Shown: in pieces, positions 1 through 64,000 of the stretch
Numbering within the stretch: the first letter of the stretch is position 1
Layout of the letters: each line of letters opens with the position of its first letter
Source of the DNA: Girardia tigrina
Taxonomy: Eukaryota
Direction: 5' to 3'
Length of the DNA stretch: 64,000 nt
NCBI GenBank assembly: GCA_001938485.1
Contig: MQRK01182251.1
Location: 14,024 to 78,023, forward strand
Made by a program: the position numbers and the translations under genes
Notes under the pieces: generated by a model
The model's database searches: none
The model's input: only the letters and a program-made list of their open reading frames with translations
What the model was told of the DNA's origin: nothing

Positions 1-283
1 GTATCATTAGTAATGGAGCATATTTTGAATAAAGCTTTTTTTATCGTTCTTTTGTTTTTAACGTATTTCTTTTCAAAATTTAATCCGCATTTCATACTTG
101 TACACCTAATAAAATAAATAAAATAGTATCGCAAAATAAGTAAATAAGTATAACAAAAATAAGGTAATATAAATAAAATAAGTGATGTAAAAAGTGTTAG
201 ACATTACAGTAATATAAAGGACTTAAAATTTATTTTCTAGTACTGGTTTCTAATTAGTGTTACTAATTTATAATTTCAGAAGG

Positions 284-1270
284 ATGAATATGAAAGTTCT
301 TTATGATCAGCTCTATAATGGATTTATGACAACATATCCACAAAAATCAAAGCAAGAAAAACAGAAGATGTGCAATGATTATTGGAATTCAATTAAGACT
401 AATGATAATTTCATTCAATTACCGTATTTTCACGCATAAAACCCGCATAATTTTTTCATCGACTGGGACATTTGGAGTATGTAAAAACACATTTTATCCG
501 CTGTTTATCATCCTGAAATGTTAGTTGTTATCATGTAAATTATTTTTAGGATACACTGCCTATTTTTATACCCTGCGAGTAGCGTAGGACGTAGATAAAA
601 TCACACATGACGTGCGGGTTATATGCGCGAAAATACGGTATTTGATGAAAAATTGAACGAGTTGAAAGATGTTAAAAAGCAAAGCAAAGAATCATTAAAA
701 AAATTTTTTAAGTTGCAGTCAAAAGCTTCAACTTCAAAGAGCGCACCATCAACCTCTTTTATCACAATTATTGACTACTCAAAATACAATTGCTTCAATC
801 TATTCAGCTTCTAGTTCTGCAACATCAGTTGAAAGCATGATGAAATGTCCAAAGCAGGTCGAAATCAACAATAAAATAAAAATCGTCTACAATGATATAA
901 CTGGTTTGTATTTACGTGATAAAGCAAACATGTTAACTTTGGATGAAAGAGAAAAACTTAAAGCTTTAGAAAAAGAAAAGGCTTCCCTAAAAAAACAGAT
1001 AAAAGATCTTCAAACAACCAAAAAAGACAAAAAAGATTTCCGACTTCAAAGAAAACCCGGAATTAGCATCCCAATTGAAAATTCATCCCAAGAAAGGCAA
1101 GCCTCCCATTTCGGAGGAATATCCAGAATTGTTGTCAACCATAATACAAATTGCAACGCATGGAGCTGCAGCAGATGAAAAAAGAAGCTGTGAGAATTTA
1201 CGTACCATGAAAACGTTGAATGATATGACAAAAGCTTTATAAAATGAAGGTTTTGATATAGAAAGATGTG
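284..1270 (+). mobile_element. Degraded DNA-transposon transposase N-terminus (Zator-like, tentative)
   Basis: Frameshifted ORFs LYDQLYNGFMTTYPQKSKQ..., IATHGAAADEKRS...KTL..EGFDI resemble a widespread invertebrate transposase N-terminus; 13-bp inverted match 19-31 vs 1547-1559. Confidence 0.45.
422..638. mobile_element. pogo/Tigger-type MITE
   Basis: TIRs CCGTATTTTCACGCATAAAACCCGCA / TGCGGGTTATATGCGCGAAAATACGG, TA TSD; removing it restores the host ORF (FIQL-FDEKL). Confidence 0.88.
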
Positions 1271-1700
1271 ATTTTATGTTTTGTGATTCAATATTGTGAA
1301 ATACTGAAATTGAATAGTAACGGCTTTCGGGCGTAATTTAAATTTTGATTGCGTGTTTTGAATTTTATGATTTCAGTTTATCGTGAATATTTGATAATTG
1401 TCGATTGATAAAGTGTTTTGCTTATTAAAGAGACGATGACTTGACGATTTTATTTTGTTGAAAATAAAGTTTTGAATCTTTGAAACATTCTTCTTGGAGT
1501 TAATCAACTTCAATTATAAGCCGAATAAATATGAAAAATCTAAAACTATTCAAAATATGGGCCTAATACCATGACCACTACGGCAAGTCTTTCTTTCTGG
1601 GGTAACTCAGAGAATGCGAAAACACTGATTTTTAGTGAAAAGACTAGCCAAATAGGGTATTTATCTATAAAAGTTAATACAATCTTAATATGATCTAAAT

Positions 1701-1874
1701 CATAGGTTCCCAAAGTGGTCTATATCGACCCCTGGGAGTCGATATAGACCCATAAAAGGTCTACGTGAGCGAAAAAAATATTGGGGATTTGTTGCTTTTC
1801 TTAGCAGGGGTTCTACCCAAAACCGAAAATCATGGCAAGACGTCTGCAAGTGAAAAAAAGTTTGGGAACCTTTG
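1701..1874. mobile_element. hAT (Charlie-like) MITE
   Basis: TIRs CATAGGTTCCCAAA / TTTGGGAACCTTTG, exact 8-bp TSD ATCTAAAT (1693-1700, 1875-1882). Confidence 0.9.
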
Positions 1875-1936
1875 ATCTAAATAAATAATTTCAAAAATCA
1901 CATATGGTTATAAAATCATGAAACTACAATCCTCAC

Positions 1937-2119
1937 TTCATTAATAACAATGCGATGAGCGCCTTCTGCCAATCTAATGTCTTTGGATTTACAGATAAAT
2001 TTGTCACATTTCATACAATGAAAATCCCAAACCGAATCTCCAAATTGTCTATTTATCGATAGCCTAGAAATTTTTGCACAATTTTCATTTAATTCTCTTT
2101 CTTGTTGGGCTTCCTTGAT
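1937..2119 (-). CDS. RLR exon 25: end of pincer and first half of Zn-binding C-terminal regulatory domain
   Basis: IKEAQQERELNE...WDFHCMKCDKFICKSKDIRLAEGAHRIVINE resembles the RLR CTD pattern CxxC...D(I/V)R.IE..H; AG acceptor 2121-2120, GTGAG donor 1936. Confidence 0.88.
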
Positions 2120-5100
2120 CTATTTAATAAAATATAGATGTTTCAGATTCAATTACGAGATTTATAACCTGATATTTTACATCGTCTTCACTCATTTCTT
2201 GGAATTTTACTATTGCACGATACATCATTGATTCCCGGTACTTATTAATATTTTCTTTGTTGACTTGCCATTGTAGCTTAGATGGAACTATCACAATGTA
2301 TTTCGAATTTGCAGCTCTCGCTCTTCCTATAGACTATGTTTATCATTCAATGACTCAAATGTATTAACCTCGTGATTGTACCATAGCTGTTTCATTAGTA
2401 ACATGACCATATCTGATTACAAGATTACATGTCTGTATATCTAACCCTTCTTCAGCAACTGTTGTGGCAAATAAAACATTCAATTCTCCTTTTCGAAATC
2501 TTCCTAAAACTTCTTCCATTTCATTTTGCGTTAGCCCTCCTTGTTCTGCAGCTATAGTGTTGCCGACAAGAGCCTCACATCTTATCAAATCTGACTTGTC
2601 AGAAAATATGTTCTTCAAGATTTTAGTATAATTCCTTTCACGAACAAATACAATAATGCGCGATTGGAGATCTTTTCTGAGTTGCTCTTCAATATTATCA
2701 ATCAAGCATTTCAAACTGGGATTTTCCGGTTGAATTTTCTCAGCACTTTTTTCAAGTTCTTAAAATAAATTTTATTAAATAATTTTGCAGATCAACGAAA
2801 AATATATCTCTAATGACAATCATGTTTTACTTGGTAAATATAAAATAGGATAAATAATTACATATTTATGTACGCACGATATTTACTTAAATTTAACGTT
2901 AAAATGAAAAGTCATAATAAATGTACATAATTATTAAGCAAAACATTTACAAAAAACGAACAACTATAGCACCCTGAATACTGGCTAAACATCGCCCATT
3001 CAACAGTTATTAAAAAATTTTCGACAAAGTCTAAATTTTGAGTGTTGACAAAAACAGTCGTCTGAATTTTTAAAATACTTAAAAATCTGCTAATAGTTCC
3101 TCGAAATCGGCGTGACTATGTTTTACATTATCAGGATAGAGATCAATAATGTCCTCTACCACCTCTACATAATTTTCGCTATCTTCGGAGATAGCGCCAT
3201 CTTCAGTCCTACATTATAGTATATTTTCTAAATACTCATCTAACTCTGAGTCTTCATAGTAAATGTATATACGGCAGCATTAGTGATGTATTTTTAGTGT
3301 ATGTGCAACTTCTCTGGTGGCATATCTCAAATATCACGCAATCACAAATTTGCATTTTATTTTTTGTCAAGAACGTCTTGAATTCTACTAGAATACATAC
3401 GGTAGCTTTATTAAAAATACAGTATGATTCAAAAGTCTGTTCACCCCCCTTATTTTTTGAGAAAAGATCAAATTTGTAACAAAACATTTATTACGTGATA
3501 CTTTCAATACTTAGTTGAATGTACTTTATCATTTTTAATAGCCTAGGCATGGATTCAACAAGACTTTTACAATAGTCTTTTAATAGTTCATACCATATTT
3601 TTTGAACAGCCACCCACAGCTGTTCTGACGATATTCCCCTTTATCGTATGTAATTTCCTTTTTAAAAGTCCCCATACATTTTCGATAGGATTTGCGTCTG
3701 GTGAATTGCCTGGCCATGGTAAAAAGTCGACTTCTTTCTTTTTTTTAGGAAATTAAATGTCGACAGTGCACGGTGTTGTGGTGCAAGATCTTGCTGAAAA
3801 ATGAATTGTTGTTTTCGAAATACCAAGCACTTTCCAATAATATCAATGTCATGTATTATAGTTTCCTGGTACATTTGAGCATTCATTGAACCTTCTACTT
3901 TTCTAAGAAGACCTACCCCGTTTGCCGAAAAGCAGAGCCAGACACGAACTTTGGCTCCGTGGCTCATGGTTTCATGGATGTTTCCGAGTTTGAGCCTTTC
4001 ATTTCTAGTTCGTTTGATTCAACGTCTACCACGATGATTATAACAGTAGAAAATGCATTCATCGCTAAATATAACAGAATACCAAGTTTCTTTATCCCAA
4101 TTTTATTATAATGAAACCCACTGCATTCTTCTTTGTCTCTGTTTAGCGGTAACGAAAGGTTTATTTACAGCTTGGAATGCCCGTATTCCATATTTCTGTA
4201 AAATCCTTTCGACTGTCGACTTACTTATGGCTATTGAGTAAGAAGAATTAAATATCCTTGTAATATTTAACGTGGAAATATCATTGTTTAAACGACTTAG
4301 GCGTTTAATCACTCTTTCTAATCTGGCGCTTAGTTTATGAGGTCTGGCTCCACGTGACTGATCTTTCACTTCTCCTGTTTTTAAAATACTTCGCCCATAT
4401 TTTTAGCATTTGTTTTGAAATATTTCTATTATATCTTGTAAATAGTTCGACCTTTATTTGATTTCATGTACTTCCTGCATTTTTAAGCGCAACAATCATT
4501 CCACGCTCAAATTCACTAAATACTCTTGACATTTAATTTATCTAAAATTTAAAAAAATAAGTCATTAATGAAAATTTCAATATTTAACATATAAATTCAA
4601 ATGTGTAGTGTCGGGGTTCTTTTTGGTGATCTTTAAATTTTTGATATTTTTAAATTTTCGATATTTTTAAAAAATCATATTTATATTTTAAATAAATCAA
4701 AAATAATATTAAAAATTTTATTAATNNNNNNNNNNNNNNNNNNNNNNNNNNNNNNNNNNNNNNNNNNNNNNNNNNAATAAATATTTAAAACCAAAATTTT
4801 TTAAACAGTTATAAAAAAATATCTTAATTAATTTTAAAAAGTTAATTCCATAAATAATTAATAAAATATAGATATATAAATATTTTAAAATTTTTTAATT
4901 AAAATCTCTATTAAATGATAATAAATTTAAATAGTGATTAATATTTTTGTATTTTAAAAATCGTGATTTATATTCAAAAATAAAATAATATTTGCTGTAT
5001 TTAAATTTGTGAATTGTATCTTAAAGTTGTAAATTGTTTTTGCAAATTTTTGTTAAAAAGATATAAAATGTTTTATTAAAGAGAAATAATTTATAGTTTA

Positions 5101-8100
5101 AATTATTAATAATCACTATGTTTAAATTGAATTTTCAAAATATTTTTGAAGATCTAAATTTATAAAAAATTGAATAAAATAACATATTTATTTATCGATA
5201 TTATTATGTATATTTAGAATTTTTAGATCTGGATTATGAAATAGAAATAGTTCCTCATAAATTTGTTTAACTTCATTTTAGCAAAGTTAATATAATCAAA
5301 ATATGAGGGGGTGAACAGACTTATGAATCATACTGTAGTAACATGATTTTCTAAATTTAGAAAATACAAAATATTTTTGATTTTTACAATAATATTCTTA
5401 CTATTCTCAATTGATGTACTTCCATTCTCCGAAAATTAAATATGTTTCAATTAAAGTTTTGCCTCTATGTTCCAATTCATAATCTGAGAGTTAAATTCTC
5501 TTTTATTTTATTACTTAGATATTCATATCTAATAACTTTGTTGAAGACAGTAATTTTTTTCGAGGATGAGCTAATATTTGGGTGGCCGGATAGTTGCCCA
5601 CACGAACATTTTCCCACAGTTGATTTTTATACCGAATTTGTATAATTTCCGAATTCACGAAATTGGAAAAAATATTTTTATAGAATATTTTAAAAAAGAT
5701 TAAATTGAAAGTAAAAAAATTATTAGTTAATGTGAAAAATTCTAAATTTAATAATTTAAAAATATTAAACAAAATTTTTACGAGATCAGGACTTTTTGGT
5801 AACACCTTTTTTTCTTCAGACTTTTTAGTGACGATATTTGTGGAAATTTAAGTAATAAAAAATTTAAGTTTCTATTATTTATTTTTTTTAACTTAATTCT
5901 AATAAATAAAAATTTTATAATTTAAAATGGCTATAAATAATTTAAAAATAATTTCAAGTATAAGTACAGGACATGTCGACGCCAGAAATTAATTTTTTTA
6001 TTAAATTTTTAAAAACTTTTAAAAATTAGTAATATTAGAAATAATTTATTATAAATCAAGATTTTAGGGAATTAAGTTACATAAATTTTTATAAATTAGG
6101 ATTTTTTAGGGAAATAAACTAAATAATTGGTTATGAATTAGGAATTTTGGGAATAAAATGAAATAAATTTTAATAAATTAGGATTAATAGACATAAAATG
6201 AAATATTTTTTTTATATTTGAATGATGAAAACTTTTCAACTTTCTTCTTGAGTAGCAAATATTTTACTTTCAAAATTCTGTTCTAGAAAATATGGTTTTA
6301 TAAATTATTTTTGAAATTTTAGATGAGAAATTCTTGTTTTTTTGAAAATTTGGTTTTAGAAGTGCTTTATGAGCAACAAGAAATTAATTTCTCTTCACTT
6401 TCTCAAAATTTCACGCGGCTGTCTGTTTTAAATGGCTGTAAAACAAATTAAAAAACCCAACTTGCTAAAAATAGAAAAATTGTCTATTGATAGAATGTAG
6501 ATGATGTGAACAGTAATGTCGTTCTAGTTACAACGTGGAAATTATTGAGCCCCTCGTATAAATAAAAATTTTGAATAAAAATATTATTGGTTTATTTTAA
6601 TAAATAATAAAAATTGATATATTTTAATAAAATTTCAATTCATTTTATTCCCAAAAATCATAATTTATATATACTAGAAATAAAATAATCCGTAAATAAT
6701 TAAAACATAAAATCAATATCAATATTTACAACATATTATAATTTATATTTTTATAAATCGAATTTATTTTATAGATAACGGCAACGTTGGATGATAACGA
6801 AATGGCCGGGATCGGAGCTCACATAGTGACCATGACCTAGGAACTCCGGTCAATCTCCGGCCGGAGCCGGATTCCGACTATATTTTACCATCCGGCTCCA
6901 GTCAAAATCGGCCGGTTTTAGCCGGAGATTTATTTATTTATTAAAACCTTTATTTCATTTTAAAATATTTCTATAAATGTTTATTATGTGAATTTCTCGA
7001 AGAGAGACATATTCGCTTTCATTAAAATAAAACGCTCTGTACGTTCTTGCAGAAGACGGGTACGATGATCAGTGAGTACTAAAAGTACTAGCAGTACTCA
7101 ATAATCGTTCAGAGGGAACACTGGTTGGAGGTGAAGGAATAAATCATCTGGCAAAGCTTGACAGAAATGTAAACCTTGTCTGGTTGATCTTACACTAGTG
7201 CAATGGATTGTTATTACGAGTTCCTCATCGAACCCAGAACTGTTTTTAGTTTTGGATACCATAAATTCATTCATGATTTCCCATGGATTGCCACAAACTC
7301 TTTGTTGTTTCCAAGTTGGTGAAGATAAGACTATTGTTGAAACTTCATTGTGTGCTCCGTCACCGTATATCTAACAATACATCTTGAATAATCAATTGTA
7401 GAGTGTGGGCGAGGGAAGAAACGCATGGAAACTGAAGATTTTCAATGGCTTTAACAATATTGTGACTTTTATCATGAACGAAATTGTAGACTCTATCCAA
7501 CAAATTCCATCTGATTAGCATACCATTAAAGTTATTTCCCATTTCATTAGCAGTACATGCTTTATCATAAGATTGACAATGTAAAAATTGAGACGGTATA
7601 CAGTGGGCAGTAAGGCTTATATATGTTTGTGTTGAATACTGAGCAGTCCACATATCCAATGTGAAAGAAGCTTAGTCTACTTCTCTGAGACATTCCGAAA
7701 TATTTGCTTTCATTTCTTTGTAAAGAGCTTTGATTTCATTTTATAAGAAATACCTTCGAGAGGGAGGCTGGTATTGAGGAGCTGCAACTCATAATACAAG
7801 TCTAAAATCTGGATTTTTCACAACTGGAAAAAAGCTGAGATCCATGGTAAAATATACTGAAATAAGTTTTATAGTCCATAATTAGAAGAGTAGAAAATAT
7901 TCTAGAATAATCTTATGCAATTTCTAGCAAATGAATGTGCAAAAGAATATTATAGAACTCTATTAATAGTAAATTCACTCGTCCAGCCACATAAGTTCAA
8001 TGCATGTAATTCACAATCCTCCTTACATTCCGACACATACACGTAATATTCAATACATGAATGTCTTATTTCAATCTTTCTCGTGTGAGTGTGTGTGTAG

Positions 8101-11100
8101 AAAAAGAAATGTGGTTGATATTGGATTGAAAATTCAAGCTATCAATCGCTTATATGGATGAAACTGAAGACATACACATTGGCGATTGGTCGTAATGATC
8201 GATTTCTGCAGTATTTAAATCCTAACAGTAATTTTAGGCTCATTTATTCAAGATAATTTCATCTTCAATAATAATTGAAGATGCATTCATATAACATGAA
8301 ATCATTTATTCATAAAAATTCTTTGAACTAGGATATCAGTTGGCAGAGGATGAGATAATCTGATTGAAAATAAAGGACTTCAAAACAAAATAATTTAAAA
8401 AAATCCTCATAGAAAATATCAATATATTGCTTTAAAGTCTCTCTCCGGCTCCGACTCCGGCCGTAGACCAATTTTGCCTCTGCTGCATCCCTAGTTATAA
8501 CACGTACTCAGTCGAGTAATTTATTGTTGGTGGCGCTATCGTAGAAATCTCAATAACTAATAAGCTTCAATCTCAGAAAATTCGATGGAAGAGACTGTCA
8601 AGAGGCGGAAAGATGACTGAAAGATACTGAAGAATATTAAATATTGTAACTGGTTGTTTAGTGACTTATTAACTCACTTAAAGGTACATTTCAAAGTTTG
8701 GAAATTATTGTTCGAATCTCTGATAACAGTTAACTTTTGGATCATCCTCTTCTTCAAATTAAAAAGAAAATGGATTATGTTCGTCGAAAATTTGAATTTT
8801 CAATGCGAAAACATAGATCGGGAAATTTTTATATTATGTCAAAATCATCATTCAGGCATTTTTCAAAAGAGTACTTAATTCCATTTTTAGGAACCAAAGC
8901 AGTTATTTTGGACGATTGGGTCGACTTTGATGATCAAAAGATATGTAAAATATTGCAAAATGATAAGAAACATATGTACAGAACACTTTCCACAGAATAT
9001 TATTATTATCCGTTTCATATTAGTTTCCAAAGTTTGGGTTTATATTTTCATCAAGCAAAATGCAAAAAAACAATTATTTGTGTATTTTTCTCATTGCAAT
9101 CAATTCCTCTGCTTCGAACATTGCTTTAATGGCTTAAATTCCCATTCTTATTAACTATTTAAATATGATACTGTTAATAACTGCATTAGAAGCATTAAAT
9201 CCAAACTGGTTAAAAAACTTATTTCACCGGATACAGTGCAGAGATATGATAAATGAAGTTGAAGTAAGAATTCAGCGAGATATTCTGTGCAAATTGCACA
9301 GCTCTATCACCAAGTCGCTAAAACCTCACAACCAAATCTTTCATTAAAGAAAATATTTGAGAAATTTAAAATAAAAGTGATATAATTTTTACTTTTGACA
9401 TTTCTTTTGAGAATCCGCTCGACTTCACAATTGATTGGATTGTCGTTCTTTAAATCTAAAGAATCTGTTATCAGTTTCACAGCATCAACCGCTCGAAACA
9501 AATGGTTGACCATAAGGGCGCGAACAAATGCCTGATTTATTCATTTATCACATCTTTCATTTGAACATTTAAAATTAAAATTGAAAGGCTTAGAATTAAA
9601 ATATTATAAAATGGTTATAAATAATTTATAGCCAACTCTAATGACCATATATTCAATGGTACTGAAAAATTTTAAACTATAGTAATCTCATAATTTAGGT
9701 ACAGCAATAGATTGCGGTGAAACCACTGTCAATACAGAGATAGCATCCCTCGAGGACGTTCGTTAAAACTATTGTTCACACAAAAGAGTTATATGAAGAC
9801 ATTATCAGTGTCGCACAACGTTAACAATGCATTAGGCTTCATGCTTAATATGATGTGAAGGGTGCATCTCACACCTCAGATTAGTGAGTATTTGAAACCG
9901 AATCAATCGAATATTGGTTTTATGAAGAACACCAATTTGACTTTTCATATTTTTATTTACACAACAATTTTGATTGTCCTTAAGACAATCTTTGTCAAAG
10001 CTTTCGTACGATTGCATTCTAAAATAAATTGATTAATTATTTAATTCTTATTATTTTTAGCAAACGGAGACATAAATAATTTATTAAAATATTTACTCAA
10101 AACTTATTGGATAGAAATTAAAATGATTATTAATTATTTAAAAAATATTAATTTGATTTATTAAAAATTGTAAAAATTAATAAACTTATTTAAAATTTTA
10201 CCATTATTTTAATTTAAAAATAAATTTAAATATTGAATATTTTTAGATAATAAGAAATCAAATATTAATCATCAATCTGGGTAGGAGAGATATATAAATC
10301 AACATGCAACAATCAAACACAAAACATCAAACATTCAAAATATTCCTCAGGTTTTATCATAACTTTAACCAAAAAATGTATATTTTGTATGCTTCATTAT
10401 AACAAATATTATAAATATGTAACGAACGTTAATACATGAAATATGCATTCTTCGAAAAGTAGGAGAAACGAAGGATTAATAAAAATCGCAGCTATTTATG
10501 GACTAAATTAATGAATAAAGCTCAATGATAATTCTAACGTTACTAATTTGAAATCCTGACATAACAAACTTCATTACCGATTATATCTTCACCATCTCTC
10601 CAATTAGAAAATGTTTTCTAAAACTGATTGGAATGTAAGAAAGAATATACGGAACTAGCACAGAAGTATTAGAATACATTGTATGAAATGTTCAAGAAAT
10701 GCTCGTGGAATTACGTCAGGCACATCGGAATAATTGATATTAAATATTCAGAGACGATTTCTGCAATTACACAAGAGATATTAAAAGAATTGATATTCGG
10801 TGAAGAAGACATATTTCTTTCGCCTTCATTATTCAATGTATCTTAAAAATTTATTATTATTACACTGGGTAAGAAAAATATTTTTTGAAAATTGAGAAGT
10901 AATGAGTGAATGGATTACCCAGATGCTTGATTGGTCAAATGTTGTATTCATAAATGAAAAGCGGTTCATTCTAGACAGACTAGATTATTAGTAAAACTAG
11001 TAAATAACCCGTCATGTATGACGGATATAATTATATAGAGTTAAAATTTCAAATAAATTTTCAAAAGACATTTTTTTTAAAATTCATTTGTTTTCCACAT

Positions 11101-11344
11101 TTAATCATTANNNNNNNNNNNNNNNNNNNNNNNNNNNNNNNNNNNNNNNNNNNNNNNNNNNNNNNNNNNNNNNNNNNNNNNNNNNNNNNNNNNNNNNNNN
11201 NNNNNNNNNNNNNNNNNNNNNNNNNNNNNNNNNNNNNNNNNNNNNNNNNNNNNNNNNNNNNNNNNNNNNNNNNNNNNNNNNNNNNNNNNNNNNNNNNNNN
11301 NNNNNNNNNNNNNNNNNNNNNNNNNNNNNNNNNNNNNNNNNNNN

Positions 11345-11389
<45 letters not shown>

Positions 11390-14300
11390 CTGTTTTTAAA
11401 TGTACACATATGCAAAAGAAGGGTTCTCTGATATTAATCATTGTCAACAGTGCAGATGTGAAGGTATAATGATATGTGGAATAATTTCATCAAATTTACT
11501 TTTTACATCAGAAATATTCGAGGAAATTTTAAATTATGTAATTATTTTGAGATGTTTAAGGAGCACGTTGTGCGGTATATGAAATTAAAATTAAATAATT
11601 AATACCTCTATGTTCAAGATAATTGTACAGTACATACAAATCCAGCTGTAAAACATTTCATACGAGAAATGGGTATAGCCCTTGTCAATTGACCTCCTGA
11701 CCTCAATATTATCGAACACGTATGGAAAATGATGTTTGATTTGGTTTATTGCAATAGGCAACCAAATAATTTAAAAGAATTGGAAATTAGAATATTTCAA
11801 GCCGCTACGACAATAAACTGTGAAATGAGAGATGTTATTTTTAACAACATGAATATGAATTTTCAAACATTTATTAATATCACAAGCGCCTTCACTATTT
11901 GACATTTTTCTTGATCAATATATTTGTGAATTCATACTAATTAATTTCAATAAATGTAAATCTTTTTAAAAAAATTATTAATTATAAAGATTCTAATTGG
12001 TTAAAATTAAATTTAAACATTTTTTAAAAGGTACATATTAAATCAATATATTAAAATTTTAAATTACATTAAAAATTAAATGACATTAATAAAATTATTT
12101 TAAATCTTTTTACTTTAAAATTAAATTAAATTATTTTTAATTAGTAGGAATCAAAGAAAATACCAATCATCCATCTGCGTAGCAGAGACACAATCCGAAA
12201 CAACATATAACAACACAATTCAAAAAATTCCTCACAGTTATTAAAACATTTTATGACAACTATATGAAAAGATTGATTAGTATATTGAACTCAAATGGTT
12301 GTATTTACAAAAAATAAATAGTTTTGCTATATTTACATTTTTATTAAAATTTAGTTCCCAGCTAGATTATGTAATAATTTGTAATTACTTTTCATAATCA
12401 GTCGATGAATTAAAATTAGTTTATTTACTTTACATGTGTTTATTAAGGTAATATCAATTATTGTCTAAGTTTTTGAATTATACTTATAGTCATAATAAAA
12501 GATAGATGAGATATTACAAAAAATATTAAAAAATAGGACATCCAGTATACAACAATAATAAATAGGAATTTTAGTTCGAGATTCCTAAACAAGTATTGTT
12601 ATTTAGAAACTTAACTTTGTACGGATCATCAAACTTGAAAAAGGTTTCTTAACAAATGATTCGAAATTTTAAGATATTTTTTGCATCTAGTCACTTTTAC
12701 TTCATCTTCTTGGTTCCTAAAAGACGTCACCTTCCTCCTCGTTAATCTTATAAGAGTGAAATATAATGGCTTCATAACATAGTGGCTTCCTTTACCGATC
12801 TTTCAAATAATTAGGAATAATAAATTTCTTAAATATTAAAAGTAGTCTGAGGTCACTGCAAATACAAGATTTATTAAATAATTCTACCACACGTAAAACT
12901 TCGATTTAAACAAATCACATTTATGTCACAAGTAGATTAAATAACAGAACACTTTTTGAGCAAATATATCACTTACATTTAGATAGTTAGTTATAGCAAA
13001 AACGGCTTTTCTGCCATCCATTTTGTCATCAGTAAGATTATACAATTCAGTCTTCAATTTACCGACAAATCCTTGATATTTTTGATGTAATCTATCTTCC
13101 GGAATGTTAAATAAAGCTTGTGTCCCTGGATCTTTAGGGAAATAATCCCTCACTGATGGATCAATTTTAAAATATCAAATAAAATTTAATAAAAAATACT
13201 GTTCATTTCCTGCAACATCTTTTCACAAAGTACCATTTGCTTCTGCAATTCAATGTCAAAATCGTCTTTCGTTCTTGGATTAGGTTTTAAAATTTCTGAA
13301 AATTATATTTGTTAATTTATAATTTTTTAAATAAATACTAATAATAATAAATACTAAAATAAATTTATATATCATTACATTAAACAACAACTTTTAGTTA
13401 AATAAATCATTATGTATACAGAAGATTGCAAAAAATATAACAGTCCAAATTAAACACTTTACCTCCTGTTCCGAATTCAGCTTTTTAAAAATTAAAAAAA
13501 TCAAAATTAAATTAAAATAAAAAAAGAAATTTTTTTTATTTATAAAGTTATTTTTGCTAAGATTTCTTTTTTGTGATCTGGAAATTTCAAGTTAGATGTT
13601 GTTTAACTATGTCGTTTCTTAGTATCAGTGAGAAAACAACATTTTTTGAAATAAAATTTTGTTCTTGTTCAAAGTTTAAATACCGTATTATCGCGCATAT
13701 AGGCAGTGGCTTATGTGAGAAAAAAATGAAAGTTAAAAAGAAACAAAAGTAGTTGTGACTTATACAAACCATATCATATTTAAAGATATTTGTCAAAAAA
13801 GTGCATTTTTTTTAAAAAAACTCATGTGCGACTTATGCGTAATTGCGACTTATCTGTGCGATAATACGATAATAAGTTTTGAAATTAAAACTATAATATT
13901 TTGAATCGATGGTCTAATAATAATAGTAAGAATAATTTACAACTGTTGTTCGGTAAAGTCGGGTCTGCCTCTGTCGTATAGGAACCGTCACAACAGAAAC
14001 AACAACACCATTCATCGTCATCACTGCCGAAATATCTCGTGTTTCATCGAATGTTTCAAACCCGACAATTTTCATCGATATATTCGGGTTTCTTAACTCA
14101 TTCTTGAATATGCCTCGTACGTTTGATCGTAGCTAAAACACTCATTTTGAAAATGGACATCGCTTTTTATCTGCAAAGATTCATTGAACGAAATAACGCG
14201 AAACATCTATTGATAATGCGGAATTATCGGCCATAAACAATGCCGTCGAACAGCAGATGCATCAACTGCCTCTCAAGAACAATTATTCCTGCAATGATAC

Positions 14301-17300
14301 AATTAAAAACGTATAGAGGACACAATCACATGGCAGAGGACATGATCAGGATCTTTTCAGGACGGCCTCTTTCAATGCGAATTTTCTAATGTAACTGTAT
14401 CAAAAAATGATGAAACGACTGTTAAAACAAATGATGTTAATCAGTGAGAGGGTCAGTTATCTAAATGATGACTGTCTCTGAGGGGGGCATTCGAATATGG
14501 GCCAAGATGTTCCAGAACATACTCTCAAAATCTTGATTTTAACACCTTAAATTTAAAATGTTCACCTTTAAATGTAATTTTAGAATATTTATTATAAGAT
14601 AAAGGTCTATTTTGTTAACCGGTTGTGTATGCATCGACGAAGTGTTCCTGGGAAAGTAGATGGAGAGATATCTCGAGAGAATTATGAGAGCAACTCTAGA
14701 AGTTTGAATCTAGAAAGGGTAGCGCCTATAATAAGCTGATTTCTTCTGTTACAGGATAATCGCTTGGACTCCTTGTAAGAGCGAATTAATGTTCAGCTAT
14801 TGTGAACTCTAATTTGCTATTACAAAGCAAATAGATTAAATGAATAAAAAGACCGAATACACAGAACGCTTGATTATGAAACACAAGAATAACGGAAGGA
14901 TAAAAAGAAGTAACTATAACGTATCACCGCAAAACGAAATGAGTCACTTGGGGAANNNNNNNNNNNNNNNNNNNNNNNNNNNNNNNNNNNNNNNNNNNNN
15001 NNNNNNNNNNNNNNNNNNNNNNNNNNNNNNNNNNNNNNNNNNNNNNNNNNNNNNNNNNNNNNNAATTAATGTCTGAGGAATTGTAGTGCCTTTGCGAAAT
15101 GATATTGAGACCAAAATTCGCTAACGAAATTATGACTTTGCGAAACGATATTAAGACCAAAATTCGTCAACGAAAATTAGGGTTAATAATTCTGTTTTGA
15201 ATATTTGTATCCACAGTTTCAGACGGTAACTAATTCAAACTAGCGGTATCTGATTCTTGTTGTCTATCCGCAGCCCAATATCAATTATTATCTTCGGTAA
15301 TAGGTTATTTTCTTTGAAATTAAATTCTTCGCTTCTTTATTTTTTNNNNNNNNNNNNNNNNNNNNNNNNNNNNNNNNNNNNNNNNNNNNNNNNNNNNNNN
15401 NNNNNNNNNNNNNNNNNNNNNNNNNNNNNNNNNNNNNNNNNNNNNNNNNNNNNNNNNNNNNNNNNNNNNNNNNNNNNNNNNNNNNNNNNNNNNNNNNNNN
15501 NNNNNNNNNNNNNNNNNNNNNNNNNNNNNNNNNNNNNNNNNNNNNNNNNNNNNNNNNNNNNNNNNNNAGATAAAAATGGTACATAAAGAATAAATGTGAA
15601 TAAAGAAAACTGTCCCGCATTCAAATATGAATTTACCCTTTGTTCATACCGAAACAACGAGATACACATACAATGGAATTGTCGGAAGATGGGACAAAAC
15701 GAAAGAAAGGAAACAAGTATNNNNNNNNNNNNNNNNNNNNNNNNNNNNNNNNNNNNNNNNNNNNNNNNNNGGTATCTGATTCTTGTTGTCTATCCGCAGC
15801 CCAATATCAATTATTATCTTCGGTAATAGGTTATTTTCTTTGAAATTAAATTCTTCGCTTCTTTATTTTTTTCTCATTAAAATCCAATAATCAATTTTTA
15901 ATGATTTTTTCCTTTTGAAATTTAATTATTGCTAATAGCAATAATTAAATAATAATTATCAGGGTTAAAAAAAATAGTGGGGATAATATAACCTTCTGCT
16001 TATTTTTTTATTCTTTCCCTTATCTTCTTCTTTCTTTTTTGATTGAACTTCTTCTTACTTCGTCAAAAAAATATAACACATAAAAAAAAATAGATAAAAA
16101 TGGTACATAAAGAATAAATGTGAATAAAGAAAACTGTCCCGCATTCAAATATGAATTTACCCTTTGTTCATACCGAAACAACGAGATACACATACAATGG
16201 AATTGTCGGAAGATGGGACAAAACGAAAGAAAGGAAACAAGTATTAAAAAAAATTGCTAAAAACATGAACAACACATGAATATCACGTATTACAGTTAAA
16301 TTAATGAAAAATAAAAGGAACAGCAAAATAAGTAGGGCACTACACTCCTGAAATGATCTAAGATTAATTAGTTCTGAAATTGCTCTTAGAGCTTTCAAAA
16401 GAACACTAATATGATTTTCGAAACTTATTATCATAGCAAGTTGATTTGACCTAAGGACAATTATTAACAAAACTTTCTCCGGTTCACATGATTCAATTGA
16501 TTTTCTGATTGTAATTTCAAATTATTTGAACTAACATTGGAATAAAACAATTTATAACTTATAAAATTTATTGGTTAACAATAAAATCAATTTTAATTAT
16601 TTTTATAGGAATTACTAAATATAACACACTTTTTACTAAATATACCACAAAACTTTAATAAATACTAATTTACTAAATAGACCACAAAAATTTATTTATT
16701 TTAAAAAAGAGAAAAAAGAAAAATCTACCACATTATTAAGTGTAATTGCAAATATTATTATTTTTAAATTTTACTTGTGTATAGCTAGAAAAATGAATTT
16801 TCAAAGAAATCAATCCTTCAGCTATAAAATCACTTTACTTTTATTTTAACAAATTTTACTTTATCATTATTATAAATAAATAGCCCAGAGTGAATGAACC
16901 AACTCATCAAGGGCTTTTAATTACAGTCGTATGTAATTGAAATTGATTCTTCTTATAAGTTTTTGTTGCAATAAGGTTTATGAATTTTTTTAAACATTAA
17001 CCATTTCATATAAATAAATATATATTTTCAATAACAACTAGAAAACAAAAAATTTTATTTATGACTTTTTTAAAAAAAAGAAATTGATTTATAATAAAAT
17101 TAAAAATAAGTTTGAAATAAAATATAAAATACATAATTAAAAATATATGTCGAAAGATGATACAACAATATTGTAAATAAAATATTTAATTGAAATCGGG
17201 ATTTAAAGTGGTACGTCGGGCGCATTGACAGTATGAATCTGAATAGACAAAGGAATGTCAATATGATGCAAATATAATGGGTAACTGAATTCAACTATTT

Positions 17301-20300
17301 CCGTTCCCAGTTTACCACAAAAGGCACTTGTGAACACAACATCAAGGAAAGGATAAAGAAAGGGAGAACCAGGGAACTAAGGGAACTCAGTCCGATAATC
17401 AAAAGTAATATGCTTACCCTAAGAAGTAAAAAGGTACTGATTAAAAGCTGTATATTTCCTATCGTATACTATGGCTCGGAGAACTGGCGTACAAACGAGA
17501 GCCTCATCAGAAAACTTGAAGCCCTACATAACGCGTGTACAAGAACAGCACGTAATGTAGATAAGAAAGATCATATCAGAATGGACTCGATCAGTAACGG
17601 ATTAGATCATCCAGTGAACATCGTTGCCAAAAGATGGCTTCTGTTCCACATCCCGTTGACTACAGAGAAGGTCAGCTTGTGTTCAAAGAACTCTAAAAAG
17701 CACAATGGAATGCAATAGAAAGATCGCGGGAAGAAGCAAACAGAAACTCGAAGAATTCTTACGGATCGATGCGGAATACCTATTCGGAGAGACCGCCTCT
17801 GTTGACTCTGTTATCAGCCTGTTAGTAGATGGCGCTCAACTCTGAGAGAGAGACAGGCTCGATCATTTAATCAGAAACAGGAGTATCGTAGGGAGGAAGA
17901 CCGAAGATCTACCGAATATGATCAAACCGAGAATGAAAATAGTCTATTCGTGTCTACGTTTTGTTTCGAAATCTTCCTGGTTCTCAATTATTATTCTCAA
18001 TTATCATCTCGATTATTTTCAACCTATTTCTAAATTTTCTTCCAAATACTATTTCAGCTAGTGACACCCATGAACGAGCTTGTATTGCATCATTCAATAT
18101 AAAATAAATTTCTGATAAAAGTTCTGTTCAATCTCTATGATCTCTATCTATTTTTTTTGAATTTTGCATGTTTGATCACTGATATAAACCTTCATCAAAA
18201 GTTTAATAAGAAATAAGAGATGCTTCATAGAAAACTGATCGTCATTTATCGAACTATTGACAAACAATTCCTTGACTTTTAATAATTCGACCTCAATGAT
18301 TGAAAAAATAATTAAATATAGCATTAAAGCCTGACAATTCATCTGATAGCTGAAAATTAATTCTCTTAGAACATTCTAGGTAAGAAACGGTTGAGCACAA
18401 ATGACTGTTTCTTTATTTGTAAAATTGAATAAAGAAGCCAAGAAAAACTTCAACTAACAGACAACATTTTTTCAAATATTTGAATTTTTAAATCAGCAAA
18501 TGATTCCTGAAAACTGTCCAGACATGAATTATTATAATTTAATTATGTTTGTATGCATATTGTGATTGAAATATTTGAGATAGTTATTGCATGTGATGGT
18601 GACCTATATGAGCATCCATTGTTGTATGTATAAACCTTCATGATAAATGAATTAATGGATGTATTTTGCTTTCAGTTTTAACTTATTCTCAAGGTTCTTA
18701 ATTAAAATGTTTCGTTACTTTAGGGAAATCCTGTTTGATATATTATTTTAACTGCAATACTTGATTAAATAAACGTGAAAATGATAATGAAGAAACTGAA
18801 ATGATCAAATTTGATAATATTATATGAAAAATATATTTCCTCATCATAAATATTTTAAGACTCACCTTCCACAGGTTTAGATTGCATTTGCTCTAAGTCT
18901 TCTCTGAATTCCTTAACAGTAGATACAATATATGTATCCAAATTTGCACATAATGTATATAATCGTTTGATAGCTTTCTCCATGGTGCTAGCCTTATTGG
19001 TTCCAGTACTAGCAGTAAGACCAATTATCTGAGGTACTTTTTTCCCGGCCTTTTTTTCTTTAAAATAATGATTCATTATTTTATTGTAGGGATGTTTTTT
19101 GTCACAATTATGACACTCATCAAAAAGAATTAATGAAAACACAGATATGGACCTAAAACATATAGTTCATAAATCATGAACAATATAAATCGTTCTTTTC
19201 TAATGATAATGATTTTTCATTAAAATAATAAAAAAATTTATTAGTTAAATCGATGTCCGAATTCATTTTTTTATAATTATAATATTTTTTCATTTATTTT
19301 TTTACAATTATAATTATAATATGAGAAAATAATTTATTATTAATATATAAATGTATATTATTATTGTCACGTTCCTTCCGTCTATAATTAATAAATATTT
19401 ATTTGTGCTTTGTCTTTTATTTTTTTTCACCTTGTAAATTTATAACTTTTAAATTGGGATTACTAAAGAAGAAATATTTGTTATCTGGACTTTTTCAGTT
19501 AGTGTTTTTGTTTTGGTTGCTTGGCGACTTGTGTGATAAAAATGATTAAATGAAACACTATTTGAATTTGAAGGTGTTCTGGTTTTGTTTTCCGATATTG
19601 TGAATGTGAGTATCGAACTCAGGAGTTTTATCAGAGAACAAAAATCGAAAGAATTCATTTTTTTATAATTATAATATTTTTCATTTATTTTTTTACAATT
19701 ATAATTATAATATGAGCAAAAAGTTAAATTATTATCGACAAAATATTAACAAATTTTATATATTTTTTCTAATTTAACAATCATTTCGCCGACCTTTATT
19801 ATTTAAATAATATTTTATTTATCCTAAAAAATTCTAAATTTATGAACTTAATAAATTTTCCCAAATTTAAAGATAAATTTATTTTACTTTAATTTTTTGT
19901 TCCAAAAACTAAAAATAATATTTAAATTTACTTTGCTTTAATTATAAATTTTTCAAAAATTAAAAAAATATTTAATTAAACATAAATTTTAAATATTTAT
20001 TTTATACCTAGATTTTATCTTCTGTATATCTATTTGAAATTTAATTTTTTTAAATCTCAATCAGCGCAACGAAACTTAACAACTTAATAAAAGTAAAGAG
20101 GTAAATTGATTTGAAATTACTGTTCCCTAAATAAAATATTTTTGTAAGGGTAACAAATAGATTGGTATGGCCACTGTTTGCACTTATATATAAAACCAGT
20201 ATACTTTCTTGAACAAAAAATTCACTACCCGTTAAGAAATGAAATAAAACCCATGATGAAAGGTTAGATCTGAAAATGGGTAACAAATGGTATACAAATT

Positions 20301-23300
20301 CAGGAAAAATTGGGCTTTTTAAGAATTATGTATAAGTTTTTAGGAAAAGAATCTACAAATTAAAAATACAATGTTTTGAATAATTATTTTCATGTTTTAT
20401 TCAAAGAATAATATATTACCTTAATTTATCAAAAATTCCCACTAGTCTTTAATGCCCAAGAAATTACATTCTAGTCAATCTATAAATTGATTTGAAACGG
20501 GGTAGATAGAACATTTTTCATAAAAAAATACAGATTAAAAAACACTTAATTATGTTTTGGTCCATTGATTTAGAAATCACATATCATGGTTTTAATATTC
20601 TAAAACACTCTTAAACAGTAGAAGTCCGTGGATTAAAAACCTTGGACTAAATCTCCAAGACTGAATCTTTAAAGGGCCTTAGGTTTAATATAATAATATA
20701 AATATGATGACAAATTAGAGATGGCTTTTAATATGGTCATTCATATTGAACCACTAATGGAGAAAAAGGAAATGGAGTAGGATTTTTAACTAAACTTCCA
20801 TATAGTGGCTTTGATTTTTTTGAGTATCCGTTTAAAATATTCAAAACGAAAGTCAAACTAAAACAAACTAAATTATTGACACTCAACGAATACACCGTAA
20901 TACATAAGGGACATCTAGAAGCAGTAACACTCAATTATGACTTATTAGTTCGAAGAGATTTTACCTGCGAAAGTCAATTTGAGGGAGACTATGAGAAGTC
21001 TTGTGTTGGAAAATTTGCCTCTGACAATCGAGACAGATTGACCTTACGTAAAGAATTCTGTGAAATGAAGATATTAAACATATTTTATATACACTAGATA
21101 AATAAGAATGCGAATTGGGACATCCCAATAACAAGAAAATGTGAGCTACTGAACTTCTTTATCGTAGAGAAGAGAGCCATATATAAAATGAGATATGTTC
21201 ATAGCATATCTCAATAAGACTGTGAGGGAAAATTCTAAATGTTGGAAGTTTGTTGTTTGTGTGCTGTTTAGATTTGTGACTCTCCTACTCAGATGGGATT
21301 GATATACTATTGATTAATTACTTAAATCTCATGAGATTATTTAATGAGATTAATGTTTAAATACTAATTAATTAAATGTTTTGTAATTATAAATTTTAAT
21401 AATATTTTAGTAAACGATTTTAACTTATTGAATTTAATATAATTTAAAAACTAATGTCTATTTTAAAATTTACTTAATGCATTTTTATCCAATTAAATTT
21501 CGAGAAATTAAAGTTAGTATTAATAAAATCTCATTCATTAACCTAAGGTTTGAATATTTTTTTTGTTTTCACGCAAATTGTGATGTTGCTAATATGGTGA
21601 CCACAACTCATGTGACAACGAATATTATTTGGATGTGAAAAATTCAATGGATCAGAATAGGATTTGGAAGATTTCATTGATAATTTTGAACGCCATTCCG
21701 AAATTATGGTTATAGCAGAAGAGAGAAAAATAATGATGGTGACAATGTTTATAACACCATGGGCAATAAAAAAAATATTCAGAGATGGATGGTAAAAATT
21801 AAATAAAAATTGAAGCCTGCATTTACCAAAAAAAAATGCATTCTGGATATTATGAAAGATTTGTTTAACCTACGATGGGGATCCTCCAAACCAGAAGAAA
21901 CATACAAAAAAAGCAAAAGAACTAGTGAATATACAAAAGAATTAGTGAAAAAGAACTAGTGAATACAAAAGAAAAATTGTCTAAAAAGAACTACTCAACC
22001 CGAAAACGATGAGACACATCGAAAAAGGAAGGCAATTCGAGCAATTGTTTTTAAAGGAAAGACAGAAAAAACGCATTTCCCTTAATAATGATGAAGTTTA
22101 AAAATCTATCTAAGATGGAAATTTCAGAATGGCAAAACTCTATTGGAATCTAAAACTCTTGGGTCACAGAGAATCTAGAATTACTAAGCTACTAACATCT
22201 GAAATCAATTCGTCATCTTTCGAGCGCCGACAATCTTCATTCATTTCATGAATCTATGCCATTTGATATGGGTTTCCCGGCCGTACTGTTGATTTTGTGC
22301 AAAATATTTCTGTCTTTCATTGAATCTTTGATCATTTTCGTAGCATTGTGTCCGATAGTGGTCATTCTTGTTACAAAATTAACATCTTACCTTTGGACAA
22401 TCTTCCGTATGCGTCCTACTTTATTACATGCCCAGCATATAATAACTGGCTTTTTGAATTGATTTCTGTTATACGAGTTGTTTTGACTCGTTCGTTGCAT
22501 ACTTTCTTTTAAAGTGTTTATTGTTTGGTCTTGTTGATAAAATTGAGATTTATTTGATCTCTTTCGGTATTCTACAGTCTTCCAGTTGTCTTGATATTTA
22601 TCGTATTTGGTGCATTAAAAGCTGCAAATGGAAGAGTTTCTTCAATTTTCTTTAATTTTTTCATTTTGCCAACGATTTCCTTGATATCAGTAGCATCTGG
22701 ATTCCCTCAAAGAATAATCGCTTTTTCTACGTCGTAGTTGTTAACCGTACTTAAATAAACCAGATTTGAGAGCTCCACTTTATTTTTTTAAGTCAATTGG
22801 TCGATCAATTGATCAGCAATTTTGAACATCTTCACTGGATGAACAGTAATAATTTTAAGATTGATAATTTTAGAAATTATATCCAAAATATTTTTTCTTT
22901 GACAAAGACTGCTCTGAGTTTGTCGACATATGTTTTACCTGTGGCCGCTTCATATTTTTCGATTGCTTCAGTCGTTAAAAATAATGTTACCATAAGAATC
23001 CTTGTTTCAGCTATCTCCATAAATTGGGAATATCGATCGAAATCTTTAATAAATGTTTCCAAACGAGCATTATCCCAATCGAAAATATCGGGTCCTTTGA
23101 TTGTTAGATTCATTGTAGGAATGGTCGCCATGTTAATTACTCCGCACGTTTCAGTATTTTTATGAAGAAAACAAGATTTTTCTTTTGAAATCATTTATTT
23201 ATCAAAAACAATATAAAATCACGAAAAATTTATTTATCATCCAAAAACACCAAACTATTCACAGGTACAAAACTTATACCCCTGACATATATTTGCCATA

Positions 23301-26300
23301 AATCGATGTTTCTTGGGGTGTTTCTCTCTTCCGGGATCCTTGTCAGCCTTTTTCGAGTGTAATTCATTTTTTTCAATATTCTCGAAATAAATAAATAATA
23401 AGCTTTGAGTCAGCGATATGGTATTACAGGCTAATTCCTCGGATATTTCTTTTTGGGAATATGAAGGATCCCTCAGTAAAAACTAGGAAATTTTCGATTT
23501 TACAACAGAGGTTGTCTGTTGTTTTTTCCCTGGCTTGTACCCCAACAATTCTTCATCTTGAGCACCGTCCGTGATTTTATTCATTATTTTGTAAACCGTT
23601 GGCAATGAAAGTTCCTATTCTTCTGAAATTTTTTGAAGCGTATAGCCCTTTTCTACTCCTCTCCGTATCTTTTTGACGACTTGTATCGTTAATGTTTGAC
23701 GCTTTTTGCGTGTTTTTGTTAAATTGTCAGTATTCCCATTATTTGAATTGCTTATATGAAGTTCGTCAGTCATGTTAATTAAAAAATTTGATTAATTGTC
23801 TTTTATATTTTATTTTTATATAAATCAATCAATATATAATATATAACAACCAAAGAAACCAAACCACTTGTTACGGGAGGTATTTTTTTAAGATGTGCCT
23901 TTCAATATAATAGAGCTTTTTTAATATAATAAAGCATACTTTTTAATATAATAAAGCATACTTTTTAATATAATAAAGCATACTTTTTAATATAATAAAA
24001 AATATATTTTATTTTTAATATTTTATTTTTAATAAAATAACAAACATGGCGCCAGTCAATGATGAATTCTTCAAAAAATGTTTCTGTTGTTTTCTGCAAA
24101 AATGAATTTATAACAGAATCAGAACTAGAATCTTGAATGAAACATTTTCTTAGAGGTATGTGTAAGATTTAAATATTCAACCACGGTTATAAACCACATA
24201 CCTTGAATGCACTGCTTACACTCTCAGGTGTTATCGTTTCAATACATGCTTTTATCCACACTGATACAATCCAATACGTCGGTAACTTAATATTTCCTTT
24301 AGTAGTTCGATTTGTTGTGTTTTCAACAGCCGCTGTCATGTAAGCATCGAACTTAGTGTTATTAAAAGTTTGAAAGGATTGATTTACTGATACATTTAAA
24401 GGTTATAGCCCGGTATTAATTCTTAAAAAATGTTAAACCTCAATTTATATATACTTCACAATTCTTGAACGACCTTGACATGCACAGGATATGAATCTAA
24501 AATTATTAAAACGGGTTCCTTCAAAAAGGTAGTTTGAATTCTTTTTTTATAAAATTTTGAAGATAACCTTTAAGAATGTCTTTGTTTCACATTGCTGTAT
24601 TATTCACGTCAACATTAAATCCATCAGCAACATTTGGTTTGTTTTGTAATTTAGAAAATAAAAGATGGTTATAGATGAGCTTTCTCGATGCAGCTATCGA
24701 TGGTGTAAAATTAAATCTTTTGCGATTTGAATTGGCTTTTTTCAACAGAATATCACGTGAACCCTTGACGGCAATTGTTGTATCAGGTTTATGCTCAAAA
24801 TATTGTAACACCTGATCGAAATTTATTGTATTGCCTGGTTTTATACTTTTACTGGTAATTAATACTTCACATTAATTGATAAAGAATTTAGCCATGTCCA
24901 CATAGTCTGTGGGAAGGGTTTTTGTGATTTTTACCTATGTAACACAAGGTCGTGTCATTCTCGAAACTTATAAATCCATGATTTTGAAGCCTCAAAACTT
25001 TCCAATAGCACCATTATTTAAATATATTATTCTTTAGAATCTGTATCCACCGCCTTTTCAATTTCTTCATTATTACTTATGTATCATTACTAATGTTTTA
25101 ATTATCAAATACGCATGTAAAAAAATCAAAATGGGAATCTTGAAGAGGGATGTTTTGCGAACTTTTAAGTAAATTTTATATTTTATATTTACCGTAATTT
25201 GTTTTTCTAAAGTGTATAACAATAAATGAACCATATATTTTTATTAAAACCTAAAATGATTTTATAATTTAATATTAAAAAATTATAACAATAAATATAA
25301 ATCATATTAAAGAATATTTAAAGAAAATTCATTATAAATAGATATATAGTCGAAAATTTTAATAATTTTCAATTTCGTTTCTCTTTCATTAAGAATATTA
25401 TTAGAAAGATAAATTTAATATCAAAAGTATTAATATCATCATAATTTTACAGATTAGTCGAAAACATTCCGGGATGCAAACTAAACCACAGTCTTCATCT
25501 TTAATATTGGAATTAATTTTTTTTAATTATGAAAATTTAATTTCAATATTCTATATTTTTTAAAGATAAATATTTAAAAATCCAAATAGGTCGCGCACCA
25601 AAAATATCGGAATAATTAACACATTGCTCGAAATATTTTGGGGAAGACGTTGGAAAACAGATTAGATAAATGACATTTCCGTTACAGATTTGGCAGAGGC
25701 AAGATACAAGAAATTATTACTATCTATATGATTTAGGAAGAGAGATATATACATCAGAAGGTTTTGAAAGTGTACCTAGATATGTTCTCTTATCACGCTT
25801 ACAAGATGGGGAATTTTGTAATGAATAATCTATCATTTGCAAACTCCATTTAGAAAATCCAATTCAAAATAAATAGAGGTTTCAGGATGTGGTGTGTAAT
25901 GAGATCTTGTTTATTCAAAATTGTCTTTTATGAAGTGAAAAAATGCTATATTTTATGGACTTGCCGAAAAAGTTAAACATGGGCCAACATAATCTTTACG
26001 AGGAAACCAACACATAATTACCGATGCCAGCTATGCACGAAAAGTTACTCAACTCAAAGATGGCTGACGAGACACGACTGAAACTACCACAAAACAACAG
26101 AAGTATCAACAAAAGTAACATCATTTGAGCAGGAGCGGTATAACTCAGAAAGGAGTTAATAGAGTTAGTAAGTCAACTAAATCAGCTTGAGGCATGTAAA
26201 ACCAGGGAACATTCAAACACGGTTGGTCATTTTTCACAAAACCGAAGAATGTTCATAAGCAGAAGGCTGAAGGTAGCAGAAGGTAAGCAGAAGGTAGGGG

Positions 26301-28169
26301 GCCTATCGGGTGGCTGCAAGTCTCTTTAGTTTAGGTGAACTCTCTAAAGAGCCTCAGACTCAATACCATTGAAAGAGATTGGAAGTCCATCTATTTCAAC
26401 AAAACATTTTCTAACACAAATAAATGTTTCAATATTTGTTCTATATTATTTTAATAATATGATGCACAATAAATTAACTTACTTCAATTTTGTTTCGTTC
26501 TCTTCTTCTAAAGCATTTTTTAGAATGTCTGAAGTTAATACAAATAAATCAAAGCTATTCAAATGTCCTATAAGAGGTTGGCTTGATGATTTTGAAGACC
26601 CACTTAAATTAGTTATTCTACATGTTAGATATTGACGAAATTGGTTACATTGCTGCTCAACAAGAGCGATCCGATGAACCAGAAAAGCGACCTTTCCGTT
26701 TGTATTTGCGTTTAAATGCTCCTATAATAAGATAACTATACATTTTGCGTTATATTGATGAAACATATTCTATTAAAAGTACAAAATGTAAAATAAATTC
26801 AAAACCTTACATTAAATGTAAGTCAAGATACTTTCCCTCAATCATATTCATCTTTTTATACTATTTGTATAGAAAAACAATTTGTGGGAGCCTATCAAAT
26901 TTTGTCGATTTTCGCTAGAAGCATTTCTTAAAAACACATTTGATTTTTTTAAAAAATTGAAGAACGTATTTTATAAACATAAAAAATAGTTTGATGAGAT
27001 TTCTGTCATCTTTAGAGATCTATTCAAATAAAATGTAATATTTGTACCAAAATTGAATTTCACAAAGAATTTACAGTAGTACTTTGATTTACTGCCGCGG
27101 CCTTTATTTGATGCTGTTTCGAAGATACGTTGTTAAATAAAAGGCGGTGTTTATGTTACAATTAAAAAAGGTTCCTCTTCGACAAATGGGGAACAAGCCG
27201 TCGTGGAACAAGCCGTTGAAAGACAGGTATCGCGAATTTGGTAATAACTTATTAAAAATTGAAAGACAACTACTTGACCTCAAATTTGCAGGAAATCATT
27301 ACACCCCAAGCAAGGGTGACATTGTGAAATGGATAAAAGAACTGTGAATTAAAATGTTACATGAAATAACTATTACGTTTCCTGAAGTGTACGATATAAT
27401 TAGTTCATAACTTAAAATCATTCATTTTTTCAATTTTTTTATTTTAAAGCTCTTTAATGAATGGGATGGGATGCCTACATTGGTGAGACAAATCAATTTA
27501 TGAAAACCCAGATTATTAAGTATTCGCTTTCATGTCAATCGAGTAAAGTTCTTTATCATTAAACGCTTCCAGAAATAGAATCTATTATGTTTCAAATGGA
27601 TGAGTTTTCTGTTCTACTGAAGAGCTTGGATTCACACTACGAGTGGCAGTTCCATAAATCATAATTGATGAAACAATGAAACAAATTCTTAAAAGGTTTT
27701 TTTATTTAAATAAAAATTGTACCATCAATAATCAATAAAATCCTGTAAAAATTATTTATTTCAAAATCTACTATTTCTAAGTTGTCAATTAAGTAAAAGT
27801 ATACTTTGCATGATTAATTTCTAACGCATTTACTGTGACAAAATATTACACATAAGACATTCCATTTCACATCTGAGCATTTAGAAATAAGTATTATGGC
27901 TCAGGTTTTGAAAGGATTCAACTTTTTTGGCATCATCAAATCAGTATATAGTTTTAAACGGTTCCATGACAATTCTACACAAGACAATTCGACACGTACT
28001 ATTTGAACCATATTTTTTAATTTGACACATAAATGAAATGCGATATTTTCATTGTAATTAGACATTTTCAATAACTAGATTTTTATTTGGACTTTAGATT
28101 TTAATTAATATATATATATATATATATATGGCTTTATGGTATTTTTTCCATTCTTTTTATTAGCTTATT

Positions 28170-28205
<36 letters not shown>

Positions 28206-31200
28206 CATTTAGATTTAATGGCAATTTATTTATAAACAAAATAAAGAAAAACGCCATTTTATAAGTTTTTTTATTGTGCAAAACATGTTTTACCATTGCG
28301 GCATCATCAGTTGTGAAGTAATTTCGGACTAATACGCAATTAATCTTTTTTAATATTAAAAAATTTTAATATGATTGAATGCACTTGGAATATTTAAGCA
28401 TGGTTTTAAATGCTTTATTAATAATACATCAGTGACTATCTTCTTATTTTCGACACCGAATCGTCTTGTGTCAAATTGTCTTGCACATAATCTTCTTGTG
28501 TCGATTTGTCGTGTAACGAATAGTCGTGTGGAATTGTCTGTCACCGTTTTGAACAATTCTTTTACTAATTTTAACCCAATTTCTTTTCTGCTCACTCATT
28601 TCGACAGCTTTTCTTGTTAGCTACATTTAATTTATCAAGCTGGTTACAATACATATTCGCATTGATGATTTGTCCTTCCTTAAGCAGCAAGCAGTGCATG
28701 CTCGATCTCTTCTAATCACACAAAAAATGTTGCATGAGCTTCTGTTGATGAAGATTTGACTTTGGAATGATTGTGGCGTTTATTCTAGATTTGTATTCAA
28801 AGGTTTTTCGCTTTAAAGTCTAGTAAAGAATTCATTTGTCATTACGTCTGTCATAATATTGTCCGAAAGGGCTCTATAAATTTCTAAATGGTTCAGATAA
28901 ATTTCCTTTAGCCAATTGTACAGAACTCAGATACTCGATTTCAATTCAAATCCAGGATGTTTGATGAGTTCCTAATGGAGGATGCTGAGTTATTTTCAAA
29001 ATGATAACGTGGTTAAATATGGGTTTCTCTCGAATAGACCACAAAATATCACAATCCACCTTCAATAGCTGCCCAGATCGATCATATTCTTTCAGACTGA
29101 TTTCTCAATAGCTGCCCAGATCGATCATATTCTTTCAGACTGATTTCTCATCAGCGAAGTTTGACAAACCATGTCTGGCAGGTCCGAACATTTACATATA
29201 TATTTCCAAACGTGTAATATAAGTTTTTACAAGCAAGTGATGTTATGTTTCCTTTAGGAAATTTATACCATTTACACTGTTTTAAATACATTTTATGCAC
29301 TGATATCTTGTCCACTTTATATTTTGCCACTGTCTGATGCAGATTTTGATAAGTATTCCTTTTATGTTAAATCATAAAACTCTAAATGATTCATTATAAT
29401 TTAGGCAAAAAATGCGACTGGATTTTATTAAAATCATTTTATAATGTATGAATACAATTGTGTGAATAAATTTGAGAAGTATAAGAAATACGTTTTAAAC
29501 GAATGTTTAACATCATAAGATAAAAATATGATATTAAAAAGAGAGATTTTATATCAAAACATTCATATAATATCTTAAAATTAACCTCAACAATCTTAAC
29601 AGCAACTACAGTTTTTCCACTTCCCGTTGGAGAGCATATCAACACATTCTGGCCCTCTATTCCTTTTTTAGCAAGTTCTTCTTGATATTTCCTCATAACC
29701 AATGACTTTTTATTGTTATCTGGATCACCGTAATTTTTAAATATCGAAAGCTTCATTCAACTCACCAGCAACTTTATCATTTTCGGGACAGAAATTAAGA
29801 AGAGTCGCAACGCTTTTATGTTTACAAATTCCAAATAATTTATCAAATTCTACATCTTTTATGGAAGCATTATCATCATCACTATCGTCACTATCATCAT
29901 ATTTCTCGTCATCAACTTGGGAAAAATTGGATTTTGTATCTACATAATAATGATATTTAAGCACGTTAGAGCTTGAATGAAATCGTTAACCATCTTTCAT
30001 GGTGGAATCTTCCATTTGACAACCTTAAGATGGAAATGCTTTATTAATATACCCGTTTACAAATAAACATACTGTTGGAATGGCCATTACTTAATGTCGA
30101 ATCAACATTTTCAGAAAGACAGTCAAACTGAACCTTACCTGTGATTAATACTCAATAATAATTATTATTTCAAATACATAGATATATTAATAATATTCAA
30201 AGAAACAAACGGAAAAGAAATGATGATTTCAAGCCTGTTTATCAGCTAATTAGTGACTTAAATTCACCATTTGTCTATGTACTTGTAGCAAGATTGTAGA
30301 AATAAATGTTCCATATCATAATTATCACAGAGATAAATTTCTTTTATTTTATTATAAAATCGGCGCATTTCCGTCTTCAAAATATCGTTGCAAACTAATG
30401 CATCATATATAAATCCAATCTAACCATCCTCATCAAAAGCATTGTCCTTCATTTCATATATTATTAAACAAGGCATTTGATGGGTACCGTGCTCTTGCAG
30501 TTTCCATAATTTAACAGGCGCGTGAAATTTTTTACGAATAACAACAATTTCTCTTATGGTGAATATAAATGATGTTCCTTTAAATTGAGACACATTTTGA
30601 AAATATAATTTGATTAAAGCTTTTCTTATATAATTATATACATCATCATCAGCAATATTTGGATGTTTAGTATATGAATATTAAGTTGTTTTAATAATAC
30701 AATTTTAAAAAGGTATATAAAGTTTAAATGGAATAATTTAAAAAATATTAAATAATATTAAATTAAAACAATTTAATATTCATATACTAAATTGCCGAAA
30801 ATTGCTAAATTTCCGAGCAGAGCCAATACTGAGAAAACAGAGACAGAAGACAGCCCAGCCACGACAGAAGAAAGGAGTATACAAGTGCCTTCACTGCCCA
30901 AAAAATACATGTGCGCTTGATGGCTGAAGATCCACATACAGAAGAATCACCGAGAAGAACCAGAGCAATTCAACACCCAGAGAGACGAAAACTTGGTAAG
31001 AGAGGAAGAGTTGAACCCTCTCTTCCAATTGAACCCTCAGTTTCTGGACGAAACTGGGAGTATGCCGGGGACCCAGAACGAACAAGACGCTGAAGAAACA
31101 CACGGATACTACCGATTACCCGACATGAAGGCAAAAGGAAAATTCCAGTGTCCATTTCGCGGTTTTTACGTGTCCACCATAACTGCTAAAGGCATGTATG

Positions 31201-32896
31201 GCCATGGTACCAAGTTCCATGATTGGTTATTCGTCACTGACCTCGTAGGAGGCCTATCTGGGGCCCTTAAAGACTTTTGTTTGGGTGGACCCTCTAAAGA
31301 ACCTTAGGCTCAATACCATTGAAAGAGATGGGAGGCCTACATCGGAGAGACAAATAGTCATCTCAAAACCCGGATTAGCGAGGACCAACAAATTAGTCGA
31401 TCGAGTAAGTTTCTTGATCATTGATTATGTTGTAAGTAACACAGAGATATGTATTGTACAAGAGATATGTGGATGATGTATTTTTGGTTTTCAGAAATCA
31501 ATCCCTCATAGAACCATTCCTAACATTCATGAATGGTCTTCATCTGAATATTAAATTTACATATCATTTAAATTTAAATATCTTGTTCGATTATTTTTGA
31601 ACCACAACCCATTCTAATGAAATTTGAATTTATTTGTCATGAGTGATTGTCAATTTCAAAACAAAAATTATCGGTTTGGTATGTAAAATGAAAATAAAAT
31701 CCTGTACGTGTATGTGTATTGCCTAAATGAAATGTAAATATGTGTGTGTTCGATCGATTCATTGTCATTTTACCAGTTTATCCGATAATTAGTCAAATTG
31801 TGAGCCTCTTTCTAATGGTATGTGTATGTTTGCGTGAATGTGGTAGAAATGTACGATTACGTAATTATTACTGCGTGCATGTGTGTAAATAAAAGAAAGT
31901 GGATTAGGATTGGATGAATGTGTTTTTTATGTGTGTGTGTGTTTTGTGAACAATTATCACAATGATTCAATTTAAAAAAAATGGTTGAAAAAAGATTTCA
32001 TGACGGCCAAAAAAAAATTTTGTTGAATAAAAAATTGAAAACTCGGATATTGTCTTTATTTTGTTTTTAAAAATTTACTGCAAATTGAACTAGAAATCAA
32101 ATTTAAATTAATCGAGCAAGATGAATTTGTTTTTTTTTCGGTGAAAAATAAAGTGAAATCAACTCGCAATAACAAAATTTTCTTGGAATTAGTATTTTTA
32201 CTATCGATTTGTGTTATTTGGAGATTAATAAATCAACTCGCAATGTGATTATGTTATTCGTGTTACCCGAAAGATGATTATCATCAGATCGATCAGGAAA
32301 CACGACGCAAATTGCAGCTGGAGGCTGCTGAGAAACGACTTGAGTATAGAGGATACGATTCTGTGGGAATCGCGTTTGATAAAGATTCCAGTGGGGAAAT
32401 TGTTGTTTATAAAAAACAATGGAAAGTAATGGCTTTGGAGACTGAAGTTAAAGACAAAATGTGCGAAATAATTAATGAAGAAGTAGACGTTCATTCGGGC
32501 ATAGCTCATACTCGATGGGCTACTCACGGCGTTCCGAATGAATCCAACAGTCATCCGCATAGATCCGATCCTAACAATGAATTCAGCGTTATTCACAATG
32601 GAATCATTACTAATTATGAAGCAACCAACGAGATTTTGCAAAGAAATGGATTTAAATTCGAAACTGACACTGGCATTGAAATTATTCCAAAATTAATTAA
32701 ACAATTCTATAATAATCACTATGACAAATCCGTGTCATTCAGAGAACTAGTGGAATTGGTGATCTCGGAACTGGAAGGATCATTTGCAGTGATGTTTAAA
32801 AGCACTAATTTTCCAGGAGAGATTGTTGTGACTCAAAATATGAGCTCATATATATTGAAAATGAATCCACAAAAATAGTGGAGACACGGTTTCCTG

Positions 32897-32938
<42 letters not shown>

Positions 32939-35900
32939 CTTATTTGAACAATGTTTTTACTCTTTGGTTCAGGTATTAAAACAAGTCAAAATGCAGTAAA
33001 TAGTTCAAAACTTACATATTGCTGAAATACAGTTTACGTGAAATAATCAAGGATCAAAATTTATTTGTATTTTATTATTGCAAAAGAATATAACATTACC
33101 CTTAACTTTCGATTTGTTCTCCTCAGAAGAAATATTGTCTGTTTCCATATCAGTATTCTTTTGAGTAGTGGCTGGAAAAGATTTGACAAGTTAATGTGCA
33201 ATCGATAACATAATTATACATTTTAAATCCGTTCCAGAAGTGCATTGAGATCCTTCGTTTTTATCTCCATCTAAGCATAAATATTACAAAAATATTTTGA
33301 CATAAATTCATCCAACTTCTTTTGTTGTCTTCAATAATGGAAGATGCATATGCTAGAATAATATTTTTCTTTTCTTCTTCCGATTGACTTGAAACCAGCA
33401 CTGTAAGATTCATTGCTCATTATTAACTAATTATTGCGAATACACATCATATCAAAACTAGATCACAGAAATAAAAAAAGGTTTTCAAGTCTATTATTTT
33501 TACATTAATTATATTTTAGTAAAATGTTCATTTTTATTATACATTTTCAAAATCTATGATTGAAATCTAATATAATTTATCGACTGAATCCAGTTGTAAC
33601 ATTTGATACAAATTATTTCTAATACAAAAAGTAAAAATAATAACTAATTAATTTTTTATTTAACAAGGATGGGATTTAATCGATGATTATACATAATATT
33701 TAGTTTTAACAGTTTTTATTCATTTGAAATATCAGGGATTAAATCTTAAGAAAAATGTGATATTTAATATAATGTAATGTTTGTTAGCGAAATTGAGTCA
33801 TAAAAATGTGGATGACTTTTGTTTCTAGATGATATATTATAAATATTATTATTATAACTTCAAACTATACTTGTATGAAATACTAAACTTACCTTTAGGA
33901 TTACTAATTATTCACAAAATTCACAGCTCGATTTTTACTTTTTGTATTAGAAATGATTTGTATCAAATGTTACTGCTGGATTCAGTAATAATAATTTATA
34001 ATTCATAAGTAGATATTAAATCTTTATTGATGAATGCTTTGACGAATAACGATTGAATTCCTTCCTGAATTTGCGAAACTTGAAAGAACCTGTTGCAGTC
34101 GGTAATGAACTGCTCCAAATCATTGTGTCCATCGAATATTGTTGGCGCCAAATTGTTGATAACATTTGGCGTGGTCGCCACATAAGAATTTTCCATATTA
34201 AAAATCCAAAAAATTGATAAACGTTTATTTTTATGATACAATCAAATGATGCGCGTCTAAAATTAATTACACTGATTGATTTAAACAATCTCAGGAGTTT
34301 TTATATATTCAGGATCCTTTAATATAATATGATATTAATATAAATAATTATATGTATTTTAATTTATAAATATATAGTTGTTAATTATTCTCACAATATT
34401 AATCCGTTAATTATCTATTTTAAAATTTATTTAAACGTATTTCATAACTTTTATTAAAATATATCGATTGTTATGACTGCAAGTATATTTTAAATATGCA
34501 TTTAACTTTTATGACATTTTTACTTCACTTTTTAATTTTTAATTGACTTTTGTTAAATTTTCAAATTAAAAAAATAATAAACTATTTTGGCGAAATGCAA
34601 ATTAAAACTAACCCCTCAAACGATTAAAGGAATGTATCATTAACAAATATGTATTCGTTTCCCAGGTTTCCGTTTAGAAATCTTTCATCCATAATTATCT
34701 TTATTAATGTCATTCAGCCCTAGTTACAACTACAAAATATTTTTACCAAAATATATTTTCTAATCGCTGAAATTAAACTTCAAATACCACATCCTTGAAT
34801 TTAAGCTTAAAATTAAATTTAATTAATCAAACTTAACTGATTGATCCCAACCAATTAGTTAGAAATAAGGGAACTAAGAATGTTGATAAAATAAATTTAG
34901 TGGGTAATCGTTCGTAAATAAAAAAATAATAATGCTCCAAAAACAAAGAACTACTTTTCTGAAGATCTGATAAATACACTGGTATGAAATCGGTCTGGGT
35001 TGAATAGAAGATCTGCAATAGTTTACCGTACCAATTGTCACTGTTGTTCATAACAGCTAGAAGAAACTCGACTTTTGCTGAATTAATTATCTCAAATAAA
35101 TAACTACATCAATAAATAAAAAAGCATTTTTAATATGGTTTTTGTACAACAATTTCGAAATTACATGGTCCACAAAAAGCTATCTTTTTTACACAGATGA
35201 TTTACTTTAACACAATATCTATGTTAATAGCTTTTATTAAAAAATACTTGCAAAATAATCTACACAAGATGAGATATCTAACTAAAAGTAATATACTATC
35301 ACACATAGTGTTTTGGAGTGCTGCATATCTAATTAGTTAATCTTTTAAAGAGTTATTAAAAGTCCGCTGTGACATCGACTCAATCAAATTCCGAAAAGTA
35401 TGCGTAATAGGGATATCTCTGATCTAAGCAAATAAGAGATGAAGAGACCTTCATTAGTAAAGATTATTTCCTTTTGCGACCAGCACTTGGTAATAGCTCA
35501 GAGTATCTAAATCGGGTTGAGGTCTGGGCAATTGCCCGGCCATAGTAAAGCTGCAGAATGATTGTCAAGGAAACATTTTATGGTTTTCCTACTGTTGTGG
35601 CAATGTGCTCAATCTTGCATAGACATAAAATCACCAGTAAAAAACCCACTCATGAGCTTGAGGTATCATCCGAGTTGTGAAAATTTGTCGGAGTTCGTAG
35701 TTTTCTTTACAAAATGCAACTTGTCACAAGTTTTTGTACTCATCATAGATCACATTAGCACCTTTGTAGAAAATTTTACTCTGGATCTTGTTTGGATTGG
35801 CCTATCACTTCCATGCTAGAAACGTCGTACAGATGTTGTTTCCCACTGAAAGGAAGACTCGTCTGAACAAACTTTTAATAGATCCTCGACTCTCAAACCA

Positions 35901-38900
35901 GCATAATCATTGGCCCACTGGCGACGTTTCTTACAAATTGCAGCAGTCATTAAAGGCTTATGAACTAGTTTTACACTCATAACTCCTTGTTTCTTGAGTC
36001 TAAGTTATGCTTTGTGTATAATATACTTGACACTTCAGTGGTTTCATGAGTTGCTAATGGATTATGTAGCACAAATAGACAAATTTGGCGGTCTGTCTGC
36101 AAGGATGTTGCTCTTTTACGTTCACATTAGCCAAATGGAGAATTAGGGGAGGTATCTTGCTTCTTCATACACTGGACGGTACTTGTACATTAGATTGGCC
36201 CTTAGCTTTATTGAAATTTTCGAAAGTCAAAATTTTATACCTCCAACCCATAATCCTGTTCTAATCAACCAAATAAGGAACTAAGTGATCGAATATATCT
36301 TATGCAAAATTTCAGCTCAATTGGACAATTTCTAGGCGACTCTCAAATGCCTTCAACTTGGAACATAGTATGATATTACATAATTATTACTTTTGACGAT
36401 GTTCTTATTTACTACACCAATAAATTATAACACAAAATCATTTTTATCTACAACAATAACGCCATAGAATCAAAATATAATGTAAACATACATACTCCAC
36501 TTATAGACTTCTTCTCGTTACGAGATAACTGAAATTGATTTTGAAAAAGGTATATCTTGAATTCATAGATTGCCTTTGCCATCCATCTGATATGGCTTAA
36601 AGCTATTGCTATACGAAACGATATTAAGTTTCTTGGAATGCCGCCAAGAAAGATCATTGTTAACTTAAACAATTCTCGGTAATCATCTTTCTGCTGTTTT
36701 TTTCGTAGAAAGGTAGTGTTCATCATTAGGCACTTAATTACCACCAGTTATATAAACGTTCTTGTCGAGTTTCGTCCAGGCTTGTCTAAATCTGCTGAAA
36801 AGCGTCATGTCTGGAGAAGTGAATCGAAACAGCTCCTAAAAACCAACTTAAAAATGTGAGGACACCAACGGAGGTACAATAGATAACGATTGAATGGCTT
36901 TTCTAGGTTTGTACAGACACCATTTGCTTAAATTATTTTGCTTGCTGTCGAATCACAACAACTAGCCTGAATTTTGTCGGTTAGGCCCCATTTCTCTACT
37001 GCTTGATAAGCAGTCATAGCTGAAGATGTTTAAATTTTATGGACTTCCAACAATTGTTCCTTGCTTTGAAAATTTACTATTATTGCCAGTCTATCTACCT
37101 TTTCAACACCAGTGAGTACTGGCAGTAGCTTTCCATCCTAGTGTAGCACCAATTCTTGGCAATCATTTAAGCTAATGTTTTTCTGAATTTCTGAATGTTC
37201 TGCTTCTCAATTTTTTAAGGTTTTGAAAAGAAATGCGATTTATCACCAGGTTTTCAGTATCACATCATTAATATGTAAACCCCATTACTGTACGTAATTT
37301 TGTACTGATCAAAAACTTCAGCCAAACAGGGAGTGAAAAATGGTGTTGTTGAACTTTTGCTGGTGTTGATCATATTTTCTGATCGACGGCAGGTGAACTT
37401 TCACTATCGTCAGCACTATCGCTGTCTTCTCTAATTGATGCTGAATCATCAGTCTTCCTATATAATGGTCTATATTATCAATTATTTAACAAGCCATTTG
37501 TCATATATATACCATGCCCTACCAAAAGTCTTTTGTCAGCAGCTTTTGCCTATTTTTAACTGGTCGCAATGGAATCTATAACATTTAAACCTAAATAGAA
37601 TGCAGAAGACATGTGAGGCAATGGAAAAATTAGTATTTAGTACAGTTTCCTTTATCTCTTATGACTGCTCTTACCTGGTTTGACATAGAATCGACCATTT
37701 TTTTCAGGAGCTGAGGAGAACTATTTGCATATTCTTCCCGAAGCTGAAGTTCTAATTCAGTGGTATTCCGTGGAAGCACCTGCATTTTACGAACGGCTCG
37801 GTCTACCTAATCTCATAGGAATTCAATTGGGTTTAAATCGAGGCTTTGTGGCATCCATTTCAGTACATTTATGCTATTTGTTTTAAAGAAATCCTTAATG
37901 AGGTGCGACCTATGGATTGATGTCATATCGTGTTGGAAGAGAATATCGGCAATTTCTGAAAGAAATAGAAGCAGTTCATGTTCAATGATTGCTCGGTACT
38001 CCATGAAAATGACATAAGAAGAAAAGAAAAATATTATTCTAGCATATGCATCTTCCATTATTGAAAACAACAAAAGAAGTTTCGTGAATTTATGTCAAAA
38101 TATTTTTGTAATATTTATAATTCTTTAATTTTAGATGACTTTCTCAATTAACTCATAATACAACAGAAAAGAGTCAAGTATGTTTCTGACCAAAGACTTT
38201 TGGTAGGGCAGGGTATATAGTATCCACAGCTTATGTGGCCTCTTAGAATGTGTTTTCGCTAAATATGTACAAACTATTTAGAAAAAAATAATATAAATAA
38301 TAATATATGGGTGTAATAAGACGTATTTACCGTATTTTCTCTTTTTCTTGTAAATATTTAATAAACTATCCATTTTTGCATCCGTAATCAATTTCATTTC
38401 TCTTGCTTTAAACAAAATAGATTCATTCAGCTGAAGATTGTCAAGGTGATCGACACCTTGATTCCTTAATAGTTGTGAGCACCATTTCTCTGAGTCAGTT
38501 GCTTCGGAACATGAATCCTCAGACATTATAAAATCAGTCTCTGATAAAAAATAAAATTATTGTAAGTTTTTATTTATGTATTTTAAGTGATAATATTTAG
38601 TAATAAATATAGTTTGATGCCTTTATACATACCACTTTCTGATTTGATAATATATATGTATTTCAATGGTAATATGAAGTGAAGTATATGTATATATATA
38701 TATGAATGTGTATATGTGTGAGAAATATAAATATGAAGAAATATTTACTACTTGTGACTGAATAGTATAATTAAATATAACCTAATATTATTAGGTGTAC
38801 AACTAATTAATTTCGTATTTGTTACGAAATAACCTTATATTCGTATTTGTTACCTGATTTCATATTTGTTACCTCATTTCGAATTTGTTACTAACCTCAT

Positions 38901-41900
38901 ATCTATTTATGTAGTCAATAGTCAATTTTATTGAATTTTAGTAAACACACAATTTTTTTTTATTACAGTCAAAATGTCAAATTACGTTCCAACAAAACAG
39001 CATTTGCGNGGAGGTTTGNTTTTGTTCTTTAATTTAAGGAAAAGTGCAACAGAAGCACATCGTTTACTCTCAGAAGCTTATGCTGAATATGCTCCAGAGG
39101 TTAGAGTATGTCAGCAGTGGTTTGCACGATTTAAAAGTGGCGATTTTGACACAGAAGACAAAGAGCGAACAGGTCCATCAAAAAAATTTGAAAACAAACA
39201 ATTGGAGGCATTACTCGATCAAGATCCATGTCAAACTCAAGAAGAGCTTGGAAAAACATTGGAAGTCACTCAACAAGCCATTTCTAAACGTTTAAAAGCA
39301 GCCTGATACATTCACAAACAAGGAAATTGGGTGCCACACGAATTGAAGCCGAGAGACGTTGAGAGACGANNNNNNNNNNNNNNNNNNNNNNNNNNNNNNN
39401 NNNNNNNNNNNNNNNNNNNNNNNNNNNNNNNNNNNNNNNNNNNNNNNNNNNNNNNNNNNNNNNNNNNNNNNNNNNNNNNNNNNNNNNNNNNNNNNNNNNN
39501 NNNNNNNNNNNNNNNNNNNNNNNNNNNNNNNNNNNNNNNNNNNNNNNNNNNNNNNNNNNNNNNNNNNNNNNNNNNNNNNNNNNNNNNNNNNNNNNNNNNN
39601 NNNNNNNNNNNNNNNNNNNNNNNNNNNNNNNNNNNNNNNNNNNNNNNNNNNNNNNNNNNNNNNNNNNNNNNNNNNNNNNNNNNNNNNNNNNNNNNNNNNN
39701 NNNNNNNNNCCGAAAAACGGCCAGAATGGGCGACCAGACACGAGAAATTGATTTTCCATCATGACAATGCTCGGTCACATGTTGCAGTACCGGTCAAAAA
39801 TTATTTGGAAAATGCCGGATGGGAAATTTTACCTCACCCGCCTTATAGCCCAGACATAGCTCCTTCTGACTACCACTTGTTTCGGTCGATGTTGAATCAC
39901 CTTTCTGGAATACGGTTCACCAATGTTGAAGGTATTAAAAAATGACTTGATGACTTTCTCGGCGCAAAAGATGAGAAGTTTTTTTGGGATGGAATCCATA
40001 AATTGCCTGACAGATAGGAAAAAGTTGCCGCTTCCGATAGAAAATATTTTGAATAAAATATTTTTTCACTTTTATACTTAAATAAATGGTTTTTTTTAAC
40101 AAAAAAAATACGAAATTAATTAGTTGTACACCCAATATATAAAATAACTTGATTTGAAATTCAAATTTAAAATATTTATTATATAAATTTATCGAAATAA
40201 AATATATATAGCTGAAGAATTGTATACGTCAAATAGTAAGGTGATATACTCTCAACAGACCCATATAACATTGTGATTAACGTTCTTTTCATGTAATCAG
40301 TTTTTAAATGAATATTCTTGTGCAAAAGAAATATGAAAGGCCGAAAGTTAATTTTTGTATTTAATGTTTTTATTTAAAAATTATTTTTCTAGTTTATTTG
40401 GTAACTATCTCTAAAAATGTGATGTGTAATATTTTTAATCAGTAAATTTGATCTATTAAACCAGAATTATAATGGAATTCCAGATGAAGAGAAAACATAA
40501 TTTCAAAAATTTTATTTCAATTCAACTTTCTGTTTTTTAAAATAAATTCCGATGGGCATTATCTCAATTCACAAACCTTTATAAATAATTATAGTTTAAT
40601 ATAAATGAATACGTAAAAATTTTAATTGAAATTTTCAAATGTCATAATTTTCAAATTTCAAATTTAATGTTCGAAACTTTTAGTGAGCATAAAATTTTTA
40701 ACATTTGCAATTTTTAGATTCTAAGATTGATGTAGAAAAGGATCTCTAGACGTATTTATTGAGTGTGTTTACGCTACATAATCATTTGTTGATTACAGAA
40801 TTACAGCTTATAAGCCGATTAAATATGTATTATTAAAATGCCGTATTTCATACAAAAGAAATTCGCCAAGATCATCATTTTATGTAATTTTTGTTAGTGT
40901 AATTGTTGAATCCTTTTATAAAATGTAATTGTTGGAGGAAATGTTTTGGATGCATAACCAAATCTGAGACGGATTTTGTCACTGATACAGATTCGACTTT
41001 CATTCTTAGAGCTTCGACACTTTCTCGATTCAAGAACTGTAAAATTTGAAGACGACTTGATTAATGGATTAAATTTGTGACGCACGACTTTGACTGAGGA
41101 AATCTCCGAAAAATCAGTAATCTCTAATTCTTCAATTTTTGAATTATCTATTCGTCAGTTCCCCAAAAGCTTGTCCCAAGATCAGATATGGTAATCTCAA
41201 ACGTTCAGCAAGAGGGGTGGACACGAATGAAACACCAAAACACAGTCCAAAACAATACCTTCACGAAAAGAAGTTGATTGTGAGGGTTTGATGGTCTGCC
41301 GCAGGCGTAATCCACTACGACGTCAAAAAATCTTGTTCGTCGATCACACCAGATGTCTACTGCAACTAATTGGAAGATATGATACGGAAACTCAAAGAAA
41401 AAACAACCGCCTTTGGTAAACAAGTCGACTCTCACCTTGCTCAACGATAATAAAAAACCACATACTTCACTTGAGACTGTGATAAAACTACAGAAACATG
41501 TCATTCGGAATTTCTGCATCATCCTCCATACTCACCAGACATAATCCCAACTGATTATCATTTCTTCCTCGACTTTACTAAATTTTGGATAAGAAAAAAA
41601 TTCAATTCCGAAGATGTAGTAAAATGCCTCCCAAAATTTGTATTCAAATGGCCTCAACAATCTGCCGCTCAAATGGTACAAGTGTGTCCATAATATTGAT
41701 GCATACTTTGATGAATGACAGAAATATTTGTATTGGTAGATTATCAATAAACTTTGATTTTAGTTCTACAAATACCTAATAGTAATATATTGATCATATT
41801 TGCAGTTGAGCCTGTTAATTATTCTCAAAAATAATATTTACGGAATAATTAAATCAATAAATTATAATGTAAAGTCACTATTATTGACTCGAAAATAATT

Positions 41901-44900
41901 CACACCTTCAATGTCATCCACCATTTCAAATTCTAAATAAAAATACATTTCATTTACAATCAAATAATTAAATGTCAAAACTAAACCTTTAAAATTTTTT
42001 TCAGAAATTTCTGTACCATAGCTAAATATTCTTTCTTTTTTCTCTTCTTCTGATTTGAATTTATCAATATCTAAATAGTTTAAACATTATTATACTTTTA
42101 TACTAAGAAGACATCACTGGTAAACAAAGATTTTGGCACAAGGCAAGTCAAAGTAGTTCTTGAATGTATTTCTTGTGCTGATTTCGAAAATGTTTTCAGG
42201 AGTCTTCTAACACCCTCAGTTTTAAAATTATGCCTCTTAATTTTCGTTCTTTGGTATATACACAATGGGTTTCAGTCAATTCCACTGGCTCACGCAGCCG
42301 ACATGAAAGAAACATATGAAAGCATGAAACTACTGCTATAAGTGGAGCATCATCGCTGATTTGAAAGTTGTCGCTCTTTTGCTTGAGCTACAACTTGGTT
42401 TTACGAAGTACAATTGTTTTCTTTGCGAGTGGGACAGTAGAGACCGGAAAAATCATTACAGAAGAAAGCAGTAGCCAATACGCACATCACTAACCCCAGG
42501 AACGAGGAATGTCGTCAATGCATCACTTTTTGATCGGAAAACTTTTTGATCCCATCATTCCATATCAAGCTCGAACTTATGAAGAATTTTTTAAAATCAA
42601 TGGATACAAGTAGTCTTGGATTTTTATACTTGACGAAAAAACTCCCAAAAATCAGTGATGCAAAGATCAAGGAAGGTATCTATGTAGGTCCTCAAATAAA
42701 AGAAGTCGTTGAAGACGAGAACTTCAACGATCAGTTAAACCCGACTGAAAAACCTACATGGAACTTGTTCAAGAATATTTGCCGAAACTCCTTAGTAAAC
42801 CACAAGGCAGACAACTACAGAGAAGTAATAGATGACCTGTTGACATCTTACCACACTATGAGATGTAACATGTTCCTCAAAATCCATTTATTGGACTCGC
42901 ATCTGGATTTCTATCCAGAAAATCTGGGAGCCATGAGCGACGATCAGAACGAACGTTTTCAACAGGACATTTCCTTAATGAAAAAGCGGTATCAGGGCAA
43001 ATGGTTCCCAAATATGCTCGTTGAGTACTGTTGGCCACTGAAGAGAGACGTTCTTGACACAAAGTACAGAAGGAGATCTTTCTACCTTTTAGGTAAGTTC
43101 AGATAATTGGAGTGATAAATGACTTTCAAAGCGGATTATTATGCACTTAGTTATTTAACTGTGAAATTTAATTTAATTAAATTTAACTTAAAATTCTTAC
43201 ATGATAGAGAAATTATGAAAACAGATTCAAATTCAGGCAGCAAATACCACTAGAATCACTTGTTTTTTTCTTGTGCAAAAAAAATAATAAAGTTTTGTGT
43301 ATTCAAACGAGAATATTGTAATTTTCAAATATGATAATTAAAGAAGTAAAGAATAATATGGAAAATTTTTTAATAAGTGTCTTTGAGTGATTTGGGTGTA
43401 TTAATAATGATTTTGATTTTAAAAATTCTTATTCATATATGCCGATTGTTCTTTATGTCCTGGATTGAAAAATCTCTCCTATCATTCCAAACATTTCTAT
43501 TATTCTCCCATTTTCTAAACCTATTTGGGTTTTCATAACATTGTGTTCGAAGATGCTCTCTTCTTTGACAGTAGTTACACTTAACCTTTAGGCATTCTCT
43601 TCGAACATGTCATTCCTTATGGCATGTCCAACAAATAATTTTTCTAACTCTATAATTCCAACTTGTACCTTTTCTCTTTACTACTTCGTACCGTGGTTTT
43701 GGTGTTCATCTTTTATTCTTTACAGTTTGCCAATCGTTTTCTTTCCTTGTAATATATGTCACTATCGGTGAATTTATTTTCTTTTAACCGTATTCATAAA
43801 TCATCATTTGTATGTTTTCGATCTCCTCTGCATTTGTTACATCTCGAATCGCTGTCTCTTGATGGACATTATCATCATCAATCATATTAGCATATATCAA
43901 ATTTAATAGATCTTTCTTACCAAACTTTTTTTCCACTAGTTTGTCGATTATCTCATTTGCTTTGTGGAACGCGATTGATGTGTCATCGAAACCTACTCTT
44001 AAATCTATGAGATCTTTCATCAAATCCAAAATAGATTTTTTCCTTTGAAAATGTCGCTCGGAGTTTCTCTTCGCAGGTACTTCCTGTTGCTTTCCAGTAT
44101 CTCAAAATCGGATCTGGAGTCAAGTAGGGTGTTACCCGTAGAATTTCCTTCTCCTATCATAATCCCATAATTTTTGAACATCTGTTAAAACTTATCAGGA
44201 GTTCCTATAATTTATGCTCGGATCTATGAAATGCTTTTAAGCCTTTGATGTTCGCAGTCACGTGGTGTGAAGTCACTGTATTAAGAGAACTCACATATTT
44301 GTAGCCACATTTATTGTAATCAAAATTTGGATAATCTTTATGACAATCCGTAATAATGCCTTTGCTCAAATTCATCAATCAATGTTTAATACTTCTTATC
44401 CAAAATCTGACCCAACATGAAACGAATTATTTTATTTAAATATTTATTTCAAATTTTATTGGTTAAAATAAAATTACTTTTCATAATCATTTAAAATCAT
44501 CAATTTGATTTCATTATTTAAAAATTTACAAAAATAAAATTAAAAAATTGCTTAACATTTACAATTGTTCCGCCCGACACTCAGGTTGTCCCGAGAATCG
44601 GACGGAGATAACAGGGTTGCGCAGGGAACCTTTCTCGATGTACTGGGCCCATTTTAATTTGATCCGACTAATGGGATTATTCATATTTGGATTCTCCAAT
44701 CTCATATAAATAGCAATTAATGATCCTTTGGTATTGACCAATCGATTTATCATTTCGTGAGGAAGCGCAAATGAAATATCGAAATCTTGACACAAAAATG
44801 TCTCTTATTACAAGAGTGCCATACACAGTTGTTCGAGGGCCGTCAATTGCATTTCTTCAGCACCACCTCGAAGCCAATTTAATAACAAATAAGGCAACTC

Positions 44901-47900
44901 GACTTCCTCCATTAATATTTCTTGTTAATATCAATTTGTCAAAATCAAAATCTCCGAAGAAAAAAATAAGGCAAATGAATCGATTTTATTTTCAAATTTT
45001 CAACTTTAATCCCATTTAATCTAATAAAACAAATACATCTTTTTCACATAATCCAATTAATTTCTTAATAAAAAATAATTTTAATAATAATAGTTTTTAC
45101 AAATAATAGTTTTTTTCCAATTTTTTCACATAAACCCACAAATTAATTTTCAAATAAAAACAATCTGTATCACAAATAGGTTTCTTTCTCAGTTTGTTAA
45201 AGGAAAATGAGGAAAGTNNNNNNNNNNNNNNNNNNNNNNNNNNNNNNNNNNNNNNNNNNNNNNNNNNNNNNNNNNNNNNNNNNNNNNNNNNNNNNNNNNN
45301 NNNNNNNNNNNNNNNNNNNNNNNNNNNNNNNNNNNNNNNNNNNNNNNNNNNNNNNNNNNNNNTCAATAAGTAAAATAATTGAATCCCGAACAACAGTAAT
45401 AATATTAGGTTGATGCAAAAGAAATGTCGCTTTTAATGTATTTAATATTCATTGTTTGAAATAGAAGGTCAGTCAGTAATCGCCGGGCGTCAAAACGACA
45501 CAGGTTTTAAAAATTCAATTTATTATTACATTAAAATTATGTACATAATCTAACGGAGTAAATGCTCAAAATGTTGGCCGCCTTCTTTAATGCATTTTGC
45601 TGTCCTTCGAACGACAGATTAGCAAGCACTTCGGCATAAATCATCACTAATTTCAGTGCAAGAATTCATTATCATTACCACAAGTTGATCTATTGTTCGC
45701 GGCTTTTTGGCATACACTGAATTCTTTAACATATTCCAAAGAAAGAAATCAGGAGGCATAAGCTCTGGAGAGCGAGGAGGATACTCGATGGAACCGCGGT
45801 GAGCAGTCCATCTGTTTGGAAAGTTGTTGTTGAGCCAGTTTGGCTCTACAATGCTATAATGGGGAGGTGCACCATCTTGTTGAAACCATATCTCCCCAAG
45901 CGGCCAGTTCTTCACACAGGGTATAAAATTATTGTTAAGCATGTATCTGTCACAGAACCTTCAAAGAAAAACGGCCCTAACAGACCGGAAGCAGTGGTTC
46001 CAATCCAAACTGCGACACCAACTGCGTTGACTTATTTTTGTAGGATTTCATGAGGATTTTCATGGGCCCAGTAAACAGAATTGTGACGATTGACCTGTCC
46101 GTTAAGCTTGAAGGTTGCCTCATCACTCCAAATAATCTTCTCCGGAAATGTAACGTCATCATGGCAAAGTTGTTGAAAAATCTGAGAGAATTCAACTCGA
46201 CGGTCATAATCATCTTCATTCAAGGAGTGGAGTAAATGTGGATGGTAAGATTTTAAATGAACATCGTGCAGGAGCCTGACAATGGAAGTTTGAGAAATGC
46301 TAAGCTCTTGTGATGCTCGTCTGGTGAATTTTCGAGGACTATTCGTAAAACTATTTGTAATAATTTGTCTGTTTTCAGAGTTGCATACAGATTTAGGTCT
46401 ACCACATCCAGGAAAATCTTCACAGAAACCATTTATTTCAAAGCGGTAAATTATATTCGCTATTGTGTCTCTTTTAACCGCCCTACCAAATTTTTCTTGG
46501 AATCGTCTACATGTTTCACTTTTGTTGTCCGTTTTATAAAATGCTTTTGAGAAATACACGTTCTTCAGTTATTAGTTTGGAATTATTTGACTCTGCCATT
46601 TTTAAGGTTTGTTAAATGATGAAATTATCGACTATAAATATGAAATTATCAACTTAAAGGGACTATTTGTAAGATGTGTTCACATGATCTTCTTAGTGAC
46701 TTTATACTAAGAAATCAACCGACTGATCGATGTAAACTCATTTTTTTACACTTGGATCACTAATATAATGACTACCCGGTGACTTCTAACTCACTCTGTA
46801 TTTAGAAAATCATTAATAAATAGATTTATATTTAAATTTACTTTAAAACTTAAACTTTACTCTATATTTTGATACCAAGTATGACATTATTGTTGTTAAT
46901 TTAAAACGAACGTTAATTTTAAAACGTTAATTTTAAACGAACTGGGATATGAAACTTTGCCTCATCCACCATACTCACCAGACCTTTCTCCTACAGACTA
47001 TCATCTTTTCAAACATTTCAAGCAGTTCCTTCGCGAAAACTGCTTCAGAGACCAGGTAGATGCTGAAAGAGCCTTAGACGACTTCATCGCCTCCAGAACT
47101 CCAGAATTTTATGAAACTCGAATAAAAACTTTTTACTCGTTGGCAACAGTGTGTTCAATGTAATGGTTTTTATTTTGACTAATAAAGTTAATTCTACAGA
47201 AAGTTATGTTCATTTAAAGTTGACGGTTAAAAAACGACATTTCTTTTGCATCAACCTAATAAATTAAAAATTTGAATATTAAATCTAAATTTGAATAAAT
47301 TAGCTTCAGATTATAAGAATTAAAATATTAATCATCACTCTGATTAGCATTGACACAATCCCGAATCAACACACAACATTTAAACACGCAAACAATACAT
47401 AAAAGATAAACATTCCAAAAATTCCTCACAAATCGAAAACGATTTATCAGAGTGTTATTTAGAAATTATGAATAATTTTCATTTGAATGCAGAAATAAAG
47501 TCGTACCTTTTAATAAATCTGGATAGTTGTTCTTAATAAAATCAGTTCCAAGCTTGAAATGGACATACAAGAGTTTGCCATACCAGTCGGTGCACTTCCT
47601 TTGAACTGTCAGTAAGAACTTGATAACCGCTAAGAGATCATAAAAGATGTTATAAAACAATCGAAAATACAAAAAATAAAGGAAATTATGCAGTTTCTCA
47701 CACCCATCTTTTTGATAAAAATCGAAATCTATTAAATTAAATAATATTAAAGATTTTTTGAAAAGTCACATCTGGACCACTTTTATTGTATTTTTTTATA
47801 AGATGGAATCAAAAACAGAGGGCCCAAAGTCGAGAATTAAACTTTGGTGTGAAAACATGTTTGTCTATTAGATGACTTTCATTTAAGACCTTTGCAAAAA

Positions 47901-50900
47901 TTAATTCGCCTTAAGAAAGAGATCAAATTACTGGAAAAAACCATTTGGAAAAAAAGAATGATAGAAGATTATTTTCAACATAACGAAACATGGTTTTATG
48001 ATCATGTATCATATATTAGTGCACATGTGATGTTTTGATTTTGTCCTACATTTCTGGGTGCTTGCAAGAAACGTTTCTCGACCCGCTCACTGCACAGCTT
48101 AAGACAGCATGTTGTCTCTCACACCATGAAGTTTTTTCATCAAATACACTTATTCGATAGTCTGTGCACCATTGACGAAGGTAAAACAATTTTAATTAAT
48201 TAGAAGTCAATTGATATGTCTTCAACTTTGCCACTGAAGTATGTCAGTATCTTTTGGAATATTTTCTGAAGACAAGGCTTAATTAACAGAAGCTGTAAAA
48301 GCTGTTGATAATCTAAATCTTCCGATCTCTATTCCTTTGACTACGGGATTTGGAGTAAAATGAAAGCGTAGATTTATCACAAAAATAAACTAACCACATT
48401 TCAGACTTTTTGTGAGACAGTTATTGCATATGACTGTGATCTATTTGAATATATATTTTAGACGCTTACTGAAAGCAATTAACACAGGTTTATAAGTCCC
48501 AATGACTAATACATTCATATATGCAATTTGTTTTGGAAAATCCCTTGTTCTCAGGGTAAGAATCTCTATCAAAATGTTACGTAACTTTAGGGGACCTATA
48601 TATTATTAATGGACTGCATAAGTTCCACAAAATTATATTATACTGTTTTTTTCGCCATGCTCCCTCAGATATGCATGTAATTCGTCATGCTCATAATCGT
48701 CGATCAAACCGATAACTCTGCACTGGTGTAGCACCGTGTCATTGAGACAAATATTCGTGTGCTCCTGCACTTCTGTCTTAAATAACTTCCTTGTAAAGTA
48801 CAATATCCTTTGTTTCTCTTTCGCCTCTTCACCATCATAGAAAAAAGGTTTGATCCATTCCGATGTTTCTGTTTTATCAATATTACTCAGGAATAATATA
48901 CAAAATTATACACTCTTGACGAGAATAACATGAACACTAAGAAAATAATTTTATTACTTAATTTAATACATTTACATGATAAAAGATAAAATAGGAAGAT
49001 AAATAAGCTTTGCCTTTTTAATCCTAATAATAAATCATCGTAGAAATAAAATTGATTTGAAGAATAAAATTTCAGCAATATGGAATAGTTTTGTTAATAA
49101 ATGTCATGATTTATTCAATTAAAAGAATAGAAGAATAGATACCATAACCACAAAGGTCGATTTTACAAGATTTTAAATAGTAGGATAGTCGAATTCTTTT
49201 GAATTGAAAATCAGATGTCCGAATTCTTTTGAATTGAAAAGCAGATGTCCGAATTCTCTCGAATTAGGGAAGAAATTTTAAAATGCGAATAAAATTTTTA
49301 TTATTTAACTTTTTTATTTGATTTCTTCAAATTATTTTAGAACTATATTTAGATTATCGTAAAATATCAAATTAGTTCATCTATAATACAAATAAGTGTT
49401 TATTATTTGTAATTACAATTTTTTAATAAAAAATGATTTTTTAGTAGTAGAAATCGTTAGATGGAGTATCAAATCTTATGTAATCAAAGATCAGAAATTG
49501 AGTAACAAAACCATAAGGAAGCCCTGAAGCATTAGTTGAGATTAAAAAAATATATTTAAAAGTAAACAACAGTTTCAACGCACATAGTCCTCAAGTTTTT
49601 TATAGAAATAATGAGGTATTCATTCTAATTTAAAGTATGAAAGCCTTTGTTGACAAACAAGCATATAAAACTGATATTAACTTTGGACAATCCTACGTTT
49701 CAAAGCATTTTAGTTTTTTGCGGCGAGTTAAAAAAAAATTAATAACACAATAAAAAATAAGATTTTGTGGAAGTTCAATAAGGACTTGAGACTTGTTAAA
49801 CCTACTGTCAAAGATTGAGTCTCAGTAATAATCTAGAATTCACAAATCCTAGACCGAAGCTGTTAAGGTTTATAGAAGCACATCAGATGTGTAATTCATA
49901 TTAGTATCTAAAAGTTTTGAATAAACCAATCAGATCAATACTATATTTGTATTTTCCTGAATCCGATGTGTGAGGAATGTTTTATATTTTATATTTTGCA
50001 GGTTGTATGTTGATTCGGATTGTGTCTCTCCTACCCAGATGGTTGATTGGTATTTTCTTTGATTCCTACTAATTCAAAATAATTTCATTTCATTTTTAGG
50101 TAAAAAGATGTAAATATTTTTTTATTTATTTTAAAAGTTAGTATGAATTTCAGAAATATATTAATCAAGAAAAATGTCGAATAGCGAAAGTGGTTTGAAT
50201 AATCGTTGTAATGATGATTCTGTTTGTGACGTTGTAAAGAGATGGAGCGTTCAAAATGATACATTTCAGATTAAGTGCAGCAGTCTGCAAAGTCAAATCC
50301 TACTAAAAATATTTGACCTTTCTAAAGGAAAAAGTGATGTAAATTTGTTTTCCAAATTACTAGCAATATTAGGAATTTGGTTGCCATTTAAACTCTTAAA
50401 AAATAAGCACTTTTCATAAATAACCGTTAAAATGAGATCATTGAAAATCATAAATATTTGATTGTTCAAAGTGATAAATGTATAATTATTAATGTTACGT
50501 GTATTTCTTCATTTATAAAATTTCATATTCCGGAAATTATCTTTTTATATGAAATTAACAAATATTTTTTGTGTCCATCTTATTTTTGCTCATAATATTA
50601 TAATCAATCAATTGACATAAGGTTAAAAAAGGTAATTTTCAATTTTGACAAGCTTCAATCCGGACGAAGATTTAAGGCCAGAATCATCAATTATAGTTTA
50701 ATATTTGTTAGTTTTAAAAAATGTTAATTTTAATGAATGATTTAGAAAGTTTTTACTTATATTTTAAGATTTGGAACGATTTTATTTTGTCATTTTGAAT
50801 GTTAATTAATGCATTGTATTGTTCTCAATAATGATTCACAGAATTACCACTCATAATGTGAATGAAAGCCCTTCTGTAAAGCAGAAAAGTGATACTTTTT

Positions 50901-53900
50901 TATAAAAGTGAGCTGACAGATTATGAAATTGTCCTTTGATAAAACTTGTATTGCTTATTAGAGGAAACGCTGGAATTTTTTTAATTCTAGAATCCGAATG
51001 CTAATATGTTACTATTTTTTGTTTTAATATGGAAAACAAAAGTTTTAAAGCGGAAACTCCGCACGAAAAGATAAAGAACTGAATTATTTCTTTTGATTAC
51101 TTTGGTAAATCAAAATCAAAGATAGAAATTGATGTTTTGAGAAATGGAAATAATGCAAAATAAGAAAAAATTAATACTAACAATTTAATATTAACAAGAT
51201 AACAAGAAACAGCCGTCGTTAGGATCATAAAACGTGGCTGTACAATCGGATATCCGGTTAAGTATTCGCTTAGTGCAAAATCAGAGCCTGAAACTATTGG
51301 ATCAATTGTTGAGTTCATAAGTTCGTGAATTTATTTTATCTTACTAATTCGAATATTTACATAAGTAAAAATTATTATTAGGATCATTATCATAAATATC
51401 ATTCAACATTTCATAACATTTTTCATTCAACTTCAAACATTGAAACAATAATAAATTATTTGCATTAGGTTGTCAAGTATGAAATTTGTAGGCATGATTA
51501 CAATTTATTTAAATAGTTTTGTTGCTCAGTACTTTTTTTTTATTGCTACGTATCTTGGCTATTAAAAATACTGATAACCGTTTTAATGATCACTATTTTA
51601 AAAAAGGAAAAAGGCAGAAATTTGAATTGTAGGGTTCAAGATTAAAATCAAGATTCCTTAACTCGCAAAACTTTATTTCTAACAAACAAAAATTTTTTAA
51701 GCTATTTTCTGAGGAACAATGTTTCATTTTTAGCACAACCAGATATTATATTTGAAATATAAATATTGATATATAATTTTAGTCAATAAAAGTTTTTATA
51801 CTTTTAAGTAAAATAAATTATAACTTTAAATTTTCTTTAAAAGAAAATTATATCCCAAAATATTTTTTCTTTATTCATGTTATAGTCTTAAATAAAAGAT
51901 TAATAAAATGGATTATCAATATTTATTAACAAAAAACAATGTTTAAATAGTAATATTTAAACAACATATAAATTCTTATTTTTTAATAATTTCTATTTTT
52001 TTATTCATTTTTTAATAATTATCATAAATTATAATATAACATCCCCCTTTGGAAATCAACGATATTTTGGTGCTGGATTCCTGGTGCTTCTAATCGGGTA
52101 TCTCGTCTTTCTGACAATTGATTCTTTCCTTGATATAAATGACATACACTATTCATAATCTATTGGTGCGTTTAATTCCCCGTTGTACTTTTTTAACTGA
52201 TTATAATTTCTTCTCATTACTTTCTGCGATGTTTTATCTTGAAGAATATAAGTATACTTATTTAAAATCTTTTGTATTGCATATGGTCCACTGTATATTG
52301 GTTTACCCAATCTTCTCTCTCCGTTTTCTTTAACCAGTACTTTGTCTCCGATATTTAATTGCTTATACCATGTGTTTCGATTATATATATATATATATCA
52401 GCTCAGTAACCACAACCTGTTTTCATTTTGTCTATTATCAATTTGTTTAGTTTTTCTTGTTCTCGTTTAAGCCACATCACATAATCATTTATTGATTTTG
52501 TTGTACAATCATTGTTGGTTGTGATTAAGACTATGGGCTTTCTACCAAAAACAATTTCAAAAGGACTAAGGCCTGTTGTCTTTTGATTTGAACATCGTAG
52601 TCCAAACTCAACCACTGTTAAAATGTTAGACCAGTCGCCTGTCCTGTTCGCCATCATACACGATCCCATTAACTCATTTGCAGTTCGAAAAAGTCTTTCA
52701 ACTAAACCATTTGATTGTGGGTAATAAGGTGAAGAGTGTGACTTTGTTATGTTCATGCCTGAACAAAATCGTCGAAATTCCGTTGACGTAAAATACGAGG
52801 CATTATCTGAATGAATCTTTTCTGGTTTTCCATATTTAGAGATCCATTGATCCCATAAGGACTTTATGATCNTACTCGAATCAATTTTCTTAATAGGAAT
52901 TAAAGACAGATATTTTGAAAAGTAGTCAATGATGCCTAGTACATAACGATGACCATCTTTAGTACAGCGAAAATGACCACAAATATCTATTCCAATCATT
53001 TGAAATGGTTGATTTACGAAAAAGCTCTGAAGAGGGACTTTATCACGACCATTTTTTCCCTTCATTCTTGAGCATGCTTCACATTTCGTAACAAAATTCT
53101 TTATATCTGTCGTCAAATCTGGCCAATAAAATTCAATTTTCATTGCATTTAAAGTTCTTTCAATTCCAACATGACCTAACAAATTATGCATTTTGTGAAT
53201 CATATTGAATCTGTCAGATTTCGGAACTATTAATCTGTATGTATCTTTGTCTAATAAATAAAGTACATTTCCTCTAAGGCGTAAATCTGGTAATTTAGAC
53301 AATAAAGTTCTAAATCCTTTGTTTTCTTGAACATCTTTGCGTAGACTTTTTATATCTATTTCTTTTTTCAATATTTTGACAATCGATTTAATAATCACGT
53401 CTTTAAATTGATTGTCATCACTAATAAATAGCTTGCATATCGTTTTTTCTATATTTGATTTATTTGAATCTTCATCGTTAAAAACTTTGACATTTCTTTT
53501 CTTAAGGGGTTCATTGTGTTTCAGTTTACATTGTTCACAGTAGCCTAACCTGGAAAGAGCATCGGCATTAACATGATCCTTTCCCTTCAGGTATTCTATA
53601 ACCATGTCGTAAACTTCCAGTTCAGATTTCCATACACAAAATTGAGAAGTGTTCGGACTATCCATTTAAGAAACCATTTTAAAGCTTCATGGTCAGTTCG
53701 AACTGTAAATTTTTGTCCTAATAAATAATGCTTAAATTTTAATACAAAAGTATAAATTGAAAAAAGCTCTTTTCTAGTAATTCAATATTTTCTTTGGCTT
53801 TTAATCAATGTTTTTGATGCAAAGGCCACAACTCCTTCTGAACCATTCTGAATTTGTAATAATACCGCTCCTATAGAATTTTGGGATGCATCTGTATCGA

Positions 53901-56900
53901 GAACATAGTATCCATCACGTATCGGTAAAGCTAATACTGGCGGAGAGGATAGTGCTTCTTTAAATCTATTAAAAGCATTAATTTTATCATCATCCCAATC
54001 AAATTTAGCATCTTTTTGAATCATTCGTGTTAAAGGCTCCGATAACATAGCATAATTCTTGATAAATCTCCTATAATAATTGCACAGGCCCAAAAAAGAC
54101 TGCAACTCTTTAACACACATTGGTATATGCCACTGTTTAATTGCTGTTATCTTATCTGGATCTGTTCTTACTCCATCAGCATCAATAACATGACCAAGAT
54201 ACTGCACTCTGGTTTTCAAAATACAACACTTTTCTGGTGACAGTTTCAGTCTAGCATCTTTAATTCTCTGGAGTACTAAGCTTAATCGTTCATTATGTTC
54301 TTTTATAGTTCTTCCGAAAATCAGAACATCGTCTAAATATATTAGACACTTACTGCAATTTTCTCTTTGCAGAATTATATTCATCATTTTCTGGAAGGTG
54401 GCAGGAGCAGAGCAGAGACCAAAGGACATTCTTGTAAATTCGAACTGTCCATGTTTTGTTGTAAAGTTTTAGGGTTTAGTTTTCGCCATTGAGTTAATTT
54501 GACTTTCATTATCTCTACTTACTTCTGAAATCGAATCTGAATTTTGGCATTCCGATCAAAAGTGTATTCTGATACAATGCTATTAAACAATAGAGTGTAT
54601 CAATTTGGTTCAGGAAATTCGTGAAATGTAATTTTAATTTCATTAATGAGTTTCGGGGTCACCTAGGAACACAGGTACACAATGACGAACGGGAGGTAAC
54701 CGTGGAGTCAGATCAATCATAAAGTGCTCATGATTTACGACAAACGTTTGCTGTTACAAAGCAAACGATATTGAATCACTTGGCTAAAATCGGTAAAATG
54801 AAAAAAAGTTGGATAAGTGGATTCCACATGAGTTTATTGAGAAGCAGAAACAAAAATGTTTGAATGCTTGCTTCATGATGCTTTCTTGTTATAAATGTGA
54901 TCAATTTTGAATTGAATTGTCACTTGGGATGATAGGTGGATGTGGTGTTAACAAAGCGAGCGCATTACGGTCAAGGAACCCCGGGGTTGGTGTGGAGTTT
55001 TAGGGTCAGGTATGAATAACTGCAAGAATCACCCCACCGAGAACAACGGCAAGACGAGAGGAGAACAGTATTTTCACTCTGTGAACACTTCTATGATCAG
55101 AATTCGGTATCAGCCCTGATGCACATTTAGCTTTTGGTGGTAATCCGTTCGTAGAGAAGACGCTATTGTACATCATCTATTTTAGGATCGCATTATCATG
55201 AATTTTGTGAACGACGAATGCTATCGAAAGCCTCTGCCGATTTTCGTGATATATGTCGGTGCGAGATTCTGTTTGACGACTCGACACGTTCATCAAAGAC
55301 CCCCTTGAGTGGTAGAACTTTTAGATTCTATTCCGTTTTATGTTTTATCAATTCTCATAATGGTTTTCATCCATGATTTTATGTATTTTTTTAATCTTTT
55401 CAAATTATATTACTCTACCAACCACACATTCAAAAAACAATCAATAATATCATTTGAAAACTCTGTTTAATTAAGGAATAATATTAAATTCATTTTCAAA
55501 ATAGATTGTGTCACTGATACAGCTTCGACTTTCATAAAAACAATTTCTCGATTTAAGAACTGTAAAATTTGGTGATGACTCGATTAATCGATTAAATTTG
55601 TGACGCACGACTTTAACTGAGGAAATCTCCAAAAAATCAGTAATCTCTAATTCTTCAATTTTTGAATTATCTATTCGTCAGTTCCCCCAAAGTTTGCCCC
55701 AAGATCAGATATGGTAATCGCAAACTTTCAGCAAGATGGATGGACACGAATGAAACACCAAAACACAGTCCAAAACACTACCATCACGAAAAGAAGCTAA
55801 TTGTGAGGGTGTGATGATCTGACACAGGCGTAATCCACTACGACGTCATAAAATCTTGTTCGTCGATCACACCAGATGTCTACTGCAACTAATTGGAAGA
55901 TATGATGCGGAAACTAAAAGAAAAAACAACCGCCTTTGGTAAACAAGTCGACTCTCACCTTGCTCAACAATAATACAAAACTACATACTTCACTTAAGAC
56001 TGTGATAAAACTACAGAAACATGTCATTCGGAATTTCTGCATCATCCTCCATACTCACCAGACATAGTCCCAACTGATTACCATTTCTTCCTTGATTTTA
56101 CTAAATTTTGGATAAGAAAAAATTCAATTCCGAAGATGCAGTAAAAATGCCTCCCAAAATTTGTATTCAAATGACCTCAACAATCTGCCGCTCAAATGGT
56201 ACAAGTGTGTCCATAATATTGATGCATACTTTGATGAATGACAGAAATATTTGTATTGGTAGATTATCAATAAACTTTGATTTTAGTTCTGCAAATACCT
56301 AATAGTAATATATTGATCATATTTGCAGTTGAGCCTTTTAATTATTCTCAAAAATAATATTTACGGAATAATTAAATCAATAAATTATAATGTAAAGTCA
56401 TTATTATTGACTCGAAAATAATTCACACCTTCAATGTCATCCACCATTTCAAATTCTAAATAAAAATACATTTTATTTACAATAAAATAATTAAATGTCA
56501 AAACTAAACCTTTAAAATTTTTTTCAACAATGTCTGTACCATATCTAAATATTCTTTGTTTTTTCTCTTCTTCTGATTTGCATTTATCAATATCTAAATA
56601 GTTTTAACATTATTATAATTTTATACTTAGAAGATATTCAAACGAGAATATTTTAATTTTCAAATATGATAATTCAAGAAGTAAAGAATAATATGGGAAT
56701 GTTTTTTTAATAAAACTGTCTTTGAATGATTTGGGTGATATTAATAATGATTTTGATTTTAAAAAACAATATAGAAGCAGTAAATGGTTTGTTTGATATT
56801 TATCTTCACTAGCAAACAACAACCTCTCACATCGTCCTCGATTTAAAGTTTCAGTCATTCAATATTTTGAATAAATATTCTGACAGTTCAAAACGTTTAT

Positions 56901-59900
56901 TTGGTATTTTGTTTAATAAATCAATGTGGTTTGATGTGGATAATCTCGAGAAGAAAATGTTGTTACCTTTATCATCAGCATATCAAATTAGATGATCATT
57001 TTCCACGGTGCAAATATTCTGACAAACATTTGTTATAATATGGAAGTTGAAAAGAGAACTTCAGTAGCGACTTTCTTTCATCAGAAAGAATATTAAGACT
57101 ATCTGAAAAAGTCATCAGTCACAGTCTTCTGATAATTGATGCTGTAAGATTTATAAGTATAATTTATAAGATTTTAATTCTCAACTTTTAAATAATTATT
57201 AATGTTATTAAATTTAGATATCTATATTTATAATAAACTGTTAAAAATAGAACTACAAAAAAACCTTTTGGGAGAATTCAAAAATTGTAAATTAATAAAT
57301 TATTTTCATACAATCGTATATTTTCTTTATTTAAATGTCGGAAGAGTCAGGAGACATTTATACGACCAATATCGTTCCTAACAGATGCAATAAACGAAAT
57401 TTTTCTGCTGTAGTTGATTTGTATGATACATGTAAGTAAGTTTTATATTTTAATAAATATTTTCTATATTTTTTATAATTGTTATTTCATTTATCAAAAA
57501 GAAACACATTATTCATGGTGTCAGAACATTTTTTTCATATCGAAGGTGGATAAATCATTATTAAGGAATCATTATTAGGAACCACTTTTATGTTTTTATG
57601 ATTTAAATGCTTGTGAAATATAAAGAATCAATTTACTTGTGTGAATTTGAAGACTATTTAATTTACTTGATCCACCCTTTTTATGCTATATTTAAATTAG
57701 TTTATTATTTAAAAAAAACTTAAAATTAAATTTGAAAAGTTCAAAATCAAACTTGAAACTCTGTAGCATAAATTTTATTTAGTATCATTCATCCGATTAA
57801 ACTCACTAAAAATACATATATTTTTATACATATATTAATTAATACTAATATTAATACTAATATTAATTAATATTAATTAATACATATATTACATATAGTT
57901 TTAATTACACAATCTTTACTTTATCAGAAAGTAATAGAAATCTTAGTGTTAGTGAAATTTTAGGATCCAAAAAATCTGACATATAGTTTTTCATTACTTG
58001 CGCTCTCCCACCCTATTTAACACATTGACTGCTGTTGACATCATGTACCGAACGTCTGCTACGCGCGCTACGCGTGGGACAAAAAAGTTTACTGCCGCGC
58101 CTTTTTAGCATTTAACACATTGAATGCTGAGTACGAGATATCTCGTACTTAGCGTCTTAGTAATGTAAGTCAAAGTACGAGATATCTCGTACTCAGCATT
58201 CAATGTGTTAAATTTATAAAGAAGGAACTGTATTTTTTCATATTTGTTTCCTTTAATGAAACCTAACAGGATTATCATAAGTTGATTTATTAGTCTGTAA
58301 TCCTAGAAGGCACTGTTTGATACAGTAAGCAGGTTGCCCTAGACATTGACTGATGGTAGTAGATTCATGTCTGTGGATTTGCATCCCATTTTATTGATAA
58401 TCTCAATAAATTGTTTAGTCATTTTATGCATATTTTTATTTATAAAATCGTTAATAATTCAGATCGAAAATTGGAAGTTTGTAGGTGGTGTAATAATTTT
58501 TAAAATTATAGGAAGAATGTCTCTTGTGAGGCATTAATGATCAAATCACATATTCCATCGATTAGTGTTCAAACAAGCATCTTACATTTTGTTGAAAGTA
58601 TTTAATGAGCTATTAAAAAGATTAATTGTATTATCACTAGGGATGTACCGGTTTTCGGCACCGGCACCGGCAAACCGGTAATACCGGGTATTTTCAAGCA
58701 CCGAAACCGGCAAATTTTGCCGGTTTTTGCCGGGTTTTTTTCCGGTTTTGAAAAAATAAATGTTACTCGCTATGAATATAAATATAATGAAAAATATTAT
58801 TTTCGAACGAAAAATTTGGAAAAAAGTCTTTTTACTTAAATAATATATTTGTTTAAATATTCATTTATTATTATCACGTTTAAAATTACTATTCAAATTA
58901 TTACACTATGAGTTTCAAAAATAAGACAAGTCATGTCGTGCAATTTTATACAGTATGTTCAAATGCGTCTCACATCGCAAGATGTAATATCTGTCATACG
59001 AATATACTACGTGGTCAAGCTGGAAATACTAGAAATTTCAGTACTTCAAATCTAATTTCTCATATACGAAGTAGACACCCAAATGAATACATCAACATAC
59101 AGCATCCTACGTCACATCCAATTGCTTTCTCTGAAAACTGTCCTTCAATTCCAACAAATACCAGTAGTTCTCAACAAACTTTGGAAGTATTAAGAAAATT
59201 AATTGGGTTTTCTTTACATTTATTTATATCAAAATTTGGATTTTCACTACATCAATTCTCCGTAAACATCGCTACTTTTCTGAGTTTGTAGCTACACAAG
59301 CTAAAGATAACCTTCTTCTTGTTTTTACACTTTAGTGTCTAAATGAAAACACTACAAACGTGGAGCATTTATTTGAGTTTAATAAATGTTAATAAATGTT
59401 ATTGCTCTTGACAAGGACAGCAGTATCATACTATACAATGCTGAAATAACCAACAATGAATAACGCTTCTTACACTCGGCAAGAACAAACAGCCTGTCGA
59501 ATAACTTCATCCTATGAAAAATAAGGGCAAAGACCCTCTGCAGTGCATGTGGCTTAAGTACAGAGACATAACTCCATGTTTTCCGTCTCTGTAGGCGAAA
59601 TAGTCCGATGATTATAGGTCGACATAATACCATAATGAACATTGTCATGGAGGTTCTAAATACAGATAAGCCAATCTTATCAATCAAAACCTACCAGCAA
59701 TGCGAATTCAACCAAGACAGAATATATCTTCAGCTATACAACTGTGAAAGTAAAGGTCTCTGGTTGATCAACATCAAAACACCCTACGACACAAACAAAC
59801 TGTTTTCAAACGCCAGATCAGAGAATGAGAAAAAATACGAATACCTAAAGAAAGAAGCTAAACAGATCATTCGAAGATGGACGATTCAATTAGGGACTAT

Positions 59901-61482
59901 TGTCGTTGGATGTCAGGGCTCATGGTCAGAAGGGAATAACAAAATCATCAACACATTGAAAATATCACCTACAGGAATGAAGAACCTAAAGCGAATGTGT
60001 CTCATATGTAATGTGAAATTTGCCACATCAACGTGAAGCAAACACAATACAGGTCATAGGAACACAATGATCAACGAATAAACCAGAAAATACTAAACAT
60101 GTTAGAGCGACTCTAGCTCTACTTGTTCAAACGATATCTAGATGACTACTTGAATTGTTTATAATAGACTTCGTTTTTTATTCAGTGGAATATTATTCGT
60201 GATATCCGCATTTATATTTTTGGTGTTTATCTTTGATAATGCTTGAATTAACCTTTCAATCTCAATAAAACATTGCTTTTGGTATGACCATTTTACAAAT
60301 AAAAAGATACTGTTTTCCACAGTGATGAAAAAGGTCAATTTGGTCTAAGATTATCTCAATTTTTAACTGTTTCAAATAACATCAAATCCATTAATATTTA
60401 ATTCAACCTATACTGTTATAAATATTATTAAAAATATGTGATTTATCAGAGTGTTATTTAGAAATTATGAATAATTTTCATTTGAATGCAGAAATAAAGT
60501 CGTACCTTTTAATAAATCTGGATAGTTGTTCTTAATAAAATCAGTTCCAAGCTTGTAATAGACAAACAAGAGTTTGCCATACCATTCGGTGCACTTCCTA
60601 TGAACTGTCAGTAAGAACTTGATAATCGCTAAGAGATCATAAAATATGTTATAAGACAATCGAAAATACAAAAAATAAAGGAAATTATGCAGTTTCTCAC
60701 ACCCATCTTTTTGATAAAAATCGAAATCTATTAAATTAAACAATACTAAAGATTTTTTGAAAACTCACATCTGAACAACTTTTATTGTATTTTTTATAAG
60801 ATGGAATCAAAAACAGAGGGCCCAAAGTCGAGAATTAAACTTTGGTGTGAAAACATGTTTGTCTATTGGATGACTTTCATCTAAGACCTTTGCAAAAAAT
60901 AATCCATCTTAAGGAAGAGATCAAATTACTGGAAAAACCATTTGGAAAAAAGAATGATAGAAGATTATTTTCAACATAACGAAACATGGTTTTATGATCT
61001 TGTATCATATATTAGTGCACATGTGATGTTTTGATTTAGACTTACATTTCTGGCTGCTTTCAAGATACGTCTCTCGACGAGCTCACTGCACAGTATCTAA
61101 TAGCTTACGACGTCATGTTGTCTCTCACACGATGAAGTTTTTCTTCAAATACACTTAGTCGATCGTATGCGCACAATTGACGAGGATAAAAACAATTTTA
61201 AGTAATTAGACGTCAATAGATAATCTCTTCAACTTTGCCAATGAAGTATGCAAATATCTTTTCGGAATATTTTCTGAAGACATGGCTTAATTAACAGAGG
61301 CTGTAAAATCTGTTAAAAATCTAAATCTTCCGATCTCTATTCCTTAGAGTCTTACTCAAAATCCAGTAGTCGAAGCCTTAGATTAATGTATTTGGAGTAA
61401 GATGACAGCGTAGATTTATCACAAAAATAAACTACCTAGATTTCAGAATTTTTGTAAGACAGTGATTGCATATGACTGTGAT

Positions 61483-61526
<44 letters not shown>

Positions 61527-61941
61527 CGCTTACTGAAAACAAGTAGCACAGGTATATAAGTCAGCATGACTAATACATTCATACATGTAAATCCCTTATT
61601 CTAAGGGTAAGAATCTTTATCAAAATGTTACGTAACTTTAGTGGACCTATATATTATTAAGGGACTGCATAAGTTCCACAAAATTATATTATACTGTTTT
61701 TTTCGCCATGCTCCCTCAGATACGCCTGTAATTCGTCATGCTCATAATCGTCGATCAAACGGATAACTCTGCACTGGTGTAGCACCGGATCACTGAGAAA
61801 AAAATTTATGTGCTCCTCCACCTCTGTCCTAAATAACTTCCTTGTAGCGAAAAACCTCCTTCGCATCTCTTTCGCCTCCTCATTGTCATACAAAAAAGTT
61901 TTGATCCAATCCGATGTTTCTGTTTTATCAATATTACTCAT
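1937..61941 (-). CDS. RIG-I-like receptor (RLR; DDX58/IFIH1/DHX58 family) DECH-box RNA helicase with three N-terminal CARD-like modules; 25 exons, 3' end outside window
   Basis: Manually spliced exons (minus): 61941-61695, 60628-60506, 56593-56510, 56455-56429, 48868-48644, 47629-47507, 42070-41987, 41932-41906, 38540-38331, 35077-34955, 33400-33317, 33270-33220, 33171-33100, 30138-30073, 30023-29991, 29939-29766, 29719-29586, 26721-26483, 19152-18866, 13295-13200, 13152-12977, 9531-9393, 2758-2369, 2326-2169, 2119-1937. All introns GT-AG and phases match. Motifs: Q (RKYQEELA), I (SPTGSGKT), Ia (LVHRIALVEQQ), II (DECH), III (GLTAS), IV (IIVFVRER), V ([10 protein letters not shown]), VI (QSRGRARA), then pincer and CTD CxxC. 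Helicase part high confidence; joining of all N-terminal exons is inferred. Confidence 0.88.
2169..2758 (-). CDS. RLR exons 23-24: Hel2 domain (motifs IV-VI) and pincer
   Basis: PENPSLKCL..., [44 protein letters not shown]|RARA across a 42-nt intron (2327-2368), KENINKYRESMMYRAI. Confidence 0.95.
3420..5335 (-). mobile_element. Tc1-family transposon, full length, degenerate transposase
   Basis: TIRs CAGTATGATTCA(T)AAGTCTGTTCACCCCCT with TA TSD; transposase pieces ISKSTVERIL..KPF, FSDE, FQQDLAP, WPGNSPD. Confidence 0.9.
6780..8493 (-). mobile_element. hAT (ZBED/Ac-like) transposon remnant
   Basis: TAGGGATGCA terminus at 8493, CCGG-rich subterminal repeats, DIWT..YISLTAH and SSLAHTLQL motifs, PPTSVPSER dimerization motif near 7100. 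Confidence 0.8.
8600..9350 (+). mobile_element. pogo/Tc2-like DDE transposase remnant
   Basis: Fragmented frames SGN..MSKSSFRHFSKEYLIPF..ILDDW and FQSLGLYFHQ.K. Confidence 0.5.
9393..9531 (-). CDS. RLR exon 22: Hel2i insertion domain
   Basis: AFVRALMVNHLFRAVDAVKLI... matches the RLR Hel2i helix pattern; phase 0 to 1 exactly bridges the neighbouring exons. Confidence 0.85.
10480..12320 (+). mobile_element. Tc1-family transposase remnant interrupted by N gap, (TA)n and a solo LTR
   Basis: WSNVVF.NEKRF.LD, QDNCTVH, PDLNIIEHVW, VIKTFYDNYMKRL fragments. Confidence 0.7.
11838..12236 (-). mobile_element. Solo LTR (TGTGAGG family)
   Basis: Inserted in the Tc1 coding frame with GTTA duplicated on both sides; homologous to 49969-50210 and 21221-21594; partial copies near 10250-10350 and 47325-47430. 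Confidence 0.65.
12977..13295 (-). CDS. RLR exons 20-21: Hel1 end and Hel2i start
   Basis: EILKPNPRTKDDFDIELQKQM...|MRDYFPKDPG...HQKYQGFV...ITNYLN; 47-nt intron 13153-13199; GTAAGT donor at 12976. Confidence 0.85.
13683..13869. mobile_element. pogo/Tigger-type MITE related to 422-638
   Basis: Imperfect TIRs CCGTATTATCGCGCATATA / TATCTGTGCGATAATACGA flanked by TA. Confidence 0.7.
17270..17720 (+). mobile_element. Non-LTR retrotransposon (RTE-like) RT C-terminal fragment
   Basis: VTEFNYF...IKERIKKGR..., KKVLIKSCIFPIVYYGSENW...KLEALHNACTR. Confidence 0.75.
18866..19152 (-). CDS. RLR exon 19: Hel1 motifs II (DECH) and III (GLTAS)
   Basis: FSLILFDECHNCDKKHPYNKIM...PQIIGLTAS...LCANLD; GTGAGT donor. 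Confidence 0.96.
21221..22000 (+). mobile_element. LTR retrotransposon 5' end: LTR, PBS and degenerate gag
   Basis: LTR begins TGTGAGG at 21221; PBS-like TGGTGACCAC at 21595; DLEDFIDNFERHSEIM gag-like fragment. Confidence 0.6.
22150..23130 (-). mobile_element. Gypsy-like gag remnant with PBS and zinc knuckle
   Basis: AACA followed by TGGCGACCAT (23130-23121); GPDIFDWDNARLETFIKDFDRY; IICWACNKVG knuckle near 22430. Confidence 0.7.
23917..24000. repeat. Minisatellite, about 23-bp unit, 3-4 copies
   Basis: Repeated TTTTTAATATAATAAAGCATAC. Confidence 0.85.
24180..25010 (-). mobile_element. pogo-like DDE transposase remnant
   Basis: FEASKSWIYKF, NFDQ...FE.KP..TI..KG, ILDSYP, PLNVSVNQSFQ fragments. 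Confidence 0.65.
26483..26721 (-). CDS. RLR exon 18: Hel1 motifs Ia/Ib (not in the ORF track)
   Basis: EHLNANTNGKVAFLVHRIALVEQQCNQF...LSG...DLFVLTSDILKNAL; AG acceptor, GTAAGT donor, phase 0 to 2. Confidence 0.93.
27959..28546. mobile_element. Non-autonomous TIR element with about 15-bp subterminal repeats (MULE-like, tentative)
   Basis: Imperfect inverted ends CGGT...GACAATTC.ACAC; 15-bp repeats at 28450-28540; flanks ttttaaa/ttttgaa. Confidence 0.55.
29062..29148. repeat. Exact tandem duplication of about 43 bp
   Basis: TCAATAGCTGCCCAGATCGATCATATTCTTTCAGACTGATTTC twice. Confidence 0.9.
29586..30138 (-). CDS. RLR exons 14-17: acidic linker, Q motif and Walker A
   Basis: Four exons split by 49, 51 and 46 nt introns; DDEKYDDSDDSDDD linker then LVMRKYQEELAKKGIEGQNVLICSPTGSGKTVVAVKIVE. 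Confidence 0.9.
30810..31340 (+). mobile_element. Probable 5' fragment of an R2/NeSL-like non-LTR element; related copy near 26280-26395
   Basis: GC-richer island with a degenerate C2H2-like KFQCPF...H..KFH; about 100 bp homologous to 26290-26390. Confidence 0.4.
32243..32878 (+). pseudogene. GFPT: Glutamine--fructose-6-phosphate aminotransferase (GFAT) glutaminase-domain fragment, intronless, truncated
   Basis: RLEYRGYDSVGIA, GIAHTRWATHG, NSHPHRSDPNNEF, HNGIITNY, ETDT, LEGSFA..FKS..FPGE; ATG TGA where the Met-Cys-Gly start is expected; no SIS domains. Confidence 0.9.
33100..38540 (-). CDS. RLR CARD-like module 3 (exons 38540-38331, 35077-34955, 33400-33317, 33270-33220) plus linker exon 33171-33100
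   Basis: LNESILFKAREMKLITDAKMDSLLNIYKKKRKY|AKVEFLLAVMNNSDNWYGKLLQIF aligns with modules 1 and 2; identical exon lengths 123 and 84 nt; all phase 1. Confidence 0.78.
33996..34200 (-). mobile_element. gag remnant with PBS
   Basis: TGGCGACCAC at 34180-34171 followed by PTIFDGHNDLEQFITDCNRFF, similar to the 22877-23130 gag. Confidence 0.6.
35330..36070 (-). mobile_element. Tc1 transposase remnant
   Basis: WPGNCPDLNPI, WSMMST...CI fragments. Confidence 0.6.
36220..37200 (-). mobile_element. hATm-like transposase remnant
   Basis: VLH*DGKLLP..DRLAII, DDYRELFKLTMIFLGG, HIRWMAKAIY motifs. Confidence 0.6.
37512..38213 (-). mobile_element. Internally deleted Tc1 element carrying a captured host exon (Pack-TIR-like)
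   Basis: 28-bp TIRs CC(A/C)TGCCCTACCAAAAGTCTTT(T/G)GTCAG flanked by TA; FQHD..H...WMPQSLDLNPIE; 38016-38118 is the reverse complement of 33277-33379. Confidence 0.85.
38791..40135 (+). mobile_element. mariner (Mos1-like) transposon, about 1.3 kb, in-frame stop at 39304, internal N gap
   Basis: TIRs TT(A/G)GGTGTACAACTAATTAATTTCGTATTT, TA TSD; WVPHEL, HHDNA, HPPYSPDIAPSDY. Confidence 0.95.
41185..41780 (+). mobile_element. mariner remnant (3' half), duplicated with the CARD module; longer copy 54540-56300
   Basis: HHPPYSPDIIPTDYHF motif; near-identical copy at 55705-56300. Confidence 0.75.
41906..48868 (-). CDS. RLR CARD-like module 2 (exons 48868-48644, 47629-47507, 42070-41987, 41932-41906)
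   Basis: Open frames; VLHQCRVIGLIDDYEHDELHAYLREHGEKN|TVIKFLLTVQRKCTDWYGKLL resembles the RLR CARD pattern (E..Q....N.G...A...FL..L......W...L). Confidence 0.75.
42115..43299 (+). mobile_element. Chapaev3-like (CMC) transposon, internally deleted
   Basis: CACTGG...GTG ends; QLGFTKYNCFLCEWDSR, HIKLELMKNF, KIKEGIYVGPQI, LKIHLLDSHLD, ERFQQDI; absent from the paralogous site near 56635, implying a 3-bp TSD. Confidence 0.75.
43440..44030 (-). mobile_element. gag remnant with two CCHC zinc knuckles
   Basis: IICWTCHKE*HVRREC and KCNYCQRREHLRTQC. Confidence 0.7.
45405..47259 (+). mobile_element. Deleted mariner element hosting a nested transposon
   Basis: TIRs TTAGGTTGATGCAAAAGAAATGTCG with TA TSD; PHPPYSPDLSPTDYHLF at 46957-47163. 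Confidence 0.9.
45463..46798 (-). mobile_element. maT/DD37D-like Tc1-mariner element nested in mariner
   Basis: WSDEATFKLNGQVNRHN, FQQDGAPPHY, PPRSPELMPPDFFLW; imperfect TIRs. Confidence 0.82.
49969..50210 (+). mobile_element. Solo LTR fragment (TGTGAGG family)
   Basis: Homologous to the reverse complement of 11880-12236. Confidence 0.6.
52042..54470 (-). mobile_element. Ty3/Gypsy LTR retrotransposon pol (RT-RNase H-integrase), 5' truncated and frameshifted
   Basis: FGLCSAPATFQ, YLDD, DTDAS, integrase H..GH..C..C, SDN, PQSNGLVER in Gypsy domain order; polypurine tract 52050-52042 followed by TGTTA. Confidence 0.95.
56429..61941 (-). CDS. RLR CARD-like module 1 (exons 61941-61695, 60628-60506, 56593-56510, 56455-56429)
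   Basis: MSNIDKTETSDWIK...VLHQCRVIRLIDDYEHDELQAYLREHGEKN|TIIKFLLTVHRKCTEWYGKLL; candidate start ATG at 61941, or alternative phase-1 acceptor giving exon start 61919. Confidence 0.75.
58116..58207. mobile_element. piggyBac-like MITE (92 bp hairpin)
   Basis: TTAA on both sides; perfect TIR CACATTGAATGCTGAGTACGAGATATCTCGTACTT; another similar left end at 58021. Confidence 0.8.
58638..59190 (+). mobile_element. hAT transposon 5' end with BED zinc finger
   Basis: TAGGGATG terminus, ACCGG subterminal repeats, ARCNIC...STSNLISHIRSRHP. Confidence 0.85.
59300..60270 (+). mobile_element. R2/NeSL-like non-LTR retrotransposon 3' fragment (CCHC finger and restriction-like endonuclease)
   Basis: CSACG..ET..HV...C, RHNTI, KTPYD, EKKYEYL, IVVGCQGSW; AATAAA near 60265. 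Confidence 0.75.
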
Positions 61942-63419
61942 TAATAATATAAAAAATTGTACGCTCTTTATGAGACTAAAATGAACACTAAGAAAATAAT
62001 TGTATTACTTAATACATTTACATGGTAAAAGATAATATAGATGGGATAAATAAGCTTTGCTTTTCTAATCCTAATAACAGATCATCGTTTACGTGTTAGA
62101 TTTGAATTTAAAACTGAAATTTGATATTATTTTTAGTTATTATTGATGTTTATGTTCAATTTAATAAAATTATGATTTGCTTCAAAAGGTCTGATAATAT
62201 TGGTCATTGTGTTCAATGAATTGCTGAGGATTTATTTGATATAAGGGAACTCTAAAAGATTACATCAACTGTTGGAACTCTTTTAGGATAAGTAGGGACA
62301 ATTATTACTATTTTAAATAAACCTGGAGACTAAACTACCAAAATTCATATGTATATGAACACGTAAAATCATTTTTATTAATAATTTTAAAAATAAGTTA
62401 ACAAAGAACAACTCGACACGTAACGCAACAACAATAATATTTTTTAAACTTGTCTATGAATGATGCTGAATAACACTAATAAATCTTACTAACACAAATG
62501 AACCACAATCACAGTTCTCTGTTGCGAAAATTAAGAGCGTTATTTGTAAGATTGTTATCAATTCTCAGGTTTTTGAGTGATGGATTGTCCACAAGATTTA
62601 AACAGAATCTTTGGAGATATTAGGACTTTTGATTCGAGAATAAGTGTAGCGACTGTAATACAGGACGTTTCTTTTTCCGCAGACGGTAACTGGGAAGTAA
62701 ATGTTTTGTAATTTTATTCCATAAATTAAACAATCAATAGCGCATTGATTTTTTTTATTATTTTTATAATACTTTTATTAATTAATTTTAAATACATTAA
62801 ATGATGATCTTTGAATAATTTCAGGAAAAAAATATAATTTCGAATTGTGCTTGGCGAACAGATTGATAAAATAGAGCATCTTCATCTATCTCATTTTGAA
62901 AGCAGGATTTCAATGTTTAACAATACATTCCAGCAAACAATTTACAAATATTTACAATCTTCTTTTTCATCGAGATAATTCTTTGAGACACTTACAATAA
63001 TATTGAATTATAAATAATAAAAACCTATTTGTATTATAGATGAACTAATTTGATATTTTACGAGAATCTAAATATAGTTCTAAAATAATTTGAAGAAATT
63101 ATTATAAAAAAGTTAAATAATAAAAATTTTATTCGCATTCGAAAATTTGTTCTCTAATTCAAATTCGGACATCTGTTTTTCAATTCGAAAGAATTCGGAC
63201 ACTTAATAAAAATTAAAATATAAATATAAGTAATGAATTACTTTTAATTCAATAAGGATTATTTGTAAAAAACACATTTAGTTATTATTCTATAAATATT
63301 TGAATCGATTATATTTTCGTTTTTTTAATGTTTCGAGGAAAGAAAATTCGATACTTCAATGCGTGAGAAAGTATTTTTCATGCATGTTAAAGAATATAAG
63401 TAAAGGAAATTTTAAAAAT

Positions 63420-64000
63420 TTGAGAAATAAGTAAATCTATAGTGTTCGATAACATTAAAAAACTTTAAAAATTGAATTTGTCATCGCAAAAGAAATCTGG
63501 AAGACAGAAGTTGAATGTCGCTACTTAAAAGATGTGTTTGAAGAGGTTATTTTCTCAATACTGTTCAGGTAATAAACGAGATATAAAATATTCAAACAGA
63601 CATTTTTTTCTCCGTCCATATGTATACGTCGAATATATGAATTAAATTATTCATTCTACAAGGTGAGATTTTCTTACTGAAATATTAGTATGATGTAACA
63701 CTTCATTAGGCTAAAAACAAACCGTTTCTGACACCTATTCAAAAGAGACTTGAATGGGCCCATTATCATAGTAAATGGAGCCAAAATGATTGTAATAAAA
63801 CTTTTTTCAGACGAACCTCGATTTGAATTGTCTATGGGCCAAAATGGAAAATAAATCTTAAGAGTCATTATTATTGGACTGTTTAAACTGAACACTCAAA
63901 TTTCCATAGAGTGTAATGACTTGGGCTGTATGACAAACAAAGAACTTGGCATTCTTCACTTTATAGAGGATACAATGGACTCTACCAAGTATACCAAGAT
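63420..64000 (+). mobile_element. Tc1 transposase remnant running off the window
   Basis: FSDEPRFEL, SVMTW..MT.KELGILHFIEDTMDSTKY. Confidence 0.65.

What the first reader, a model, noticed from the sequence alone, without database searches (positions are those of the whole stretch)
33220..61941. RIG-I-like receptor with three tandem CARD-like signalling modules
Seen: upstream of an intact RLR helicase lie three homologous exon cassettes with conserved lengths (B 123/123/123, C 84/84/84, A 225/225/210 nt), shared motifs (FLL.V.....WYGKLL, SEEEKK..I..Y) and open frames splicing in phase into the helicase. Known: vertebrate RIG-I/MDA5 have two CARDs that nucleate MAVS filaments, LGP2 has none. 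Inferred: a 3-CARD viral RNA sensor with divergent CARDs, implying altered autoinhibition or filament stoichiometry, or several adaptors. More modules could lie upstream, since module 1 has the same phase-1 acceptor as module 2.
Basis: partly seen in the sequence, partly recalled or inferred. Interest (0 to 1): 0.9.

Follow-up and report, generated by a model that had tools for sequence, protein, structure and literature searches.

The report
Flatworm RNA sensor with four CARDs
A planarian virus-RNA sensor of the RIG-I family carries what appear to be four signalling domains in a row instead of the usual two, in an animal group whose sensor was reported to have none.

Summary
The three exon cassettes are real, expressed and spliced. 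RNA contigs show A1>B1, A2>B2, B>C, C>D and D>A3 directly.

The likely protein is CARD1 + 3 x CARD2-like + intact helicase + CTD, over 1218 aa. It is the probable orthologue of Schmidtea PRLR1, a genetically validated dsRNA sensor, whose published sequence shows at least three such units, unannotated. A paralogue keeps the two-unit layout. Modules 1 and 2 are a recent tandem duplicate (dN/dS about 1.35, frame preserved).

The junctions into the helicase were not tested with RNA. The scan noted the replacement excess before on this same stretch, not on other DNA.

The parts
61695..61919 (-). Exon A1, 225 nt: last helix of CARD1, linker, first half of CARD2-like domain 1. Receives exons N1+N2 from G000:C193473 (L030:629-497 and 450-343, outside the window)
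   Evidence: (A1>B1 joint in 4 runs; records run 239 nt beyond 61921)
60506..60628 (-). Exon B1, 123 nt: second half of CARD2-like domain 1 (WYGKLL)
56510..56593 (-). Exon C1, 84 nt: post-CARD segment, predicted helix (SEEEKK)
56429..56455 (-).
   Evidence: (joint skipping 54 nt; loose ends)
48644..48868 (-). Exon A2, 225 nt
   Evidence: (218-nt record)
47507..47629 (-). Exon B2, 123 nt
   Evidence: A>B joint with B2-type letters
41987..42070 (-). Exon C2, 84 nt
   Evidence: record 23 with the 6 C2 differences
41906..41932 (-). Micro-exon D2, 27 nt
38331..38540 (-). Exon A3, 210 nt; orphan helix decayed
   Evidence: (loose end equals the first 30 nt of A3)
34955..35077 (-). Exon B3, 123 nt
   Evidence: length of record 23
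33317..33400 (-). Exon C3, 84 nt
   Evidence: length of record 23
33100..33270 (-). Linker exons D3 (33270-33220) and E (33171-33100)
   Evidence: length of record 23
29586..29939 (-). Acidic linker exon F (29939-29766) and exon G (29719-29586, Q motif and motif I GSGKT)
   Evidence: join E>F predicted, not seen in RNA
18866..26721 (-). Hel1 exons H (26721-26483) and I (19152-18866; DECH, TAS)
9393..13295 (-). Hel2i-region exons J (13295-13200), K (13152-12977), L (9531-9393)
   Evidence: match to both paralogues, open frame
2169..2758 (-). Hel2 and pincer exons (2758-2369, 2326-2169); motifs IV-VI
1937..2119 (-). First CTD exon (PF11648, first CxxC); the rest of the CTD lies beyond the window
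40972..49041 (-). Recent tandem duplicate (module 2) of 55504-62088 (module 1), with intron DNA 89-100% identical where alignable
38789..40137 (+). Decayed mariner element that contains assembly gap 39370-39709, in intron D2-A3

Best explanation
[quoted passage not shown] Shown: the exon chain of the head, its expression, the intact helicase motifs and first CTD exon, and the CARD fold of the first domain in a homologue. Inferred from the family: helicase and CTD clamp viral dsRNA, the receptor clusters on the RNA, and the exposed CARDs seed a death-fold assembly with a CARD adaptor that switches on the dsRNA response. Inferred history: the ancestral planarian RLR had two CARDs. The block A-B-C-D is bounded by phase-1 introns, so it can be duplicated in frame. 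One old duplication gave the M1/2 type and M3 (shared with Schmidtea); a recent one gave M1 and M2. Most likely role of the extra units (about 55% for the old copy, about 30% for the new one): more CARDs per receptor, so fewer receptors are needed to seed the assembly, with divergent copies able to tune repression or partner choice.
Confidence: 0.8

Rival explanations
1. Modules 1 and 2 are two alleles or haplotypes laid in tandem by the assembler, so the real protein has three units, like S. mediterranea PRLR1.
For: Fragmented assembly (255,254 contigs); M1 and M2 introns are 89-100% alike; equal RNA depth of both types would also fit a heterozygote; a gap lies inside module 2.
Against: The allelic model predicts a branch 10 nt into exon A and contigs of 251/209/209 nt. 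Seen instead are 430 and 218 nt, as the tandem model predicts. The A2 record starts 29 nt above its acceptor, where D>A2 and D>A3 part. The introns carry different insertions.
Confidence: 0.07
2. The gene model is right but the newest copy is functionally neutral: a symmetric exon block was duplicated and is tolerated, drifting at the protein level while the frame stays open because a break would cut off the helicase.
For: dN 0.108 against dS 0.080 and intron divergence of 5-9%, on only about 6.5 synonymous differences. Frame preservation is expected for any constitutive upstream exon. M2 still carries an orphan CARD1 helix.
Against: Exons B and C carry 12 replacement and 0 silent changes, which leans to diversifying selection but is a small sample. 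The older M3 duplicate has been kept in two planarian lineages.
Confidence: 0.4
3. The extra CARD2-like units are brakes or decoys rather than amplifiers: they dock on Hel2i to tighten autorepression, or absorb viral antagonists aimed at the CARDs.
For: The duplicated unit is the second CARD, and in RIG-I the tandem CARDs contact Hel2i in the repressed state (PMC4107945). CARD1 is the reported direct MAVS binder (PMC4565553). Fast protein divergence of M1 and M2. Unchecked PRLR1 activity is lethal (PMC8797187).
Against: No interface was modelled; no planarian viral antagonist is known to me; only one CARD can occupy the Hel2i site at a time (inference).
Confidence: 0.25
4. The repeated domain is helical but not a CARD, so the protein has one CARD followed by three spacer domains.
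For: No Pfam or PDB sequence hit; domain 1 and the module domain do not align with each other (P=0.77).
Against: Full-length profile match to CARDs above all shuffles; position as second domain after a CARD in an RLR; by eye, shared motifs with the second CARD of human MDA5 (LL.L, VL.KC.E..L.T, K..W...L).
Confidence: 0.12

Closest known systems
S. mediterranea PRLR1 (dd_Smed_v6_3742_0_2; Bar Yaacov 2022, PMC8797187)
   Same: By eye from the supplement: same N-terminal domain type, then a module with WYGKLL and SEEEK, then an M3-type module with WYGSLL; 1237 aa. It mediates the dsRNA response.
   Different: Its first 400 aa show three units, against four here. The paper's main text never uses the word CARD. 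Orthology rests on motif comparison, not on a tree.
Vertebrate RIG-I and MDA5
   Same: CARD head, DExD/H Hel1, Hel2i, Hel2, pincer, zinc-binding CTD; RIG-I is the best PDB match of the DECH exon.
   Different: Two CARDs there; about four here, joined by linkers of roughly 60 aa. No MAVS orthologue was found; interferon is absent in invertebrates (general knowledge).
C. elegans DRH-1 (PMC11260149)
   Same: CARDs invisible to sequence annotation and revealed by structure prediction; signals without an obvious MAVS.
   Different: Two CARDs; no tandem expansion.
Lophotrochozoan RLR types of Yao et al. 2022 (PMC8998645)
   Same: Plastic N-terminus shaped by exon gain; one oyster RLR has four IG domains.
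   Different: The text names at most CARD-CARD. Flatworms are not mentioned in its main text. The single-species X types are shown only in a figure I could not read.
D. japonica atypical RIG-I (Li et al. 2019, cited in PMC6652118)
   Same: Planarian RLR that activates immune genes.
   Different: Reported to lack traditional CARDs. The paper was not available, so which paralogue it is remains unknown.

Membership tests
RIG-I-like receptors | SF2 DExD/H Hel1 with motifs I, II, III | tested here: met
   GSGKT, DECH, TAS in frame; RIG-I best PDB hit, E 1e-23
RIG-I-like receptors | Hel2 with motifs IV-VI | tested here: met
   PF00271 E 1.7e-17; motifs in frame
RIG-I-like receptors | Hel2i insertion domain | tested here: inconclusive
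   About 140 aa at the expected place, similar to both paralogues; the one exon scanned gave no RLR-specific Pfam hit
RIG-I-like receptors | Zinc-binding C-terminal domain | tested here: met
   PF11648 28.9 bits, cut-off 25.6. Only the first CxxC is in the window; the rest was not found and the contig reads N just beyond
RIG-I-like receptors | dsRNA binding, RNA-dependent ATPase, signalling | not testable with these tools
   Genetic evidence exists only for the probable orthologue PRLR1 (PMC8797187)
CARD (death-fold) domain: first domain | Six-helix death fold | tested here: met
CARD (death-fold) domain: repeated domain | Six-helix death fold | tested here: inconclusive
   Profile match P=0.003 over 76 columns, 0/200 shuffles; whole domain not foldable by reference; partial model pLDDT 51
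Pfam CARD PF00619 / CARD_2 PF16739 | Score over the curated cut-off | tested here: not met
   No hit for any exon, scanned exon by exon; the genome scans with both models did not ring at this locus
RLR-MAVS pathway | A MAVS-type CARD adaptor in the genome | tested here: inconclusive
   11 CARD hits, among them CARD-caspase and CARD-NTPase types, none recognisable as MAVS; split or divergent CARDs would be missed
RLR-MAVS pathway | CARD oligomer nucleates an adaptor filament | not testable with these tools
   Needs biochemistry

The most novel reading that the evidence does not exclude
Planarian PRLR1 has grown a three-to-four-CARD head so that one or two receptors can supply a whole nucleating ring that needs four RIG-I molecules, signalling without MAVS through another CARD partner, and the CARD number is still changing under viral pressure.
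Probability: 0.2. Interest if true: 0.85.

Novelty: new variant of a known kind. Interest (0 to 1): 0.66.

Why it matters
Planarian RLRs have been described as lacking CARDs, which left open how they signal. Two of the three paralogues appear to have cryptic CARDs, and the one with a proven role in the lethal dsRNA response has extra copies. I found no paper describing an RLR with more than two CARDs (open-access library only). A natural 2-, 3- and 4-CARD series in one tractable animal group makes a standing question testable: how CARD number per receptor sets the threshold for death-fold assembly. It also gives bait for finding the unknown invertebrate adaptor.

Tried and rejected
More modules upstream of A1 or between modules: none by tblastn, HMM or genome search.

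A1 as first exon from the in-frame ATG at 61941: disfavoured, because the RNA records leave the genomic sequence at the acceptor and run on 239 nt. An unspliced minor form is not excluded.

Exon C3 as transposon DNA: it has a 103-nt inverted copy at 38016-38118, but only two copies exist in the genome.

Pfam and PDB sequence searches for the head exons: nothing relevant. P0003-P0005 are repeat-protein noise. Two homologue searches added no new proteins. The Atlas feature search was blank. The second structure model was unusable.

My first exon ends for three helicase exons were off by one or two bases and were corrected. The findings search by words was blank.

Left out by rule: the spliced model was never sent to a search or fold tool; it was only built inside scripts from stored files. 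The PRLR1, PRLR2 and MDA5 sequences printed in a paper's supplement have no tool reference and were compared by eye only. N stretches were neither filled nor looked up.

Full report
SETTING. The window is G000:C182251:14024-78023 of a 1.43-Gb AT-rich animal assembly in 255,254 contigs. Its shortest introns are 42-54 nt. It holds three RLR helicases, as S. mediterranea does (PMC8797187), and two of them match Schmidtea PRLR1 and PRLR2 motif for motif. I take it for a freshwater planarian; from memory the size fits Girardia tigrina, which I did not verify.

OBSERVATION. The nine cassette exons are as described: A 225/225/210, B 123, C 84 nt, all AG/GT and phase 1-1. Their similarity is far above shuffles. 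Modules 1 and 2 also share intron DNA, 89-100% identical where alignable, so they are a recent tandem duplicate; module 3 is an old one (about 36% identity, no DNA similarity). The helicase side is intact: 23 window exons plus two upstream exons give 1218 codons without a stop, with motifs I-VI and the first CTD CxxC. RIG-I is the best PDB match of the DECH exon and PF11648 passes its cut-off. The end of the CTD lies beyond the window, where the contig reads N; I did not look for it.

GAPS. Neither was filled. The first sits inside a single 1349-bp mariner: the left flank encodes the transposase start, the right flank its catalytic end, and 35-bp inverted repeats close the element. An RNA contig splices across it. 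The second lies in intron B2-C2; module 1 has the same exon order with no gap.

RNA. Contigs of four runs from two studies were laid on module 1 at 80% likeness, so module 2 contigs map as well (the runs are RNA by guess, but they skip introns at GT..AG). Seen in letters: A1>B1 in all four runs; an A>B joint with B2-type letters at similar depth (552 vs 521, 47.8 vs 39.8); B>C; C to a new 27-nt exon D; and a 669-nt record carrying the six C2 differences, then D, then the first 30 nt of A3. Its length equals B-end + C2 + D2 + A3 + B3 + C3 + D3 + E exactly. Seen as lengths only: A1 records of 430 nt with 239 nt unlike the stretch above the acceptor, and A2 records of 218 nt. A k=31 graph simulation of N1-N2-M1-M2-M3 predicts 430 and 218; an allelic model predicts 251, 209 and 209. 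One caveat: I set the start of N1 at the AG 21 nt above its ATG after seeing the 239, so the 430 has one fitted parameter, limited to a few AG sites; the 218 has none. A D>A2 join can only come from module 1 by linear splicing, barring a circular RNA. Shared stretches collapse in such graphs, so one molecule with all units is inferred, not shown. The 669-nt record ends at the last base of E, so the join into the helicase exons was not observed. It rests on phase, on the same exon order in the paralogue and on full-length PRLR1.

RELATIVES. The supplement of PMC8797187 prints the first 400 residues of the Schmidtea proteins, under shifted row labels that I resolved with the cDNA starts. PRLR2 (965 aa) has N + one module. 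PRLR1 (1237 aa) has N + an M1/2-type module + an M3-type module, so at least three units. PRLR3 begins with zinc fingers. The M3 duplication is therefore shared between lineages and retained; the M1/M2 duplication is recent. These comparisons are by eye.

SELECTION. Between M1 and M2, dN is 0.108 and dS 0.080; exons B and C show 12 replacement and no silent changes. There is no stop (chance 0.10 for 41 random changes) and no indel, against 15 indels in 2143 intron positions, about 3 expected. The frame is being kept while the protein diverges at or above the neutral rate. The numbers are too small to separate diversifying selection from relaxed constraint. An earlier first-stage note on this same stretch made the same remark.

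MECHANISM. Shown: architecture, expression, intact catalytic motifs, fold of domain 1 in a homologue. From the family: helicase and CTD bind dsRNA, the CARDs are released or clustered, four RIG-I 2CARDs form a lock-washer that seeds MAVS filaments (PMC4107945). From the orthologue: prlr1 drives the dsRNA response and the lethality of adar1 knockdown. Inferred: the extra CARDs raise valency and lower the number of receptors needed to seed an assembly. Rivals are a brake or decoy role, since the copied unit is the second CARD, and neutrality of the newest copy. No MAVS-like adaptor was recognised among 11 CARD hits, as in C. elegans, where DRH-1 signals through cryptic CARDs without MAVS (PMC11260149).

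NOVELTY. It is a member of the RLR family by every feature that could be tested on the helicase and CTD. The head is a new variant. The literature I could search reports zero, one or two CARDs (PMC8998645) and describes a planarian RIG-I as lacking them (PMC6652118); searches for three or four CARDs found nothing. A 1121-aa RLR in the same supplement, from leech or Ciona by elimination, may also carry about four CARD-like stretches, so such expansions may recur unnoticed.

VERDICT. Observation confirmed and extended; interpretation partly supported (four units, not three; module is not equal to one CARD). Gene model with four units about 0.85; repeated domain a CARD about 0.85; interest 0.66.

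Noticed in passing
window 38016-38118: A unique 103-nt inverted copy (96% identical) of the 3' part of exon C3 and the following intron, lying in intron A3-B3; it could pair with C3 in the pre-mRNA.
   Followed up: partly
window 32249-32875 (+): Intronless class-II glutamine amidotransferase (GFAT-like) fragment on the opposite strand inside intron E-F (PF13522 E 2.9e-11); probably a retrocopy.
   Followed up: no
G000:C208380 39964-6779 (L009-L012): Two-unit paralogue, matching Schmidtea PRLR2; its two CARD-like domains are also unannotated in the literature I read.
   Followed up: partly
G000:C230183 13598-14218 (L016): Third RLR helicase; its 5' exons are off the contig. Schmidtea PRLR3 starts with several C2H2-type zinc fingers instead of CARDs, an unusual RLR head; this may be its orthologue.
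   Followed up: no
L041 (C232091), L042-L044, L039, L049: Candidate CARD partners: a single-exon 383-aa CARD-caspase; a 257-aa CARD protein with a short caspase-like tail in three copies; a CARD followed by a P-loop NTPase exon; a 362-aa CARD protein of unknown kind.
   Followed up: no
PMC8797187 supplement file 2, sheet 'Fig. S6': Row labels are shifted against the sequences. A 1121-aa RLR (leech or Ciona by elimination) shows about four CARD-like stretches in its first 390 aa, by eye.
   Followed up: no
window 52152-54468, 58884-59288, 59572-60033, 45403-47261: Transposon remains in the module introns (gypsy-like pol, BED-finger, LINE-like, Tc1/mariner), judged from open frames; they differ between modules 1 and 2.
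   Followed up: no
window 15245-16244: Two short stretches are repeated at 100% identity beside N gaps: local assembly duplication in a helicase intron.
   Followed up: no

What the first reader, a model, noticed from the sequence alone, without database searches (positions are those of the whole stretch)
37512..38213. Intronic Tc1 element captured an antisense copy of the host gene's own exon and 5' splice site
Seen: between the TIRs of a deleted Tc1, 38016-38118 is a 103-bp inverted copy (about 4 mismatches) of 33277-33379, i.e. most of module-3 exon C plus most of its downstream 46-nt intron. The retained intron points to DNA-level capture (Pack-TIR-like). Inferred: the pre-mRNA of this dsRNA sensor could form a roughly 100-bp duplex masking that exon's donor. 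This could cause in-frame skipping (84 nt, phase 1-1), ADAR editing or endo-siRNA, a possible self-regulatory loop.
Basis: partly seen in the sequence, partly recalled or inferred. Interest (0 to 1): 0.72.

Follow-up and report, generated by a model that had tools for sequence, protein, structure and literature searches.

The report
Repair-copied antisense exon inside dead transposon
A dead jumping gene inside a likely antiviral RNA-sensor gene holds a 103-base backwards copy of part of one of that gene's own exons, likely pasted in by DNA-break repair; the exon is spliced in normally in the RNA assemblies examined, so the copy is likely a harmless leftover rather than a self-regulating switch.

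Summary
38016-38118 is a 99/103 inverted copy of 33277-33379: 63 of 84 nt of exon C plus 40 of 46 nt of the next intron. It occurs once in the assembly, inside an internally deleted Tc1 in an intron of a RIG-I-like helicase gene. It fits a single-copy Pack-TIR made in place by gap-filling repair: parent 4.6 kb away, 4-nt microhomology, intron kept, younger than the element. A sister Tc1 holds a similar 91-bp inverted filler. The regulatory loop is not supported. Contigs of 4 of 4 spliced RNA runs (3 studies) include exon C, with no skip or retention contig. Contigs lose rare and NMD-targeted forms, so a minor effect stays open. One twist: 3 of the 4 mismatches sit on donor positions +4 to +6. 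The copy keeps the older donor, which a second allele shares, while this allele's donor changed, opening the predicted duplex there. That is one event, possibly chance. The scan noted a similar Tc1/mariner capture elsewhere in this genome (e1-8625618). Verdict: new member of a known kind, low interest.

The parts
37510..37511 (.). Left TA target-site duplication
37512..37539 (-). Tc1 terminal inverted repeat (3' end of the element), 28 bp, 2 mismatches to the other TIR
37512..38005 (-). Tc1 3' part with broken C-terminal transposase remnant (second D and E of DD34E, 34 residues apart); 90.7% to the family majority sequence
   Evidence: (DDE_3 E 9e-4, below the curated cut-off)
38006..38015 (.). 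10-nt filler at the junction, source not traceable beyond chance
38016..38118 (+). Captured 103-bp copy of exon C (63 nt), its donor and 40 nt of the 46-nt intron; antisense in the host pre-mRNA
38115..38118 (+). 4-nt microhomology shared by the Tc1 and the template end
   Evidence: chance of 4 nt or more 0.02
38115..38213 (-). Tc1 5' end including TIR 38186-38213; 94.9% to the family majority sequence
38214..38215 (.). Right TA target-site duplication
33277..33379 (-). Parent segment in the host gene, 4,636 nt from the copy
33317..33400 (-). Exon C of module 3, 84 nt, phase 1-1; encodes the linker and helix after a CARD-like region; included in all spliced RNA contigs seen
33271..33316 (-). 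46-nt intron; donor +4 to +6 (33313-33311) differs from the copy and from a second allele
33220..33270 (-). Exon D, 51 nt
34955..35077 (-). Exon B, 123 nt; lies in the loop between the two arms
38331..38540 (-). Exon A, 210 nt; the Tc1 sits in the 3,253-nt intron that follows it

Best explanation
This is a single-copy captured fragment inside a dead Tc1 transposon in an intron of a RIG-I-like helicase gene, likely made in place when a DNA break in the old element was repaired by copying 103 bases from the opposite strand 4.6 kb away, and likely without a function, since the copied exon is spliced in normally in the RNA contigs examined. Steps: (1) a Tc1 inserted at a TA in the intron after exon A (shown: TSD, TIRs, family); (2) it aged to about 8.6% from its family (shown); (3) a break or gap took out about 776 bp of its middle (shown), and one end annealed on a 4-nt microhomology near exon C's short intron and copied 103 nt (inferred); (4) the new end rejoined the Tc1 3' part with a 10-nt filler (filler shown, route inferred); (5) the copy has not spread (shown for this assembly); (6) afterwards the copy gained one substitution and this allele's donor changed at +4 to +6, or the template was another allele (inferred); (7) a duplex may form in some nascent transcripts, but the dominant mRNA keeps exon C (inclusion shown, rarity of the duplex inferred).
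For: Single copy: only 2 places; none of 39 other scored Tc1 copies has the insert. Intron kept. Microhomology of 4 nt, chance 0.02. Age: element 51/596 from the family majority; the copy has 1 private change against about 8.8 expected, Poisson P 0.0015, or 0.008 with the family median. A diverged allele (run X2) has the Tc1 left end at the same site and shows no insert-junction contig. Sister copy L069 holds a 91-bp, 95.6% inverted copy of nearby element DNA at an internal break. Tan et al. 2021: 160 of 281 Pack-TIRs lie under 15 kb from the parent, most under 5 kb; 67.6% have microhomology; 16 of 33 human cases lie in the parent's own gene (my count). A random 103-bp template within 5 kb would cover an exon end plus donor in 4.9% of positions, half of these antisense. 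RNA: exon C included in X3, X8 and X4, X7. In one search the depth of bin 33188-33375 equals the including contig alone (728.9 x 110/188 = 426.5; 4.39 x 110/188 = 2.57).
Against: The gap is 56% of the element, far above the 4.6% median of Tan et al., and one breakpoint is 99 bp from the end; this fits repair after excision better than an internal break. If all 4 differences are counted the age test is not significant (P 0.06 to 0.18). The duplex is long and stable. In fly cells only about half of introns are spliced within 2 kb, so the arm could still be attached when exon C appears 1,678 nt later. Contigs drop rare forms, and an intron-retaining form would carry an early stop. It is not shown that the RNA samples carry the insert; they match the window's exon-B letters, not X2's. 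All 16 same-gene human cases copied intron, not exon, so this layout is less common.
Confidence: 0.8

Rival explanations
1. Mildly harmful accident followed by escape: the antisense copy first hindered use of the weak donor, and selection favoured a 3-nt change at +4 to +6 that opens the duplex at the U1 site and adds a G at +5.
For: The older donor (GTTTCG) is shared by the copy and by the X2 allele and is one letter from the donor of paralogous exons in modules 1 and 2 (GTTTAG). The window allele's only private change in the 103 bp lies on the donor, giving a 3x3 loop between helices of 34 and 66 bp.
Against: It is one event. With about 40 free intronic positions, a hit on the donor has very roughly a 10% chance (my estimate). 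The template may simply have been another allele. The window's donor letters were not seen in any DNA-run contig. 4 of the 5 other RNA-supported donors read here lack G at +5. A 3-nt loop removes little of -139.5 kcal/mol.
Confidence: 0.07
2. Functional self-regulation: the pre-mRNA duplex causes conditional skipping or intron retention, ADAR editing or small RNAs, tuning the sensor.
For: Predicted duplex -139.5 kcal/mol over 63 nt of exon and most of the short intron; skipping would be in frame; the splicing-timing data do not exclude pairing; Tan et al. raise sense/antisense regulation for Pack-TIRs as a possibility.
Against: 4 of 4 spliced RNA runs include the exon, with no alternative contig. 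No other letters in exon C in X4, X7 and X8. The copy is young, with no compensatory change, and the host moved away from pairing at the donor. Other transposon-made inverted pairs exist in the same locus, one with arms only about 290 nt apart in the intron before exon C.
Confidence: 0.05
3. Capture tied to transposition: the element excised or hopped locally and abortive gap repair copied the host piece.
For: Large gap (56%) and a breakpoint near one end, the pattern Tan et al. expect after excision.
Against: The copy looks much younger than the element; family copies are 89-96% to the majority sequence (54 alignments), so activity seems older; the Tc1 stands at the same site in a diverged allele. 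The outcome, a neutral single copy, is the same.
Confidence: 0.06
4. Assembly artefact or an inversion allele between the two arms.
For: The one X1 contig that holds the copy's letters runs on into host 33380 and beyond, as a flipped 4.6-kb segment would; the filler junction was not seen in the tables; the assembly is fragmented (255,254 contigs).
Against: That contig also holds the Tc1-copy junction and all 4 copy-type letters, so the junction exists in reads. A 50-nt identical stretch lets a short-word graph cross between the arms. An inversion alone does not explain the 10-nt filler. RNA shows exons A-B-C-D in normal order.
Confidence: 0.02

Closest known systems
Single-copy Pack-TIRs of animals (Tan et al. 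2021, PMC8277862; read: abstract, introduction, sections 6-8, 10, 14, passages of the discussion, Supplementary Data 4 whole, Supplementary Data 1 rows 1-97 of 370)
   Same: Tc1/mariner ends around non-TE DNA, single copy, parent under 5 kb away, microhomology at one junction and a short filler at the other, younger than the element, often inside the parent's own gene (16 of 33 human cases).
   Different: The captured piece is the host's own coding exon plus donor, in antisense; all 16 same-gene human cases have intronic parents and orientation is not listed. The gap is 56% of the element against a 4.6% median. At 103 bp it is near the lower size limit.
P-element gap repair with filler DNA (as summarised in the introduction of PMC8277862; primary papers not read)
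   Same: Template switch to nearby DNA during repair of a break in a TIR element.
   Different: There the break follows induced excision; here the age gap suggests a later break, though this is not settled.
Pack-MULEs and gene capture in plants with small-RNA cross-talk to the donor gene (10.1101/777037, start of abstract in a search listing only)
   Same: Gene fragment inside a TIR element that could direct silencing to the donor.
   Different: Those are often multicopy and act in trans; here one copy in cis, small RNA untested.
Pre-mRNA duplexes that steer splicing or ADAR editing: looped-out exons, docking/selector pairs, editing complementary sequences (PMC7404189, passages; Eperon et al. 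1988 seen only as a reference title)
   Same: Long complementary intronic arm that could pair with an exon and its donor.
   Different: No effect on splicing or editing seen in the contigs, no conservation or compensatory change, arms 4.6 kb apart in different introns.

Membership tests
Single-copy Pack-TIR | Non-TE sequence of 100-5,000 bp between both ends of one TIR element | tested here: met
   113 bp (38006-38118) between Tc1 arms, both TIRs and TA TSD present; criteria
Single-copy Pack-TIR | Unique parent at 90% identity or more, length ratio 80-120% | tested here: met
   96%, 103 of 113 bp, one parent
Single-copy Pack-TIR | BLAT score of at least 100 (pipeline cut-off) | tested here: inconclusive
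   BLAT not run; 99 matches and 4 mismatches would give about 95 by the recalled scoring, so their pipeline might just miss it
Single-copy Pack-TIR | Not a retrocopy (intron kept) and parent not flanked by TE within 100 bp | tested here: met
   40 nt of intron kept; X2 depth is flat from 33060 to 33491 and the first repeat shared by both DNA runs starts at 33493, 114 bp away; X1 has one short low-likeness match at 33435-33470
Single-copy Pack-TIR | Single copy, close to parent | tested here: met
   4,636 nt apart; no further copy; searches give lower bounds in a fragmented assembly
Single-copy Pack-TIR | Microhomology at a breakpoint | tested here: met
   4 nt at one junction, chance 0.02 in 20,000 random breakpoints; 10-nt filler at the other
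Single-copy Pack-TIR | Element without the insert at the same site in an outgroup | tested here: inconclusive
   X2 allele has the Tc1 left end (64 letters past the junction) and 24 letters of the right end, and no insert-junction contig; absence from contigs is no proof
Single-copy Pack-TIR | Typical (not defining) small gap, median 4.6% of the element | tested here: not met
   about 776 of 1,380 bp
Tc1 (DD34E) | TA TSD, short TIRs, transposase with 34 residues between second D and E | tested here: met
   spacing counted by hand in the window remnant and in L006; the DD34E label is recalled
RIG-I-like receptor (host gene) | DExD/H helicase, Helicase_C and RIG-I C-terminal domain | tested here: met
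   Pfam DEAD, Helicase_C, RIG-I_C-RD above cut-off; best hits molluscan RLRs at 44-50%
RIG-I-like receptor (host gene) | N-terminal CARDs | tested here: inconclusive
   No Pfam CARD hit on single exons; own profile gives 18.4 and 12.4 bits for spliced modules 2 and 3 against a best of 10.8 in 500 shuffles
Regulatory exon-intron RNA duplex | Changes splicing or editing of the paired exon | tested here: not met
   4 of 4 spliced RNA runs include exon C, no alternative contig; majority level only
Regulatory exon-intron RNA duplex | Pairing kept by conservation or compensatory change | tested here: not met
   three sequences only; no compensatory pair, host donor moved away from pairing
Regulatory exon-intron RNA duplex | Duplex forms in vivo; small RNAs made | not testable with these tools
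   only contigs were available for the RNA runs

The most novel reading that the evidence does not exclude
A double-stranded-RNA sensor gene acquired, by a repair accident, an intronic antisense arm against its own exon, donor and branch-point region. Its donor then changed by three bases to open the duplex exactly where U1 binds. This would be a datable, allele-resolved case of a splice site escaping a self-made RNA duplex, with a residual duplex that could shunt some transcripts to skipping, retention and decay, or editing during infection.
Probability: 0.08. Interest if true: 0.65.

Novelty: new member of a known kind. Interest (0 to 1): 0.24.

Why it matters
As it stands it is a clean invertebrate example of in-place gap-filling capture, a described class, and shows how repair makes long intragenic antisense arms that splicing can ignore. 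It would matter more if allele comparisons showed that the arm impairs splicing and that the donor change rescues it. That would test directly whether a 100-bp duplex across 4.6 kb and two introns can form in vivo, and how a dsRNA sensor copes with self-dsRNA in its own transcript. Alleles with the old and the new donor exist, so the test is feasible.

Tried and rejected
Source of the 10-nt filler: best exact matches within 15 kb are 8-9 nt, chance level in this AT-rich DNA; an 8-nt match inside the copy itself (snap-back) is possible but not significant. Local template for the changed donor letters: best 10 nt at 31910, not convincing. U1 pairing energies for old and new donor came out in different registers (-1.3 and -1.7 kcal/mol) and are uninformative. 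Paralogue as template: rejected; modules 1 and 2 exon C are far more diverged and the DNA search finds no third copy. Large inserts in 4 other Tc1 copies (L021, L025, L029, L045; 213-971 bp) are flanked by short repeats, look like nested insertions and have no convincing source in the ~3 kb held; not counted as captures. No run on record as RNA was listed and none as raw RNA reads; X3, X4, X7 and X8 are treated as RNA because they show GT-AG joints. Zero X1 depth at 33060-33276 is a hole in filtered contigs and proves nothing. In one search, 26 joints and 140 variant rows were not shown, so the no-skip statement rests on depth arithmetic. The protein atlas gave no result for the CARD-like module. 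No fold or complex job was run. Literature searches for a TIR element with an antisense copy of its host's own exon, or for such a case in an RLR gene, found none (with 0 papers, 56, 57; open-access library only).

Full report
1. The observation. The inverted pair 33277-33379 / 38016-38118 is real: 103 nt, 99 identical, E 5e-42 in the window. Searching the 1.43-Gb assembly with the host side or with the insert and both junctions finds only these two places. The insert lies in a Tc1 at 37512-38213 with TA on both sides and 28-bp TIRs. The family is large: 811 first-look candidates, 40 scored. Full copies are about 1,380 bp with a DD34E-type transposase. None of the 39 other scored copies matches the insert. 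The window copy keeps about 494 bp of the 3' part and 99 bp of the 5' end; about 776 bp are replaced by a 10-nt filler plus the host piece.

2. The host gene. Minus-strand frames give Pfam DEAD, Helicase_C and RIG-I C-terminal hits, and the best protein matches are molluscan RIG-I-like receptors at 44-50%. Three repeated N-terminal modules are visible. Modules 2 and 3 splice into one open frame and score 18.4 and 12.4 bits on a profile of RLR N-termini, against a best of 10.8 in 500 shuffles, so they are CARD-like at moderate support. Contigs of spliced runs fix the exons A 38540-38331, B 35077-34955, C 33400-33317, D 33270-33220 and E from 33171, all with GT-AG introns. The Tc1 is in the 3,253-nt A-B intron. 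The copy covers 63 of 84 nt of exon C and 40 of 46 nt of the C-D intron, and is antisense in the pre-mRNA.

3. Is it in the reads? A contig of DNA run X1 joins 26 nt of the Tc1 5' end to the copy, with all 4 copy-type letters, so that junction exists in reads. X1 may be the assembly's own sample and is not independent. The contig then continues into host 33380 onward. The likeliest reason is a short-word graph crossing the 50-nt identical stretch. An inversion allele would look the same but would break the exon order that RNA shows. The filler junction was not seen in the tables printed.

4. How it arose. The kept intron means a DNA template. One junction has a 4-nt microhomology (chance 0.02), the other a 10-nt filler of untraceable source. 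The element differs from its family majority at 51 of 596 positions. Run X2 carries a diverged allele of the host segment, which lets the 4 differences be sorted: three adjacent ones at donor +4 to +6 are private to the window's host allele, one (33329) is private to the copy, and X2 has one of its own (33278). One private change against 8.8 expected gives P 0.0015 (0.008 with the family median). With all 4 counted the test is not significant (0.06-0.18). X2 has the Tc1 left end at the same site and shows no insert-junction contig, a weak hint only. So the capture likely came well after insertion and happened in place. A control from the same family: of the 39 other copies scored, one (L069, picked because its matches were split) holds a 91-bp, 95.6% inverted copy of DNA 367 bp away at an internal break; L070, picked likewise, is a plain deletion. 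Against a purely internal break stand the large gap and the breakpoint near one end, which Tan et al. expect after excision. Either way it is gap-filling repair.

5. Does it regulate? On paper the arms give -139.5 kcal/mol: 34 bp, a 3x3 loop on donor +4 to +6, then 66 bp including one G-U. The arm's intron ends 1,678 nt before exon C begins. In fly cells about 25% of introns are spliced within 1 kb and over 50% within 2 kb, human ones later (10.1101/611020, passages), so timing neither forces nor excludes pairing. The RNA data speak against a major effect. X3 (study P2) and X8 (P4) run A-B-C-D-E in one contig each, and the depth of bin 33188-33375 is exactly what that contig alone gives (426.5 and 2.57). 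X4 (P2, same sample as X3) and X7 (P3) each lay one record, with exon C included. That is 4 of 4 spliced runs, 3 samples, 3 studies. Exon C shows no other letter in X4, X7 and X8; the X3 piece was not printed. Limits: contigs drop rare forms; retention of the 46-nt intron, which is at least as likely as skipping for so short an intron, gives a stop after 18 codons and would likely be degraded; no infected or small-RNA sample is identified; and the RNA samples are tied to the insert allele only by matching exon-B letters, where X2 differs at 3 sites. The locus holds other transposon-made inverted pairs, one with arms about 290 nt apart just before exon C. A random 103-bp template within 5 kb would take an exon end and donor in 4.9% of positions, so no selection is needed to explain the target.

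6. The donor twist. The copy and the X2 allele read GTTTCG, paralogous exons in modules 1 and 2 read GTTTAG, and the window allele reads GTTGGA. The window's donor is therefore the derived one, and the change both unpairs the U1 site from the arm and adds a G at +5. This may record escape from a harmful duplex. But it is one event, the template may have been another allele, the letters were not seen in a DNA-run contig, and most other donors read here lack that G. I give it 0.07.

7. Comparison. It works like, and passes the tested criteria of, the single-copy Pack-TIRs of Tan et al. 2021 (PMC8277862): 160 of 281 lie within 15 kb of the parent, most within 5 kb, and 67.6% have microhomology. 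By my count 16 of 33 human cases lie in the parent's own gene, all with intronic parents. The antisense own-exon layout is the less common feature here; my searches found no paper on it. It fails the tested criteria of a regulatory exon-intron duplex. An earlier, unreviewed note of this scan describes a Tc1/mariner patched with a VCP fragment elsewhere in this genome (e1-8625618); I did not check it, and I had reached this reading before seeing it. PMC5762160 was seen as abstract only and is not relied on.

8. Verdict. Observation confirmed; capture mechanism supported; regulatory loop not supported at the level that contigs can see. New member of a known kind, interest 0.24.

Noticed in passing
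window 32249-32878 (+): Intronless open frame of 209 codons with a glutamine amidotransferase match (Pfam GATase_7, E 2e-4, below cut-off; GFAT-like by recall), antisense in the RLR intron after exon E. Parts of it match 39 places among 36 scored candidates in the genome, two of them in split pieces as if with introns: a multicopy, intron-free gene fragment.
   Followed up: partly
window about 62000-33220 (-): The RLR has three CARD-like modules, each with the same exon series; modules 1 and 2 are 86-94% identical in DNA including introns, a recent internal duplication. Module 1 was not checked against RNA.
   Followed up: partly
L069:1876-1966 (G000:C198822): Sister Tc1 copy with a 91-bp inverted copy of its own internal DNA at an internal break.
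   Followed up: yes
window 35190-36880: About 1.7 kb of the A-B intron is absent from the X2 allele, an insertion polymorphism.
   Followed up: no
window 33583-33986: Inverted pair of 56 nt, 95%, about 290 nt apart, in the B-C intron just upstream of exon C; predicted -68.5 kcal/mol.
   Followed up: no
window 30267-30680 (-): Two open frames of 86 and 51 codons without a clear Pfam match; the RNA contigs join exon E to about 30130 and so pass over them.
   Followed up: partly
window 49216-49422 / 62999-63201: 208-nt inverted repeat pair, 90%, 13.6 kb apart, predicted -224.6 kcal/mol; whether both arms are transcribed is unknown.
   Followed up: no
L064 and L065 (G000:C184625, C208380): Two further helicase C-terminal matches at 45% and 61%, possible RLR or Dicer-type paralogues; L064 has one stop inside the match.
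   Followed up: no

What the first reader, a model, noticed from the sequence alone, without database searches (positions are those of the whole stretch)
41906..61919. Duplicated CARD modules 1 and 2 differ mostly by replacement substitutions (possible diversifying selection)
Hand count: exon A has 19 amino-acid-changing codons vs 5 silent-only codons, with 17 of the 19 in the first 45 residues. Exon B has 6 nucleotide differences, all nonsynonymous. Exon C has 6 nucleotide differences changing 5 residues and none silent. Exon D is identical. There are no stops or frameshifts, and the intron next to B (47441-47506 vs 60440-60505) is identical. Inferred: adaptive divergence of an antiviral signalling surface, or relaxed constraint.
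Basis: partly seen in the sequence, partly recalled or inferred. Interest (0 to 1): 0.75.

Follow-up and report, generated by a model that had tools for sequence, protein, structure and literature searches.

The report
Planarian virus sensor's doubled signalling domain
A flatworm gene for a RIG-I-like viral-RNA sensor carries a young, in-frame, spliced duplicate of one predicted CARD signalling domain, and the two copies differ mostly in amino acids, likely because the extra copy lost its packing neighbour while gene conversion evened out the rest, with positive selection at a few sites likely but not shown.

Summary
The counts are right: exon A 19 replacement vs 5 silent-only codons, B 6:0, C 6:0, D identical. 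But replacement sites outnumber silent sites about 4:1, so dN/dS is 1.2-2.0 and not significantly above 1 (P 0.13-0.38). The cluster in exon A includes the silent changes too (5.5 of 6.5). Both copies are spliced in RNA contigs, with an exon D to A2 junction, so neither is dead. The gene is a RIG-I-like receptor, likely the orthologue of Schmidtea PRLR1, which has one such module. The module is a CARD by profile comparison. Gene conversion makes divergence patchy (P<0.0002). The cluster sits where the original copy would pack against an upstream CARD that the duplicate lacks. Hints of positive selection: exons B-D 12:0 (P about 0.04, post hoc), changes more conservative than neutral (P 0.004) yet dN/dS at least 1, and 10 of 10 displayed outgroup-only changes are replacements. 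The scan's earlier notes held nothing on this.

The parts
61695..61919 (-). Exon A1 (225 nt, phase 1-1): predicted last helix of an upstream CARD, then CARD helices 1-3 of module 1
   Evidence: A1-to-B1 joint in RNA contig
60506..60628 (-). Exon B1 (123 nt): CARD helices 4-6, WYGKLL motif
56510..56593 (-). Exon C1 (84 nt): linker
56429..56455 (-). Exon D1 (27 nt): linker, identical to D2
   Evidence: a D exon is joined to A2
48644..48868 (-). Exon A2 (225 nt): orphan helix (T15P) and helices 1-3 of module 2; holds the divergence peak
47507..47629 (-). Exon B2 (123 nt)
   Evidence: A2-to-B2 joint skipping 1014 nt
41987..42070 (-). Exon C2 (84 nt)
   Evidence: B-to-C loose end
41906..41932 (-). 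Exon D2 (27 nt)
55504..62088 (-). Duplication unit 1 (exons plus homologous intron blocks)
   Evidence: self-BLAST; alignment
40972..49041 (-). Duplication unit 2; intron B-C lengthened by separate transposon insertions (5436 vs 3912 nt)
47441..47556 (-). 116-nt tract identical in both copies (end of B plus intron), likely gene conversion
   Evidence: longest-run P 0.0002
38331..38540 (-). Exon A3 of the older module 3 (24% identical to A1; lacks the opening helix motif)
34955..35077 (-). Exon B3 (123 nt, 45% identical to B1)
33317..33400 (-). Exon C3 (84 nt, homologue of C1/C2; predicted)
33100..33171 (-). Linker exon D3 (predicted)
29586..29939 (-). Acidic linker exon and first helicase exon (GSGKT)
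18858..26721 (-). Helicase exons (motif Ia exon 26482-26721; DECH/TAS exon 18858-19166)
1919..2759 (-). Helicase C, pincer and start of the RIG-I C-terminal domain; the last exons lie about 9.6-10 kb beyond the window start

Best explanation
A four-exon cassette (A-D) encoding one predicted CARD plus linker was duplicated in tandem inside a RIG-I-like receptor gene and both copies are spliced in frame; their patchy, replacement-rich divergence likely comes from gene conversion levelling most of the cassette while the copy that lost its upstream CARD neighbour likely escaped constraint at that junction, with positive selection likely fixing a few further changes. Shown: the duplication, all-phase-1 exons, an open frame to the helicase, spliced joints for both copies, conversion-like identical tracts, and dN/dS of at least 1 but not significantly above it. 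Inferred: exon A opens with the last helix of the preceding CARD. In module 1 that helix and helix 1 would pack against a leader CARD encoded upstream of the window; in module 2 they follow a linker, so they are free to drift or refit, and conversion tracts across this stretch would damage module 1 and be purged, keeping silent differences there too. The product is predicted to have four CARD-like domains (leader, M1, M2, M3), raising the valency with which one RNA-bound receptor would nucleate CARD oligomers; that function is untested.
For: Open 571-codon frame over 14 exons with GT-AG ends. RNA contigs of run X2: A1-B1 and A2-B2 joints, and an A2 contig with 0 differences whose 27 loose letters are exon D. 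CARD identity: a mollusc RLR CARD profile scores M1, M3, M2 at 22, 19, 18 bits; the reverse search peaks at 22 bits against at most 4.6 for 294 shuffled or reversed controls; hhalign 93%. The first ten residues of exon A align to the end of the preceding CARD in Mytilus DDX58 (residues 274-284), and AlphaFold puts a short helix there before a long one (low confidence). 16 of 25 changes in A+B lie in codons 9-50; M2 has a proline in the orphan helix; the older M3 has lost that motif. Conversion: Sawyer-like P<0.0002 in the A-B block; both window copies have E67 where all three covering contigs of X12 have Q. Schmidtea PRLR1 has a ~73-residue leader, one M1/M2-type and one M3-type module (supplement of PMC8797187, read by eye). 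Selection hints: B-D 12:0 (P 0.044); replacement sites exceed local neutral sites (combined P 0.012-0.072 over 10 flank settings); changes more conservative than neutral (BLOSUM 0.33 vs -0.36, P 0.004); dN/dS 0.7 rejected at P 0.03; codon 72 reads Q, H, M, E in M1, M2, X10, X12.
Against: No whole-module test is significant (P 0.13-0.38). Exon A against its own flanks: ratio 1.2-1.5, P 0.16-0.40. Conservative-change/silent ratio 2.2, P 0.09-0.22. Silent and flanking sites near short exons may themselves be constrained, inflating the ratio. By hand, changed sites match PRLR1 about as often as unchanged ones (12 of 30 vs 55 of 113, P 0.42), so changes do not clearly avoid conserved sites, and they fall on both copies (M1 ancestral at 7 sites, M2 at 5), not only on M2. 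The C-D block shows no significant conversion signal (P 0.07). The leader exon was not found in G000. Pfam CARD models miss the exons. D1 and D2 are identical, so the D-A2 joint does not say which D. Only 40 of 114 difference rows were displayed.
Confidence: 0.55

Rival explanations
1. Relaxed constraint only: the extra CARD is redundant, both copies drift nearly neutrally inside one protected reading frame, and conversion supplies the patchiness; no positive selection.
For: dN/dS not distinguishable from 1; exon A 0.78-1.2; changed sites do not avoid PRLR1-conserved sites; the 5' part of A has neutral-like exchangeabilities (P 0.14). Lack of stops and indels only shows that the shared frame is protected.
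Against: Changes after codon 53 are clearly conservative (P 0.003-0.01), which means filtering, yet show 14 replacements to 1 silent change; filtering should push the ratio below 1. 10 of 10 displayed outgroup-only exon differences are replacements.
Confidence: 0.27
2. Arms race across the module: viral antagonists or a fast-changing adaptor drive diversifying selection over the exposed CARD surface, including the exon A cluster.
For: All point estimates exceed 1; replacement sites in 5' A differ at 3.2 times the mean non-coding rate; a divergence peak amid converted DNA is a published mark of selection (PMC3924837); PRLR1 mediates the planarian dsRNA response (PMC8797187).
Against: Silent sites in the same stretch are raised alike (ratio about 1.2); non-coding divergence is itself uneven (P 0.016); the cluster coincides with an internal CARD-CARD junction; no partner or antagonist is known here.
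Confidence: 0.15
3. One module is a dead copy, or the pair are two haplotypes assembled in tandem.
For: The assembly is fragmented (255,254 contigs); dN/dS near 1.
Against: Both copies appear as spliced contigs identical to the window in run X2, with a D-A2 junction that only a tandem or circular arrangement gives; runs X10 and X12 of other labels also hold two A-type contigs with different upstream ends; the copies carry different intron insertions.
Confidence: 0.03

Closest known systems
Schmidtea mediterranea PRLR1 (dd_Smed_v6_3742; PMC8797187)
   Same: Likely orthologue: same order of leader, WYGKLL module with SEEEK linker, second older module; 67 of 143 module positions match one or both copies (hand count on the first 400 residues printed). 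Three RLR-like helicase loci in G000; the one on C208380 resembles PRLR2.
   Different: PRLR1 has one copy of the module; this gene has two. The paper's main text never mentions CARDs (0 occurrences); its domain figure S7 could not be seen.
Vertebrate RIG-I (DDX58) and MDA5 (IFIH1)
   Same: N-terminal CARDs, DECH helicase, pincer, zinc-binding C-terminal domain.
   Different: Two CARDs only; here three in the window and a predicted fourth, below Pfam cut-offs. By hand alignment the RIG-I CARD2 residues that bind Hel2i (R109, L110; PMC4737149) fall on codons 36-37, unchanged between the copies.
Mytilus multi-CARD RLRs (e.g. P0001, M. coruscus DDX58)
   Same: More than two CARDs on one RLR: 3 CARD_2 stretches in P0001.
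   Different: The mussel CARDs are far diverged from each other; here two copies are 91% identical in coding DNA. Lophotrochozoan RLR domain grafting is described (PMC8998645), but the words Platyhelminthes, Schmidtea and planarian do not occur in its main text.
Divergence peaks under gene conversion (red/green opsins; PMC3924837)
   Same: Islands of difference inside converted duplicates.
   Different: Here the duplicates are domains of one gene, and the peak has a structural explanation that needs no new function.

Membership tests
RIG-I-like receptors | SF2 DExD/H helicase with intact motifs | tested here: met
   GSGKT, DECH, TAS, QSRG-RARA exons; Pfam DEAD, ResIII, Helicase_C; 14 of 14 listed homologues carry RLR C-terminal domains
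RIG-I-like receptors | C-terminal RNA-binding domain (RIG-I_C-RD) | tested here: met
   two exons score 29.1 and 27.8 bits, cut-off 25.6
RIG-I-like receptors | Hel2i insertion domain | tested here: inconclusive
   no exon found for profile positions 231-373; the same gap in the paralogue; 12929-13174 is an unassigned candidate
RIG-I-like receptors | dsRNA-triggered signalling | not testable with these tools
   shown for Schmidtea PRLR1 by RNAi (PMC8797187 passages), not for this gene
CARD (RLR type, CARD_2) | Pfam CARD/CARD_2 score above cut-off | tested here: not met
   single exons give no hit; genome search gives none over cut-off; the spliced module was not scanned against Pfam
CARD (RLR type, CARD_2) | Profile similarity to RLR CARDs over helices 1-5 | tested here: met
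   18-22 bits vs at most 4.6 for controls; hhalign 93%, 92% global
CARD (RLR type, CARD_2) | Six-helix death fold | tested here: inconclusive
   only exon A could be folded: pLDDT 62, four helices, no fold match
Positively selected gene segment | dN/dS significantly above 1 | tested here: inconclusive
   whole module P 0.13-0.38; B-D subset P 0.01-0.04, post hoc
Positively selected gene segment | Excess of fixed over polymorphic replacements | not testable with these tools
   listed exon pieces of X2 and X7 matched the window copies; no polymorphism sample
Concerted evolution by gene conversion | Over-long identical tracts and within-species shared states | tested here: met
   A-B block P<0.0002; C-D block P 0.07; E67 in both copies vs Q67 in X10 and X12
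Pseudogene / dead exons | Stops, frameshifts or exclusion from mRNA | tested here: not met

The most novel reading that the evidence does not exclude
Planarian RLRs carry CARDs that standard domain searches miss, and in this lineage the PRLR1 sensor has grown to four; selection holds the two youngest CARDs apart against gene conversion because each now binds a different partner or escapes a different viral antagonist.
Probability: 0.25. Interest if true: 0.72.

Novelty: new variant of a known kind. Interest (0 to 1): 0.45.

Why it matters
It catches CARD multiplication in an RLR while the copies are still alignable base by base, with an older duplicate (M3) showing a likely end state. It also points to hidden CARDs in planarian PRLR1 and PRLR2, whereas a review describes a planarian RIG-I as signalling without traditional CARDs (PMC6652118; that may be another paralogue). 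That makes the unknown adaptor of the planarian dsRNA response a concrete target, testable by RNAi and pull-down. The selection claim alone is weak.

Tried and rejected
ATG at 61941 as start: likely intronic, since it lies 22 nt upstream of an acceptor that is used by both A-type contigs of X10 and X12, is present in the paralogue, and PRLR1/PRLR2 have a leader there; the lack of deep contigs over the matching upstream stretch in X2 is not counted as evidence. A 'diverged exon D' read from the loose-end consensus: rejected, it is a letter-by-letter mix of two contigs; decoded, it fits the end of the PRLR leader. Searches for the leader exon in G000 and neighbouring contigs found nothing; the assembly is incomplete. 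No further copy of A or B in G000; the weak hit L024 overlaps a repeated element. Protein searches with exon A found no relative; PDB sequence searches nothing relevant; fold search nothing; no Atlas result. The Hel2i-contact idea: the equivalent residues are unchanged by hand alignment. No run is on record as RNA; X2, X10 and X12 are treated as RNA because they show splice joints. Contig depths (521-566 for the exon contigs of both modules) cannot rank expression. Reads were laid on one 1.6-kb stretch only, so C1-D1, D2-A3 and later joints were not seen. Li et al. 2019 (atypical D. japonica RIG-I) is not held. No paper on CARD doubling in planarian RLRs appeared.

Full report
Setting. The window lies on contig C182251 of G000, a 1.43-Gb assembly in 255,254 contigs, 29% G+C. 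One minus-strand gene spans it. Its exons carry the helicase motifs GSGKT, DECH, TAS and QSRG-RARA and the RIG-I C-terminal domain; the best listed homologues of the Helicase C exon are mollusc RLRs (14 of 368 candidates). The animal is inferred to be a triclad planarian from the match to Schmidtea PRLR1 and PRLR2 (below).

The duplication. Self-comparison gives three homologous blocks, 86-94% identical, between 55504-62088 and 40972-49041. Each unit holds exons A (225 nt), B (123), C (84) and D (27), all phase 1-1, so a tandem copy keeps the frame. An older third module follows (A3 210, B3 123, C3 84 nt), then linker and helicase; the 14 exons give 571 codons without a stop. No other copy of A or B was found in G000. 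A paralogue on C208380 has one recognisable module with the same phase-1 exons.

The observation. All counts are confirmed. The expectation matters: 373 replacement and 83 silent sites. Over 152 codons there are 34.5 replacement and 6.5 silent differences: dN/dS 1.20 (P 0.38), 1.55-2.02 by ML (P 0.13-0.38), 1.69 with a mutation spectrum from 2166 aligned non-coding sites (P 0.19). Exon A alone gives 0.78-1.2. Its cluster is real (26 of 29 differences in the first 135 nt, P 0.0006) but includes 5.5 of 6.5 silent differences. Exons B-D give 12:0 (P 0.044; 0.011-0.044), a subset picked after the fact. Values of 0.5 or lower are rejected (P<=0.002).

Both copies are alive. In run X2, contigs join A1 to B1 and A2 to B2 across the intron, and an A2 contig with no difference from the window ends in the 27 letters of exon D. 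D1 and D2 are identical, so D1-A2 is the simplest reading, not the only one. Runs X10 and X12, under other organism labels, each hold two A-type contigs that leave at the same acceptor: one consistent with D, one into unrelated sequence 249-258 nt long. So the duplication is likely shared with related species, and module 1 likely follows a leader exon outside the window.

What the module is. Pfam misses the single exons. A profile of mollusc RLR CARDs scores M1, M3 and M2 at 22, 19 and 18 bits and the paralogue's module at 3; the reverse search reaches 22 bits against at most 4.6 in 294 shuffled or reversed controls; hhalign gives 93%. The supplement of PMC8797187 (file 1, first 400 residues per cell; labels scrambled, matched to the cDNAs in file 6) shows PRLR1 with a ~73-residue leader, one M1/M2-type module and one M3-type module, and PRLR2 with leader plus one module. 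The leader looks CARD-like by eye only. The doubling is thus lineage-specific, and four CARD-like domains are predicted.

Why the changes cluster. First, conversion: identical tracts in the A-B block are too long for uniform divergence (116 nt; Sawyer-like P<0.0002; C-D block P 0.07), non-coding divergence runs from 0 to 11%, and both window copies share E67 where X10 and X12 show Q. Second, context: the first ten residues of exon A align with the last helix of the preceding CARD in Mytilus DDX58. In M1 this helix and helix 1 would pack on the leader; in M2 they follow a linker. 16 of the 25 changes in A+B lie in codons 9-50, M2 has T15P in the orphan helix, and M3 has lost the motif. All 8 displayed rows where outgroups share a paralogue difference show the M1 state, but the table lists only differences from M2, so this is biased. 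Against PRLR1, by hand, M1 keeps the ancestral residue at 7 sites and M2 at 5; within codons 9-50 it is 4 to 2.

Is there positive selection? For: replacement sites exceed local silent-plus-flank sites (combined P 0.012-0.072 over 10 settings, driven by B and C-D); the changes are more conservative than neutral (P 0.004), so some filtering acts, yet the mean ratio stays at or above 1; of 18 exon rows among the 40 displayed of 114, the 10 outgroup-only ones are all replacements, and adding them gives P 0.05 against neutrality; codon 72 has four residues in four sequences. Against: no whole-module test is significant; silent and flanking sites of short exons may be constrained; changed sites do not avoid PRLR1-conserved sites (12 of 30 vs 55 of 113, P 0.42). 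I put some positive selection at about 0.6, and a module-wide arms race at about 0.15.

Literature seen. PMC8797187 (passages, supplement parts), PMC6652118, PMC8998645 (passages, section 2.2), PMC3924837, PMC4737149, PMC4795655, PMC7958881, PMC13563047 (passages only). RLRs with more than two CARDs exist in mussels (3 CARD_2 stretches in P0001). Searches listed no paper on this doubling; figure S7 of PMC8797187 and Li et al. 2019 could not be seen and may bear on whether planarian CARDs were noted.

Verdict. A real, expressed, lineage-specific CARD duplication in a planarian RLR, a new variant of a known kind.

Noticed in passing
window 33277-33379 and 38016-38118: A 103-nt inverted copy (4 differences) of most of exon C3 and its donor lies in intron A3-B3; the pre-mRNA could pair across exon B3.
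   Followed up: partly
window 52403-54468 (-): Gypsy-type retrotransposon remnant (RT, RNase H, integrase) in the intron between the two modules.
   Followed up: partly
window 32249-32878 (+): Intronless 209-codon frame with a class II glutamine amidotransferase domain, antisense in an intron; possibly a retrocopied GFAT fragment.
   Followed up: no
window 40972-41720 and 55504-56240: A mariner-like remnant downstream of exon D is present in both units, so it predates the duplication; other Tc1/mariner remnants (38935-40050, 45400-46600) are single.
   Followed up: partly
window 50165-50340 and 57020-57375 (+): Short ATG-led exon-like stretches ending in GT donors on the opposite strand; no Pfam hit for the first.
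   Followed up: no
G000:C208380:32486-33911 (L039) and G000:C184625: Two more RLR-like loci; the first has one cryptic CARD module and resembles Schmidtea PRLR2.
   Followed up: partly
PMC8797187, supplementary file 1, sheet 4: Sequences and labels are out of register (PRLR1 stands under Danio RIG-I, human RIG-I under Dicer-2); the PRLR3 sequence begins with zinc-finger-like repeats instead of CARDs, by eye.
   Followed up: partly
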